Source of the DNA: Scenedesmus sp. PABB004
Taxonomy: Eukaryota
Reading direction: 5' to 3'
Assembly (NCBI GenBank): GCA_014905635.1
Contig: JABVCE010000002.1
Coordinates: 1,612,001 to 1,676,000, forward strand
Length of the DNA stretch: 64,000 bases
A model generated the notes under the pieces. The model had not been told where the DNA came from. It saw only the letters and a list, made by a program, of their open reading frames with translations, and did not search any database. The position numbers and the translations under genes were made by a program. Of the stretch, positions 1 to 64,000 are shown one piece after another. How positions within the stretch are numbered: the first letter of the stretch is position 1; each line of letters starts with the position of its first letter.

Positions 1-1359
1 GCGGCGGCGGCATCGCGCCCGCGGTCCCGGCTGTGGCCGCGTGCTGCGCCTGCTGCTGCGCCTGCTGCTGCGCCTGCTGCTGCGCCTGCTGCTGCGCCTG
101 CTGCTGCGCCTGCTGCTGCATCTGCGCCTGCAGCTGCGCTTGCTGGTGCTGCTGCATCTGCGCCTGCTGTTGCATCTGCGCCTGCTGCGCCTGCTGCTGC
201 GCCTGCTGCAGTTGCGCCTGTTGGTGGGCCTCCAGCGCCTGCTGCGCCTGCACCTGGAGGGCGTGCGCGTGCTGCGCCTGCTGCGCCACGCCCGCGGAGC
301 CCGCCGGGCACTGCAGCGACAGGCCGTCAAACACTGGCAGCTCGCCGGGCACTGCGGGCGGCGGCGTGCCCTGCTGCACAAGCCCGGGCCCGGGGCCAGG
401 CGTGCTGTGCCGCGACGCCCCGGGCGAGCCGCCAGTCGGCTGGTGCAAGGAGCCGCCGCCGCTGCGGTCGAGCGGCTGCTGGTGGTGCTGGACGGGCGGC
501 GCCGCCACTGCCAGCTGGTGCTCGGCTGCCAGCAGCTGCTGCTGCGCCTGGGCCGCCTGCTGCGCCTGCTGAGCCTGCGCCACCTGCTGCACCTGTAGCA
601 GCAGGTCGTGCAGCGGTTCTGCAGCGTTGAGGGGCTGGCCGGCCACGACTGCCTGTTGGAGCTGCTGCTGCTGCTGCTGCTGCTGCCCAAACTGCTGCTG
701 GAGCTGCTGCTGCTGGAGCTGCTGCTGCTGGAGCTGCTGCTGCTGGAGCTGCTGCTGGAGCTGCTGCTGCTGGAGCTGCTGCTGCTGGAGCTGCTGCTGC
801 TGGAGCTGCTGCTGCTGCTGGTGCTGCAGTGCCTGCTGCAAGGCCTGCTGCTGCTGCTGGTGCTGCAGCACCTGCTGGAAGGCCTGTTGCTGCTGGTGCT
901 GGTGCTGCTGGTGCTGCTGCTGCTGCTGCTGGTGCAACGCCTGCTGCTGCTGGTGCCGCAGCACGATGGCGCCCTGCTCTTCCACGCTGCAGTACTGCAG
1001 CGGCGCCGGCTGCAGCTGCGGCATGGGCTGCAGAGCCATCTGCGGCGGCAGTAGGTCTGGCTCGGGGCCGTGTGATGGCAGGGTGCACTCCTGCCGCACC
1101 AGCACGCCGGCGCCGGATTCCCTGCCCTGCTGCAGCGCAGCCACGCCGTACGGGCCGCCGTACGCGTGCTGGACCGCCACCAGCTGCACCTGCTGCTGCG
1201 GGGCGCCGCTGCCCCCGCGCTGCCACTGCTGCGCCGCCTGCTGCTGCTGCAGCACATGCGCCTGCTGGGCCGCCATCTGCTGGTGCGCCGCCATCTGCTG
1301 CTGCGCCGCCATCTGCTGCTGCTGGGCCGCCATCTGCTGCTGCTGCTGCTGCTGCTGCT

Positions 1360-1407
<48 letters not shown>

Positions 1408-2167
1408 TGTGCTGCTGCGCCACCATCGCATGCTGCAGCTGGCGCTGGGGCGTGTAGGGCTGCTGCGGCTGCTGGCCGCCCAGCCTGATTGCGACCGCGC
1501 CGCCGTGCTGCGCCGCCGCGGCCTGCTGCGCAGCGTACGCGCCCTGCGCCGCCGCCTGCTGGTGCTCCAGCTGCTGCTGAAGCTGCGCCTGCGCCTGCAG
1601 CGAGTGCTGCAGCGCGTGCAGCGCGAGCGCCTGCTGCTGCGGGTGCTGCGCGCCAGACGCGAGCGTGAGCTGCCCGCCGTCCGCGTACTGCTGCTGCGCG
1701 GCGTCGCCGGGCTGCGAAATCACCACCAGCGGCACGCCGGCCTTGGCCTGCAGCGCCTGGGGGGCGCCCGGCTGCGCCAGGCGCGACTGCGCCGGCGGGG
1801 CGCCGTGCTGCTGCTGCTGCTGCATCGCGCCGCCGGTGCTGCTGGGCTGATCCAGCAGCTCCACCGACCCCTGCCCGGCCAGGGGCGAGCCGACGCCCTT
1901 GGATCCCGCAAAGGACGCGATGTCGCGCGTGGCCTTGCGCTTGAGGGCGAGCACCGCGAGCGGGGCCCGGGGCGCCTGCTCCCTGCTCGCCGCGCAGCTG
2001 CCGGGCGCCGTGAACAGGCGGCTCTCCAGGTCCACCAGGCCCACCTCGTCGTCGTCCTTCTTCGCCAGGGGCAGCGGGCGGCGCTCGGGGAAGCAAATGA
2101 GCCACGCCTCCTTGCAATCGCGCCACTGGCTCTTCAGGCTCGCCCAGCACCGGCTGCACCCGTCCAT
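1..2167 (-). CDS. Gln/Ala-rich low-complexity protein of unknown function, runs off the window start
   Basis: ATG at 2167 (minus) just after a TGCAG acceptor; reads MDGCSRCWASLKSQWRDCKEAWLICFPERRPLPLAKKDDDEVGLVDLESRLF then long poly-Q/QQAQ tracts. The plus-strand poly-Leu ORFs at 41, 608 and 1166 are its exact antisense frame. Confidence 0.6.
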
Positions 2168-2644
2168 GACCTGCACAGTGACGCGAGGGGCACCACCGCG
2201 CGCGGGCTGTCGGTGCGGCGCGGCATTCGGCGCAGGCTCGCCGAACAGTGGCCGGGCGCAGCGTTCGTTGCCTGCGGAGTGCCGGGCGCAGGGCTCCGCT
2301 TTCGGCTGGAGCAGTGGGGGCGCGGGCGCGCGGCCGCGGGAGGCGGGCCCGACGGCAGAGGGCGCAGGTCGGTTGCGCCGCCGGCTCCGGCGACGACGCT
2401 GTTGGCGTGGCGTGCGGCAGCTGCAGAGGGCTGCCGGGCCCGACTGGCCCTGATGCGTTGAAGGCCCTCGCCCCGCCCGGCGCGACCCAGCCGTCGGCGC
2501 CGGCCGCCCGCCGGGCGCGGCCGGGGCGCGGGCGGCGGGGCCCTGCCGGCGGGGGCGCAGCGGCGGCGGCGATACCGGCGCCCGGCCCCTCCCGCCACAG
2601 CACAGGCGGCTCGTGCGGAGCAGGCCAGAGTAGGCCGTCCCTGC

Positions 2645-2645
<1 letters not shown>

Positions 2646-2682
<37 letters not shown>
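2646..2682 (+). repeat. (CAG)n microsatellite just upstream of the WDR43 start codon
   Basis: About 12 consecutive CAG units. Confidence 0.85.
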
Positions 2683-2683
<1 letters not shown>

Positions 2684-2699
2684 GGCGGGCGTGCGCGGG

Positions 2700-5515
2700 A
2701 TGCTGCAGCCCCCTGCGCTGGAGGGGGTGATCGCCGCCTTCGGCGGCCAGCATGCCCTGTTCGCACTGGCGACGCCGGACGGCCGCCTGCGGGCCTACGA
2801 TGCCGGTGCGGCGCGCGCCATGATGCCGTGCCGGCCGCGCCCGCCAGCGCGCCAGGGGAGGCCGGGCGGCCGCGGCGCCGGCCGCATCCGGTCGGTATGC
2901 GCGCCGTCCCCCCTCCCGCCGCGGCTCGTGGCCGCCTGACGCCGCCTGGCGCCCGTGCGCCGCCCGCAGTGACGGGCCGCCTCCGCAGCACGCTCGCGAG
3001 CGGCGCGGGGGGCAAGAAGGGCGCGCCGGGGGCGGCGACGGACGGCCACTTGGTGGAGGGCTTCCAGTGCCTCGCCTGGGTGGACGGCCAGGTGCGCGCC
3101 GCCGGGCGCCGGCCGCGAGCCGCCGCTGCTGCGCGGCGCGGCGGCTCCGCGCGGCGGCTGCGCGTGGCGCCGGGTCCGCGGCGGTCGCGCGCCGCCGAAG
3201 GTGCCTGTCCCTCGCTCGCAGGAGGGCTCCGGCAAGGCGCGGGGCGGGCAGGCGCGCAGCTGGCTGGCGGTCGGCACGCGCGCCGGCGGAGTGAAGGTCT
3301 TTGACAGCGCCACGGGCGAGCTCAAATGGCAGGCCGACCACTGCAACGAGGGGTGAGCGGCGCTGCCGTGGAGGGGCGTGCGGCGCCGCGGCTGCGCGGC
3401 CGCGGCGCCCCGCAGCAGGGGGGGTGCCGACCGACCCCACCCCCGCCCCGCTCCGCCGCGCTGCAGGGGCGTGAAGTGCCTGGCCTTTGCGGCGAGCCGG
3501 GGCAGCAGCCTGCTTGCGAGCGGGCCGGACGGCCAGGTCTGCTGCCTGGAGGTGGCCAGCGGCAGCAAGCAGACGGCGTTCAAGGCCAGCAAGCGCGGCG
3601 TGAGCGCGGCGGCGCTGTCGACCGGTGAGCATGCGCGGCGGGGGGGGCGGCGCACCGCGGCGAGCGCCGCGAGCCCGACCGCTTCACCCCGCCCCCCGCT
3701 GCGCCGCTGCCAGACGGCTCCAAGCTGCTGGTGGGCAGCTCCAGCCTGAGCCTGTGGGACGTGGCCAGCGAGCAGCGTATCGCCAAGTTCACGGGACACC
3801 CGGTGAGCCGCCGGGCGGCGCGCTGCGCCGCGCAGGGCCGCCGGCCCGCGCTTTGCCGCTGACCAGCCCGCCCCCGCCCGTCCCCGCCCGCCCCAGCTGC
3901 CCGTGCGTGCGCTCGCATTTGCGCCCAGCGGCGCCCACGCGCTGTCGGCGGCGGAGGGCGAGCGCCTGGTGGCGGTGTGGGCCACGCCCAGCGCCAAGGC
4001 CGCCGGCGGCCGCAAACGCGGCGGCGGTGCGTGCGCCAGCCTGGCGGTGGAGCAGCCGGTGGTGGCGCTGACCACGGCGGCCGCCGAGCACGAGGGCCCC
4101 GGCTGCTTCTACGCCGCCGCCACGACCGAGGCGGGCGAGGCTTACGTGTGGATCGTGCGGGCGGCTGGCGACGGCCCGCCCACGAGCCAGCAGCTCGCGC
4201 GCGTGGCGGTGGGGCCCAAGGGCGGCGGCAGCGGCGAGTGTGTGCTCGCGGCCGCGCTGGAGCCGGCTGCGGAGGGTGAGCGCGCGGCTGGGGCTGGTGG
4301 GCGGGCGCCTGCGGGCGCGACCCGCCCGGCAGGGAGGGTGGAGCGGCAGCGTGCCCGCACCCACGCCGCGCGCCCCGCTGATCGCCCTGCTGCCCGCCCG
4401 CCGCAGGCGTGACGCTGCTGGCCGTGGTGGGCACGGCCGCGCGGCCGCGCTTTGAGCGCCTGCCTGTGAGCCCCGCCGGCAGCACCAAGGTGACGCACCT
4501 GGCGCCGGCGGCGGCCGACGGGCTCATCAAGCGCGCGGGCGGCGCAGCAGCGGCCGCGGCCAACGGGCAGCTGCCAGGCAGCGGCGCCGCAGGCGCGGCG
4601 CGGGACGCCGCCATGCTGGGGCCGGACAACGCGGGCGAGGCGGTGCAGCAGCGGCAGGCGGGTGCGAGCAAAAGCAGCCGGAAGCGGCTGGAGCCGGAGC
4701 CGGACGGCCTGGCGGGCGGCGCGGCGGCGGAGGCCATGGACGAGGACGACGGGGAGGAGGAGGAGGAGCTGGCCGGCGGCGAGCCGACGCTCGGGCAGCG
4801 CGTCGCGGACCTGGAGCAGCAGGCGCAGGCGGCGCAGCAGGCGCAGGCGGCGCAGCAGGAGCAGCCGACGCAGCCGCAGGAGATGCCGCCGGGGCCGATC
4901 AAGGCCGACTCGCTGGGCGTGCTGCTGGCGCAGGCGCTGCGCGCGGGCGACGCAGCGCTGCTGGAGCAGTGCCTGGGCGTCGCGCAGGAGCGGGTCATCG
5001 CCGCGAGCGTGAGGCGCCTCGCGCCCCTCGACGCGGCGCTGCTGCTCCGCGCCGCGGTGGAGCGGCTGCAGAGCCGGCCGTCGCGCGGGCGGCAGCTCGC
5101 GGCGTGGATCCACGCCGTGCTGCTGCACCACACCGCCTACCTGCTCTCCGCGCCGGGCGCCACGCCGCTGCTGAGCGGGCTGTACCAGATCATCGAGGCG
5201 CGGCTCGCGGTGCAGCGCCAGCTGCTCTCGCTCTCGGGCCGCCTCGAGCTGCTGCTGGCGCAGGGCGGCGGCGCGCCCGGCGGCGACGCCGGCGCCGGCG
5301 ACGAGGCCGGCGCCGGCGCCGGCGCCGCGCCGCGCGTGGCGTACGAGGAGAGCGACAGCGAGGCGGAGGTGGAGGTCGTGGACGCCGCGGGCGGCGGCGA
5401 CGCCGACTCGGACGACGGCTGGGTCACGGACGAGGACGAGGACGACGCCAGCGATGGCAGCGGGCAGGAGGAGGGCAGCGACGACGACGAGGAGGACGAG
5501 GATGACGAGGAGTGA
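2700..5515 (+). CDS. WDR43: WD-repeat protein 43 / Utp5 (SSU processome), multi-exon
   Basis: N-terminal WD40 exons (DGRLRAYDA, SLSLWDVASEQRIAKFTGHP). C-terminal Utp12-type domain (ADSLGVLLAQALRAGDAALLEQCL...WIHAVLLHHTAYL...LYQIIEARL...LLSLSGRLELL) and an acidic tail. Confidence 0.85.
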
Positions 5516-5766
5516 GGCGCTGCAGCGGCGGCTGGCACGGCCCGCGGCCGCCGCGCGGTGAAACGCGGCTCACCAGCGGCGACCGCCGCGCGCGAGGTGC
5601 CGCCGCGCGCCCCAGCCCACACACTCCGGCCCGCCCCAGCCCCACACCGCGACTCGCCAGCCGTCGCCAGCCGTGCGCGAGCCCGCTCAGCAGCACGCCC
5701 GCGCCCGCCATCAGCCGCGCCTCTCCTTGCGCGGGCGCCCTGCGCGTGGACGGTCTGCGCGCAGCC

Positions 5767-7061
5767 ATGTGAGCGTCTGGGGCATCCATGCGTCGCGGCG
5801 CCGGCCTGCGTGGGCGCCCATGCTCGCCAGCCGCCGCGGCCCGCTGCTGCCGCCCGCCGCAGCCGCCGACCGCGCGCCGCCGCCGCAGGGGGCCCATCCT
5901 AGCGAACGCGCGGATTGACATGAGGTGCGCGCTGCGCCCCCATGCGCCGCCGCCGGGGGCGCCACGGCCGCGGCGGCCGCCGACGCGCCGCGCCGCCGCG
6001 CCGCCGCCGCGGGGCGCCGCAGCCACCAGGAGATGACGCGCATCGTTGGCCACCTGGAGGAGATGTGGGAGGGCTACACCCAGGACGGCGAGGGCAACCC
6101 CAACGGCTGCGAGTGGCTGCCGGTCGCGGCGGTGGCCAACCTCATGTGCCAGGAGCTGGGCTACGAGGACGAGCCCGAGTTTGAGGACGCGCTCAAGAGC
6201 AGCTTCGAGGAGTTCCTGGACAAGCTCCCGCACGCGCGCAAGAAGGAGGAGAACGGCCGGTGCGCGCGCGGCGGCCGGCGGACACGCAGCCGGCGGCGCC
6301 GCCGGCCCAAGCCGGGCCGCAGCCGGCCCGCGGCCCGCCGCCCTGCCGCGCACCGCCCAACGCGCGCACCGCCGCGCCGCCGCCGCCGCCGCGGGCGCAG
6401 GCTGTTCTTCCAGCTGCGGCCCGACCCGCCGCGCAGCGCGTGGCGCGGCAAGAAGATGACGGTCAAGATCAACGCCATCAGCGACCTCTGGCGCGTGTGC
6501 CTCAAGTCGCAGCACGCGCGCATCGAGATCCCGGAGCTCGAGTTTGAGATCAGCGCCGACGGCAAGCGCCACACCGACAGCATCTACAACCACATCGGCG
6601 CCGCGTGCTACAACCTGGGGAACTACGCCGGCATGCCCGGCACGGGGCTCAGCGAGGACCACAAGCACAAGATCATGGACACGGCACGCGCGCGCGCCGC
6701 GCCGCGCTGGGACGCGGCCGCCACCGGCAGCCGCGCCGGTCGCGCGGCGCGCGGCGGCGGCTGCCGGGCGCCGCCGCTGAGCGGCGCCGCCGACCCGCCC
6801 CCGCCCTCCCTCTCCCGCCGTGCGCTGCGCTGCGCTGCGCTGCGCCAGGTGATCGCGCTGAACTGCTTCCTGGACGTGCCGGTGACGTGGACGTGGGTCG
6901 TGCACGACCCGTCGGGGCAGTCGGAGTTCAAGCCCATGGACGACAGCGTGCTGGTGGAGTGGGACGACGGCGGCGCCGCGCCCGCGGACGCGCAGCAGGA
7001 CGGGCAGCAGGCGCAGCCGGCGGCGGGCGAGCAGCAGCAGCAGCAGGAAGCGCAGCAGTAG
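5767..7061 (+). CDS. ZPR1 A/B-domain-like protein without the zinc finger, multi-exon
   Basis: Introns at 5769-5888, 5925-6022, ~6260-6400 and 6684-6848. Motifs DLWRVCLKSQHARIEIPELEFEI and WTWVVHDPSGQSEF resemble the ZPR1 KSxxAxIxIPELxLEI and LxxxDPSGNS motifs. Confidence 0.65.
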
Positions 7062-7287
7062 CGGCGTGCGGACGGTTTAACACAGCGCAGTGTTTACAGA
7101 CCCCGGGGGCCCAATCGATCACGGGCCGGCGGCGGCGGGCGGGCGCACGTGGCAGTGTCAGCGGGACGCGTGCCTGACGCGCGCCCGACGCGCAACCGCC
7201 ATTGGCGCGGCCAAATGCTGCTGCACTTCACCCGGCTGCTGCACCCGGCTGCTGCACCCACCGCCCGCACACGCGCGCGAATCACTG

Positions 7288-7374
7288 AACCCCACGTGCT
7301 GCTTCACGCTGCGCTCATAGAACAGCGGCAACCCCACGTGCTGCTTCACGCTGCGCTCATAGAACAGCGGCAAC
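7288..7374. repeat. 42-bp direct tandem duplication between convergent genes
   Basis: AACCCCACGTGCTGCTTCACGCTGCGCTCATAGAACAGCGGC occurs twice in tandem. Confidence 0.85.
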
Positions 7375-7632
7375 AGTGGCGCCGACCAGCAATCGTGCCG
7401 GTCCCGCGCCTGGTTGCTCCGGGCAGTGGCTGCAAGCCGCGCTCCCCCGACCGTGCGCCACCGCTCGTCTTGCCCACACACCCGCGCGCACTGCTGCAGT
7501 GCCCGTGCATCCGGAGCCGCGCCGCGCCGCGCCACACGCCCACCCGCGCCACGCCTGCCCCCTCCACTACACCGCAGCAGCGCCCGGGCAGGCAGGCAGG
7601 CAGGCAGGCGCGCCCAGCCCATGCGGCGAGGG

Positions 7633-9404
7633 TCACAGGGGGCCGGTCGTGAGCGCGACCATGCCCATGATGCGCTCCAGCTGCGGCCAGTGGCTGCGCT
7701 CCAGCCACGCCAGCCCCGCCGCGAGACTCGCGGCGGCGTCGCTGCGCTCGGACGCACCGGGCTCCGCACGCCCGGCGGCGGCGGCGCCGCCCTCGGCACC
7801 AGCGTCGTCGCCGTCGCCGGCGGGCGTGCGCGGGAGCAAGGCCTCCACGGAGCTGCTGCCGGCGCGTGCCAGCTGCGTCACGTACCGTGAGTACGAGTCC
7901 AGCGCGCCCGCTGTGCTGACGGAGGCCGCGCGGTCGCCTGCCTGCGAGGCCGCCTGGGCGCCGCCTGCGCCGGGCGGCCACGCTTCGCCGCCGCCCTGCG
8001 CCGCGGGCGTCGGCTGCGGGCTGCGCGGCCGCTGCGCCGCCGCCTGTGCCTCCGCCAGCAGGCGCGCGAGGCCGGCGGCCAGCGCGTAGCGCACGCCCGG
8101 CACCGCGTCGCTGGCCAGCTCCTCCAGCCGGTCGAGCAGCTGGCCCGCCTGCCCCGGCGTGAGCGTGTCGTGGCACGAGGCCAGCAGGCCGAGCGCCAGG
8201 GGCACGAACAGCGCGCGCGAGTGGTGGCCGGCGCTGCAACCAAAGTGGCTCAGCAGGCACGCGACGTACTCGCCTGGCGCCGCATTGGCGGGGTCGGGCA
8301 GGCCCCGGTCAAAGCCGCCCTGCGCGCCGCCGTCGCCGAGCACCAGCGCCGGCTGCACGCGCTCGGGCAGGCTGGTGCTGCTGCTGTGCCGCCGGTGCCG
8401 GCGCGCGGCGGCCTCGACCTTCAGCAGGTCGCCCGCAGACCGGGCGCGCAGCGCGCTGCCCGCGCGCGCGCCATGCGGCGTGGCGACGGGCGCAGAGCGC
8501 TGCGCGCCCACGGGCGCCATGGCCGGGTGGCCCACTGGCATCATTGCCGGGTGCACCAGAGCCGGGTGGGCCATCGCGGGGTGCACAGGGCCGCCTGGCG
8601 AGCGCCCCGGCGGCGCCGGCGGCGGCTGCGCATGCTGCGCCTGCTGTGCCTGCTGCGCCTGCCGCGCCGCCGGATCCTGCGTGCCAAAGCCGGGCCGCTG
8701 CTGCTGTTCCTGCTGGCCCTGCGGGCGCAGGGCGTGAGCGCAGCTCGCCTCATCGACCCGCTCATCGCTGCTGCACGAGCTGCAGCTGCCGTCGCTGTCG
8801 GCGCCGTTGCTGTCGCTGTCGCTGCCGCTGCTGCTGCCACCGCTGGTGCTGCTGCTGCTGCCGCCGCCGTTGGTGCTGCTGCTGCCGCCGCCACTGTTCT
8901 CGTCAGCGCCGTCGACGCCGCCGGCCTTGCCGCCCGCGGGCGCGCCGGCATGCGTGGCAAACCCGGTCGGCGCCGGCGCGAGCGCGCTGGGCAGGTCGAG
9001 CTCCAGGTCCAGGCTGCTGCGGCCGCCCAGGCGCTGGCCGTGGCCGGCACCGTCCAGCTGCTCGCTGAAGCTGCGCGGCCGGCCGCCCAGGCCCGCGCTC
9101 TCGCTGCTGGCCAGGACGGCGTGGAAGCGCACGCTGTAGCCGCCGCCCTTGGCTCTGCTCGCCGCGCCATCGCTGCCCTGCGCCGCAGGGACGCTGCCGC
9201 CTGCCTCGGCGCCGCACTCGGCGCTCGCGCCGGCGCTGGGCACGCCTGGGCTGGAGCAGGTGTCGCCCGTGCCCAAGGTGTCGTCGTCGCTGCACGGCGC
9301 CATGTTGTCGGCGCTCGTGGCCTTGGCGACGCCGAACCTCACGCGGCGCGGGGCGCGCGGTGCGCTGGACGGCTCTGCAGCGGTGTCGCTGCTCCTGCTG
9401 CTGG

Positions 9405-9450
<46 letters not shown>

Positions 9451-12348
9451 GCTGCTGGCGCAGCCGCTGTCGGCGCAGCAGTTGTCGGCGCAGCCCGCGC
9501 CGTCGTCGCCGTCGGCAGTGCCGGCTTTGGCAGTGTCGCCCTCGCCGGCGGTGCTGCCAACCGCGCCATCCGCGGCGCCCCGGGGGACGAGCAGCGACGG
9601 CGGCAGCGCCGCCAGCAGCGGCCCCACCTGCTCGGCCGCCGCTCCGCGCACAGCTGCCACGGGGTCGCAGCAGAGCGACATGGCGGCGGGCCAGAGCGAG
9701 TCTGTGATGGCCTCCGGCCCCACCGCCGCGGCCATGCGGCCCAGCTGCTGCGCGATGTCGCGCCGCAGGCGCCACGCGCGGCTGCGCTCGCCGCTGGCCC
9801 CCGTCAGCTGCTGGACAGCGCGCAGCAGCAGGTCCTGGCTGGAGGGCGGCAGCAGCTCCAGCAGGTCCGCCACCACGCCCACGAGCGCGCCCGACACCCA
9901 GCCCAGGTGCGACGTGACCAGGCCCGCCAGCGCTGGCAGCACGTCCTGCACCGTGATGGCCGGCCCCAGCGCGGGCACCAGCGTCGGCAGGCAGCGCACC
10001 AGCTCGCACAGGACCGCGGGGTCGCGCGACGTCTGCAGCGCCACCCACGCATCCCTGCACGCACGGCGGCGGCGGCGGCGGTCGGTGCGCTGCGTGCGGC
10101 GCAGACGCACAGCCGCGCAGCACTCTGGCGCTCCGGCGCACCTCATGTCGTGCCAGCGCTCCGGGCCGAGGCGCACCGCGAGCGGGCCAAAGTGCTGCGC
10201 GCAGCTGAGGGCGACGCTGATCTCGTAGATCACCACGCTGCTGCCGGCCATGCCGGTGAAGCGCCCCAGCAGCAGCGCGCCAACCTGGCACGCCGGCACC
10301 GCCAGCTCAAACGGCCCGAGCCCCGACATCGCCGCCACCTTGACCCAGTGCGAGCTGTCGGCGGTGAGCAGCTCCATGCACTGCCGCAGCGCGCACCAGC
10401 AGTCGTGCAGCAGCGGCGACGACTGCTCCAGCGCGCACGGCGGCCCCGCGGGCTCCGCCTTGCCGCCGTCGCCGTCGCCGTCGCCGCGCGCCGAGCTGCT
10501 GCGGCAGTCGTCACCAGGTGTGCCGGGCCGCGAGCCGCCGAGCGGCGTGTCGTCGCCGCCCAGCGTGCTCGCGGGCGGCATGCTGGTGCTGGTCGGCGAC
10601 GCCGGCGGGCTGCCGGCGGGCGACGCCGGCGCCGCGAGCAGGCTGTCGGTGATGAGGCTGCTGTGCATGGGGTGCTTGGTCATGATCTGGGCCGTCGTCG
10701 CGGAGCGCAGGCACGACGTCGAGCGTGCGTGGCGCCCGTGGATGCCCAGCCCGCCCGCGCCCGCGCCCAGCAGGTTGCTGCTCGACACGCTGCCCATCTC
10801 CGACGACAGCCGAATGGGCCGCAGGCAGCTGCCCGCCTTGGAGCAGCAGCGGCCAAACACCAGCGCCGCGTCGTCCTGCGGCGTCGGTCGCTGCCCCGGC
10901 TGCTGCGGCGGTCGCTGCCCCGGCTGCCCCGGCTGCCCCGACCGCTCCTGCTGCTCCTGCTGCTCCTGCGGTGACTGCAGCGCCCGTGGCAGCGGCGGCA
11001 GCGGCGCCGGCTGCCTGGGCGGCTCCTGCTGCTGCTGCAGCGCCGCCGCGAGGCGGGGTAGGTCGGCCGAGCAGGCGCGGCGCACGCGCCAGTTGCTGTC
11101 GCGGCAGAGCTGGTAGAAGAAGGGCAGCAGCAGCTGGTGGCTCAGCGCCAGCGGCATGGCCGCCACGATCAGGCTCATGCACGTGCTCACGCCCTGCACG
11201 CGCGCCGCGTCCACCGGCGCGGCGGCGCGTGAGCGAGGGCGCTGCACGCCGCGCGGGCGGGCGCGCGGGGGGCGGGCCGCGCGCCGCGCGCGCGCGGGCA
11301 CACGCACCTCGCGCACGGAGAAGTCGCGGTGGTTGGCCCAGCGGTTGATGTAGCGCGGCACGTGCCGCCGCAGCGCCTCGGGCGTCCAGCACGCGGCGGT
11401 GTGCGCGAGGAGCCGCACCGCCGCGAGCGCGCCGTCGTCGGTGCCGCGCTGCTCCAGGCGGTCCACCGCGCGCTTGCTCGCGGCCGTGGCTCGCGCGGGC
11501 GGCAACAGCTCGGCGAGCTGCTGGAACGCCAGCACGGCCGCCCGGGCGACCTCCTCCTCGTCGTCCAGCGCGCACTGCTGCGCGCAGACCAGCAGCACCG
11601 CCTCGACGTCGCGCAGGCTGCGCTCGGCGTCCTTGGCGTGCAGCGCCGCGCCTGCGACGCACGGCGCGCGCGGCGCGCCGTGTGAGGCTGCCAGCCAGCC
11701 AGCGACACCGCCGCGCAGCGCGGGCGCGCCGGCCAGGCGCGGCGCGCGCGCCGCACCGAGGCCGCGCAGCTGCGCCACTGCCACGCCGCGTATCTCCGGC
11801 TCGCCATCGCGCGCCAGCGCCTCCACCAGCGGCAGCAGCACCTCCACGCACTCGCCGTAGGGCGCGCCCTGCGCCGCGGCGGCGATGCCCTGCGCGGGGG
11901 CGGGCGGAGCGGCCGGCAGGGGCAGCAGCTCGCCGGCCCGCGCATGCCGGCGCGCGGCGCCAAGATGGGCGCACGATTCGCGCACTGCGGGGGACCCCAC
12001 CCACGATGGGCCGCGCCCGCAGCCGCGAAAGGGCCCGGGCGCGCGCGGGCGCGGCGATGGCGTGCGCACGCGGCCAGGGCGCCGCTCGAGCAAGCACCTG
12101 GGCAAACGCAAGCCTCTGGAATGCCTGTGAGCTGCGACAGTAGTGCTCGATGGCCGCCAGCGGGCTCTCGAGCTCCACAGCCTGCGATTGGCGGTGCGGC
12201 GTGCCGGCCGATGGGCGCGCCTGCCTCCCCGGCCCCCGGGCGCCGCCCACGCATCGTCCCGCACCTCGAAGAACGGGTTGTCCGGCCCCCCGAGCTCCTC
12301 CGCCGCCTCCTGGGCAAGCCTGCAGACCTCAGGGCTGCTGCCGAGCAT
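7633..12348 (-). CDS. HEAT-repeat protein phosphatase 4 regulatory subunit 1-like, multi-exon
   Basis: HEAT motifs LLLPFFYQLCRDSNWRVRRAC, LLTADSSHWVKVAAMSGLGPF, SCAQHFGPLAVRLGPERWHDMR, RAWRLRRDIAQQL and LCCDPVAAVR, in the order seen in PP4R1. Confidence 0.7.
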
Positions 12349-12695
12349 TTTGGCCCGCGTGTGCGCCCGTGCGGCGCGCCGTGCCTCACGCCATGCGCGG
12401 TGGGCGCACCGGAGAGCCGGGCGCGGGAGGCATGTGCGGCGGCAGCGGCGCCGCGGCGACTGGCGGCAGCCCTAGCCGCTGCGCCACCGCAGAGAGCCCC
12501 GCCACCGCGGCGCGCGGCGTGTGATCGGGGCCTGGCGGATGCCTGGCGGCGCCGGCACAGCTGCGACGCTGACCACGTGCTGAGCTGTGCAGCCGGCTCG
12601 CGCGCGCCACGGTCGCGGCGCGACGTCTTGCACGCGCCACGCCCGGCGGGCGGCAACCGCAACCCCGCCCCGCCCGTCCGGGGCCGCCGAATAGT

Positions 12696-15600
12696 CTACA
12701 CTCTGTGAGAGAGAATACACGCGGCCGCGCCCGCATCACCGCCGGCGCTTGCCAGGCGCCGCCGCGCCGCTGCCCGAGAGGCCGAGGCCGCGCAGCTCCG
12801 CGCCCCCGATGCTGCGCTTCTGCCCCCGCCGCGCCTCGCTGGCCACAGCCGCGCCGGCAGCCGGCCGCACGCTCCCGCCCCGCGCGGCTGCGTGCGGCGC
12901 GGCGCGCGCGCCCCGCACGGGCGCGGGCCTGCCGCTCGCAGCGGGCGCCGGCGCCCGCGCCGCGGCGGGCTTCGCCCTGGCCTCCGCCCGCCGCGCGGGC
13001 GGCGGCTGCTGCGGCTGCTGCGGCTGCTGCTGGTTGTGCGGGCGCAGCGCCTTGCGTTGGCCCACGGGGCTCGCGGCGGCCGCGGCCGCGGCCGCCTCAG
13101 CCCCCCGGCGCGCCGGCTGGCCGCCTGCGCGGGCCCGCCCCGCGGCAGGCCCAGGGACAGGCCAAACGTGATGCGCGGCATGCTGCTGCGCCGGCTGCGG
13201 GGCGTGCGCGGGCCCTTGCGGAACGGCGCCACCGGCAGCTCGCCGTCGCTGTCGCTGCTGCTGCCGCCCCGCTCGCCGCTGCTGGTGCCGGGCAGCTCCA
13301 GCGGCGCGGGCCGGCGCGCCGCGCCGTCGCGGCGGCCCTTGACCGCCTGCTGAGCCACGACCCGCCGCGCCGGCGGCGCGGCCGGCGCCTGGCGGCCGCG
13401 CGACAGCTGCTGCTGCCTGCGCCGCGCCTGCTGCTTCTGCAGGCGCTGCTGCTCCAGCAGCTGCCCGCGCCGCAGCGCCCGGCTGCTGGGGCGCTGAAAG
13501 TCGTCGTCGCTCTCCCCCGCCGCGCCGCCGTGGAGCCCGCCGTCCTCCTCCTCGCCGGCGGACGAGCTGCCCTCCGCGGCAGCCCCGCCCCGAGCGCCGC
13601 GCGCCCGCCCGCCGCGCGCCGCGCGCCCCCGCGCGCCTTGGGCTGCTTGCGCCCGCGCGCGTGCGCGCCGCGGCCGCCGTCCGAGAGCGACGCGGTGTAG
13701 TCCTCGTCGCTGCTGGTGTCCGCTTCGGGCGAGTCGTCGCCGCCCTCCAGCCAGCTGTCGCCCACGGCCGCGGGCGCCTGCGCCAGCTGCCGCCGCTGCG
13801 GCACGGGCGGCACCGCCGGCTGCCGCGGCCGCTGCGGCTGCAGCGGCTGCTGCGACTGCTGGGGCGCCAGCTTGCGGCGCTGCCGCGGCGGCTCCTGCAC
13901 CTCCTCCTCCTCGTGCGCCGAGCGCAGGTGCTCCTCCTGCACGCCCGTCTGGCTGCTCTTGGCCGCCGCCTGCTCGCTCGGCTCCAGCTCGTCGTCGGCG
14001 TCGCCCACCGCCGCGCCGGCCTCGGCGCCGCCGCCGCGCTGCAGCGGCCGCCCCTTCCTGCCTCGCCCGGGCGGCCGCCCGCGGCGGCGCACGGCAGCAG
14101 CCGCCGCGGCGGCGGCGGGCGCCTCAGCCGCCTCCGCCGCGCTGGGCGCCGTGCTCGGCGCCGGCGCCGCTGAGCGCGGCCTGCCGCGGCCGCGCGGCTG
14201 CTCGGCCGGCCGGAGCGCGCCAGCTGCGGCACCGGGGGAAGGCCGCGGCGCGCCAGCTGCGGCGCCGGCCGGCGGCGGCACGTCGCGCTTGGCGGCAAAC
14301 GCCATCTCGTACACTGCAGCAGCTGCGGCAGCGGCCGTGCGCGTCTGCCTGCCGGCGCCCTGCAGCGGCGACGCCACGGCCGCGGCGGCCGCGGCCGCGC
14401 TGGCCAGGCGCCTGCTGCCGGGGCTCATCGGCTCCTCGGCCGACGCCGGCGCCGCGGCCGCCGCGGCCGACGTGCCCGCCGCGCCGGCGGGGCGCGCGGC
14501 CTCCGCCGCCGCCGAGGTGCCCGCGCCCGCGGCGCCCGCCACGCGCTGGTGCTGGCGCGCGGTGCGCGGCAGCGGCGCCGAGGGCGGCAGGCCGAGCTGC
14601 CGCCGCATCTGCGACTCCTGCTGCCACAGCAGCAGCAGCTGGCGCTTGAGCTTCTCGCGCTTGCGCACCTGGTCCGCGAGCGTGCGCACGATCTGGCGCG
14701 CGGCGCGGGCAGGCGCGCGGCGGCGGCGGTCAGGTGCGGTGAGGCGCGCCGCCGGTGGCGCAGCGGCGGGCCGCGGGCGGCCGGCTGCGACGGCCCGGCG
14801 CCGCCGCCCAGCCAGCCTGCCGCGGCGCCAGCCCGCGACGCGCACCTCGAGCTCGCTGCGCAGGGCGCAGAGCGCGTCCAGCGCGTCCTCCTGCGTCACG
14901 CGGCGCCGGCCGAGGCCGCCGCGGCGCTGCTGCAGCGCGCCGCGCGACTCGACCGCCATGAAGGGCAGGTGCTCGTCGTAGTCCTCGTCGCCCTCCGCGA
15001 CGTACTCGGAGAACGCGACCAGCTGGCGGCGCGGCGCGCGGCGCGGGGGAGCGACGGTGAGCGCACGGGCGGCGGCGGGCGGGGCGCGCGGCGGCGCGCG
15101 GCGGCGCGGCGGTGTGTGGCGCCGCACCTTCCAGGGCAGTTCGAACCAGAGGCGCGCCAGGAGCGGGCCGCCGTACTGGGTGCGCTTGCGCAGCCAGTAG
15201 TCGAGCAGCTGGCCCCCGAGCTTGCGGTCGGGCACGTGCGCGTCGAGCGCCGACAGCGCGACCCCGCGCGGCAGCAGGTGCTTCATCGCGGGGATCTTGG
15301 GCACCTTGGGCACCACGCCCGGCGCGGCGCCGCCGGCCTGCTCCTCCCACCACGCGCGCACCGCGTCAAAGTGCAGCAGCTCCAGCGCGTCCATCGCGCG
15401 CTCAAACGCGTCCACGCCCAGCGCCACCTCGCCCGCGCGCGGCGTCTGCGGCGGCGGGCGGGCGGGCGGGCGGGCGCGTGAGCGGCGCACGCCGCGCGCC
15501 CGGCGGCGGCCGCCGGCAGGGCGCCGCGCCGCGCCGCCGCGCCGGCGCCGGCGCGCCGCGGCCGCGCACCGTGGGCTCCGGCGCGCCGCTCCCGCTGATG

Positions 15601-16401
15601 CGCTGCGCGACCTGGTGGTACAGCCCCACCGCCGCCGCGAGCAGGCCCGACCCGTTCTGCGCGCGCCGGCGCGGGCGGCGGGGCAGGGCGGGCGGCGCTC
15701 GGGCGGCGCTCGGGCAGCACGCGCGCGCGCGCGCACGCGCGCGGGCGGGCGGGCGGGGCGCCTCGGGCTTCCGCGGCGCGGCGCGGCACCTTTGCGGCTG
15801 TGTTGTTTGCGCCCGCGAGCCAGGCGAGGTCTGCGTCGTCGGCGTCGTACTCGGGGACCTCGTGCTCCTCGTACATGCCCGGCAGCAGCTCCTTGTGCCG
15901 CAGGTACGGCGCGGCCGCGATGTCCCCCGGGACCATGGGCCCGTGGTGCTCCGCGGCGGCGCGGTTGAGCTGGTAGTCCCGCACGCCCCGCACCTGGGGC
16001 ACCGCGATGGGCCCGCGCGCGCGCGGCTCGTGCGCGCGCCGCGCGGGCGTGAAGTGCTCGTGCGCCTCGCCCTGCGCGGGGCAGGGCAGGAGAAGGGCGG
16101 TCGCGGCGGGCGGTCGCGGCAGGCGGTCGCGGCGGGCGGCGCGGCGCGCGCAGCGCGGCGCGCGCAGCGCGGCGCGCGCAGCGCGGCCGGCGCGCACCTC
16201 GCGCGGCGCGGCGTAGCGCTCGCCCGGCGGGCGCTTGCGCTTGCGGGCGGCCGCGGGCGTGCTGACGGCCAGCAGGTGGCGGTGCAGCGCGCCGCCGTCG
16301 ACGGCCCGGAGCTCCTCGCCCGGCTCCTGGCCCGCCCAGAACACGGGTATGCGGTCCGCCACGCCCAGCGGGCGCGGCCGCACCACGCGCACGCTACTCA
16401 T
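12696..16401 (-). CDS. Enhancer of polycomb-like (NuA4 subunit EPL1/EPC family), multi-exon; 3' end uncertain
   Basis: MSSVRVVRPRPLGVADRIPV start; IAVPQV; PEYDADDADLAWL; FERAMDALE; LLDYWLRKR...GPLL; LRSELEIVRTLADQVRKREKLKRQL. Confidence 0.75.
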
Positions 16402-17296
16402 CGCGCCGCCTGCGGCGGCGCCGGCGGCGGCGGCGCGCGCGCTGGGCGGGCGGGCGTGGCGCCCCCCGAGCAGCAGCAGCGGCGCGCCGCCCCGCTCGCG
16501 CGCCCGCCCGCGCCGCCGCGCGCGCGCCGCCGCCGCGCGCCGCCGGCCCCTGGGCGTCGCGGGGCGCCCACCCCGGCCGCCCGGGGGCCTGCCGGGCCCT
16601 GCCCGCGGCCGGCACGCGCCCTGGGCGCCCCTCCCGCCGCGCGGGGCGCCCGCCTGCGCGCTGCGCCGCAGCCACCGGGCGCGGGCGCCCGCCCTGCGAC
16701 GTTCGAGGCGCGCCCGGGTCCCCACCTGTCGCCTGCAGGCCGTGGGCGCCGAGCGATTGTTACGCGCGCTGCGCGCCCGCGCCTCGCGACGCCATGCCCG
16801 CCCGGCGCCGCTGGGGGCGCCGCTGGCAGAAGGTACGCGGGGCCGCCGAGCCCGGCAGCAGCGGCGCGGGTCCGGGGCGGTGGTGGGGCGCGCGGGGCAG
16901 GTTGCGGCGCTGCCCTGCCGCGTCGGGTGCGCTGAGCAGCCTGGCTCGATGCGGGGCTCGACGCTGGGCCCGGGGGCGGCCTCTGGCGGGGGGTAGGTCT
17001 TTGGGTGTTTGCGATGCGGACTGCCGGCCCCGCCCCCACGGGACCGGCGCCCGCCCCGGCTCGCCCTCTTCCCCAGGGCCTGAGTGCCGCCCGGAGCGCC
17101 CGGAGCGAGCACGCAAGGTGCGTGATCGGGCGCCGCGCCGGCCGCCGCACGCCGGCGCCCCGGGCGCGCGCCCCAGGCGCCGCGGGGCGCCGGCGCCGCG
17201 GCAGGCGCATCGCTGCACCGCCGGCTCTGCCCGGGCGCCGCGCGGGCGCGCCTGACGCGGGGGCGGCCCCGCCGGCGCGGCGCGCGATGGCCGCAG

Positions 17297-19064
17297 ATGG
17301 GTCGCGTTATCCGGTCCCAGCGCAAGGGTCGGGGCTCGGTCTTCAAGTCCCACAACACCCACCGCAAGGGCGCGGCCAAGTACCGCGTCCTGGACGCCGC
17401 GGAGCGCCACCACTACATCAAGGGCGTCGTCAAGGAGATCATCCACGACCCCGGGCGGGGCGCGCCCCTGGCCAAGGTGCGAGTCGGCCACCGCCCGCGC
17501 ACCGGGCGCCGCGCGGCGCGCCGCCGGGCGCCGGCGCGCGCCGGCGTGCGCCGCGGCGGCGCGCAGCAGCGGCGGCTGGGCGCGGCGGCGGCGCCGCGCC
17601 GCGCCGCATGCGCGCCGCGGCGCGCGGGCGCGCCCGGGAGAGCGCCCCGGGGCCCGGGGCGCGGCGCGGGGCGGCCCCGCCGCGGCGGCAGCAGCCGCGC
17701 CGCGCTGCTGCTGCGGGTCGCGCTGCCCGGCGCCGCCCCCATGCGCGCGGCCGCGGGCGCAGAGCGCTGAGCGCTCCGCGCCCCGCGCCACAGGTGGTGT
17801 ACCGCGACCCGGTCAGGTACAAGCAGCAGAAGGTGCTGACGATCGCGCCCGAGGGCGTGTACTCCGGCCAGGTGCGCGCAGAGCGGCGGCGGCGCCGGCG
17901 GCGGCTGGCGCGGCAGCGGCGCCAGCAGCGGCAGTTGGCGGCGCTCGCGGCGCGCAGCGACGGCTGGCGCGGCAGCGCTGGTCGGCGGCGGCGCCAGCGG
18001 CGGGGCGCGCGGCGCCGGCTGGCGCGGCGCCAGCAGCTGGGCGCGCAGCGACGCGCCAGCGGCGCGTCGGCGGCGCCAGGCGGCCGGCGGCGGCGCCAGC
18101 GGCTGCAGCGGGCGCCGGCAGGCAGCAGGAGCGGCAGCAGGCATCAGGAGCGGCGGCTGCGGCAGCCAGGCAGGCGGCGGTGGCACCAGCAGCAGCAGGG
18201 GCGGCTGGCGGCGGCTGCGGCGGCAGCAGCAGCGCCGCCCCCGCCGCGGCGCCCCCGCAGCGCGGCGCGCCCGCCGACCCGCCGCCCGCCGCCGCGTCGT
18301 GCCGCGCGCACAGTTTGTGTACAGCGGCAAGAAGGCCGTGCTCTCCGTGGGCAACACGCTGCCCCTGGGCGAGATGCCCGAGGGCACGATCGTGTGCAAC
18401 GTGGAGTCGAAGGCCGGTGACCGCGGCACGCTGGCGCGCTGCTCCGGCGACTACGTGATCGTCGTCGCGCACAACACCGACTCGGGCATCACCCGCATCA
18501 AGCTGCCCTCGGGCTCCAAGAAGGTGCGCGCCGCGCGCGCGACGGCGGCGCCGGCCCCGCGCCAGCAGGGCCAGCAGCCTGGCGCAGCAGCAACGGCGGC
18601 GCAGCAGCGGCGGCAGCGGCAACAACGGCAACAACGGCGGCAGCTGCAGCGGCGGTCGCCGCGCCGGCGGCTGCAGCACCGGCGCCCGCGCCCGTGCTGC
18701 CCCGCGCGCCCAGCTGCTGACGCGCCGCCGCCGCGACCGCCGCCGCGGCTGCGCGCAGGTGGTGTCGAGCGCGTGCCGCGCGACCGTGGGCCAGGTGGCG
18801 GGCGGCGGCCGCACGGAGAAGCCCATGCTCAAGGCGGGCCGCGCCTACTGGGCGGCCAAGGCCAAGCGCAACAGCTGGCCCAAGGTGCGCGGTGTGGCGA
18901 TGAACCCCGTGGAGCACCCCCACGGTGGTGGCAACCACCAGCACATCGGCCACGCCTCCACCGTCAGCCGCTGGGCGCCCCCGGGCCAGAAGGTCGGCCT
19001 CATCGCCGCCCGCCGCACCGGTCGCCTCCGCGGCACCAGCGTGGTCAAGGGCGACAAGGAGTAG
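17297..19064 (+). CDS. RPL8: 60S ribosomal protein L8 (uL2), four coding exons
   Basis: [19 protein letters not shown]...[60 protein letters not shown] probable 5'UTR intron ends immediately before the ATG. Confidence 0.97.
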
Positions 19065-19417
19065 GCGGCGCGCGCGACGTGCGTGGCGGGCGAGCAGGGA
19101 GGAGCGCGGCAGCCCCGCGCCGCGCGGTGCGCGCGCGGCGGGGCGTGCGGGGTGGGCATGTGGCGGGCGCCGCCGCCAGCGGCAGGCCCTGCCACGCCGG
19201 ACTACGTCGGTGTAACATTGACGCGACAGGGTCCCCGCGCTCGTGCGCCAGCGATCGGGCGGCCAGCGATCCGCTGCAGCAGCCGCGCGCGCGCCACCGC
19301 AGCCAAGGAGTGGCGCAGCGTTACACTCGTCTGCAGCCCCTGCAGCCTGCAGGGGCTCTGCCAGCCGCGCGCCGCTGCGGTGCCAGCTCACCGCGCGCCG
19401 CTGCTGCTGCGCCAGCC

Positions 19418-20024
19418 TCACCGCGCGCCGCCGCCGCCGCCGCCGCTGTCGCCGCTCGCAGCGAGCGCCTTGGCGCGGTCGAGCTCGGCGTGCACGTGCC
19501 GCGTCGCCGTCAGCAGCATCCCAAACGTGGCCAGCACCGTCAGCGGGGCCCGGAGCGCCATGTACCACGCCGGCAGCCCGAGGTTGCGGCGCGCGTGGTC
19601 GGCGAGGAAGCACGCGGGGAGCAGGCAGCACATCACGACCGCCCCCGCCCCGGGCTCCATCAGCGCCACGGGCCACGCCGCGAGGCTCGGCAGGACGCTG
19701 TAAATGAACGCCTCGTTGGCGAGCCGCGCCGCGAGCGGGCCGCCGAGCGGCGACGCCATCGCGACGCCCCAGTGCACCGCGCCGAGGAAGGAGACGATCG
19801 TCACGCCGTACGCGACCTGCACCTGGTCCGCCGCGTCCACGACCGCGCCCGGCAGCACGCCGGTGAGGTGCTTGGCCACCGGCGGCGCGAGCGCGATGAA
19901 CGGCACTGCGCCCGCCAGCCCCAGCACGCGCGGCACGGCCGGCGCCGCGGAGAACGCGCGCCACCAGCGCGCCAGCGCGCCCGCCGCCGGCGGCGAAGCC
20001 GCCCCGCCGCCCTCCGGGCCGGCC

Positions 20025-20059
<35 letters not shown>

Positions 20060-20332
20060 CGCGCGGCGCGGCGCGGCGCCCGCGGCAAAGCCCCTCGCCC
20101 AGCCGCATCCTGGCTGCCGCGGCGCCTGCGCGCCGCCGCACGCCGCGCCGCTCCATGCCTGCCGGCGGCGGCGGCGGCAGCGTGGCGTCCGGGCACTGGG
20201 CGCCGCACCCTGCGCCACTCGCCGGCTGCGCGGCGGCGCTGGCGGCAGCGGCCGCGCCACGCCTGCCGCTGCGGCGCGCCGCACCTGGCGCGCCAGCGCG
20301 CCACACGCCCGCACAGCAGACGAGCGGGTCAT
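19418..20332 (-). CDS. TMEM69 / DUF3429 family membrane protein
   Basis: LGLAGAVPF...[18 protein letters not shown]...SVLPSLAAW...[13 protein letters not shown] match the family motifs. Confidence 0.8.
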
Positions 20333-20871
20333 GCCGGAGCGTTTGAGCCAGGCGCAGCGGTGCGCCGCGACGAGCGCAGCGGCGGGCGAGGCCGGCGCGA
20401 GCGTGGGCGAGAATTCAGGTCCAGCGCCGCGCGATCACCCCGCAGGGCGTGGGTGCCGGTCCAGCACGCGCCTGCCAAGCTGCGCGCGGCTGCGACGTGG
20501 CTGGGGAACGCTGCGCCGCCGGGGCTCTGGCGCTGCCCGCGCGGGCTGGGCACCGCTGCCGCCTGCGAGGGAGAACCGGCACGCCAGCCGCTTTGCGCGG
20601 CCGCCAGCACGGGCATCCGCTGCATCCGCCGCCGCGCGCCGGGCTCCGCTGCTCGACGCGCCGCCGCCGGCCAGCGCGAGCCAGGCCAGCGCCTGCGGGG
20701 AGCTGTGCCCCGCCGCTCGCCGAAGGCACACGCGAGCATGGACCAGGCTTGACCGGCGCAGCACGCGCGGGCGGGCCTGGGGCCGGCGCCTCTGCTGCCC
20801 CCGGCAGCCCCGCCCGCCAGGCGCCTGCCAGGGGCTGCCCGCCCAGCCCGGCGGGCGCCCCGACCGCCATC

Positions 20872-22064
20872 ATGTCGGCAGGTGCGGGAGCTGCTGTCGG
20901 CGCGGCGCCGCTGCGACGCGGCGCCGTGCGGCACCGCCGCTGCTGCGCCGCTGCTGCGCCGCCGCAGGCGGGTGCTGCTCCTGCGCAGCCGCTGACGCCG
21001 CTGACGCCGCTGACGCCGCCCCGCCGCCGCGCACAGCCAACGACGAGGACTATGCGCTGCAGCTGCACAAGCAGCTGAACGCGATCCCGCTGCGCACGCG
21101 CCGCGGCGGCGAGCCGGGCGGCCCGAGCTCGCTGGAGCGCGGCCGGCGCGGCGACAGGGGCGGCCGGGCGCGCGCCAAGCGCTCCAACTCCAGCTCGCAG
21201 GAGCACCCAGGCGGGCGCCGGCGGCGCACGAGCGACCCGGACGACGGCCACACCAGCGCTCCCCAGCGCATCACGCGCGACCCGACAGGCGCGCCCGCGG
21301 GCGCGCCAGCAGCCGGCGCGCGCCGCGCGCAGCGTGCGGCGGCGGCGGTCGCCGCGCGGCGTGCTCGCCTCACCCCCGGGCCCGCGCGCGCCGCGCCGCG
21401 CAGACTCCGAGGACCACAGCCACCCAGGCTTTGGCGAGCCCGGGAGCGGCCAGGCGCGCGCACAGGGCGAGGCGCGGCCCGAGCCCTGCGACAGCGGCGA
21501 TTCGGGCGCGCGCGCGGGGCGCCGGCAGGAGCGCGGCGCCTGCGACCTGCTGCGGCACGGCACGCCCGTGCAGGCGGCGGCTGCGAGCGCAGCGGCCGCC
21601 ACCAAGCAGCTGGTGAAGGAGCAGCACGACCCCGACCCCGACGGTGCGCGCGCCGCAGCTGGGCGCCGCCGCCGGGCGCGGCTGCGCCGCGCGCCTGCCC
21701 ACGCGCTTGCTGCGCCCGGCCCTCCCTGGGGCGCACGCACGCAGGCGGGTGCGTCAAGGTGTTTTACGCCGGCGTCCGCTGGGGCCTGCGCCTGGCGCGC
21801 GGCGCGGTGCAGTCGCGGGTGGCGCTGGCGCGTGCGCTGAACGAGGGCTTTGTGGGGCAGATTCTGGCGGTCGGGTCGGGCGACGCGCTGAGCGTGGTGT
21901 TTGTGGACGCTGGCGGCGCCGCCGCGGAGCTGGGGCCCGTCAGGTGGGCCAGCGCCAAGGCGGCGGCGACCAACGGCGCGGCGTGGAAGGCGCTCGCCAA
22001 GGGCGCGGCGCGTGTCTACGTGTGCGGGCCGGAGGCGGCGCACCTCCGCGGCCGCCGCGAGTGA
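20872..22064 (+). CDS. Hypothetical protein with a DEDYALQLHKQLN motif and a C-terminal PB1/Aux-IAA-like domain
   Basis: Introns 20882-21036, 21289-21403 (GC donor) and 21644-21744 give an open frame MSAANDEDYALQLHKQLNAIPLRTRR...CVKVFYAGVRWGLRL...VVFVD...WKALAKGAARVYVC. Confidence 0.55.
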
Positions 22065-22267
22065 GGCGCGGCCCGCCGCGGCTGCTGCGGCGGTAGAGCC
22101 GCGTGCAACCCCGCTGGTTTGGTCGCGCACGTCGCGCATTTGCAGCAGCACCCGCCCGCCGCAGCGGCCAGGTGAACACGGGCTCCGTTCGTTGCACAGG
22201 TGCCCGCGCGCGCGGTCAAGGCGCCCCCGCACCGCCGCCCAGCCCTCTCGCCCAGCCCTCTCGCCCG

Positions 22268-22879
22268 CTAGCGCATGGACGCCAGGCGCCGGCCGGTTGC
22301 CTGCGGCGCCCGCCCCGCCGGCTGGCTGGCGCCGCCCCAGAGGCTCTTGGGTGCCTGCGCGGCGGCGGCCGCGCGCGTCGGCGGCGGGCGCGGCAGGCAG
22401 GCGCTGCTGCGGGCGCGCGGGCCGCAGCGCCCTCCGCGGCCGCGGCTCGCGCGCCACGCGCGGCGCACCTGCTGCTGCAGGCCGCTGCTCGGCACGGCCT
22501 GGACCGGCGGCGGCGGGTCCTGCGCGAGCAGGCGGGCCAGTGAGGGGTTCGGGGCGGCGCGGGCGGCGCCGCCCGGCCGCGCCGCCGCGCCCGGCGCTGG
22601 CGACGGCGGCAGCCCGGGCGGTTGTTGAGCGCCGCGCCGCGCGCGCGCCCTCACCTGGGCGGCGGTGCACGCGCCGGTGATGTCACTCAGCGGCGCCCGG
22701 GCCTTGAGTCCGCAGCGGCTGCGGCCGGCGGGCGGCTGGTGCTTCGACAGCGCTGCCAGCCCGCCGACGAGCGGCGCTGCCGGCCCGGCGCGCCACGCCG
22801 CGCCGGCCGCCGCTGCCTGCGGGTCGTGGTTCTCCTTGTCACCCTCCGCCGCCGGCCCGGCGCCGGCCAGGCCGGCCAT
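22268..22879 (-). CDS. Small KEN-box/D-box/MR-tail protein, OSD1/UVI4-like putative APC/C inhibitor
   Basis: ATG at 22879; DKENHDP; RAPLSDIT; C-terminus RRLASMR-stop; probably two short introns. Confidence 0.6.
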   Translation of the reverse strand: MAGLAGAGPAAEGDKENHDPQAAAAGAAWRAGPAAPLVGGLAALSKHQPPAGRSRCGLKARAPLSDITGACTAAQVRARARRGAQQPPGLPPSPAPGAAARPGGAARAAPNPSLARLLAQDPPPPVQAVPSSGLQQQVRRAWRASRGRGGRCGPRARSSACLPRPPPTRAAAAAQAPKSLWGGASQPAGRAPQATGRRLASMR

Positions 22880-23449
22880 GCCGCCCACGGGCAGGCCGCA
22901 CAGCGGGCGCGTTCGACGTTCGACGAGCCGCCTCCGCGTCTGCGCCGCCCGGGGCCCCACGCCGCAGTCTCCGCCGCTGCGCCGCGGGATGGTGGCACTA
23001 ACGCCGTGCGCCCGTCGCCGGTGGGGGCCTCGCTCCACAACGGGCGTCGAGGAGCCGCTTCCAGCTGCCGATCGGGCCGCGGGCGAGCGCTGGCGGCGTC
23101 GGGGGCAGCACAGAATGGCGAAAAGTCGGCTCTGGAGCGCGAAGAGCGCCGGCGGCAGGTGCGTCGGCGACGCGCTGGTGAGTTTTGGAGCAGTTTGAGT
23201 TGGCGCCGCTGCAGGCGGCGCGCCTGCGCGCGCGCGTGCCGCGGTGGTGGCCGTGATGGTGCGCTGGCGACCTCCGGTGCGCCCTGGGCCACGCAGCCGC
23301 CGTCGCGGCGCGGTTTGGGGCGCGGCTGCCTCAGGGCCATGCCCGTCCATCTCCAGGCCCACGCTCACCTCACACGCGCGTCGTTGCGCCCTCTATCAGT
23401 GCGCGTTGACACCGGAGCTCTCACTGGCTCTCAATCGGCGCCCGGAGCG

Positions 23450-25443
23450 ATGCTGCCGCAGCCCCGCGCGCCGGCGGCGCCGGCGCAGCGCCGCTGGCGC
23501 TGCTGCCGCCCGCGCCCCGCCGCGCCGCGCGGCCCGGTGCGCCCCGCAGCCCAAGCCCTGCCCGGACTGGGGGCGCTGACGCAGCTGGTGGAGCGCATGT
23601 GCGCGATCCGCGTACGCGCGCGCGCCAGCGCCCTGGGCTGCGGCGCCAGCGCTGCACGCGCGCAGCCGCGGGCTGCGCGCCGAGCGCCCGCCGCCGCCCC
23701 GCCTGCCCGCGCAGCGCGGGCCCGTCGCTCGACCTGCCGGACAGCGAGCCGGCGCTGCGGGCGTGGATGGAGCAGCGCGGGTTCGAGGGCCGCAAGGTGG
23801 GGGAGGGGACCGCGGCGTGCTGCGCGCCGGACGCGCGGCGCGGCGCGGCGCGGCGCCGCCGCCCGCCCAGCCGCCGCGCCGCGCCGCTCAGGTCGTCGCC
23901 CAGCAGCTGCCGGGCCAGGGGCGCGGCCTGGTGGCCACGGCGCCCGTGCGGAGGGGCGAGGTGGTGCTGGCGGTGCCGGAGCGGGCCGTCGTGTCCCCCG
24001 ACGTCGCAGCGCGGGGTGCGCGGCCGCGGGGCGCGGGGTGCGCGGCCGCGGGGCGCGGGCTCGGCCGGCGTCGCGGGCAGCGCGTGCGCGCAGGCGCGCG
24101 TGCGGCGGCGCGCGGCGGCGGGCGGAGGGCCGGACAGGGGGCGGCGGCGCCCCCGCCCGCCACCCCCGCCCTCGCCGCCCACACATGCCCCCTGCGCCCT
24201 GGCCCCCGGCGCCGGCGCCGCAGAGTCGTGCCTGGCGCCGCTGCTTGCGGCGCAGCCCGGCCGGCTGCCCGACTGGTCGGCGCTCGTGCTGTTCCTGGCG
24301 GAGCAGCGCTACCGCCACGCGCGCGGCGACGGCGACGCAGCGTGGGCGCCGTACGTCGCCAGCCTGCCGGGCAGCCCCGTCGGGAGCGTGCTCGACTGGC
24401 CGCCCGGCGACGCCGACGCGCTCCTCGCGGGCAGCGGCCTGGCGGCCAAGGCGGCGACCATATCGCGCGCCGCCGAGTCGCTGTGGGAGGGGGTGCAGCC
24501 CGTCATCGCCGCCGCGCGCGCGGCGGGGGCGTGCCCGCGCGACATGTTCACCCGCGCCGACGTCGACTGGGGCGTCGGGATCTGCCTCTCGCGCAGCGTG
24601 CGCCTCGACGACCTCGACGGCCGCGTCGCGCTCGTGCCCTACGCCGACCTGGCCAACCACGCGCCGCGCGCCGACGCGTACCTCGTGTGGGACGCGCCCC
24701 GCGCCGCGGTCGTGCTGCGCGCCGACCGCGACTACCGCGCGGGCGAGCAGGCGCGCGCCGTGCGCCCCGCTGCGCGCGCGCTGCCGGCGCGCGGACGGGC
24801 GGGGCGGCCCGCGCGGGCTGCTGCGCGCCGCCCCGGTCGCCCGCCCACGCGGCGCGGCGCGGCGTCCCGCGCTGGCAGGTGTTCATCTCGTACGGGCCCA
24901 AGTCGAGCGGCGAGCTGCTGCTGTCCTACGGCTTCTACCCGCCGCCCGGGTCCAACCCGCACGACGCGGCGCACCTCGCTTTTGGGCTGGACCCGGCTGA
25001 CCCGTGGCGGGCGGCCAAGGCCGAGTGCCTCGCGGCGCGGGGCATCCCGCCGGCCGAGGGCTTTGACGTGCGGCTGGACGGCCTGCCCGCGGGGCTCATC
25101 CCCTACGCCGCGTTTGCCGCCGCGCGCGGCCTCGACTCGCCCGAGGCCGTGGCGGCGCTCGCGGGGCCCTGTTTGACGACGACGCGCTGCCGGAGGTGGC
25201 CGGCGCCGGCTGCGAGGCGATCGCGCTCGAGGCGGTGGCGCAGCGCTGCCGGGCCGCGCTGCGGGCGTACCCGCAGAACCAGGAGGACGACCGGCGCTGG
25301 CCGCCGGCGCGGCCAACGGCGGCGGCTTCGAGCAGCGAGCCGCGCTGACCGCGGCGGCCCGGCTACACGAGCGCCAGATTCTGAGCCGGGTGGAGTTTGT
25401 TGCGCGGCAGCGCGCAAAGCAGCTCAGGAAACCGCGAGCGTAA
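23450..25443 (+). CDS. SET-domain protein-lysine methyltransferase, Rubisco LSMT family, multi-exon
   Basis: GRGLVATAPVRRGEVVLAVP; WAPYVASLP; ALVPYADLANH; GEQVFISYGPKSSGELLLSYGF; transit-peptide-like N-terminus. Two single-G losses (~25165, ~25293) interrupt the last exon. TGTAA at 25459. Confidence 0.8.
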
Positions 25444-25516
25444 GGGCGGTGCGATCGCTGTAACGCGTGGTTCAAGGTGTCGACCAGCGGCGCAGGGCTC
25501 CCGCAGGCCATGCGCC

Positions 25517-25931
25517 AGGAGCTGGAGGCTGGAGCTGGCGGCGGCAGCAGCGGCAGCGTCAGCGACCCCGGCGTCGTGGCTAGCGCGGCGGCCCCTCGGG
25601 CTGCTGACGCAGGCGCGGCGGTCAGCATCAGCGATAGCGGCGTCACGGCTGATACGGCGGCCCCTCGGGCTGATGATGTCAGCGCGGCGGTCAGCGTCAG
25701 CAGCGTCTCTGCTGGTGCGGCGGCCCCTCGGGCTGCCGTTACCGGCGCGGCGAGTCGGTGTGCAGCACTGGAGCAGGCTCGGCGTTATCTGCTTGGTGAC
25801 TTGCTGCAGGATCAGCTTGCTGTTCACTCTGTGGCAGATTATGTGATGGACATCTGGAAGATGCGGGCTACCGTCCTTAAGGGGCGCGGGACCAATGGGC
25901 GCGAGCCTGTGGTGTAACTATCTTTATCTTT
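25517..25931 (+). mobile_element. 5'-truncated non-LTR retroelement, family A copy 1, (TATCTT)n tail
   Basis: Flanked by direct repeat ATGCGCC (25510-25516 / 25932-25938). Ends TGTAAC-TATCTTTATCTTT. ORF end YLLGD...DYVMDIWKMR resembles a LINE ORF2 C-terminus. Confidence 0.65.
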
Positions 25932-26109
25932 ATGCGCCGCCCGCCGCCGGCGGGCTGCGCCGCCGGGGTCCGCCGCCGGCGGCCGCGCTGCGCCGCGGGC
26001 CGCGCGCCGCCCGCGCGCGCGCCGCTCGGCGGCGCCGCGGCGCAGCGCTGCCGTGCGCCGTTTTTGCCTGCCCCGCCGCCCTGCAGAGCGGGGGTGCGGG
26101 GCTCCCACA

Positions 26110-26921
26110 TGCGCATGCTTGCGCGCTGGCTGCGCACCTGCGTGCGGCTGGTGTTGAGATGGCGGCCAGCGGCAGCCAGGAGCTGGAGGCTAGAGCTGGC
26201 GGCGGCAGCAGCGGCAGCGTCAGCGACCCCGGCGTCGTGGCTAGCGCGGCGGCCCCTCGGGCTGCTGACGCAGGCGCGGCGGTCAGCATCAGCGATAGCG
26301 GCGTCGCGGCTGATACGGCGGCCCCTCGGGCTGCTGATGTCAGCGCGGCGGACAGCGTCAGCAGCGTCGCTGCTGGTGCGGCGGCCCCTCGGGCTGCCGT
26401 TACCAGCGCGGCGAGTCGGTGTGCAGCACTGGATAAAGATAAAGATAAAGATAGTTACACCACAGGCTCGCGCCCATTGGTCCCGCGCCCCTTAAGGACG
26501 GTGTCCCGCATCTTCCAGATGTCCATCACATAATCTGCCACAGAGTGAACAGCAAGCTGATCCTGCAGCAGGTCACCAAGCAGATAACGCCGAGCCTGCT
26601 CCAATGCTGCACACCGACTCGCCGCGCCGGTAACGGCAGCCCGAGGGGCCGCCGCACCAGCAGAGACGCTGCTGACGCTGACCGCCGCGCTGACATCATC
26701 AGCCCGAGGGGCCGCCGTATCAGCCGTGACGCCGCTACCGCTGATGCTGACCGCCTGGAGCAGGCTCGGCGTTATCTGCTTGGTGACCTGCTGCAGGATC
26801 AGCTTGCTGTTCACTCTGTGGCAGATTATGTGATGGACATCTGGAAGATGCGGGACACCGTCCTAAAGGGGCGCGGCATGGGCGCGAGCCTGTGGTGTAA
26901 CTATCTTTGTCTTTGTCTTTG
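26110..26921 (+). mobile_element. Non-LTR family A copy 2, interrupted by copy 3
   Basis: TSD TCCCACA (26103-26109 / 26922-26928) in satellite sequence; tail TATCTT(TGTCTT)n. Confidence 0.65.
26434..26754 (-). mobile_element. Non-LTR family A copy 3, nested antisense in copy 2
   Basis: Reverse complement of the family A 3' end with an (AAGATA)n tail; flanked by CTGGA (26429-26433 / 26755-26759). Confidence 0.65.
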
Positions 26922-28412
26922 TCCCACAGGCTGCCCGGCCACGGGCTGCGCCGCCGGGGTCCGCCGCCGGCGGCCGCGCTGCGCCGCGGGCCGCGCGCCG
27001 CCGCGCGCGCGCCGCTCGGCGGCGCCGCGGTGCAGCGCTGCCGTGCACCGTTTTGCCTGCCCCGCCGCCCCTGCGGAGCGGGGGTGCGGGGCTCCCACAG
27101 GCTGCCCGGCCACGGGCTGCGCCGCCGGGGTCCGCCGCCGGCGGCCGCGCTGCGCCGCGGGCCGCGCGCCGCCCGCGCGCGCGCCGCTCGGCGGCGCCGC
27201 GGCGCAGCGCTGCCGTGCGCCGTTTTGCCTGCCCCGCCGCCCCTGCGGAGCGGGGGTGCGGGGCTCCCACAGGCTGCCCGGCCACGGGCTGCGCCGCCGG
27301 GGTCCGCCGCCGGCGGCCGCGCTGCGCCGCGGGCCGCGCGCCGCCCGCGCGCGCGCCGCTTGCGGCGCCGCGGCGCAGCGCTGCCGTGCGCCGTTTTGCC
27401 TGCCCCGCCGCCCTGCGGAGCGGGGTGCGGGGCTCCCACAGGCTGCCCGGCCACGGGCTGCGCCGCCGGGGTCCGCCGCCGGCGGCAGCGCAGCGCCGCG
27501 GGCCGCGCGCCGCCCGCGCGAGCGCCGCTCGGCGGCGCCGCGGCGCAGCGCTGCCGTGCGCCGTTTTGCCTGCCCCGCCGCCCCTGCGGAGCGGGGGTGC
27601 GGGGCTCCCACAGGCTGCCCGGCCACGGGCTGCGCCGCCGGGGTCCGCCGCCGGCGGCCGCGCTGCGCCGCGGCCGCGCGCCGCCCGCGCGCGCGCCGCT
27701 TGGCGGCGCCGCGGCGCAGCGCTGCCGTGCGCCGTTTTGCCTGCCCCGCCGCCCCTGCGGAGCGGGGGTGCGGGGCTCCCACAGGCTGCCCGGCCACGGG
27801 CTGCGCCGCCGGGGTCCGCCGCCGGCGGCAGCGCAGCGCCGCGGGCCGCGCGCCGCCCGCGCGAGCGCCGCTCGGCGGCGCCGCGGCGCAGCGCTGCCGT
27901 GCGCCGTTTTGCCTGCCCCGCCGCCCCTGCGGAGCGGGGGTGCGGGGCTCCCACAGGCTGCCCGGCCACGGGCTGCGCCGCCGGGGTCCGCCGCGGCGGC
28001 CGCGCAGCGCCGCGGGCCGCGCGCCGCCCGCGCGAGCGCCGCTCGGCGGCGCCGCGGCGCAGCGCTGCCGTGCGCCGTTTTGCCTGCCCCGCCGCCCCTG
28101 CGGTTCGGGGGTGCGGGGCTCCCACAGGCTGCCCGGCCACGGGCTGCGCCGCCGGGGTCCGCCGCCGGCGGCGCGCTGCGCCGCGGGCCGCGCGCCGCCC
28201 GCGCCGCGCGCCGCTCGGCGGCGCCGCGGCGCAGCGCTGCCGTTCGCCGTTTTGCCTGCCCGCCGCCCCTGCGGAGCGGGGGTGCGGGGCTCCCACAGGC
28301 TGCCCGGCCACGGGCTGCGCCGCCGGGGTCCGCCGCCGGCGGCCACGCTGCGCCGCGGGCCGCGCGCCGCCCGCGCGCGCGCCGCTCGGCGGCGCCGCGG
28401 CGCAGCGCTGCC

Positions 28413-28775
28413 TGATGAGAGTGCGTGTTTTCGGCCGCACACTCACCCCATTGCGTGCATGGAGCCTAAAGGAAGCTACGCGGAACATTGGGCCTTAGTT
28501 GGGCTCTTGTGGAAGGTGCTAACCGCGGTGGAAGCTGCTTACGGCGCAGCTACCGGCAGCCGCCGAGAAGCTGCGATTACCGATACCGTTTCGGCTATAT
28601 AGCTCCGTGCACCCGCCCCGTTTGCCTAAGGAGTCTCTTCACCACGCACATGTAACCTTTGCTCCTTCACTCGTGTCTCCGTGCTCTCCGTGCTCTCTCG
28701 TTGGCCAACCGCCGCTCTCCGCCGTTGTCGACTCGCTCCTCTAGCCGGCAACAACCGCGCCTACTCCGACCAAGA
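28413..28775 (+). mobile_element. Copia solo LTR 1
   Basis: Matches the LTRs at 41238 and 47056; TGATGAG...CCAAGA; TSD CTGCC on both sides. Confidence 0.9.
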
Positions 28776-30158
28776 CTGCCGTGCGCCGTTTTGCCTGCCC
28801 CGCCGCCCCTGCGGAGCGGGGGTGCGGGGCTCCCACAGGCTGCCCGGCCACGGGCTGCGCCGCCGGGGTCCGCCGCCGGCGGCCGCGCTGCGCCGCGGGC
28901 CGCGCGCCGCCCGCGCGCGCGCCGCTCGGCGGCGCCGCGGCGCAGCGCTGCCGTGCGCCGTTTTGCCTGCCCTCCGCCCTGCGGAGCGGGGTGCGGGGCT
29001 CCCACAGGCTGCCCGGGCCACGGGCTGCGCCGCCGGGGTCCGCCGCCGCCGGCCGCGCTGCGCCGCGGGCGCGCGCCCGCCCGCGCGCGCGCGCCGCTCG
29101 GCGGCGCCGCGGCGCAGCGCTGCCGTGCGCCGTTTTGCCTGCCCCGCCGCCCCTGCGGAGCGGGGGTGCGGGGCTCCCACAGGCTGCCCGGCCACGGGCT
29201 GCGCCGCCGGGGTCCGCCGCCGCGGGGCAGCGCAGCGCCGCGGGCCGCGCGCCGCCCGCGCGCGCGCCGCTCGGCGGCGCCGCGGCGCAGCGCTGCCGTG
29301 CGCCGTTTTGCCTGCCCCGCCGCCCCTGCGGAGCGGGGGTGCGGGGCTCCCACAGGCTGCCCGGCCACGGGCTGCGCCGCCGGGGTCCGCGCCGGCCCGG
29401 CCGCGCTGCGCCGCGGGCCGCGCGCCGCCCGCGCGCGCGCCGCTCGGCGGCGCCGCGGCGCAGCGCTGCCGTGCGCCGTTTTGCCTGCCCCGCCGCCCCT
29501 GCGGAGCGGGGGTGCGGGGCTCCCACAGGCTGCCCGGCCACGGGCTGCGCCGCCGGGGTCCGCCGCCGGCGGCGCGCAGCGCCGCGGGCCGCGCGCCGCC
29601 CGCGCGCGCGCCGCTCGGCGGCGCCGCGGCGCAGCGCTGCCGTGCGCCGTTTTGCCTGCCCCGCCGCCCCTGCGGAGCGGGGGTGCGGGGCTCCCACAGG
29701 CTGCCCGGCCACGGGCTGCGCCGCCGGGGTCCGCCGCCGGCGGCGCGCAGCGCCGCGGGCCGCGCGCCGCCCGCGCCGCGAGCGCCGCTCGGCGGCGCCG
29801 CGGCGCAGCGCTGCCGTGCGCCGTTTTGCCTGCCCCGCCGCCCCTGCGGAGCGGGGGTGCGGGGCTCCCACAGGCTGCCCGGCCACGGGCTGCGCCGCCG
29901 GGGTCCGCCGCCGGCGGCCGCGCTGCGCCGCGGGCCGCGCGCCGCCCGCGCGCGCGCCGCTCGGCGGCGCCGCGGCGCAGCGCTGCCGTTCGCCGTTTTG
30001 CCTGCCCCGCCGCCCCTGCGGAGCGGGGGTGCGGGGCTCCCACAGGCTGCCCGGCCACGGGCTGCGCCGCCGGGTCCGCCGCCGGCGGCCACGCTGCGCC
30101 GCGGGCCGCGCGCCGCCCGCGCGCGCGCCGCTCGGCGGCGCCGCGGCGCAGCGCTGCC

Positions 30159-30521
30159 TGATGAGAGTGCGTGTTTTCGGCCGCACACTCACCCATTGCG
30201 TGCATGGAGCCTAAAGAAGCTACGCCGAACATTGGGCCTTAGTTGGGCTCTTGTGGAGGTGCTAACCGCGGTGGAAGCTGCTTCGGCGCAGCTACCGGCA
30301 GCCGCCGAGAAGCTGCCGATTACCGATACCGTTTCGCTATATATGCTCCGTGCCACCCGCCGCCGTTTGCCTAAGGGAGTCTCTTCACCACGCACATGTA
30401 ACCTTTGCTCCTTCACTCGTGTCTCGTGCTCTCCGTGCTCTCTCGTTGGCCAACCGCCGCTGCTCGCGTTGTCGCGCTCGCTCCGCTAGCCGGCAACAAC
30501 CGCCGCCTACTCCGACCAAGA
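30159..30521 (+). mobile_element. Copia solo LTR 2 (same TSD and monomer position as solo LTR 1)
   Basis: TGATGAG...CCAAGA; TSD CTGCC; many small indels relative to the other LTRs. Confidence 0.85.
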
Positions 30522-33500
30522 CTGCCGTGCGCCGTTTTGCCTGCCCCGCCGCCCCTGCGGAGCGGGGGTGCGGGGCTCCCACAGGCTGCCCGGCCACGGG
30601 CTGCGCCGCCGGGGTCCGCCGCCGGCGGCCGCGCTGCGCCGCGGGCCGCGCGCCGCCCGCGCGCGCGCCGCTCGGCGGCGCCGCGGCGCAGCGCTGCCGT
30701 GCGCCGTTTTGCCTGCCCCGCCGCCCCTGCGGAGCGGGGGTGCGGGGCTCCCACAGGCTGCCCGGCCACGGGCTGCGCCGCCGGGGTCCGCCGCCGGCGG
30801 CCGCGCTGCGCCGCGGGCCGCGCGCCGCCCGCGCGCGCGCCGCTCGGCGGCGCCGCGGCGCAGCGCTGCCGTGCGCCGTTTTGCCTGCCCCGCCGCCCCT
30901 GCGGAGCGGGGGTGCGGGGCTCCCACAGGCTGCCCGGCCACGGGCTGCGCCGCCGGGGTCCGCCGCCGGCGGCCGCGCTGCGCCGCGGCCGCGCGCCGCC
31001 CGCGCGCGCGCCGCTCGGCGGCGCCGCGGCGCAGCGCTGCCGTGCGCCGTTTTGCCTGCCCCGCCGCCCCTGCGGAGCGGGGGTGCGGGGCTCCCACAGG
31101 CTGCCCGGCCACGGGCTGCGCCGCCGGGGTCCGCCGCCGGCGGCCGCGCTGCGCCGCGGGCCGCGCGCCGCCCGCGCGCGCGCCGCTCGGCGGCGCCGCG
31201 GCGCAGCGCTGCCGTGCGCCGTTTTGCCTGCCCCGCCGCCCCTGCGGAGCGGGGGTGCGGGGCTCCCACAGGCTGCCCGGCCACGGGCTGCGCCGCCGGG
31301 GTCCGCCGCCGGCGGCCGCGCTGCGCCGCGGGCCGCGCGCCGCCCCGCGCGCGCGCGCTCGGCGGCGCCGCGGCGCAGCGCTGCCGTGCGCCGTTTTGCC
31401 TGCCCCGCCGCCCCTGCGGAGCGGGGTGCGGGGCTCCCACAGGCTGCCCGGCCACGGGCTGCGCCGCCGGGGTCCGCCGCCGGCGGCCGCGCTGCGCCGC
31501 GGGCCGCGCGCCGCCCGCGCGCGCGCCGCTCGGCGGCGCCGCGGCGCAGCGCTGCCGTGCGCCGTTTTGCCTGCCCCGCCGCCCCTGCGGAGCGGGGGTG
31601 CGGGGCTCCCACAGGCTGCCCGGCCACGGGCTGCGCCGCCGGGGTCCGCCGCCGGCGGCCGCGCTGCGCCGCGGGCCGCGCGCCGCCCGCGCGCGCGCCG
31701 CTCGGCGGCGCCGCGGCGCAGCGCTGCCGTGCGCCGTTTTGCCTGCCCCGCCGCCCCTGCGGAGCGGGGGTGCGGGGCTCCCACAGGCTGCCCGGCCACG
31801 GGCTGCGCCGCCGGGGTCCGCCGCCGGCGGCCGCGCTGCGCCGCGGGCCGCGCGCCGCCCGCGCGCGCGCCGCTCGGCGGCGCCGCGGCGCAGCGCTGCC
31901 GTGCGCCGTTTTGCCTGCCCCGCCGCCCCTGCGGAGCGGGGGTGCGGGGCTCCCACAGGCTGCCCGGCCACGGGCTGCGCCGCCGGGGGTCCGCCGCCGG
32001 CGGCCGCGCTGCGCCGCGGGCCGCGCGCCGCCCGCGCGCGCGCCGCTCGGCGGCGCCGCGGCGCAGCGCTGCCGTGCGCCGTTTTGCCTGCCCCGCCGCC
32101 CCTGCGGAGCGGGGTGCGGGGCTCCCACAGGCTGCCCGGCCACGGGCTGCGCCGCCGGGGTCCGCCGCCGGCGGCCGCGCTGCGCCGCGGGCCGCGCGCC
32201 GCCCGCGCGCGCGCCGCTCGGCGGCGCCGCGGCGCAGCGCTGCCGTGCGCCGTTTTGCCTGCCCCGCCGCCCCTGCGGAGCGGGGGTGCGGGGCTCCCAC
32301 AGGCTGCCCGGCCACGGGCTGCGCCGCCGGGGTCCGCCGCCGGCGGCCGCGCTGCGCCGCGGGCCGCGCGCCGCCCGCGCGCGCGCCGCTCGGCGGCGCC
32401 GCGGCGCAGCGCTGCCGTGCGCCGTTTTGCCTGCCCCGCCGCCCCTGCGGAGCGGGGGTGCGGGGCTCCCACAGGCTGCCCGGCCACGGGCTGCGCCGCC
32501 GGGGTCCGCCGCCGGCGGCCGCGCTGCGCCGCGGGCCGCGCGCCGCCGCGCGCGCGCCGCTCGGCGGCGCCGCGGCGCAGCGCTGCCGTGCGCCGTTTTG
32601 CCTGCCCCGCCGCCCCTGCGGAGCGGGGGTGCGGGGCTCCCACAGGCTGCCCGGCCACGGGCTGCGCCGCCGGGGTCCGCCGCCGGCGGCCGCGCTGCGC
32701 CGCGGGCCGCGCGCCGCCCGCGCGCGCGCCGCTCGGCGGCGCCGCGGCGCAGCGCTGCCGTGCGCCGTTTTGCCTGCCCCGCCGCCCCTGCGGAGCGGGG
32801 GTGCGGGGCTCCCACAGGCTGCCCGGCCACGGGCTGCGCCGCCGGGGTCCGCCGCCGGCGGCCGCGCTGCGCCGCGGGCCGCGCGCCGCCCGCGCGCGCG
32901 CCGCTCGGCGGCGCCGCGGCGCAGCGCTGCCGTGCGCCGTTTTGCCTGCCCCGCCGCCCCTGCGGAGCGGGGGTGCGGGGCTCCCACAGGCTGCCCGGCC
33001 ACGGGCTGCGCCGCCGGGGTCCGCCGCCGGCGGCCGCGCTGCGCCGCGGGCCGCGCGCCGCCCGCGCGCGCGCCGCTCGGCGGCGCCGCGGCGCAGCGCT
33101 GCCGTGCGCCGTTTTGCCTGCCCCGCCGCCCCTGCGGAGCGGGGGTGCGGGGCTCCCACAGGCTGCCCGGCCACGGGCTGCGCCGCCGGGTCCGCCGCCG
33201 GCGGCCGCGCTGCGCCGCGGGCCGCGCGCCGCCCGCGCGCGCGCCGCTCGGCGGCGCCGCGGCGCAGCGCTGCCGTGCGCCGTTTTGCCTGCCCCGCCGC
33301 CCCTGCGGAGCGGGGGTGCGGGGCTCCCACAGGCTGCCCGGCCACGGGCTGCGCCGCCGGGGTCCGCCGCCGGCGGCCGCGCTGCGCCGCGGGCCGCGCG
33401 CCGCCCGCGCGCGCGCCGCTCGGCGGCGCCGCGGCGCAGCGCTGCCGTGCGCCGTTTTGCCTGCCCCGCCGCCCCTGCGGAGCGGGGGTGCGGGGCTCCC

Positions 33501-36500
33501 ACAGGCTGCCCGGCCACGGGCTGCGCCGCCGGGGTCCGCCGCCGGCGGCCGCGCTGCGCCGCGGGCCGCGCGCCGCCCGCGCGCGCGCCGCTCGGCGGCG
33601 CCGCGGCGCAGCGCTGCCGTGCGCCGTTTTGCCTGCCCCGCCGCCCCTGCGGAGCGGGGGTGCGGGGCTCCCACAGGCTGCCCGGCCACGGGCTGCGCCG
33701 CCGGGGTCCGCCGCCGGCGGCCGCGCTGCGCCGCGGGCCGCGCGCCGCCCGCGCGCGCGCCGCTCGGCGGCGCCGCGGCGCAGCGCTGCCGTGCGCCGTT
33801 TTGCCTGCCCCGCCGCCCCTGCGGAGCGGGGGTGCGGGGCTCCCACAGGCTGCCCGGCCACGGGCTGCGCCGCCGGGGTCCGCCGCCGGCGGCCGCGCTG
33901 CGCCGCGGGCCGCGCGCCGCCCCGCGCGCGCGCCGCTCGGCGGCGCCGCGGCGCAGCGCTGCCGTGCGCCGTTTTGCCTGCCCCGCCGCCCCTGCGGAGC
34001 GGGGGTGCGGGGCTCCCACAGGCTGCCCGGCCACGGGCTGCGCCGCCGGGGTCCGCCGCCGGCGGCCGCGCTGCGCCGCGGGCCGCGCGCCGCCCGCGCG
34101 CGCGCGCGCTCGGCGGCGCCGCGGCGCAGCGCTGCCGTGCGCCGTTTTGCCTGCCCCGCCGCCCCTGCGGAGCGGGGGTGCGGGGCTCCCACAGGCTGCC
34201 CGGCCACGGGCTGCGCCGCCGGGGTCCGCCGCCGGCGGCCGCGCTGCGCCGCGGGCCGCGCGCCGCCCGCGCGCGCGCCGCTCGGCGGCGCCGCGGCGCA
34301 GCGCTGCCGTGCGCCGTTTTGCCTGCCCCGCCGCCCCTGCGGAGCGGGGGTGCGGGGCTCCCACAGGCTGCCCGGCCACGGGCTGCGCCGCCGGGGTCCG
34401 CCGCCGGCGGCCGCGCTGCGCCGCGGGCCGCGCGCCGCCCGCGCGCGCGCCGCTCGGCGGCGCCGCGGCGCAGCGCTGCCGTGCGCCGTTTTGCCTGCCC
34501 CGCCGCCCCTGCGGAGCGGGGGTGCGGGGCTCCCACAGGCTGCCCGGCCACGGGCTGCGCCGCCGGGGTCCGCCGCCGGCGGCCGCGCTGCGCCGCGGGC
34601 CGCGCGCCGCCCGCGCGCGCGCCGCTCGGCGGCGCCGCGGCGCAGCGCTGCCGTGCGCCGTTTTGCCTGCCCCGCCGCCCCTGCGGAGCGGGGGTGCGGG
34701 GCTCCCACAGGCTGCCCGGCCACGGGCTGCGCCGCCGGGGTCCGCCGCCGGCGGCCGCGCTGCGCCGCGGGCCGCGCGCCGCCCGCGCGCGCGCCGCTCG
34801 GCGGCGCCGCGGCGCAGCGCTGCCGTGCGCCGTTTTGCCTGCCCCGCCGCCCCTGCGGAGCGGGGGTGCGGGGCTCCCACAGGCTGCCCGGCCACGGGCT
34901 GCGCCGCCGGGGTCCGCCGCCGGCGGCCGCGCTGCGCCGCGGGCCGCGCGCCGCCCGCGCGCGCGCCGCTCGGCGGCGCCGCGGCGCAGCGCTGCCGTGC
35001 GCCGTTTTGCCTGCCCCGCCGCCCCTGCGGAGCGGGGGTGCGGGGCTCCCACAGGCTGCCCGGCCACGGGCTGCGCCGCCGGGGTCCGCCGCCGGCGGCC
35101 GCGCTGCGCCGCGGGCCGCGCGCCGCCCGCGCGCGCGCCGCTCGGCGGCGCCGCGGCGCAGCGCTGCCGTGCGCCGTTTTGCCTGCCCCGCCGCCCCTGC
35201 GGAGCGGGGGTGCGGGGCTCCCACAGGCTGCCCGGCCACGGGCTGCGCCGCCGGGGTCCGCCGCCGGCGGCCGCGCTGCGCCGCGGGCCGCGCGCCGCCC
35301 GCGCGCGCGCCGCTCGGCGGCGCCGCGGCGCAGCGCTGCCGTGCGCCGTTTTGCCTGCCCCGCCGCCCCTGCGGAGCGGGGGTGCGGGGCTCCCACAGGC
35401 TGCCCGGCCACGGGCTGCGCCGCCGGGGTCCGCCGCCGGCGGCCGCGCTGCGCCGCGGGCCGCGCGCCGCCCGCGCGCGCGCCGCTCGGCGGCGCCGCGG
35501 CGCAGCGCTGCCGTGCGCCGTTTTGCCTGCCCCGCCGCCCCTGCGGAGCGGGGGTGCGGGGCTCCCACAGGCTGCCCGGCCACGGGCTGCGCCGCCGGGG
35601 TCCGCCGCCGGCGGCCGCGCTGCGCCGCGGGCCGCGCGCCGCCCGCGCGCGCGCCGCTCGGCGGCGCCGCGGCGCAGCGCTGCCGTGCGCCGTTTTGCCT
35701 GCCCCGCCGCCCCTGCGGAGCGGGGGTGCGGGGCTCCCACAGGCTGCCCGGCCACGGGCTGCGCCGCCGGGGTCCGCCGCCGGCGGCCGCGCTGCGCCGC
35801 GGGCCGCGCGCCGCCCGCGCGCGCGCCGCTCGGCGGCGCCGCGGCGCAGCGCTGCCGTGCGCCGTTTTGCCTGCCCCGCCGCCCCTGCGGAGCGGGGGTG
35901 CGGGGCTCCCACAGGCTGCCCGGCCACGGGCTGCGCCGCCGGGGTCCGCCGCCGGCGGCCGCGCTGCGCCGCGGGCCGCGCGCCGCCCGCGCGCGCGCCG
36001 CTCGGCGGCGCCGCGGCGCAGCGCTGCCGTGCGCCGTTTTGCCTGCCCCGCCGCCCCTGCGGAGCGGGGGTGCGGGGCTCCCACAGGCTGCCCGGCCACG
36101 GGCTGCGCCGCCGGGGTCCGCCGCCGGCGGCCGCGCTGCGCCGCGGGCCGCGCGCCGCCCGCGCGCGCGCCGCTCGGCGGCGCCGCGGCGCAGCGCTGCC
36201 GTGCGCCGTTTTGCCTGCCCCGCCGCCCCTGCGGAGCGGGGGTGCGGGGCTCCCACAGGCTGCCCGGCCACGGGCTGCGCCGCCGGGGTCCGCCGCCGGC
36301 GGCCGCGCTGCGCCGCGGGCCGCGCGCCGCCCGCGCGCGCGCCGCTCGGCGGCGCCGCGGCGCAGCGCTGCCGTGCGCCGTTTTGCCTGCCCCGCCGCCC
36401 CTGCGGAGCGGGGGTGCGGGGCTCCCACAGGCTGCCCGGCCACGGGCTGCGCCGCCGGGGTCCGCCGCCGGCGGCCGCGCTGCGCCGCGGGCCGCGCGCC

Positions 36501-39500
36501 GCCCGCGCGCGCGCCGCTCGGCGGCGCCGCGGCGCAGCGCTGCCGTGCGCCGTTTTGCCTGCCCCGCCGCCCCTGCGGAGCGGGGGTGCGGGGCTCCCAC
36601 AGGCTGCCCGGCCACGGGCTGCGCCGCCGGGGTCCGCCGCCGGCGGCCGCGCTGCGCCGCGGGCCGCGCGCCGCCCGCGCGCGCGCCGCTCGGCGGCGCC
36701 GCGGCGCAGCGCTGCCGTGCGCCGTTTTGCCTGCCCCGCCGCCCCTGCGGAGCGGGGGTGCGGGGCTCCCACAGGCTGCCCGGCCACGGGCTGCGCCGCC
36801 GGGGTCCGCCGCCGGCGGCCGCGCTGCGCCGCGGGCCGCGCGCCGCCCGCGCGCGCGCCGCTCGGCGGCGCCGCGGCGCAGCGCTGCCGTGCGCCGTTTT
36901 GCCTGCCCCGCCGCCCCTGCGGAGCGGGGGTGCGGGGCTCCCACAGGCTGCCCGGCCACGGGCTGCGCCGCCGGGGTCCGCCGCCGGCGGCCGCGCTGCG
37001 CCGCGGGCCGCGCGCCGCCCGCGCGCGCGCCGCTCGGCGGCGCCGCGGCGCAGCGCTGCCGTGCGCCGTTTTGCCTGCCCCGCCGCCCCTGCGGAGCGGG
37101 GGTGCGGGGCTCCCACAGGCTGCCCGGCCACGGGCTGCGCCGCCGGGGTCCGCCGCCGGCGGCCGCGCTGCGCCGCGGGCCGCGCGCCGCCCGCGCGCGC
37201 GCCGCTCGGCGGCGCCGCGGCGCAGCGCTGCCGTGCGCCGTTTTGCCTGCCCCGCCGCCCCTGCGGAGCGGGGGTGCGGGGCTCCCACAGGCTGCCCGGC
37301 CACGGGCTGCGCCGCCGGGGTCCGCCGCCGGCGGCCGCGCTGCGCCGCGGGCCGCGCGCCGCCCGCGCGCGCGCCGCTCGGCGGCGCCGCGGCGCAGCGC
37401 TGCCGTGCGCCGTTTTGCCTGCCCCGCCGCCCCTGCGGAGCGGGGGTGCGGGGCTCCCACAGGCTGCCCGGCCACGGGCTGCGCCGCCGGGGTCCGCCGC
37501 CGGCGGCCGCGCTGCGCCGCGGGCCGCGCGCCGCCCGCGCGCGCGCCGCTCGGCGGCGCCGCGGCGCAGCGCTGCCGTGCGCCGTTTTGCCTGCCCCGCC
37601 GCCCCTGCGGAGCGGGGGTGCGGGGCTCCCACAGGCTGCCCGGCCACGGGCTGCGCCGCCGGGGTCCGCCGCCGGCGGCCGCGCTGCGCCGCGGGCCGCG
37701 CGCCGCCCGCGCGCGCGCCGCTCGGCGGCGCCGCGGCGCAGCGCTGCCGTGCGCCGTTTTGCCTGCCCCGCCGCCCCTGCGGAGCGGGGGTGCGGGGCTC
37801 CCACAGGCTGCCCGGCCACGGGCTGCGCCGCCGGGGTCCGCCGCCGGCGGCCGCGCTGCGCCGCGGGCCGCGCGCCGCCCGCGCGCGCGCCGCTCGGCGG
37901 CGCCGCGGCGCAGCGCTGCCGTGCGCCGTTTTGCCTGCCCCGCCGCCCCTGCGGAGCGGGGGTGCGGGGCTCCCACAGGCTGCCCGGCCACGGGCTGCGC
38001 CGCCGGGGTCCGCCGCCGGCGGCCGCGCTGCGCCGCGGGCCGCGCGCCGCCCGCGCGCGCGCCGCTCGGCGGCGCCGCGGCGCAGCGCTGCCGTGCGCCG
38101 TTTTGCCTGCCCCGCCGCCCCTGCGGAGCGGGGGTGCGGGGCTCCCACAGGCTGCCCGGCCACGGGCTGCGCCGCCGGGGTCCGCCGCCGGCGGCCGCGC
38201 TGCGCCGCGGGCCGCGCGCCGCCCGCGCGCGCGCCGCTCGGCGGCGCCGCGGCGCAGCGCTGCCGTGCGCCGTTTTGCCTGCCCCGCCGCCCCTGCGGAG
38301 CGGGGGTGCGGGGCTCCCACAGGCTGCCCGGCCACGGGCTGCGCCGCCGGGGTCCGCCGCCGGCGGCCGCGCTGCGCCGCGGGCCGCGCGCCGCCCGCGC
38401 GCGCGCCGCTCGGCGGCGCCGCGGCGCAGCGCTGCCGTGCGCCGTTTTGCCTGCCCCGCCGCCCCTGCGGAGCGGGGGTGCGGGGCTCCCACAGGCTGCC
38501 CGGCCACGGGCTGCGCCGCCGGGGTCCGCCGCCGGCGGCCGCGCTGCGCCGCGGGCCGCGCGCCGCCCGCGCGCGCGCCGCTCGGCGGCGCCGCGGCGCA
38601 GCGCTGCCGTGCGCCGTTTTGCCTGCCCCGCCGCCCCTGCGGAGCGGGGGTGCGGGGCTCCCACAGGCTGCCCGGCCACGGGCTGCGCCGCCGGGGTCCG
38701 CCGCCGGCGGCCGCGCTGCGCCGCGGGCCGCGCGCCGCCCGCGCGCGCGCCGCTCGGCGGCGCCGCGGCGCAGCGCTGCCGTGCGCCGTTTTGCCTGCCC
38801 CGCCGCCCCTGCGGAGCGGGGTGCGGGGCTCCCACAGGCTGCCCGGCCACGGGCTGCGCCGCCGGGGTCCGCCGCCGGCGGCCGCGCTGCGCCGCGGGCC
38901 GCGCGCCGCCCGCGCGCGCGCCGCTCGGCGGCGCCGCGGCGCAGCGCTGCCGTGCGCCGTTTTGCCTGCCCCGCCGCCCCTGCGGAGCGGGGGTGCGGGG
39001 CTCCCACAGGCTGCCCGGCCACGGGCTGCGCCGCCGGGGTCCGCCGCCGGCGGCCGCGCTGCGCCGCGGGCCGCGCGCCGCCCGCGCGCGCGCCGCTCGG
39101 CGGCGCCGCGGCGCAGCGCTGCCGTGCGCCGTTTTGCCTGCCCCGCCGCCCCTGCGGAGCGGGGGTGCGGGGCTCCCACAGGCTGCCCGGCCACGGGCTG
39201 CGCCGCCGGGGTCCGCCGCCGGCGGCCGCGCTGCGCCGCGGGCCGCGCGCCGCCCGCGCGCGCGCCGCTCGGCGGCGCCGCGGCGCAGCGCTGCCGTGCG
39301 CCGTTTTGCCTGCCCCGCCGCCCCTGCGGAGCGGGGGTGCGGGGCTCCCACAGGCTGCCCGGCCACGGGCTGCGCCGCCGGGGTCCGCCGCCGGCGGCCG
39401 CGCTGCGCCGCGGGCCGCGCGCCGCCCGCGCGCGCGCGCTCGGCGGCGCCGCGGCGCAGCGCTGCCGTGCGCCGTTTTGCCTGCCCCGCCGCCCCTGCGG

Positions 39501-41591
39501 AGCGGGGGTGCGGGGCTCCCACAGGCTGCCCGGCCACGGGCTGCGCCGCCGGGGTCCGCCGCCGGCGGCCGCGCTGCGCCGCGGGCCGCGCGCCGCCCGC
39601 GCGCGCGCCGCTCGGCGGCGCCGCGGCGCAGCGCTGCCGTGCGCCGTTTTGCCTGCCCCGCCGCCCCTGCGGAGCGGGGGTGCGGGGCTCCCACAGGCTG
39701 CCCGGCCACGGGCTGCGCCGCCGGGGTCCGCCGCCGGCGGCCGCGCTGCGCCGCGGGCCGCGCGCCGCCCGCGCGCGCGCCGCTCGGCGGCGCCGCGGCG
39801 CAGCGCTGCCGTGCGCCGTTTTGCCTGCCCCGCCGCCCCTGCGGAGCGGGGGTGCGGGGCTCCCACAGGCTGCCCGGCCACGGGCTGCGCCGCCGGGGTC
39901 CGCCGCCGGCGGCCGCGCTGCGCCGCGGGCCGCGCGCCGCCCGCGCGCGCGCCGCTCGGCGGCGCCGCGGCGCAGCGCTGCCGTGCGCCGTTTTGCCTGC
40001 CCCGCCGCCCCTGCGGAGCGGGGGTGCGGGGCTCCCACAGGCTGCCCGGCCACGGGCTGCGCCGCCGGGGTCCGCCGCCGGCGGCCGCGCTGCGCCGCGG
40101 GCCGCGCGCCGCCCGCGCGCGCGCCGCTCGGCGGCGCCGCGGCGCAGCGCTGCCGTGCGCCGTTTTGCCTGCCCCGCCGCCCCTGCGGAGCGGGGGTGCG
40201 GGGCTCCCACAGGCTGCCCGGCCACGGGCTGCGCCGCCGGGGTCCGCCGCCGGCGGCCGCGCTGCGCCGCGGGCCGCGCGCCGCCCGCGCGCGCGCCGCT
40301 CGGCGGCGCCGCGGCGCAGCGCTGCCGTGCGCCGTTTTGCCTGCCCCGCCGCCCCTGCGGAGCGGGGGTGCGGGGCTCCCACAGGCTGCCCGGCCACGGG
40401 CTGCGCCGCCGGGGTCCGCCGCCGGCGGCCGCGCTGCGCCGCGGGCCGCGCGCCGCCCGCGCGCGCGCCGCTCGGCGGCGCCGCGGCGCAGCGCTGCCGT
40501 TCGCCGTTTTGCCTGCCCCGCCGCCCCTGCGGAGCGGGGGTGCGGGGCTCCCACAGGCTGCCCGGCCACGGGCTGCGCCGCCGGGGTCCGCCGCCGGCGG
40601 CCGCGCTGCGCCGCGGGCCGCGCGCCGCCCGCGCGCGCGCCGCTCGGCGGCGCCGCGGCGCAGCGCTGCCGTGCGCCGTTTTGCCTGCCCCGCCGCCCCT
40701 GCGGAGCGGGGGTGCGGGGCTCCCACAGGCTGCCCGGCCACGGGCTGCGCCGCCGGGGTCCGCCGCCGGCGGCCGCGCTGCGCCGCGGGCCGCGCGCCGC
40801 CCGCGCGCGCGCCGCTCGGCGGCGCCGCGGCGCAGCGCTGCCGTTCGCCGTTTTGCCTGCCCCGCCGCCCCTGCGGAGCGGGGGTGCGGGGCTCCCACAG
40901 GCTGCCCGGCCACGGGCTGCGCCGCCGGGGTCCGCCGCCGGCGGCCGCGCTGCGCCGCGGGCCGCGCGCCGCCCGCGCGCGCGCCGCTCGGCGGCGCCGC
41001 GGCGCAGCGCTGCCGTTCGCCGTTTTGCCTGCCCCGCCGCCCCTGCGGAGCGGGGTGCGGGGCTCCCACAGGCTGCCCGGCCACGGGCTGCGCCGCCGGG
41101 GTCCGCCGCCGGCGGCCGCGCTGCGCCGCGGGCCGCGCGCCGCCCGCGCGCGCGCCGCTCGGCGGCGCCGCGGCGCAGCGCTGCCGTGCGCCGTTTTGCC
41201 TGCCCCGCCGCCCCTGCGGAGCGGGGGTGCGGGGCTCTGATGAGAGTGCGTGTTTTCGGCCGCACACTCACCCCATTGCGTGCATGGAGCCTAAAGGAAG
41301 CTACTGGGAACATTGGGCCTTAGTTGGGCTCTTGTGGAAGGTGCTAACCGCGGTGGAAGCTGCTTACGGCGCAGCTACCGGCAGCCGCCGAGAAGCTGCG
41401 ATTACCGATACCGTTTCGGCTATATAGCTCCGTGCGCCCGCCCCGTTTGCCTAAGGAGTCTCTTCACCACGCACATGTAACCTTTGCTCCTTCACTTGTG
41501 TCTCCGTGCTCTCTCGTTGGCCAACCGCTGCTCTCCGCCGTTGTCGACTCGCTCCTCTAGCCGGCAACAACCGCACCTACTCCGACCAAGA

Positions 41592-41603
41592 GGTTATGAG
41601 CCC
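41592..41603 (+). promoter_or_regulatory. Primer-binding site complementary to the tRNAiMet anticodon arm (second copy at 50501-50512)
   Basis: GGTTATGAGCCC directly follows the 5' LTR; its reverse complement GGGCUCAUAACC contains the CAU anticodon loop. Confidence 0.8.
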
Positions 41604-42503
41604 ATCCCCGGTGCTCTAAAGGCATCGCGGAGGCTTCGCGCGCATCGCTCCGGCAACTCGACAACTCCGCGGAGCTCCGGAGGCCTCCGTCAAGCGGCCC
41701 AAAAAGAAGGCCCCAGATTCGATCCTGCGACCTCCACCGTCCTATTCGAGAGCCCTATTGTCTACTTGGCGCTTGGCAGAGGCCATTGCCCCTTGTCTGC
41801 GACTTCTCTTACTTGAGTCGCCCTTGTCAAACGCAGTAAATCGCGCCGCGCTTGCTCGCGCGTGCTCGTTTGCGCTCCGTCGCGCTCCGTCGCGCTTCCC
41901 GCGCCGCGCTCGATCTACTCGGCGCCGCGCGCTCGACGTCGGCCCTTCTCGCGCCGACTTTGCCTCTTCTCACACTCAAGGGCCTCGGCCCTTCGCCCGT
42001 CCGCCCGCCCGCGCCGCTCACAGGTGTACGTACGACCCGGCCGTGCGCATCGGTCATCAAGGCGGGCGTCCGTGCACCTTGGGCGTGCGTGTCTACACGG
42101 CGGCGTGACGTTGGAGGACATCCCTCGACCCTCGCGCCCCTACGACTCTCGGCGCCCTCGACCCTCGCGCCCCTACGACCCTCGGCGCCCTCGACCAACT
42201 CGTAACGCGCGCCGCGCTCGCGCCCGGCCGCTCTTGCGCCCGCGCGTGCGCCTCGGCTACGCTCGCACGCTACGCTAGCGCGCGCCTCGTGTCTCCAAAC
42301 CCGAGCTAACTTCAAAGGGGCCTTGCCCCCTTCGCCGTCCGCCCGCGCCCGCGCCGTACGTAGGTGTGCGTACGTCTCGGCCGCGTGCATCGGACATCTA
42401 GGCGGGGCGTCCGTACACCTCGTACGTGCGCGCGTCTACGGCGCGGCGTGACGTGGGAGACATCTGCCAACAACTCCATCGGCCCGCCAACGCGGCTACC
42501 GTC

Positions 42504-45500
42504 ATGATGGACTTTGAAAAGTTTGGCGTTGAGCGATTCACCGGCTCCAACTACGTCACGTGGAGCACCAAGATTACCTTCTACCTCAAGCTCAAGGGCT
42601 TCTATGGCGCGCTCATCGACGCGCCGCCGCCCGGCAACGACGCCGACGCCGCGCCCGCGCGCGACGCCGCGCGGGACGACAAGGCCCTCGCCGCCATCGT
42701 CCTCTCCGTCGACAACAAGATCTTGCCACTCATCCAAACGTGCACCACCGCCAAGGAGGCGTGGGACAAGCTCGCCAACATGTACCACACCCAAAACACG
42801 GCAAGCATCGTGCGCTTCAAGCGCGAGTTGAGCACGCTCGCCAAGGGCAACACCGAGACCATCACGGCCTTTGCCGGCCGCGCGTACGCGCTCAAGGACA
42901 ACCTCATCTCCGCCGGCGCCACGGTGGACGACATGGACATCTCGCTCGCCATGCTCGACAAGCTCCCGAGCGCCTACGAGGTCAACAAGAAGATCATCAT
43001 GAGCAAGAAGCCCTTCCCCACGCTCGAGGAGGTCATCTCCGAGCTCTTGACCGTGGAGGCGCAAACCCCGGCCAACACCGAGAAGGCCTACTTTGCGACC
43101 GCGCCGCGGCCCAAGTTCAAGCCGCTCAACAAGACGTTCAACCCGCGCTTCAACAAGCCCTTCAACCCGCGCGCGCCCATGCTCGGCGCGTCGCGCTTCG
43201 TCAACCCGCCGCGCCCGTTCAACGGCGGCGGCTCGCCCGGCGGCAACCGGCCGCGCTTCGGCGCGTCCAAGGACGCCAAAGACGTGTGCTACTATTGCAA
43301 GAAGCCCGGCCACTTCATCGGTGAGTGCCGCGAGCGGGCCGCGGTCGAGGCGCGCAAGGGCACGCCCGACACCGAGCGGCGCGAGGTGGCGTGGACCGCC
43401 ACCACGCTCGCTCCCGACTACGACAACCCGGACTACGCGTGCACGTGGTTCATCGACTCGGGGGCCGAGCGCCACATCACCAACGACGCCGGCGACCTCA
43501 ACAACCCCAAGCCGTGCTCGACCAAGGTCATCGTGGGCACCGGCGAGGTGGTCGCCGCCGAGCTCGAGGGCGACGCCATCTTGCACGAGTCCAACGTCAT
43601 CTCGCGGCGCATCGTGCTCCGCCGCGTGCTCTACATCCCCGGCTTTGCGGCCAAGCTCGTCTCCATCAAGATGGCCAAGCTCGCCGGCGCCACGTTCATC
43701 ATGGAGGGCAACAAGTGCGCCGTGCGCATGGGCGGCGAGACGATCGTCACCGCCATCGACGCGCCCAACGGCATCCCGTGCATCGTGAGCAACACGCTCC
43801 GCGGCTCCCCGAGCCCGGCGCTCATTGCCAAAGAGGCGCCCGAGGTGTGGCACGCGCGCTTTGGCCACCTCGGCTACGCCAACCTCGAGCGCGCCGCCAA
43901 GCACGGCATGGTGACCGGCATGGACCTCACGACCACCGACTTCAAGGCGCTCCCCATGTGCGAGCCGTGCGTGATGGGCAAGACGACGCGCCTCCCCTTC
44001 GGTGAGTCCGCGACGGTGTACGACACGCCGCTCGCGCTCGTGAGCATGGACGTGTGCGGCCCCATGACCGAGCTCTCTTACGGCGGCGCCAAGTACGCCG
44101 CGACCTTCATCGACCACGCGACGGGCTACTCCATCGTGCGCACGCTCAAGAGCAAGGCCGACGTCACGCCGGCCGTCAAGGAGGTGCTCACCTACATGGA
44201 GAAGCAAACCGACGCCCACGTCAAGGCCGTCCGCACCGACAACGGCTCCGAGTACGTTAACGCCGACCTCTCCGGCTTCTTCAAGGACAAGGGCATCGCG
44301 CACCAAAAGACCATGCCCTACACGCCCGAGCAAAACGGCACCGCCGAGCGGCTCAACCGCACGCTCCTCAACAAGGTGCTCCCCATGATCTACGCCGCCG
44401 AGCTCCCGCCCGCGGCGTGGGGTGAGGCGATCATGACGGCCAACCACCTCCGCAACCTCTCTCCCGTGAGCGGCAAGCCCAAGACGCCGTTCGAGGCCTT
44501 CTTCGGCCGCAAGCCCGACGTGTCAACGCTCCGCGTCTTTGGCGCTACGGCCTACGCCCACGTGCCCAAGGAGAAGAGGACCAAGCTCGAGCCGCACGCC
44601 GAGAAGGGCATCATGGTGGGCTACCCGGCCTTTGGCAAGGGCTACCGCATCCTCATGCCCGACGGCAACATCAAGTCGAGCCGCAACGTCGTCTTCGACG
44701 AGAGCAAGGTGCTCTCCAAGAGCTTCGCCAACTACAAGTCCCCGACGCTCATCGACCCCGACATCACCCGCTACGCCGCCGAGAAGTTCCCGGCGGACGA
44801 CGCCTTTGAGGACGAGCCCGACTCCGGCGCGCACGACGGCGCGCCGCCGAGCGGCTCCCCGCCGGGCACCCCGGGCGGCTCCCCGCCCGCGAGCCCCGGC
44901 GGCTCCCCGCCCTCGAGCCCGGGCGGCTCGCCGCCGCCCGCGCCGAGCCCGGCGCCCGAGAGCAACGACAACATGCCGGCGCCGACCGCCGGCGGCACCG
45001 ACTCCACCACCGGCGGCACCATCACGCGCTCGGGGCGCGTGTCGCGCAAGCCCAGTGAGTGGTGGAACGCCGCCGCCGCCGCGCACTACGCGGGGCAGAT
45101 CTTGCCCGACCCGGCCACGCGCACCGAGGCGCTCGGCCGGCTCGACGCGTCCAAGTGGGACGACGCCATGAACGAGGAGATCGCCGCCCACGTGGCCAAC
45201 AACACGTGGGAGCTCGACGTGCCGCCCGCCGGCGTCAAGATCATCCCGACCAAGTGGGTCCTCACGACCAAGACCGACCTCGCCGGCAACATCGAGCGCT
45301 ACAAGGGCCGCATCGTCGCCAAGGGCTTCCACCAGATCGAGGGCATCGACTACGACGAGGTCTTCGCCCCCGTCGGCAAGTACGCCACGCTGCGCGCGGT
45401 GCTCGCGCTCGCCGCTGCGCACGACTACGAGATCATCCAGATCGACATTAAGAACGCCTTCCTCCAAGGCAACCTCGAGGAGGAGGTGTGGATCAGCCAG

Positions 45501-46634
45501 CCCGAGGGCTACGACGACGGCTCCGGCCGCGCGTGCCGCCTGATCAAGGCGCTCTACGGCCTCAAGCAGGCCCCGCGCGCGTGGCACTCGCGCCTGCACG
45601 AGGAGCTCACCAAGATGGGCTTCGCGCCGTCCAAGGCCGACGCATCGCTCTACGTCGGCACCTCCGGCGCGTACATCCTCATCTACGTCGACGACATCCT
45701 CATCATTGCGCGCAACTGCGCGCTCGCCGAGTCGGTCAAGGCGGAGCTCTTTGCCGCCTTCAAGACCCGCGACCTCGGCGAGGTGAGCCAGTACCTCGGC
45801 ATGCACATCACGCGCGACCGCATCAACAAGACCATCAAGATCACCAACGAGAAGATGGTGACCGAGCTCGTCTCCAAGTACGGGCTCGCCGACTGCGCGC
45901 CCCGCGACATCCCCGTGAGCCTCGGCACCAAGCTCACCAAGGACAACGGCGACCCGCTCGACATCGCGGCCTACCCCTACACGTCGCTCGTGGGAGCGCT
46001 CCTCTACCTCTCCATCACGGTGCGCCCCGACATCGCCTTTGCGGTGAGCGCGTTGACACGCTTCATGTCCTGCCCCACGACCGTGCACTGGGGCGTGGCC
46101 AAGGGCGTGCTCCGCTACCTGGCCGGCACCACCAACATTGGCATCATCTACGGCGGCATCAAGGGCAGCCTGGACCTCAACGGCATGTGTGACTCGGACT
46201 ACGCGGCCGACCTCGACACGCGCCGCTCGACCACCGGCTACGTCTTCACCCTCAACGGCGGCGCAATCACCTGGTCCAGCAAGAAGCAGCAGACCGTCGC
46301 AGCCTCCACCACCGAGGCCGAGTACATGGCCGCCTCCGCTGCGGTCAAGGAGGCCCTCTGGCTGCGCAAGCTCATGAGCGACCTCAAGGTCAACATCGGC
46401 GCCATCGACATCCTCTCCGACAACCAGGGTGCGATCAAGCTGCTGCGCAACCCCGTGTCCTCGCAGCGCTCGAAGCACATTGACGTCGCGCACCACTTTG
46501 CGCGCGAGCGTGTGGCCCGCGGCGAGGTCACGTTCCACTACGTGCCCACGGCCGACAACATCGCCGACGCGCTCACCAAGCCGCTGGCGCTGTCCAAGTT
46601 TGTGGCGTGCCGCACCGGCATGGGCATGGTGTGA
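42504..46634 (+). CDS. Copia gag-pol polyprotein (Gag-CCHC, protease, integrase, RT, RNase H)
   Basis: CYYCKKPGHFIGEC; WFIDSGA; WHARFGH...CEPC; VRTDNGSEY; EQNGTAER; DIKNAFL; LYGLKQ; YVDD; DSDYA; TEAEY; ADALTK. Integrase precedes RT. Confidence 0.97.
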   Translation: MMDFEKFGVERFTGSNYVTWSTKITFYLKLKGFYGALIDAPPPGNDADAAPARDAARDDKALAAIVLSVDNKILPLIQTCTTAKEAWDKLANMYHTQNTASIVRFKRELSTLAKGNTETITAFAGRAYALKDNLISAGATVDDMDISLAMLDKLPSAYEVNKKIIMSKKPFPTLEEVISELLTVEAQTPANTEKAYFATAPRPKFKPLNKTFNPRFNKPFNPRAPMLGASRFVNPPRPFNGGGSPGGNRPRFGASKDAKDVCYYCKKPGHFIGECRERAAVEARKGTPDTERREVAWTATTLAPDYDNPDYACTWFIDSGAERHITNDAGDLNNPKPCSTKVIVGTGEVVAAELEGDAILHESNVISRRIVLRRVLYIPGFAAKLVSIKMAKLAGATFIMEGNKCAVRMGGETIVTAIDAPNGIPCIVSNTLRGSPSPALIAKEAPEVWHARFGHLGYANLERAAKHGMVTGMDLTTTDFKALPMCEPCVMGKTTRLPFGESATVYDTPLALVSMDVCGPMTELSYGGAKYAATFIDHATGYSIVRTLKSKADVTPAVKEVLTYMEKQTDAHVKAVRTDNGSEYVNADLSGFFKDKGIAHQKTMPYTPEQNGTAERLNRTLLNKVLPMIYAAELPPAAWGEAIMTANHLRNLSPVSGKPKTPFEAFFGRKPDVSTLRVFGATAYAHVPKEKRTKLEPHAEKGIMVGYPAFGKGYRILMPDGNIKSSRNVVFDESKVLSKSFANYKSPTLIDPDITRYAAEKFPADDAFEDEPDSGAHDGAPPSGSPPGTPGGSPPASPGGSPPSSPGGSPPPAPSPAPESNDNMPAPTAGGTDSTTGGTITRSGRVSRKPSEWWNAAAAAHYAGQILPDPATRTEALGRLDASKWDDAMNEEIAAHVANNTWELDVPPAGVKIIPTKWVLTTKTDLAGNIERYKGRIVAKGFHQIEGIDYDEVFAPVGKYATLRAVLALAAAHDYEIIQIDIKNAFLQGNLEEEVWISQPEGYDDGSGRACRLIKALYGLKQAPRAWHSRLHEELTKMGFAPSKADASLYVGTSGAYILIYVDDILIIARNCALAESVKAELFAAFKTRDLGEVSQYLGMHITRDRINKTIKITNEKMVTELVSKYGLADCAPRDIPVSLGTKLTKDNGDPLDIAAYPYTSLVGALLYLSITVRPDIAFAVSALTRFMSCPTTVHWGVAKGVLRYLAGTTNIGIIYGGIKGSLDLNGMCDSDYAADLDTRRSTTGYVFTLNGGAITWSSKKQQTVAASTTEAEYMAASAAVKEALWLRKLMSDLKVNIGAIDILSDNQGAIKLLRNPVSSQRSKHIDVAHHFARERVARGEVTFHYVPTADNIADALTKPLALSKFVACRTGMGMV

Positions 46635-47095
46635 GTGTTGCGTCCGCGTGGGAGTGATGAGAGTGCGTGTTTTCGGCCGCACACTCACCCCATTCCGTCG
46701 CAGCCTCCACCACCGAGGCCGAGTACATGGCCGCCTCCGCTGCGGTCAAGGAGGCCCTCTGGCTGCGCAAGCTCATGAGCGACCTCAAGGTCAACATCGG
46801 CGCCATCGACATCCTCTCCGACAACCAGGGTGCGATCAAGCTGCTGCGCAACCCCGTGTCCTCGCAGCGCTCGAAGCACATTGACGTCGCGCACCACTTT
46901 GCGCGCGAGCGTGTGGCCCGCGGCGAGGTCACGTTCCACTACGTGCCCACGGCCGACAACATCGCCGACGCGCTCACCAAGCCGCTGGCGCTGTCCAAGT
47001 TTGTGGCGTGCCGCACCGGCATGGGCATGGTGTGAGTGTTGCGTCCGCGTGGGAGTGATGAGAGTGCGTGTTTTCGGCCGCACACTCACCCCATT
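46294..47095 (+). repeat. 401-bp tandem duplication of RNase H end + PPT region + first 40 nt of LTR in Copia copy 1
   Basis: 46294-46694 is repeated at 46695-47095; partial LTR at 46655-46694. Confidence 0.93.
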
Positions 47096-47893
47096 GCGTG
47101 CATGGAGCCTAAAGGAAGCTACTCGGAACATTGGGCCTTAGTTGGGCTCTTGTGGAAGGTGCTAACCGCGGTGGAAGCTGCTTACGGCGCAGCTACCGGC
47201 AGCCGCCGAGAAGCTGCGATTACCGATACCGTTTCGGCTATATAGCTCCGTGCGCCCGCCCCGTTTGCCTAAGGAGTCTCTTCACCACGCACATGTAACC
47301 TTTGCTCCTTCACTTGTGTCTCCGTGCTCTCTCGTTGGCCAACCGCTGCTCTCCGCCGTTGTCGACTCGCTCCTCTAGCCGGCAACAACCGCACCTACTC
47401 CGACCAAGAGGCTCCCACAGGCTGCCCGGCCACGGGCTGCGCCGCCGGGGTCCGCCGCCGGCGGCCGCGCTGCGCCGCGGGCCGCGCGCCGCCCGCGCGC
47501 GCGCCGCTCGGCGGCGCCGCGGTGCAGCGCTGCCGTGCGCCGTTTTGCCTGCCCCGCCGCCCCTGCGGAGCGGGGGTGCGGGGCTCCCACAGGCTGCCCG
47601 GCCACGGGCTGCGCCGCCGGGGTCCGCCGCCGGCGGCCGCGCTGCGCCGCGGGCCGCGCGCCGCCCGCGCGCGCGCCGCTCGGCGGCGCCGCGGCGCAGC
47701 GCTGCCGTGCGCCGTTTTGCCTGCCCCGCCGCCCCTGCGGAGCGGGGGTGCGGGGCTCCCACAGGCTGCCCGGCCACGGGCTGCGCCGCCGGGGTCCGCC
47801 GCCGGCGGCCGCGCTGCGCCGCGGGCCGCGCGCCGCCCGCGCGCGCGCCGCTCGGCGGCGCCGCGGCGCAGCGCTGCCGTGCGCCGTTTTGCC

Positions 47894-47979
47894 TTTTTTT
47901 TTTATGTTACAATGGGTGACCAGACAAGGACCGAGGCCCAGGGGCAGCCCATTGAAAAAAACTCCAACGGGAGGAGCGC
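47894..47979 (-). mobile_element. Short 3' end of poly(A)-tailed L1-like family B
   Basis: T-tract plus TTACA, then the reverse complement of ~56855-56930. Confidence 0.8.
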
Positions 47980-50900
47980 CGCCGGGGTCCGCCGCCGGCG
48001 GCCGCGCGGCGCCCGCGCGCGCGCCGCTCGGCGGCGCCGCGGCGCAGTGCTGCCGTGCGCCGTTTTGCCTGCCCCGCCGCCCCTGCGGAGCGGGGGTGCG
48101 GGGCTCCCACAGGCTGCCCGGCCACGGGCTGCGCCGCCGGGGTCCGCCGCCGGCGGCCGCGCTGCGCCGCGGGCCGCGCGCCGCCCGCGCGCGCGCCGCT
48201 CGGCGGCGCCGCGGCGCAGCGCTGCCGTGCGCCGTTTTGCCTGCCCCTCCGCCCCTGCGGAGCGGGGGTGCGGGGCTCCCACAGGCTGCCCGGCCACGGG
48301 CTGCGCCGCCGGGGTCCGCCGCCGGCGGCCGCGCTGCGCCGCGGGCCGCGCGCCGCCCGCGCGCGCGCCGCTCGGCGGCGCCGCGGTGCAGCGCTGCCGT
48401 GCGCCGTTTTGCCTGCCCCTCCGCCCCTGCGGAGCGGGGGTGCGGGGCTCCCACAGGCTGCCCGGCCACGGGCTGCGCCGCCGGGGTCCGCCGCCGGCGG
48501 CCGCGCTGCGCCGCGGGCCGCGCGCCGCCCGCGCGCGCGCCGCTCGGCGGCGCCGCGGTGCAGCGCTGCCGTGCGCCGTTTTGCCTGCCCCGCCGCCCCT
48601 GCGGAGCGGGGGTGCGGGGCTCCCACAGGCTGCCCGGCCACGGGCTGCGCCGCCGGGGTCCGCCGCCGGCGGCCGCGCTGCGCCGCGGGCCGCGCGCCGC
48701 CCGCGCGCGCGCCGCTCGGCGGCGCCGCGGCGCAGCGCTGCCGTGCGCCGTTTTGCCTGCCCCGCCGCCCCTGCGGAGCGGGGGTGCGGGGCTCCCACAG
48801 GCTGCCCGGCCACGGGCTGCGCCGCCGGGGTCCGCCGCCGGCGGCCGCGCTGCGCCGCGGGCCGCGCGCCGCCCGCGCGCGCGCCGCTCGGCGGCGCCGC
48901 GGCGCAGCGCTGCCGTGCGCCGTTTTGCCTGCCCCGCCGCCCCTGCGGAGCGGGGGTGCGGGGCTCCCACAGGCTGCCCGGCCACGGGCTGCGCCGCCGG
49001 GGTCCGCCGCCGGCGGCCGCGCTGCGCCGCGGGCCGCGCGCCGCCCGCGCGCGCGCCGCTCGGCGGCGCCGCGGCGCAGCGCTGCCGTGCGCCGTTTTGC
49101 CTGCCCCGCCGCCCCTGCGGAGCGGGGGTGCGGGGCTCCCACAGGCTGCCCGGCCACGGGCTGCGCCGCCGGGGTCCGCCGCCGGCGGCCGCGCGCCGCC
49201 CGCGCGCGCGCCGCTCGGCGGCGCCGCGGCGCAGCGCTGCCGTTTTTTTTTTTGTTTTTTTTTTTTTACAAGGGGTGACCAGACAAGGACCGAGGCCCAG
49301 GGGCAGCCCATTGAAAAAAGCTCCAACGGGAAGAGCGCAGCAACCCCTCGTGAAAAACCGCGCCCCGGCGCCCCCCGAGAGGGGGCCCACACATCACCCA
49401 ACGGCACAGCCAGAGGCCAACGCCCAACGGGCGCCCAAGGAGACCAGGTGATGCCCCGCAATCAAAGGGGCAGCAGCAGATCAGGCCGCACACCCCCGTC
49501 CGCTGCGGCGAGCCGCACCGGGCATCGGTGCAGCGAGGTGCACCAGCTCCAAGCCTGCCGCCAGACGCAGGGTACGGCCCGGTTTTGCCAGCCTGCAGCT
49601 GCCCGGCGGCGCAGGGCCGGCGCCCTGCTGTCACCAGCACGCAGACGACACCACCCTGCACGCAGCGTCAGTGGAGAGCGCCAAGCGGCTGCTGGACGGT
49701 GCCGTCGCGCCGTTCTGCCTGGCCAGCGGCGCGCAGCTCAACCTGGCCAAGTGCAAGGGCATGCTGCTGGGCGACCACCCGGCGCTGCAGCTGCAGCCGG
49801 ATGGCAGCGGGCAGCTGGTCGAGTGCAGCACGGGCGTGTGCTTCCCGGACACAGAGCAGGCGCCGATCAGGCACCTGGACGTGCTGCTCTCTGCCACCGG
49901 CGTCGAGCGGCACGCGGCGCAGCTTTACCGCGAGCGGCTGCGCACCATCACCTGCCGCATCAGCAGGACCCCGTGGCGGCGGCGGCGGCGGCGGCGGCGG
50001 CGCAGCGCGGCGGCTAGCTGCAGGGGCCGGGGGGGTCCGCGGCCGGGCTTGCTGCGACCCCGGCTGGCTGCGTGTCGCGCCTCTTCTGCAGCGTGCAAGG
50101 TTGGGCGGTGTCCGCCCGTGCCGCGGGGCTGGTGTCTGCGTGTTTGTGATGAGAGTGCGTGTTTTCGGCCGCACACTCACCCCATTGCGTGCATGGAGCC
50201 TAAAGGAAGCTACTCGGAACATTGGGCCTTAGTTGGGCTCTTGTGGAAGGTGCTAACCGCGGTGGAAGCTGCTTACGGCGCAGCTACCGGCAGCCGCCGA
50301 GAAGCTGCGATTACCGATACCGTTTCGGCTATATAGCTCCGTGCGCCCGCCCCGTTTGCCTAAGGAGTCTCTTCACCACGCACATGTAACCTTTGCTCCT
50401 TCACTTGTGTCTCCGTGCTCTCTCGTTGGCCAACCGCTGCTCTCCGCCGTTGTCGACTCGCTCCTCTAGCCGGCAACAACCGCACCTACTCCGACCAAGA
50501 GGTTATGAGCCCATCCCCGGTGCTCTAAAGGCATCGCGGAGGCTTCGCGCGCATCGCTCCGGCAACTCGACAACTCCGCGGAGCTCCGGAGGCCTCCGTC
50601 AAGCGGCCCAAAAAGAAGGCCCCAGATTCGATCCTGCGACCTCCACCGTCCTATTCGAGAGCCCTATTGTCTACTTGGCGCTTGGCAGAGGCCATCGCCC
50701 CTTGTCCGCGACTTCTTTTACTTGAGTCGCCCTCGTCAAACGCAGTAAATCGCGCCGCGCTTGCTCGCGCGTGCTCGTTTGCGCTCCGTCGCGCTCCGTC
50801 GCGCTTCCCGCGCCGCGCTCGATCTACTCGGCGCCGCGCGCTCGACGTCGGCCCTTCTCGCGCCGACTTTGCCTCTTCTCACGCTCAAGGGCCTCGGCCC

Positions 50901-51443
50901 TTCGCCCGTCCGCCCGCCCGCGCCGCTCACAGGTGTACGTACGACCCGGCCGTGCGCATCGGTCATCAAGGCGGGCGTCCGTGCACCTTGGGCGTGCGTG
51001 TCTACACGGCGGCGTGACGTTGGAGGACATCCCTCGACCCGCGCCCCTACGACCCTCGGCGCCCTCGACCCTCGCGCCCCTACGACTCTCGGCGCCCTCG
51101 ACCCTCGCGCCCCTACGACCCTCGGCGCCGTTGACCAACTCGTAACGCGCGCCGCGCTCGCGCCCGGCCGCTCTTGCGCCCGCGCGTGCGCCTCGGCTAC
51201 GCTCGCACGCTACGCTAGCGCGCGCCTCGTGTCTCCAAACCCGAGCTAACTTCAAAGGGGCCTTGCCCCCTTCGCCGTCCGCCCGCGCCCGCGCCGTACG
51301 TAGGTGTGCGTACGTCTCGGCCGCGTGCATCGGACATCTAGGCGGGGCGTCCGTACACCTCGTACGTGCGCGCGTCTACGGCGCGGCGTGACGTGGGAGA
51401 CATCTGCCAACAACTCCATCGGCCCGCCAACGCGGCTACCGTC

Positions 51444-54400
51444 ATGATGGACTTTGAAAAGTTTGGCGTTGAGCGATTCACCGGCTCCAACTACGTCACG
51501 TGGAGCACCAAGATTACCTTCTACCTCAAGCTCAAGGGCTTCTATGGCGCGCTCATCGACGCGCCGCCGCCCGGCAACGACGCCGACGCCGCGCCCGCGC
51601 GCGACGCCGCGCGGGACGACAAGGCCCTCGCCGCCATCGTCCTCTCCGTCGACAACAAGATCTTGCCACTCATCCAAACGTGCACCACCGCCAAGGAGGC
51701 GTGGGACAAGCTCGCCAACATGTACCACACCCAAAACACGGCAAGCATCGTGCGCTTCAAGCGCGAGTTGAGCACGCTCGCCAAGGGCAACACCGAGACC
51801 ATCACGGCCTTTGCCGACCGCGCGTACGCGCTCAAGGACAACCTCATCTCCGCCGGCGCCACGGTGGACGACATGGACATCTCGCTCGCCATGCTCGACA
51901 AGCTCCCGAGCGCCTACGAGGTCAACAAGAAGATCATCATGAGCAAGAAGCCCTTCCCCACGCTCGAGGAGGTCATCTCCGAGCTCTTGACCGTGGAGGC
52001 GCAAACCCCGGCCAACACCGAGAAGGCCTACTTTGCGACCGCGCCGCGGCCCAAGTTCAAGCCGCTCAACAAGACGTTCAACCCGCGCTTCAACAAGCCC
52101 TTCAACCCGCGCGCGCCCATGCTCGGCGCGTCGCGCTTCGTCAACCCGCCGCGCCCGTTCAACGGCGGCGGCTCGCCCGGCGGCAACCGGCCGCGCTTCG
52201 GCGCGTCCAAGGACGCCAAAGACGTGTGCTACTATTGCAAGAAGCCCGGCCACTTCATCGGTGAGTGCCGCGAGCGGGCCGCGGTCGAGGCGCGCAAGGG
52301 CACGCCCGACACCGAGCGGCGCGAGGTGGCGTGGACCGCCACCACGCTCGCTCCCGACTACGACAACCCGGACTACGCGTGCACGTGGTTCATCGACTCG
52401 GGGGCCGAGCGCCACATCACCAACGACGCCGGCGACCTCAACAATCCCAAGCCGTGCTCGACCAAGGTCATCGTGGGCACCGGCGAGGTGGTCGCCGCCG
52501 AGCTCGAGGGCGACGCCATCTTGCACGAGTCCAACGTCATCTCGCGGCGCATCGTGCTCCGCCGCGTGCTCTACATCCCCGGCTTTGCGGCCAAGCTCGT
52601 CTCCATCAAGATGGCCAAGCTCGCCGGCGCCACGTTCATCATGGAGGGCAACAAGTGCGCCGTGCGCATGGGCGGCGAGACGATCGTCACCGCCATCGAC
52701 GCGCCCAACGGCATCCCGTGCATCGTGAGCAACACGCTCCGCGGCTCCCCGAGCCCGGCGCTCATTGCCAAAGAGGCGCCCGAGGTGTGGCACGCGCGCT
52801 TTGGCCACCTCGGCTACGCCAACCTCGAGCGCGCCGCCAAGCACGGCATGGTGACCGGCATGGACCTCACGACCACCGACTTCAAGGCGCTCCCCATGTG
52901 CGAGCCGTGCGTGATGGGCAAGACGACGCGCCTCCCCTTCGGTGAGTCCGCGACGGTGTACGACACGCCGCTCGCGCTCGTGAGCATGGACGTGTGCGGC
53001 CCCATGACCGAGCTCTCTTACGGCGGCGCCAAGTACGCCGCGACCTTCATCGACCACGCGACGGGCTACTCCATCGTGCGCACGCTCAAGAGCAAGGCCG
53101 ACGTCACGCCGGCCGTCAAGGAGGTGCTCACCTACATGGAGAAGCAAACCGACGCCCACGTCAAGGCCGTCCGCACCGACAACGGCTCCGAGTACGTTAA
53201 CGCCGACCTCTCCGGCTTCTTCAAGGACAAGGGCATCGCGCACCAAAAGACCATGCCCTACACGCCCGAGCAAAACGGCACCGCCGAGCGGCTCAACCGC
53301 ACGCTCCTCAACAAGGTGCTCCCCATGATCTACGCCGCCGAGCTCCCGCCCGCGGCGTGGGGTGAGGCGATCATGACGGCCAACCACCTCCGCAACCTCT
53401 CTCCCGTGAGCGGCAAGCCCAAGACGCCGTTCGAGGCCTTCTTCGGCCGCAAGCCCGACGTGTCAACGCTCCGCGTCTTTGGCGCCACGGCCTACGCCCA
53501 CGTGCCCAAGGAGAAGAGGACCAAGCTCGAGCCGCACGCCGAGAAGGGCATCATGGTGGGCTACCCGGCCTTTGGCAAGGGCTACCGCATCCTCATGCCC
53601 GACGGCAACATCAAGTCGAGCCGCAACGTCGTCTTCGACGAGAGCAAGGTGCTCTCCAAGAGCTTCGCCAACTACAAGTCCCCGACGCTCATCGACCCCG
53701 ACATCACCCGCTACGCCGCCGAGAAGTTCCCGGCGGACGACGCCTTTGAGGACGAGCCCGACTCCGGCGCGCACGACGGCGCGCCGCCGAGCGGCTCCCC
53801 GCCGGGCACCCCGGGCGGCTCCCCGCCCGCGAGCCCCGGCGGCTCCCCGCCCTCGAGCCCGGGCGGCTCGCCGCCGCCCGCGCCGAGCCCGGCGCCCGAG
53901 AGCAACGACAACATGCCGGCGCCGACCGCCGGCGGCACCGACTCCACCACCGGCGGCACCATCACGCGCTCGGGGCGCGTGTCGCGCAAGCCCGGTGAGT
54001 GGTGGAACGCCGCCGCCGCCGCGCACTACGCGGGGCAGATCTTGCCCGACCCGGCCACGCGCACCGAGGCGCTCGGCCGGCTCGACGCGTCCAAGTGGGA
54101 CGACGCCATGAACGAGGAGATCGCCGCCCACGTGGCCAACAACACGTGGGAGCTCGACGTGCCGCCCGCCGGCGTCAAGATCATCCCGACCAAGTGGGTC
54201 CTCACGACCAAGACCGACCTCGCCGGCAACATCGAGCGCTACAAGGGCCGCATCGTCGCCAAGGGCTTCCACCAGATCGAGGGCATCGACTACGACGAGG
54301 TCTTCGCCCCCGTCGGCAAGTACGCCACGCTGCGCGCGGTGCTCGCGCTCGCCGCTGCGCACGACTACGAGATCATCCAGATCGACATTAAGAACGCCTT

Positions 54401-55574
54401 CCTCCAAGGCAACCTCGAGGAGGAGGTGTGGATCAGCCAGCCCGAGGGCTACGACGACGGCTCCGGCCGCGCGTGCCGCCTGATCAAGGCGCTCTACGGC
54501 CTCAAGCAGGCCCCGCGCGCGTGGCACTCGCGCCTGCACGAGGAGCTCACCAAGATGGGCTTCGCGCCGTCCAAGGCCGACGCATCGCTCTACGTCGGCA
54601 CCTCCGGCGCGTACATCCTCATCTACGTCGACGACATCCTCATCATTGCGCGCAACTGCGCGCTCGCCGAGTCGGTCAAGGCGGAGCTCTTTGCCGCCTT
54701 CAAGACCCGCGACCTCGGCGAGGTGAGCCAGTACCTCGGCATGCACATCACGCGCGACCGCATCAACAAGACCATCAAGATCACCAACGAGAAGATGGTG
54801 ACCGAGCTCGTCTCCAAGTACGGGCTCGCCGACTGCGCGCCCCGCGACATCCCCGTGAGCCTCGGCACCAAGCTCACCAAGGACAACGGCGACCCGCTCG
54901 ACATCGCGGCCTACCCCTACACGTCGCTCGTGGGAGCGCTCCTCTACCTCTCCATCACGGTGCGCCCCGACATCGCCTTTGCGGTGAGCGCGTTGACACG
55001 CTTCATGTCCTGCCCCACGACCGTGCACTGGGGCGTGGCCAAGGGCGTGCTCCGCTACCTGGCCGGCACCACCAACATTGGCATCATCTACGGCGGCATC
55101 AAGGGCAGCCTGGACCTCAACGGCATGTGTGACTCGGACTACGCGGCCGACCTCGACACGCGCCGCTCGACCACCGGCTACGTCTTCACCCTCAACGGCG
55201 GCGCAATCACCTGGTCCAGCAAGAAGCAGCAGACCGTCGCAGCCTCCACCACCGAGGCCGAGTACATGGCCGCCTCCGCTGCGGTCAAGGAGGCCCTCTG
55301 GCTGCGCAAGCTCATGAGCGACCTCAAGGTCAACATCGGCGCCATCGACATCCTCTCCGACAACCAGGGTGCGATCAAGCTGCTGCGCAACCCCGTGTCC
55401 TCGCAGCGCTCGAAGCACATTGACGTCGCGCACCACTTTGCGCGCGAGCGTGTGGCCCGCGGCGAGGTCACGTTCCACTACGTGCCCACGGCCGACAACA
55501 TCGCCGACGCGCTCACCAAGCCGCTGGCGCTGTCCAAGTTTGTGGCGTGCCGCACCGGCATGGGCATGGTGTGA
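51444..55574 (+). CDS. Copia gag-pol polyprotein, copy 2
   Basis: Same protein as copy 1 apart from two differences I could see (AFAGR/AFADR, RKPSE/RKPGE). Confidence 0.97.
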   Translation: MMDFEKFGVERFTGSNYVTWSTKITFYLKLKGFYGALIDAPPPGNDADAAPARDAARDDKALAAIVLSVDNKILPLIQTCTTAKEAWDKLANMYHTQNTASIVRFKRELSTLAKGNTETITAFADRAYALKDNLISAGATVDDMDISLAMLDKLPSAYEVNKKIIMSKKPFPTLEEVISELLTVEAQTPANTEKAYFATAPRPKFKPLNKTFNPRFNKPFNPRAPMLGASRFVNPPRPFNGGGSPGGNRPRFGASKDAKDVCYYCKKPGHFIGECRERAAVEARKGTPDTERREVAWTATTLAPDYDNPDYACTWFIDSGAERHITNDAGDLNNPKPCSTKVIVGTGEVVAAELEGDAILHESNVISRRIVLRRVLYIPGFAAKLVSIKMAKLAGATFIMEGNKCAVRMGGETIVTAIDAPNGIPCIVSNTLRGSPSPALIAKEAPEVWHARFGHLGYANLERAAKHGMVTGMDLTTTDFKALPMCEPCVMGKTTRLPFGESATVYDTPLALVSMDVCGPMTELSYGGAKYAATFIDHATGYSIVRTLKSKADVTPAVKEVLTYMEKQTDAHVKAVRTDNGSEYVNADLSGFFKDKGIAHQKTMPYTPEQNGTAERLNRTLLNKVLPMIYAAELPPAAWGEAIMTANHLRNLSPVSGKPKTPFEAFFGRKPDVSTLRVFGATAYAHVPKEKRTKLEPHAEKGIMVGYPAFGKGYRILMPDGNIKSSRNVVFDESKVLSKSFANYKSPTLIDPDITRYAAEKFPADDAFEDEPDSGAHDGAPPSGSPPGTPGGSPPASPGGSPPSSPGGSPPPAPSPAPESNDNMPAPTAGGTDSTTGGTITRSGRVSRKPGEWWNAAAAAHYAGQILPDPATRTEALGRLDASKWDDAMNEEIAAHVANNTWELDVPPAGVKIIPTKWVLTTKTDLAGNIERYKGRIVAKGFHQIEGIDYDEVFAPVGKYATLRAVLALAAAHDYEIIQIDIKNAFLQGNLEEEVWISQPEGYDDGSGRACRLIKALYGLKQAPRAWHSRLHEELTKMGFAPSKADASLYVGTSGAYILIYVDDILIIARNCALAESVKAELFAAFKTRDLGEVSQYLGMHITRDRINKTIKITNEKMVTELVSKYGLADCAPRDIPVSLGTKLTKDNGDPLDIAAYPYTSLVGALLYLSITVRPDIAFAVSALTRFMSCPTTVHWGVAKGVLRYLAGTTNIGIIYGGIKGSLDLNGMCDSDYAADLDTRRSTTGYVFTLNGGAITWSSKKQQTVAASTTEAEYMAASAAVKEALWLRKLMSDLKVNIGAIDILSDNQGAIKLLRNPVSSQRSKHIDVAHHFARERVARGEVTFHYVPTADNIADALTKPLALSKFVACRTGMGMV

Positions 55575-56035
55575 GTGTTGCGTCCGCGTGGGAGTGATGA
55601 GAGTGCGTGTTTTCGGCCGCACACTCACCCCATTCCGTCGCAGCCTCCACCACCGAGGCCGAGTACATGGCCGCCTCCGCTGCGGTCAAGGAGGCCCTCT
55701 GGCTGCGCAAGCTCATGAGCGACCTCAAGGTCAACATCGGCGCCATCGACATCCTCTCCGACAACCAGGGTGCGATCAAGCTGCTGCGCAACCCCGTGTC
55801 CTCGCAGCGCTCGAAGCACATTGACGTCGCGCACCACTTTGCGCGCGAGCGTGTGGCCCGCGGCGAGGTCACGTTCCACTACGTGCCCACGGCCGACAAC
55901 ATCGCCGACGCGCTCACCAAGCCGCTGGCGCTGTCCAAGTTTGTGGCGTGCCGCACCGGCATGGGCATGGTGTGAGTGTTGCGTCCGCGTGGGAGTGATG
56001 AGAGTGCGTGTTTTCGGCCGCACACTCACCCCATT
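55234..56035 (+). repeat. 401-bp tandem duplication in Copia copy 2
   Basis: Same junction CACCCCATT|CCGTCGCAG at 55634/55635. Confidence 0.93.
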
Positions 56036-57641
56036 GCGTGCATGGAGCCTAAAGGAAGCTACTCGGAACATTGGGCCTTAGTTGGGCTCTTGTGGAAGGT
56101 GCTAACCGCGGTGGAAGCTGCTTACGGCGCAGCTACCGGCAGCCGCCGAGAAGCTGCGATTACCGATACCGTTTCGGCTATATAGCTCCGTGCGCCCGCC
56201 CCGTTTGCCTAAGGAGTCTCTTCACCACGCACATGTAACCTTTGCTCCTTCACTTGTGTCTCCGTGCTCTCTCGTTGGCCAACCGCTGCTCTCCGCCGTT
56301 GTCGACTCGCTCCTCTAGCCGGCAACAACCGCACCTACTCCGACCAAGAGTTTGTCGTCGCGCGGCGAGGGGGCTGCAGCCGATGGGGCCGGCCCCTGGC
56401 GCCGCCGGCGTGTTTGGCGGCTGCACGCGCTCCGTGCGCGGCGGCTTGGCGTGCTGCCTGCCCGGTGGGGCGGCTTTCTCATCGGTGCGCGGCTTTCTCA
56501 GGGGTTTTTGCAGCAAAGCCAACTGCTGCCCCCTGGTGTGTGCGTGTGTCGTCGCGCGGCGCGGGGGCTGATGCCGCTGAGGCCGGCCCCTGCCGCCGCC
56601 AGCGTGGATGGCGTTTGCGCGTGATCTCTGCGCGGAGGCTTGGAGCCGGTGCACCTCGCTGCACCGATGCCCGGTGCGGCTCGCCGCACCGGAAGGGGGG
56701 TGTGCGGCCTGATCTGCTGCTGCCCCTTTGATTGCGGGGCATCACCTGGTCTCCTTGGGCGCCCGTTGGGCGTTGGCCTCTGGCTGTGCCGTTGGGTGAT
56801 GTGTGTGCCCCCTCTCGGGGGGCGCCGGGGCGCGGTTTTTCACGAGGGGTTGCTGCGCTCTTCCCGTTGGAGTTTTTTTCAATGGGCTGCCCCTGGGCCT
56901 CGGTCCTTGTCTGGTCACCCATTGTAACAAAAAAAAAAAAAGCTCCAAGCCTCCGCGCAGAGATCACGCGCAAACGCCATCCACGCTGGCGGCGGCAGGG
57001 GCCGGCCTCAGCGGCATCAGTCCCCGCGCCGCGCGACGACACACGCACACACCAGGGGGCAGCAGTTGGCTTCCGTTTTGCCTGCCCCGCCGCCCGTGCG
57101 GAGCGGGGGTGCGGGGCTCCCACAGGCTGCCCGGCCACGGGCTGCGCCGCCTGTGTCCGCCGCCGGCGGCCGCGCGCCGCCCGCGCGCGCGCCGCTCGGC
57201 GGCGCCGCGGCGCAGCGCTGCCGTGCGCCGTTTTGCCTGCCCCGCCGCCCCTGCGGAGCGGGGGTGCGGGGCTCCCACAGGCTGCCCGGCCACGGGTTGC
57301 GCCGCCGGGGTCCGCCGCCGGCGGCCGCGCGCCGCCCGCGCGCGCGCGCCGCTCGGCGGCGCCGCGGCGCAGCGCTGCCGTGCGCCGTTTTGCCTGCCCC
57401 GCCGCCCCTGCGGAGCGGGGGTGCGGGGCTCCCACAGGCTGCCCGGCCACGGGCTGCGCCGCCGGGGTCCGCCGCCGGCGGCCGCGCTGCGCCGCGGGCC
57501 GCGGTGCGGGGCTGGGGGCACCGGGTGCTGCCCGTGCGCGGGGAGGGGGGGGGGGCAAGTGGTGGCGGTCAACTTACAGAGGGTCTCCACCATGGCCGCC
57601 TCGTGGCGGCACCGCGCCTCCCCGCCCGGCACGCGCCTCGC

Positions 57642-59931
57642 TCACTCCATGCCCATCTCGCCGAAAAAGTCGATCGTCTCCTTGAGCGCGTCGATGAAGA
57701 GGTCGACCTCGGCCGGGGTGTTGTAGATGTAGGCACTCGCGCGCGCGCTCGCGGGGATGCCCAGGTGGCGGTGCAGCGGCTGCGTGCAGTGGTGCCCCGA
57801 GCGCACGGCCACGCCCGCGGTGTCCAGCAGCGTCGAGACGTCCGTCGCGTGCAGCCCGCCGACGTTGAAGGCCGCGAGCGCCGCGCGGCCGCGCTTGGCG
57901 CTCGGGGGCGGGCCGTAGATTGTGACCTTGTCGAGCGCCGCGAGGCGGTCGTAGAGGTAACCCCCGATCTCGGCCTCGTACGCGTGCACGCGGCCCATGC
58001 CCACGCCCGACAGGTAGTCGCACGCCGCGCCGAGGCCGATCGCCTCCGCGATGGACGGCGTGCCGGCCTCGAAGCGCGCGGGCGGCGCCGCGTACGTGGA
58101 GTGGTCCAAGAAGACGTCCTGGATCATCTCGCCGCCGCCCATCCAGGGCGGCATGGACTCCAGCACCTCGGCCCTGGGAGCAGCGGGCAGAGGGGCCAGG
58201 GCGGGCGGGGCAGGGCGGGGCAGGGTCAGCGACGCGCGCGAGCTGCTGCGCTGCCGGCCGTGCGCCGCGCCCAGACATCGCGCAGCGCGCGCTGGTGCTG
58301 CGGGGGCGACGCTGCCGCGCGGCGGGCGCGCGGTCTGGCGCCGCGCGTGGCCCGCCGCCAGGCCGTGGCCGTGGCTGCCGCGGCGCGCGCGCGGGCCCGC
58401 GGCGCGCGCCTGCCCCAGAGGAAGCCGATGCCCGTCGGCGCCATGGCCTTGTGCCCCGACGCCACGATCCAGTCCACGCCCAGCGCGCGCACGTCGATGG
58501 GCATGTGCGGCACGGACTGGCACGCGTCGAGCAGCACGCGCGCGCCGACGCGCCGCGCCGCCTCGACCACCGCCTCGACGTCCAGCACCGCGCCGAGCAT
58601 GTTGGACACGTGCACCAGGCTGATCAGCTTCGTGCGCGGCGTCACAAGCTCGCGCAGGTGCTGCGCGGCGCGGGCGGCGCGGGCGGGCGGTGAGCTGCGG
58701 TGCGGCGGCGGCGCGGCGGTGCCGCGGCGCGCGCTGGCCTGGCGCTGGTGCGCCGGTGCGCGGGGGCGGGAGATTGGGAGATGGATGCCCGGCTGCCTGC
58801 GCCCGCAGCCGCGCCCCGCTGCGCCCCGCTGCGCCCCCGCTGCGTGCGCGCCGCTGCTGCCGCCACCGGCGCGGCGCGCTCACGTCCATGTCCAGCTCCT
58901 GCGTGTCCTGCGTGAGCCCCACGTGCTTCAGCACCGCGCCCGTCCGCTGCGCCACCATCTGCCAGGGTACCAAGTTGCTGTGGTGCTCCGCGACCGACAG
59001 AATCACCTGCAGCGGCGCGCCGGCGGCGGCGGCGGCAGCGGCACGAGGGCGGCGCAGCCGCGTCCGCGGCGGGGCCGGCGGCGTTGGCGGCGCGCGGCTG
59101 ACCCCGCCGGGCTGCTGCAGCGGCTGCGGCGGCGACCGGCTCCGCCGCCCAGCAGCTGCTGCGCGGTGACGGCGCGGCGACGGCGCGGCGCAGCGGCGGC
59201 GCGGCGCAGCGGCGGCGCGGCGCGCGCGGGGGCGGCGCGCGCGAGTTGCTGCCCCCGGGCCCCGGCCGCACCTCGTCGCCGGGGCCGAGGTTGGCGGCGC
59301 CCCAGGTGTGTGCCACGAGGTTGATCGCCTCGGTCGCGTTGCGCGTGAACACGACCTCGGCCGGCGACGCCGCGCCGATGAAGGCGGCGACCTTGGCGCG
59401 CGCGTCCTCGTACGCCGTGGTCGCGCGCGCGCTGAGGTGGTGCACGCCGCGGTGCACGTTGCTGTTGTAGGTCCGATAGTAGGTCTCCATCGCGTCCAGC
59501 ACGGCCACGGGCTTCTGCGACGTCGCCGCGTTGTCCAGGTACACCAGCGGCCGCCCGTTCACCGTCTGGTCCAGGATGGGCACGTCGCGCCGCAGCGACG
59601 CGCCGAGGCCCGACACCGTCGCCGGCGCGCGCGGCGCGGCGGGCGGCGGCGCGGGCGCGGCGGCCTGCGGCGACGACGCGTCCGCGGCCTGCGGCGGCGA
59701 CGCGGCGCGCGAGCGCGCGGCGATTGCGCGCTGCCGTGAGCCGTCGCTGCTGCCTTCGCTGCTGCTGCGGCAGGGGCAGGGGCAGGGGCGGGGGCCGCCC
59801 GCTGTGCGGCGCGGCGCCGCTGCTGCGCTGCTGCCGCCGCGCCGCCGCACCACGGCTCGCCGCCGGCACCGCGCGCGCGCGCCCGCGAGCTGCTGCGATC
59901 GCCAGGACCTGCTACTCATGGCGGCCTGCAT
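57642..59931 (-). CDS. SUFS: Plastid SufS-type cysteine desulfurase (CpNifS/NFS2), multi-exon
   Basis: [53 protein letters not shown] lysine; [32 protein letters not shown] (minus) at 57574-57578. Confidence 0.93.
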
Positions 59932-60294
59932 GCCGCCGCGTGCGCTCGGGGCGAGCGCACGCGGAATGTGTGCTCGCCGCTGCTCGCGTGTGGGCCGGGG
60001 GAGCGCGCTGTGGGCACGTGGGCGCGGCTGGCACGGTGAGGGAGGCGTTGCGACGGCGCTCGCAGCCTGCATGGGCCTTGATGGGCCGGAATCGGGCGGG
60101 CGCGTCACACATGTCACCAGCCCGCCGGGTTCCCGAGTCCCGAGGCCCCAGCGCGCCACTGGCGGTCGCGTGACTCTCATGCCAGCTCCCACGACTGCGA
60201 GCGCCGCGCCGCGGCGCCCCCCCGCCGCGCCAGCAGCAGCGCCGCGACCGCTGCCGCCAGCGCGGGCCGGCGGGGGCCCCAATTCCTCGCCGCC

Positions 60295-63200
60295 ATGAAC
60301 GTCTCGGTGGAGGAGCTCGCCCTGCTGCAGCAGAAGCAGGCGCGGCGGCTGCGGCAGCGGCGGCCGCCGCGGCGGCCGCAGCAGCGACGGCGCGGCCCGG
60401 CCGCCGACCGGCGGCCCGCGCCGCCCGCCGGCGCGCGGCGCAGGCGTGCATCCGCAATCTGTGCATCCTGGCGCACGTGGACCACGGCAAGACGACGCTG
60501 AGCGACCACCTGATCGGCTCCAACGGGCTCATCCACCCCAAGATGGTCGGCGAGCTGCGCTACCTCGACTCGCGCGACGACGAGCAGGCGCGGGGCATCA
60601 CCATGAAGAGCAGCAGCATCTCCCTCCTCTACCTCCCCGGCGCCGCGCAGCGGCCAGAGGTGCGCGCGCCGCGCGCGGGGCCGGGGCCGGGGCCGGGACG
60701 TCGCAGGCGCCGCCAGCCGCGCTCGGCGCGCGGGGCGCTCTCCGACGGCGCGCGGTGGCGCTGCGCCGCAGGGCGGGCGGGGCGTGGGGCGGGAGGAGCG
60801 GCTGTCGTGCGGGTACCTGGTGAACCTCATCGACAGCCCGGGGCACGTCGACTTTTGCAGCGAGGTCTCGACCGCGGCGCGCCTCAGCGACGGCGCGCTG
60901 GTCGTGGTGGACGCGGTGGAGGGCGTGTGCATCCAGACGCACGCAGTCCTGCGCCAGGCGTGGGAGGAGAAGGTGCGCAGGCCTGTGCCGCCGCGCGAGG
61001 GCGAGGCCCGCGCGCCGCACGAGTGCCCCGTGGCAGCGCCGCGGCCGGCAGGGCCCGCCGCCGCCGCGGCGGGCGGCGGCCCCCGTCCCACGCGCCGCCG
61101 CCGCCGCGTGTGGTGCCGTGGTGGTGGCCAGGTGCGGCCGGTGCTGATGATAAACAAGCTGGACCGCCTCATCCGCGAGCTGCAGCTGCCGCCCGAGGAG
61201 GCCGCGGCGCGGCTGACCTCCATCGTGGCGCACGCCAACATGGTGTGGAGCGCGTTTGGCAGCGAGCACTTTATGCGCGAGGCGGACGCGGTGCTCGCGG
61301 CGGAGACCCAGCACAGCCAGCAGCAGCAGCAGGGCGCCGGCGGCGGCGCCGACGACGACGCGGGCGCAGGGTGCGCGCGGCGCGCGGCGGGGGAGGGGCG
61401 GGGCAGGTGCAGCGAGGGCCCAGCCGCCGGCCCGCGCCGGCCCGCGCGCCGCGCGCGCCGCGCACGCGCCGCCCACGCCACCGCGCGCCGCGCCGCGCCG
61501 CGCCGCAGCGCGGGCGACGCGTGGGGGAGCGAGGAAGACGCGTTCGCTCCGAGCCGCGGCAACGTCGCGTTTGGCAGCGCCTCTGACGGCTGGGCGTTCC
61601 GCGTGGACCAGTTTGCCGCCATGTACAGCGCCAAGCTCGGCGCCAAGCCCTCCGCGCTCGCGGCGGCGCTCTGGGGTGACTGGGCGTTCAGCGCGCGCGA
61701 CAAGCGCGTCGTGCGGGCGCGCGGCCGCGGCGGGCGCGGGCCAGGGCGGACCATGTTTGTGCAGTTTGCGCTGGAGCCGCTCTGGCGCGCCTACAGCGTG
61801 GTCACAGCCGGCGAGGACCCGCAGGCGCGGGGCGCGAGGGGAGGGGGAGGGGGGCCCTGCCCGAGGCACGCAGGAGGGGGCCGGGGGCGCCGCTGCGCGC
61901 GCGCCGTGACACCGCGCGCCGTGACACCGCGCGCGCCCCGCCCGCCCGCGCAGGCGGTGCTGGGGCCGATTGTGAGCGGGCGCGGCCTGGGCGGCCTGGT
62001 GCCCGCCAAGCTGCTGCAGCCGGGCGCCGACCCGCGCGCCGCGCTGCGCGCCGTGCTGCGCGCGTGGCTGCCGCTGAGCGAGGCCGTGCTGGGCATGGCC
62101 GTGGCGCACCTGCCCAGCCCCGTCGAGGCCGCGCCGCTGCGCCTGCCGCGCCTGCTCGCGGGCGGCGCGACGACCGCGCTGCTGGGCGGCGCCGCGGCCG
62201 GCGGCGCTGGCGACCCCGGCGATGGCGGCGGCGCGCCCGGCGCGGCGCTGGACGACGCGACTGCGGCGGAGGTCGCTGCGCAGCTGGAGCGCACGCAGGC
62301 GGCGCTGTGCGCGTCGAGCGCGGCGCCCGACGCGCCGCTCGTGGTGTACGTGTCCAAGATGGTCTCCGTGCCCGCCAGCCTGCTGGCGCGCGCGCCGGGC
62401 GGCGGCGGCGAGGGCGCGCCGCCCGCCAACGCCGCGGGCGAGGTGTTCCTTGCGTTTGGGCGCGTGTTCGCGGGCGTCGCGCGCGAGGGCGCGCGCGTGC
62501 ACGTGCTGTCGGCCGCGTACGACCCCTCCGCGCCGGCGCGCGGCCGCCAGACCGCGGTGCTGCGGGGGCTGTACCTCATGATGGGACGGTGAGACGCGCA
62601 CGCCCGCACGGCGGCGTGCGGCGCGCGCGCGCCGCCCGCCCGGGGCGGCGCCCCGCTCGTTCCTCGCGCGCGCGCGCCGACCCGCCCCGCCCCGCCCCGC
62701 CCCGCCCGCCCCGCCCCGCCCCGCCCCGCCCCGCCCCGCCCCGCCCCGCCCCGCCCCGCCCCGCCCCGCCCCGCCCCGCCCCGCCCCGCCCCGCCCCGCC
62801 CCGCCCCGCCCCGCCCCGCCCCGCCCCGCCCCGCCCCGCCCCGCCCCGCCCCGCCCCGCCCCGCCCCGCCCGCCCCGCCCCGCCCCGCCCCGCCCCGCCC
62901 CGCCCCGCCCCGCCCCGCCCCGCGCCGCGCCGCCCCGCCCCGCCCCGCGCCGCGCCCCGTGCGGCGGCAGCGCGCTGGAGCGGCTGCCGGCCATCCCCGC
63001 GGGCAACGTGTGCGCGCTGGCGGGCCTGGAGACGGCGATCCTCAAGAGCGCGACGCTGTGTGCCAGCCCCGCGGCGCGGCCGCTGGCGCCGATGACCTTC
63101 CAGGCCGCGCCCATCGTGCGCGTCGCAATCGAGCCGTCCGCGCCCGCCGACATGGCCGCGCTCGCGGCGGGGCTCAAGCTGCTCAACAGGTGCCCGCGCC

Positions 63201-64000
63201 GCCCCGCCCGCGCGCGCTGTGCGGGCCGCGGCGCGCGGCCGCCGCGCTCACGCTCTGCCCCCGCGCGCGCGCGCGCTGCGTCCGTGCTGCTGGTCAGGGC
63301 GGACCCGTTTGTGGAGGTGGGTGTGAGCGAGAAGGGCGAGCACCTGCTGGGCGCGGCGGGCGAGGTGCACCTGGAGACGGTGGTGAAGGACCTGCGCGAG
63401 CGCTTTGCGCGCGTCGACTTCCAGGCGCGACTCGGCCCCCGCGCGCGCGGCCCCAGACAGGCAGCGCCGCGGACGCGCAGCGGCGTTTGCGGCGCCCGCG
63501 GCTGACGACGCCGCGCCGCGCCGCGCCGCGCCGCGTGCCGCGCGCCAGGTGTCGCCGCCGCTGGTCGCGTTCCGCGAGTCCGTGTTGTGCGGCGCCGAGG
63601 CGGGCGAGGGCGCGCCGCCGCGGCCGCCGCGCGTGGTCGAGGCGGCCACGCCGAGCGGCGCGTGCGTGGTGCGCGTGCGCGCGCACGCGCTGCCCGCGGC
63701 CTCCGCGACGCTGCTGGACGAGCACGCGGCGCTGCTGCGGGAGCTGCTGGACGCGCAGGGCAGGAGCCGGGCGCAGCCGGCGCAGCCGGGCGGGCAGCGG
63801 CGCAGCCTGGACGGGCGCGACCTTGGCCGCGAGGTGGCCAAGTTCCGGGAGGCCTTTGCCGCCAGCCTCGCCGCCGACAGCGCGCACAGCAAGGCGCTGC
63901 CGCACCTGCTGGAGCGTGCGTGGCTGCTGGGCCCGCGCAACGTGGGGCCCAACCTCGCGCTCTGCAGCCCCAGCGCGGCGGGCGGCGACGGCGGCGGCGG
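60295..64000 (+). CDS. EFL1: Elongation factor-like GTPase 1 (Ria1/EFL1), multi-exon, runs off the window end
   Basis: [80 protein letters not shown]. Confidence 0.92.
62679..62950. repeat. (CCCCG)n microsatellite within an EFL1 intron
   Basis: About 50 pentamer units inside intron 62589-62970. Confidence 0.92.

Follow-up and report, generated by a model that had tools for sequence, protein, structure and literature searches.

The window analysed in this study, a stretch of 64,000 nucleotides from contig JABVCE010000002.1 of Scenedesmus sp. PABB004 (assembly GCA_014905635.1), carries at positions 25951-57503 a repeat island of 31,553 bp (~31.6 kb) with genes on either side, which we regard as a candidate for the regional centromere of its chromosome; from its make-up and setting we give this reading about an even chance. 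Satellite DNA makes up 50.5% of the island, Copia/LTR sequence 41.5% and other retroelement pieces about 8%, and as a gene-free block of repeats and transposons, tens of kb long and lying between genes, it is of the type described for green-algal centromeres. The published genome of PABB004 has a size of 39.8 Mb, a GC content of 78.5% and 1.31% repeats, equal to 521 kb (PMC12571836, Table 1), and the GC content of the window (74-88%) fits the published value. The island is a real repeat island in a compact, repeat-poor and extremely GC-rich green-algal genome.

Genes flanking the island

To the left of the island, Pfam identified a Utp12 gene (4382-5515, + strand), a ZPR1 gene (5919-7061, + strand), a HEAT-repeat gene (7633-12471, - strand) and an exon of the ribosomal protein L2 family (17840-20752, + strand; Ribosomal_L2_C). 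To the right lies a class-V aminotransferase gene, cysteine desulfurase-like (57642-60528, - strand; Aminotran_5, E 7.7e-55 and 4.8e-34), whose last coding ORF stops some 140 bp away from the satellite; GTP_EFTU/EFG_III is also among the Pfam families of the flanks. Codon-position GC periodicity was seen in the flanks and not in the satellite, and its level was low at 20-24 kb too. A Pfam scan of 53 ORFs from the flanks gave no member of a transposon family, and masked self-BLAST of the window revealed no dispersed repeats in the flanks, in agreement with the statement of the first-pass annotation that every transposon it found lies in the island and that the gene-dense flanks hold no recognisable ones.

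That the island is a block of repeats at a chromosome end, subtelomeric or otherwise, is extremely improbable. Satellites and transposons also cluster in green-algal subtelomeres, according to excerpts of an earlier study (10.1101/2021.01.29.428817), but here conserved housekeeping genes extend for 25 kb to the left and 6.5 kb to the right, and a search across the window detected no telomere-type repeats (TTTAGGG- or TTTTAGGG-type).

The 172-bp satellite array

The satellite monomer is 172 bp in length, which is nucleosome length, with 88% GC and 39 CpG per monomer. By BLAST with the consensus monomer, 15,920 bp of satellite were recovered in 97 pieces, every one on the + strand; these correspond to 92.6 units, 87 of them full-length, in agreement with the ~90 head-to-tail monomers noticed before. 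The monomers are head-to-tail, constant in length and present in many copies beyond chance, as is characteristic of satellite DNA. TRF placed 172-bp arrays at 26922-41237 (score 25540; 83.0 copies with 94% matches) and 47410-49227 (10.6 copies), and an array of a 157-bp deletion variant at 57073-57487.

The satellite blocks, all in + orientation, begin with a partial leftmost monomer (25951-26102; monomer positions 21-172, with 98% identity to the consensus), followed by the left edge block (26922-28412, variant monomers 96-100% identical to the consensus), a second edge block (28776-30158) and the homogeneous core (30522-41237, with the BLAST block ending at 41235). After the core come a block of 2.8 monomers (47410-47894, in BLAST from 47413), a block with a deletion variant as its final monomer (47977-49243) and the right edge (57073-57503), which consists of 157-bp deletion-variant monomers and restarts at monomer position 128. 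Among the 87 full-length monomers, 55 are exactly the consensus, and 29 distinct variants occur. Within the core (30577-41235, 10,659 bp), 50 of the 62 monomers are identical to the consensus and the others are at least 98.3% identical, while the monomers of the left edge are 96-99% identical to the consensus and those of the right edge are the 157-bp variants; the near-invariant core of 10.7 kb with variable edges was therefore correctly recognised at first pass. The dyad symmetry of the monomer is modest (z = -2.09; 8 of 200 shuffles fold as well or better). The perfect identity of the core could partly reflect assembly polishing.

The monomer phase carries on across the first full Copia element and both solo LTRs described below. 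Since the satellite restarts at monomer position 128 on the right edge, the whole composite at 49244-57072 (7.8 kb) sits at one monomer point (124/128). The satellite was formerly one continuous array of a single orientation, and monomer phase is kept across every insertion.

Retroelements within the array

Four Copia/LTR insertions, the number given by the first-pass annotation, were found: two full elements and two solo LTRs. The first full element (41238-47409, + strand) is an intact Ty1/Copia element with the target-site duplication GGCTC, whose LTRs (41238-41591 and 47056-47409) are identical at 353 of 354 positions; it has an open frame of 1410 codons (42402-46634) and a 401-bp tandem duplication (46294-47099). 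The second (50147-56349, + strand, duplication GTTTG) is likewise intact, with LTRs identical at 354 of 354 positions and an open frame at 51342-55574, and an alignment of the two elements over 6203 columns shows 43 differences, 31 of them gap columns. On the 1410-aa frame, Pfam gave the order gag, beta-barrel, integrase and RVT_2 (Retrotran_gag_2 83-221, rve 543-642, RVT_2 933-1172 with E 4e-62). Two LTRs, a 5-bp duplication and the gag-protease-integrase-RT order with RVT_2 place these elements in Ty1/Copia. The best matches of the polyprotein are NCBI proteins of Scenedesmus sp. PABB004, with some 99% identity in each aligned block, which together with the agreement in GC content confirmed the chlorophyte origin suggested earlier. 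Three more near-identical copies are annotated on PABB004 contigs of 1,005,304, 4,853,734 and 107,335 bp.

The two solo LTRs (28413-28775 and 30159-30521, both on the + strand and 363 bp long) each have the duplication CTGCC at monomer positions 118-122. Solo LTR 1 agrees with the full-element LTRs at 349-350 of 363 columns; solo LTR 2 agrees with solo LTR 1 at 352 of 371 columns and with the full-element LTRs at 339-340 of 370. Both full elements are very young, and both solo LTRs are older. The 5-bp target-site duplications are perfect at all four LTR insertions. All four also point the same way as the array, an agreement without significance, as its chance is 1 in 8. The elements entered at different sites, namely monomer positions 118-122, 170-2 and a LINE remnant, so that targeting is not strict.

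The sequence likeness within the island bears on the question of whether assembly artefacts dominate, that is, whether the island is real and its length, near-perfect core and duplicated Copia element stem from collapse, mis-joining or polishing. Polishing with multi-mapped reads may erase variants, and the 55 of 87 identical monomers (50 of 62 in the core) and the small difference between the two Copia copies could be taken in this sense. Against it, every insertion is bounded by a perfect target-site duplication of its own and differs from the others in its flanks, the monomer phase is kept across the insertions, and matching 157-bp variants stand on either side of the 7.8-kb composite. Moreover, short contigs of an independent freshwater metagenome study (two runs) match segments of the left flank, of the element at the left edge and of the first monomers. 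We therefore consider a dominant artefact very unlikely.

At the left edge, a non-LTR-like, microsatellite-tailed element occurs in several copies. Copy 1 (25514-25934, + strand), which adjoins the partial monomer, has 69-bp repeats inside it, an (ATCTTT)n tail at its 3' end and, stopping just before that tail, the end of an ORF; no Pfam family was detected in it. A partial, tail-less copy (26175-26433, + strand), a copy with its tail at the left (26435-26755, - strand) and a copy with a (CTTTGT)n tail (26755-26920, + strand) follow. The three microsatellite-tailed insertions counted earlier are accordingly present as three (CTTTAT/CTTTGT)n-tailed copies, in addition to the tail-less one.

Three poly(A)-tailed non-LTR 3' ends were found as well. 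The first (47895-47976, 82 bp, - strand) lies at monomer position 138, where about 74 bp of satellite are missing; the second (49244-49565, - strand, with poly-T on the + strand) is 96.5% identical, in inverted orientation, to the third (56627-56941, + strand). The latter forms part of a stretch of non-LTR debris without assigned strand (56350-57072), which includes repeats of about 100 bp and 131-bp inverted arms (56516-56646 and 56942-57072). The poly(A)/poly(T) ends are at 47886-47895, 49244-49270 and 56928-56942. Poly(A) tails, 5' truncation and T-rich target sites, the hallmarks of LINEs, are all seen in these fragments, which are without coding sequence. The two minus-strand insertions abutting satellite, at monomer positions 138 and ~124, adjoin the only T4 tract of the monomer (131-134), and target-primed reverse transcription would yield insertion beside such a tract. 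The "3 L1-like" elements named earlier are confirmed only as three non-LTR 3' fragments, which may or may not belong to the L1 clade. Next to the second fragment, a reverse-transcriptase fragment with an ADD motif precedes a (CGG)n run and further, unclassified sequence (49566-50146, + strand); its match to Pfam RVT_1 (E 0.027) is below the curated cut-off, and its first match in the protein atlas (0.94) is the unspecific 'Reverse transcriptase domain-containing protein (Fragment)'.

One 32-kb block thus holds four or more retroelement lineages, which entered it in two or more waves. The older wave left the two solo LTRs and the truncated non-LTR pieces, and the very recent one the two intact Copia copies with their identical or nearly identical LTRs and intact gag-pol frames.

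The island as a candidate centromere and comparison with known centromeres

The size of the island, its position between genes and its Copia and LINE content are consistent with the centromeres published for green algae, which in small genomes average 23-52 kb. According to excerpts of PMC11005252, these average about 27 kb in Chromochloris, 23 kb in Coccomyxa and 52 kb in Chlorella sp. SLA-04, and an average of 39 kb is given for newly assembled Chlorella; LTR/Copia, LINE/L1 and RTE-X are among the components, and CENH3 ChIP-seq supports transposon-rich centromeres in Chlorella sorokiniana NS4-2 (Wang et al. 2024, PMC11005252). The centromeric repeats of Chromochloris are given as Copia LTR elements in an excerpt of PMC8226300. 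The former description of chlorophyte centromeres as Zepp-like LINE clusters only is incomplete, because Copia-based ones have, by these two accounts, already been published (PMC8226300, PMC11005252). Chromosome-level assemblies of Scenedesmaceae contain 17 pseudochromosomes, or 16 in one genus (excerpt of PMC13315243), and 17 islands of 31.6 kb would come to 537 kb, against 521 kb of published repeats, which is an arithmetic consistency only.

It is quite possible, if in our view somewhat doubtful, that the island is instead a non-centromeric satellite locus in which transposons find refuge, the true centromere lying elsewhere on the chromosome and being maybe cryptic or short. The satellite would then be a locus-specific tandem repeat born of replication slippage and unequal exchange, and insertions purged elsewhere would be retained here because no other DNA of this gene-dense region is dispensable; any non-essential array in so compact a genome would gather the surviving transposons. 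In line with this, no second array of the monomer was found: its pattern was absent from the public JGI metagenome contigs and prokaryote genome contigs scanned, and no predicted protein matched its + strand translation, save one weak match of 30% identity. The variation in insertion sites points in the same direction. Published chlorophyte centromeres, as described in excerpts of PMC11005252, are without satellites, so the satellite may be unrelated to centromere function; a repeat-poor green alga may have short non-repetitive centromere candidates (excerpt of PMC12636532), AT-rich candidates in Auxenochlorella offer a parallel for a cryptic or short true centromere, and a centromere atlas preprint scored four of four green algae as 'cryptic'. 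Furthermore, the three further near-identical Copia copies among annotated proteins are far below the expectation for ~17 centromeres, although repeat masking before annotation could explain the shortfall. The modest dyad symmetry of the monomer and the lack of significance in the shared orientation of the LTR insertions also count against the centromere reading. On the other hand, in every small-genome green alga with reported candidates in the excerpts of PMC8226300 and PMC11005252 the proposed centromeres are gene-flanked transposon clusters of similar size, the lineages and waves gathered in this one block have no counterpart in 32 kb of flank, and with so tiny a total repeat content in the genome few such islands can exist.

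In our reading of the island, unequal exchange or gene conversion would keep the core near-identical, and the edges would escape homogenisation and diverge. Centromeric chromatin may tolerate or attract retrotransposons, as in other green algae, with the gene-dense remainder purging them, and CENH3 nucleosomes would occupy either the satellite or the Copia copies, or both of them. The further claim that the 172-bp satellite is the CENH3-binding core, and that it or chromosome-specific variants of it mark all ~17 centromeres, seems to us rather unlikely.

Our literature search found no satellite-array centromere in chlorophytes; the excerpts retrieved speak of clusters of transposons, or of centromeres that are cryptic or short. 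Were it a centromere, the island would represent a new, satellite-bearing variant among chlorophytes, and in an alga of 40 Mb and 78.5% GC it would add to the centromere architectures known from the green lineage. A compact, fully assembled case of ~32 kb would then be available for satellite/retrotransposon replacement at centromeres, with possible use in designing artificial chromosomes for an oleaginous group of algae. Should the satellite prove to be the CENH3-binding core at all ~17 centromeres, Chlorophyta would have their first described satellite-based centromere, with a satellite that is among the most GC-rich known from centromeres and is preferentially colonised by a young Copia family, and a transition from transposon to satellite, or from satellite to transposon, within Sphaeropleales would be implied. 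Even if it is no centromere, the island remains a clear case of nested retroelement insertions that can be dated, in a near repeat-free genome, though of ordinary interest only.

Satellite centromeres with embedded retrotransposons are known from human (alpha satellite, 171 bp) and Arabidopsis (CEN178 with ATHILA), in arrays that are megabases long and typically AT-rich. The present array resembles them in its nucleosome-length monomer, its homogenised core with diverging edges and the LTR retrotransposons that interrupt it, but is 16 kb in length with 88% GC.

With the Zepp/ZeppL LINE-1 clusters of Coccomyxa and Chlamydomonas, as outlined in excerpts of PMC8226300, the island shares 5'-truncated, poly(A)-bearing non-LTR 3' ends nested in a repeat block; an excerpt of bioRxiv 10.1101/2025.03.28.645958 states that CENH3 CUT&Tag shows ZeppL-type blocks to be the centromeres of Chlamydomonas. 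Those clusters arise by self-nested insertion of one L1 family, whereas here three short fragments form a minor fraction. We considered a Zepp-type cluster, in which one LINE family inserted into itself forms most of the block, and rejected it, as non-LTR sequence amounts to at most ~8% and satellite and Copia dominate. The centromeres of Chlorella are likewise gene-flanked blocks of tens of kb with mixed LTR/Copia, LINE/L1 and other elements, but this genus belongs to the class Trebouxiophyceae and its centromeres are without tandem satellite according to the authors (excerpts of PMC11005252).

Chromochloris zofingiensis is of the same order, Sphaeropleales, and has Copia LTR elements as a main component of putative centromeres averaging ~27 kb, compared with 31.6 kb here (Roth et al. 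2017, cited in PMC8226300 and PMC11005252). By the descriptions in these excerpts, its centromeres show a pronounced single-element Copia pattern and no satellite is reported, whereas half of the present island is 172-bp satellite, with only two full Copia elements and two solo LTRs.

Structure of the satellite array and its flanks

The first-pass annotation, made from the sequence alone, had described some 90 head-to-tail 172-bp monomers with a near-invariant core and more variable edges. This description proved correct by Tandem Repeats Finder, BLAST of the consensus monomer against the window, monomer counts, core identity and edge variants. In the Tandem Repeats Finder output, the main 172-bp array covers 26922-41237 and has a score of 25540 (83.0 copies, matching at 94%). 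A further 172-bp stretch of 10.6 copies covers 47410-49227, and the right edge, at 57073-57487, is formed by a 157-bp deletion variant. The BLAST search placed satellite blocks, all on the forward strand, at 25951-26102, 26922-28412, 28776-30158, 30522-41235, 47413-47894, 47977-49243 and 57073-57503. They sum to 15,920 bp, or 92.6 units, in 97 pieces that include 87 full-length monomers; 55 of the 87 are identical to the consensus, and 29 distinct variants were observed. Within the homogeneous core (30577-41235; 10,659 bp) 50 of the 62 monomers are identical, and the left-edge monomers show 94-99% mutual identity. The monomers that precede the two solo LTRs showed no higher-order register at an 8-monomer offset. 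The whole island, that is, the satellite with its retroelement insertions (25951-57503), measures 31,553 bp, of which 50.5% is satellite, 41.5% Copia/LTR sequence and about 8% other retroelement pieces.

The GC content ranges from 66 to 88% per 2-kb bin across the window, and that of the monomer consensus is 88.4%. Because the monomer contains only 5 A and 15 T, all six frames on both strands are open through the satellite core (30266-41427), with stop-to-stop frames of 3,586-3,685 codons; these could give rise to spurious gene models. The forward-strand translation of nine monomers (516 aa) had no match with E <= 1e-5 when compared with proteins 283-903 aa long, and the forward-strand monomer translation gave one weak match, of 30% identity, in a representative protein library. 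A tandem array of the rDNA or snRNA type was excluded, since no RNA family was reported in the window by Rfam at gathering thresholds.

Pfam analysis of the flanks identified, on the left, Utp12 (4382-5515, forward), ZPR1 (5919-7061, forward), HEAT repeat (7633-12471, reverse) and Ribosomal_L2_C (17840-20752, forward), and on the right a cysteine desulfurase-like class-V aminotransferase (57642-60528, reverse) and GTP_EFTU/EFG_III (60174-63505, forward). No transposon family was found by Pfam among the 53 flank ORFs. Codon-position GC periodicity was present in most of the flanks and absent from the satellite, and was low at 20-24 kb. That the island is a subtelomeric block is unlikely, because genes lie on both sides of it and no telomere-type repeat was found in the window. 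Three minor features of the flanks were also recorded: a long (CGCCC)n microsatellite (62673-62959; 57 copies, 95% matches) that lies within the region of the EF-G-like GTPase gene or next to it, a 42-bp tandem duplication with 100% matches (7288-7374; 2.1 copies) close to the start of the HEAT-repeat gene region, and an ARAGORN call of tRNA-Arg(GCG) (6268-6350, reverse) inside the ZPR1-like coding region. The last is probably spurious in such GC-rich sequence, since Rfam at gathering thresholds reports no tRNA there.

Retroelement insertions in the array

The insertions were mapped by self-BLAST of the satellite-masked window and by reading of the junctions. Two full Ty1/Copia elements were delimited: element 1 at 41238-47409, with an LTR pair identical at 353 of 354 positions and a 5-bp target-site duplication GGCTC, and element 2 at 50147-56349, with an LTR pair identical at 354 of 354 and a 5-bp duplication GTTTG. 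Each carries an open frame of 1410 codons with Copia-type gag, beta-barrel, integrase and RVT_2 (E 4e-62), and an alignment of the two over 6203 columns shows 43 differences, 31 of them gap columns. Two solo LTRs of 363 bp each lie at 28413-28775 and 30159-30521 and match the LTRs of the full elements at 349-350 of 363 and 339-340 of 370 positions, respectively; they are older than the full elements. Both occupy a common monomer position and share the duplication CTGCC; the pair may represent either a single insertion later duplicated or two hits on an identical monomer site.

Both Copia copies contain a 401-bp tandem duplication (46294-47099 and 55234-56039; 2.0 copies, 99% matches) that repeats the last ~114 pol codons, stop codon included. 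Since the C-termini of the PABB004 proteins also align a second time in tblastn, the duplication is a trait of this Copia family. Within the window, GC content is lowest in the Copia-bearing stretches of 42001-56000 (65.7-69.6%, GC skew negative) and highest in the adjoining satellite (88%). If the short centromeres of compact-genome algae are relatively AT-rich, the Copia copies would fit that pattern and the satellite would not.

Poly(A)-tailed 3' fragments of non-LTR elements were located at 47895-47976 and 49244-49565 on the reverse strand and at 56627-56941 on the forward strand. Two of them adjoin satellite, at monomer positions 138 and ~124, and these insertion sites flank the sole T4 tract of the monomer (positions 131-134), a placement that would be expected if reverse transcription had been primed by the target at a T-rich nick. 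A reverse-transcriptase fragment at 49566-50000 reached RVT_1 at E 0.027, under the Pfam cut-off, with a first protein-atlas match of 0.94. The 7.8-kb composite at 49244-57072 occupies one point of one monomer (positions 124/128) and is bracketed by matching deletion-variant monomers; it is therefore a nested insertion. At the left end of the island (~25514-26920) there are three copies of an element whose ORF stop is followed by a (CTTTAT/CTTTGT)n tail, together with one tail-less partial copy; the element matched no Pfam family.

Occurrence in the genome and in metagenomes

The three best database matches of the Copia polyprotein carry the name Scenedesmus sp. PABB004 in NCBI. In tblastn comparisons, the aligned blocks of two of these proteins show about 99% identity (95-99% for P0003), and P0001, the third, gives a single gapped alignment of 90% identity. 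None of the three is letter-identical to the frame in the window; therefore, they represent other copies. Only these three near-identical copies are annotated, on contigs of 1,005,304, 4,853,734 and 107,335 bp, and no extra copy named PABB004 was found among shorter proteins, where the best match was 69% identical. According to PMC12571836, the PABB004 genome comprises 77 contigs and 39.8 Mb, its GC content is 78.5% and its repeat content 1.31%. The PABB004 Copia matches and the composition of the window, which fits this GC content, support the assignment of the DNA to a chlorophyte in the earlier reading.

Words of the window are shared (0.10 each) by two DNA runs, both belonging to a single freshwater metagenome study, and no RNA run sharing window sequence was listed. 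Short contigs from the two runs, compared with 18001-27264, match the unique left flank near-identically at a mean word depth of about 2-4, and thus this alga, or one very closely related to it, occurs in the environment. The word depth was 65-258 over the left-edge element and 15.7-30.4 over the first monomers, depths that are not copy numbers and that are likely to suffer from GC bias at 88% GC; taken at face value, they indicate no large excess of satellite. Over the left-edge element (25726-26652), contigs of both freshwater runs have loose ends into other sequence and into other tail variants, and hence further copies of this element lie in other contexts within that population. Monomer stretches of 36 and 22 bases each had 0 matches in JGI metagenome contigs, and the 22-base stretch had 0 in prokaryote genome contigs, collections that may be without this alga.

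Core identity and core length may be inflated by an artefact of assembly, but the island and its insertions are real, as shown by target-site duplications that differ between insertions, by a monomer phase kept across them and by the metagenome contigs, which are independent of this assembly.

Comparison with green-algal centromeres

The available text of PMC11005252 gives mean centromere sizes of ~200 kb in Chlamydomonas, 52 kb in Chlorella sp. SLA-04, 27 kb in Chromochloris zofingiensis and 23 kb in Coccomyxa, and a mean of 39 kb for newly assembled Chlorella, where the species or set covered is ambiguous. It names LTR/Copia, LINE/L1 and RTE-X as the chief components, and CENH3 ChIP-seq backs such centromeres in Chlorella sorokiniana NS4-2. 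The centromeric repeats of Chromochloris, which shares its order with Scenedesmus, are stated to be Copia-based (PMC8226300), and in Chlamydomonas CENH3 CUT&Tag has confirmed ZeppL clusters to be the centromeres (bioRxiv 10.1101/2025.03.28.645958). Chlorella centromeres are also reported to show a hypomethylated dip in 5mC. Scenedesmaceae assemblies are reported with 17 pseudochromosomes, 16 in one genus (PMC13315243). Seventeen islands of 31.6 kb would amount to 537 kb, against 521 kb of total repeats in the genome (1.31% of 39.8 Mb); the two figures would agree were almost the entire repeat content to lie in such islands, but this is an arithmetic coincidence that serves as a consistency check, not evidence.

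In the main rival explanation, a locus-specific satellite serves as a refuge for transposons that the genome purges elsewhere, and the centromere lies at another site. It would agree with the lack of satellites in the chlorophyte centromeres treated in PMC11005252 and with indications that repeat-poor algae can have short (PMC12636532) or cryptic centromere candidates. Our analysis makes the reading of the island as a centromere plausible, with about an even chance of being right, and we retain the island as a candidate. If true, it would be a new form of green-algal regional centromere, in which Copia and non-LTR elements are inserted in a short and extremely GC-rich satellite of nucleosome length. 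In the literature as available to us, supplementary files aside, there is no satellite-based centromere for Chlorophyta and no description of a Scenedesmaceae centromere. As far as the published accounts seen extend, the island matches green-algal centromeres in size, in its position between genes and in its transposon classes, but differs from the satellite-free chlorophyte centromeres of PMC11005252 in possessing a 172-bp satellite.
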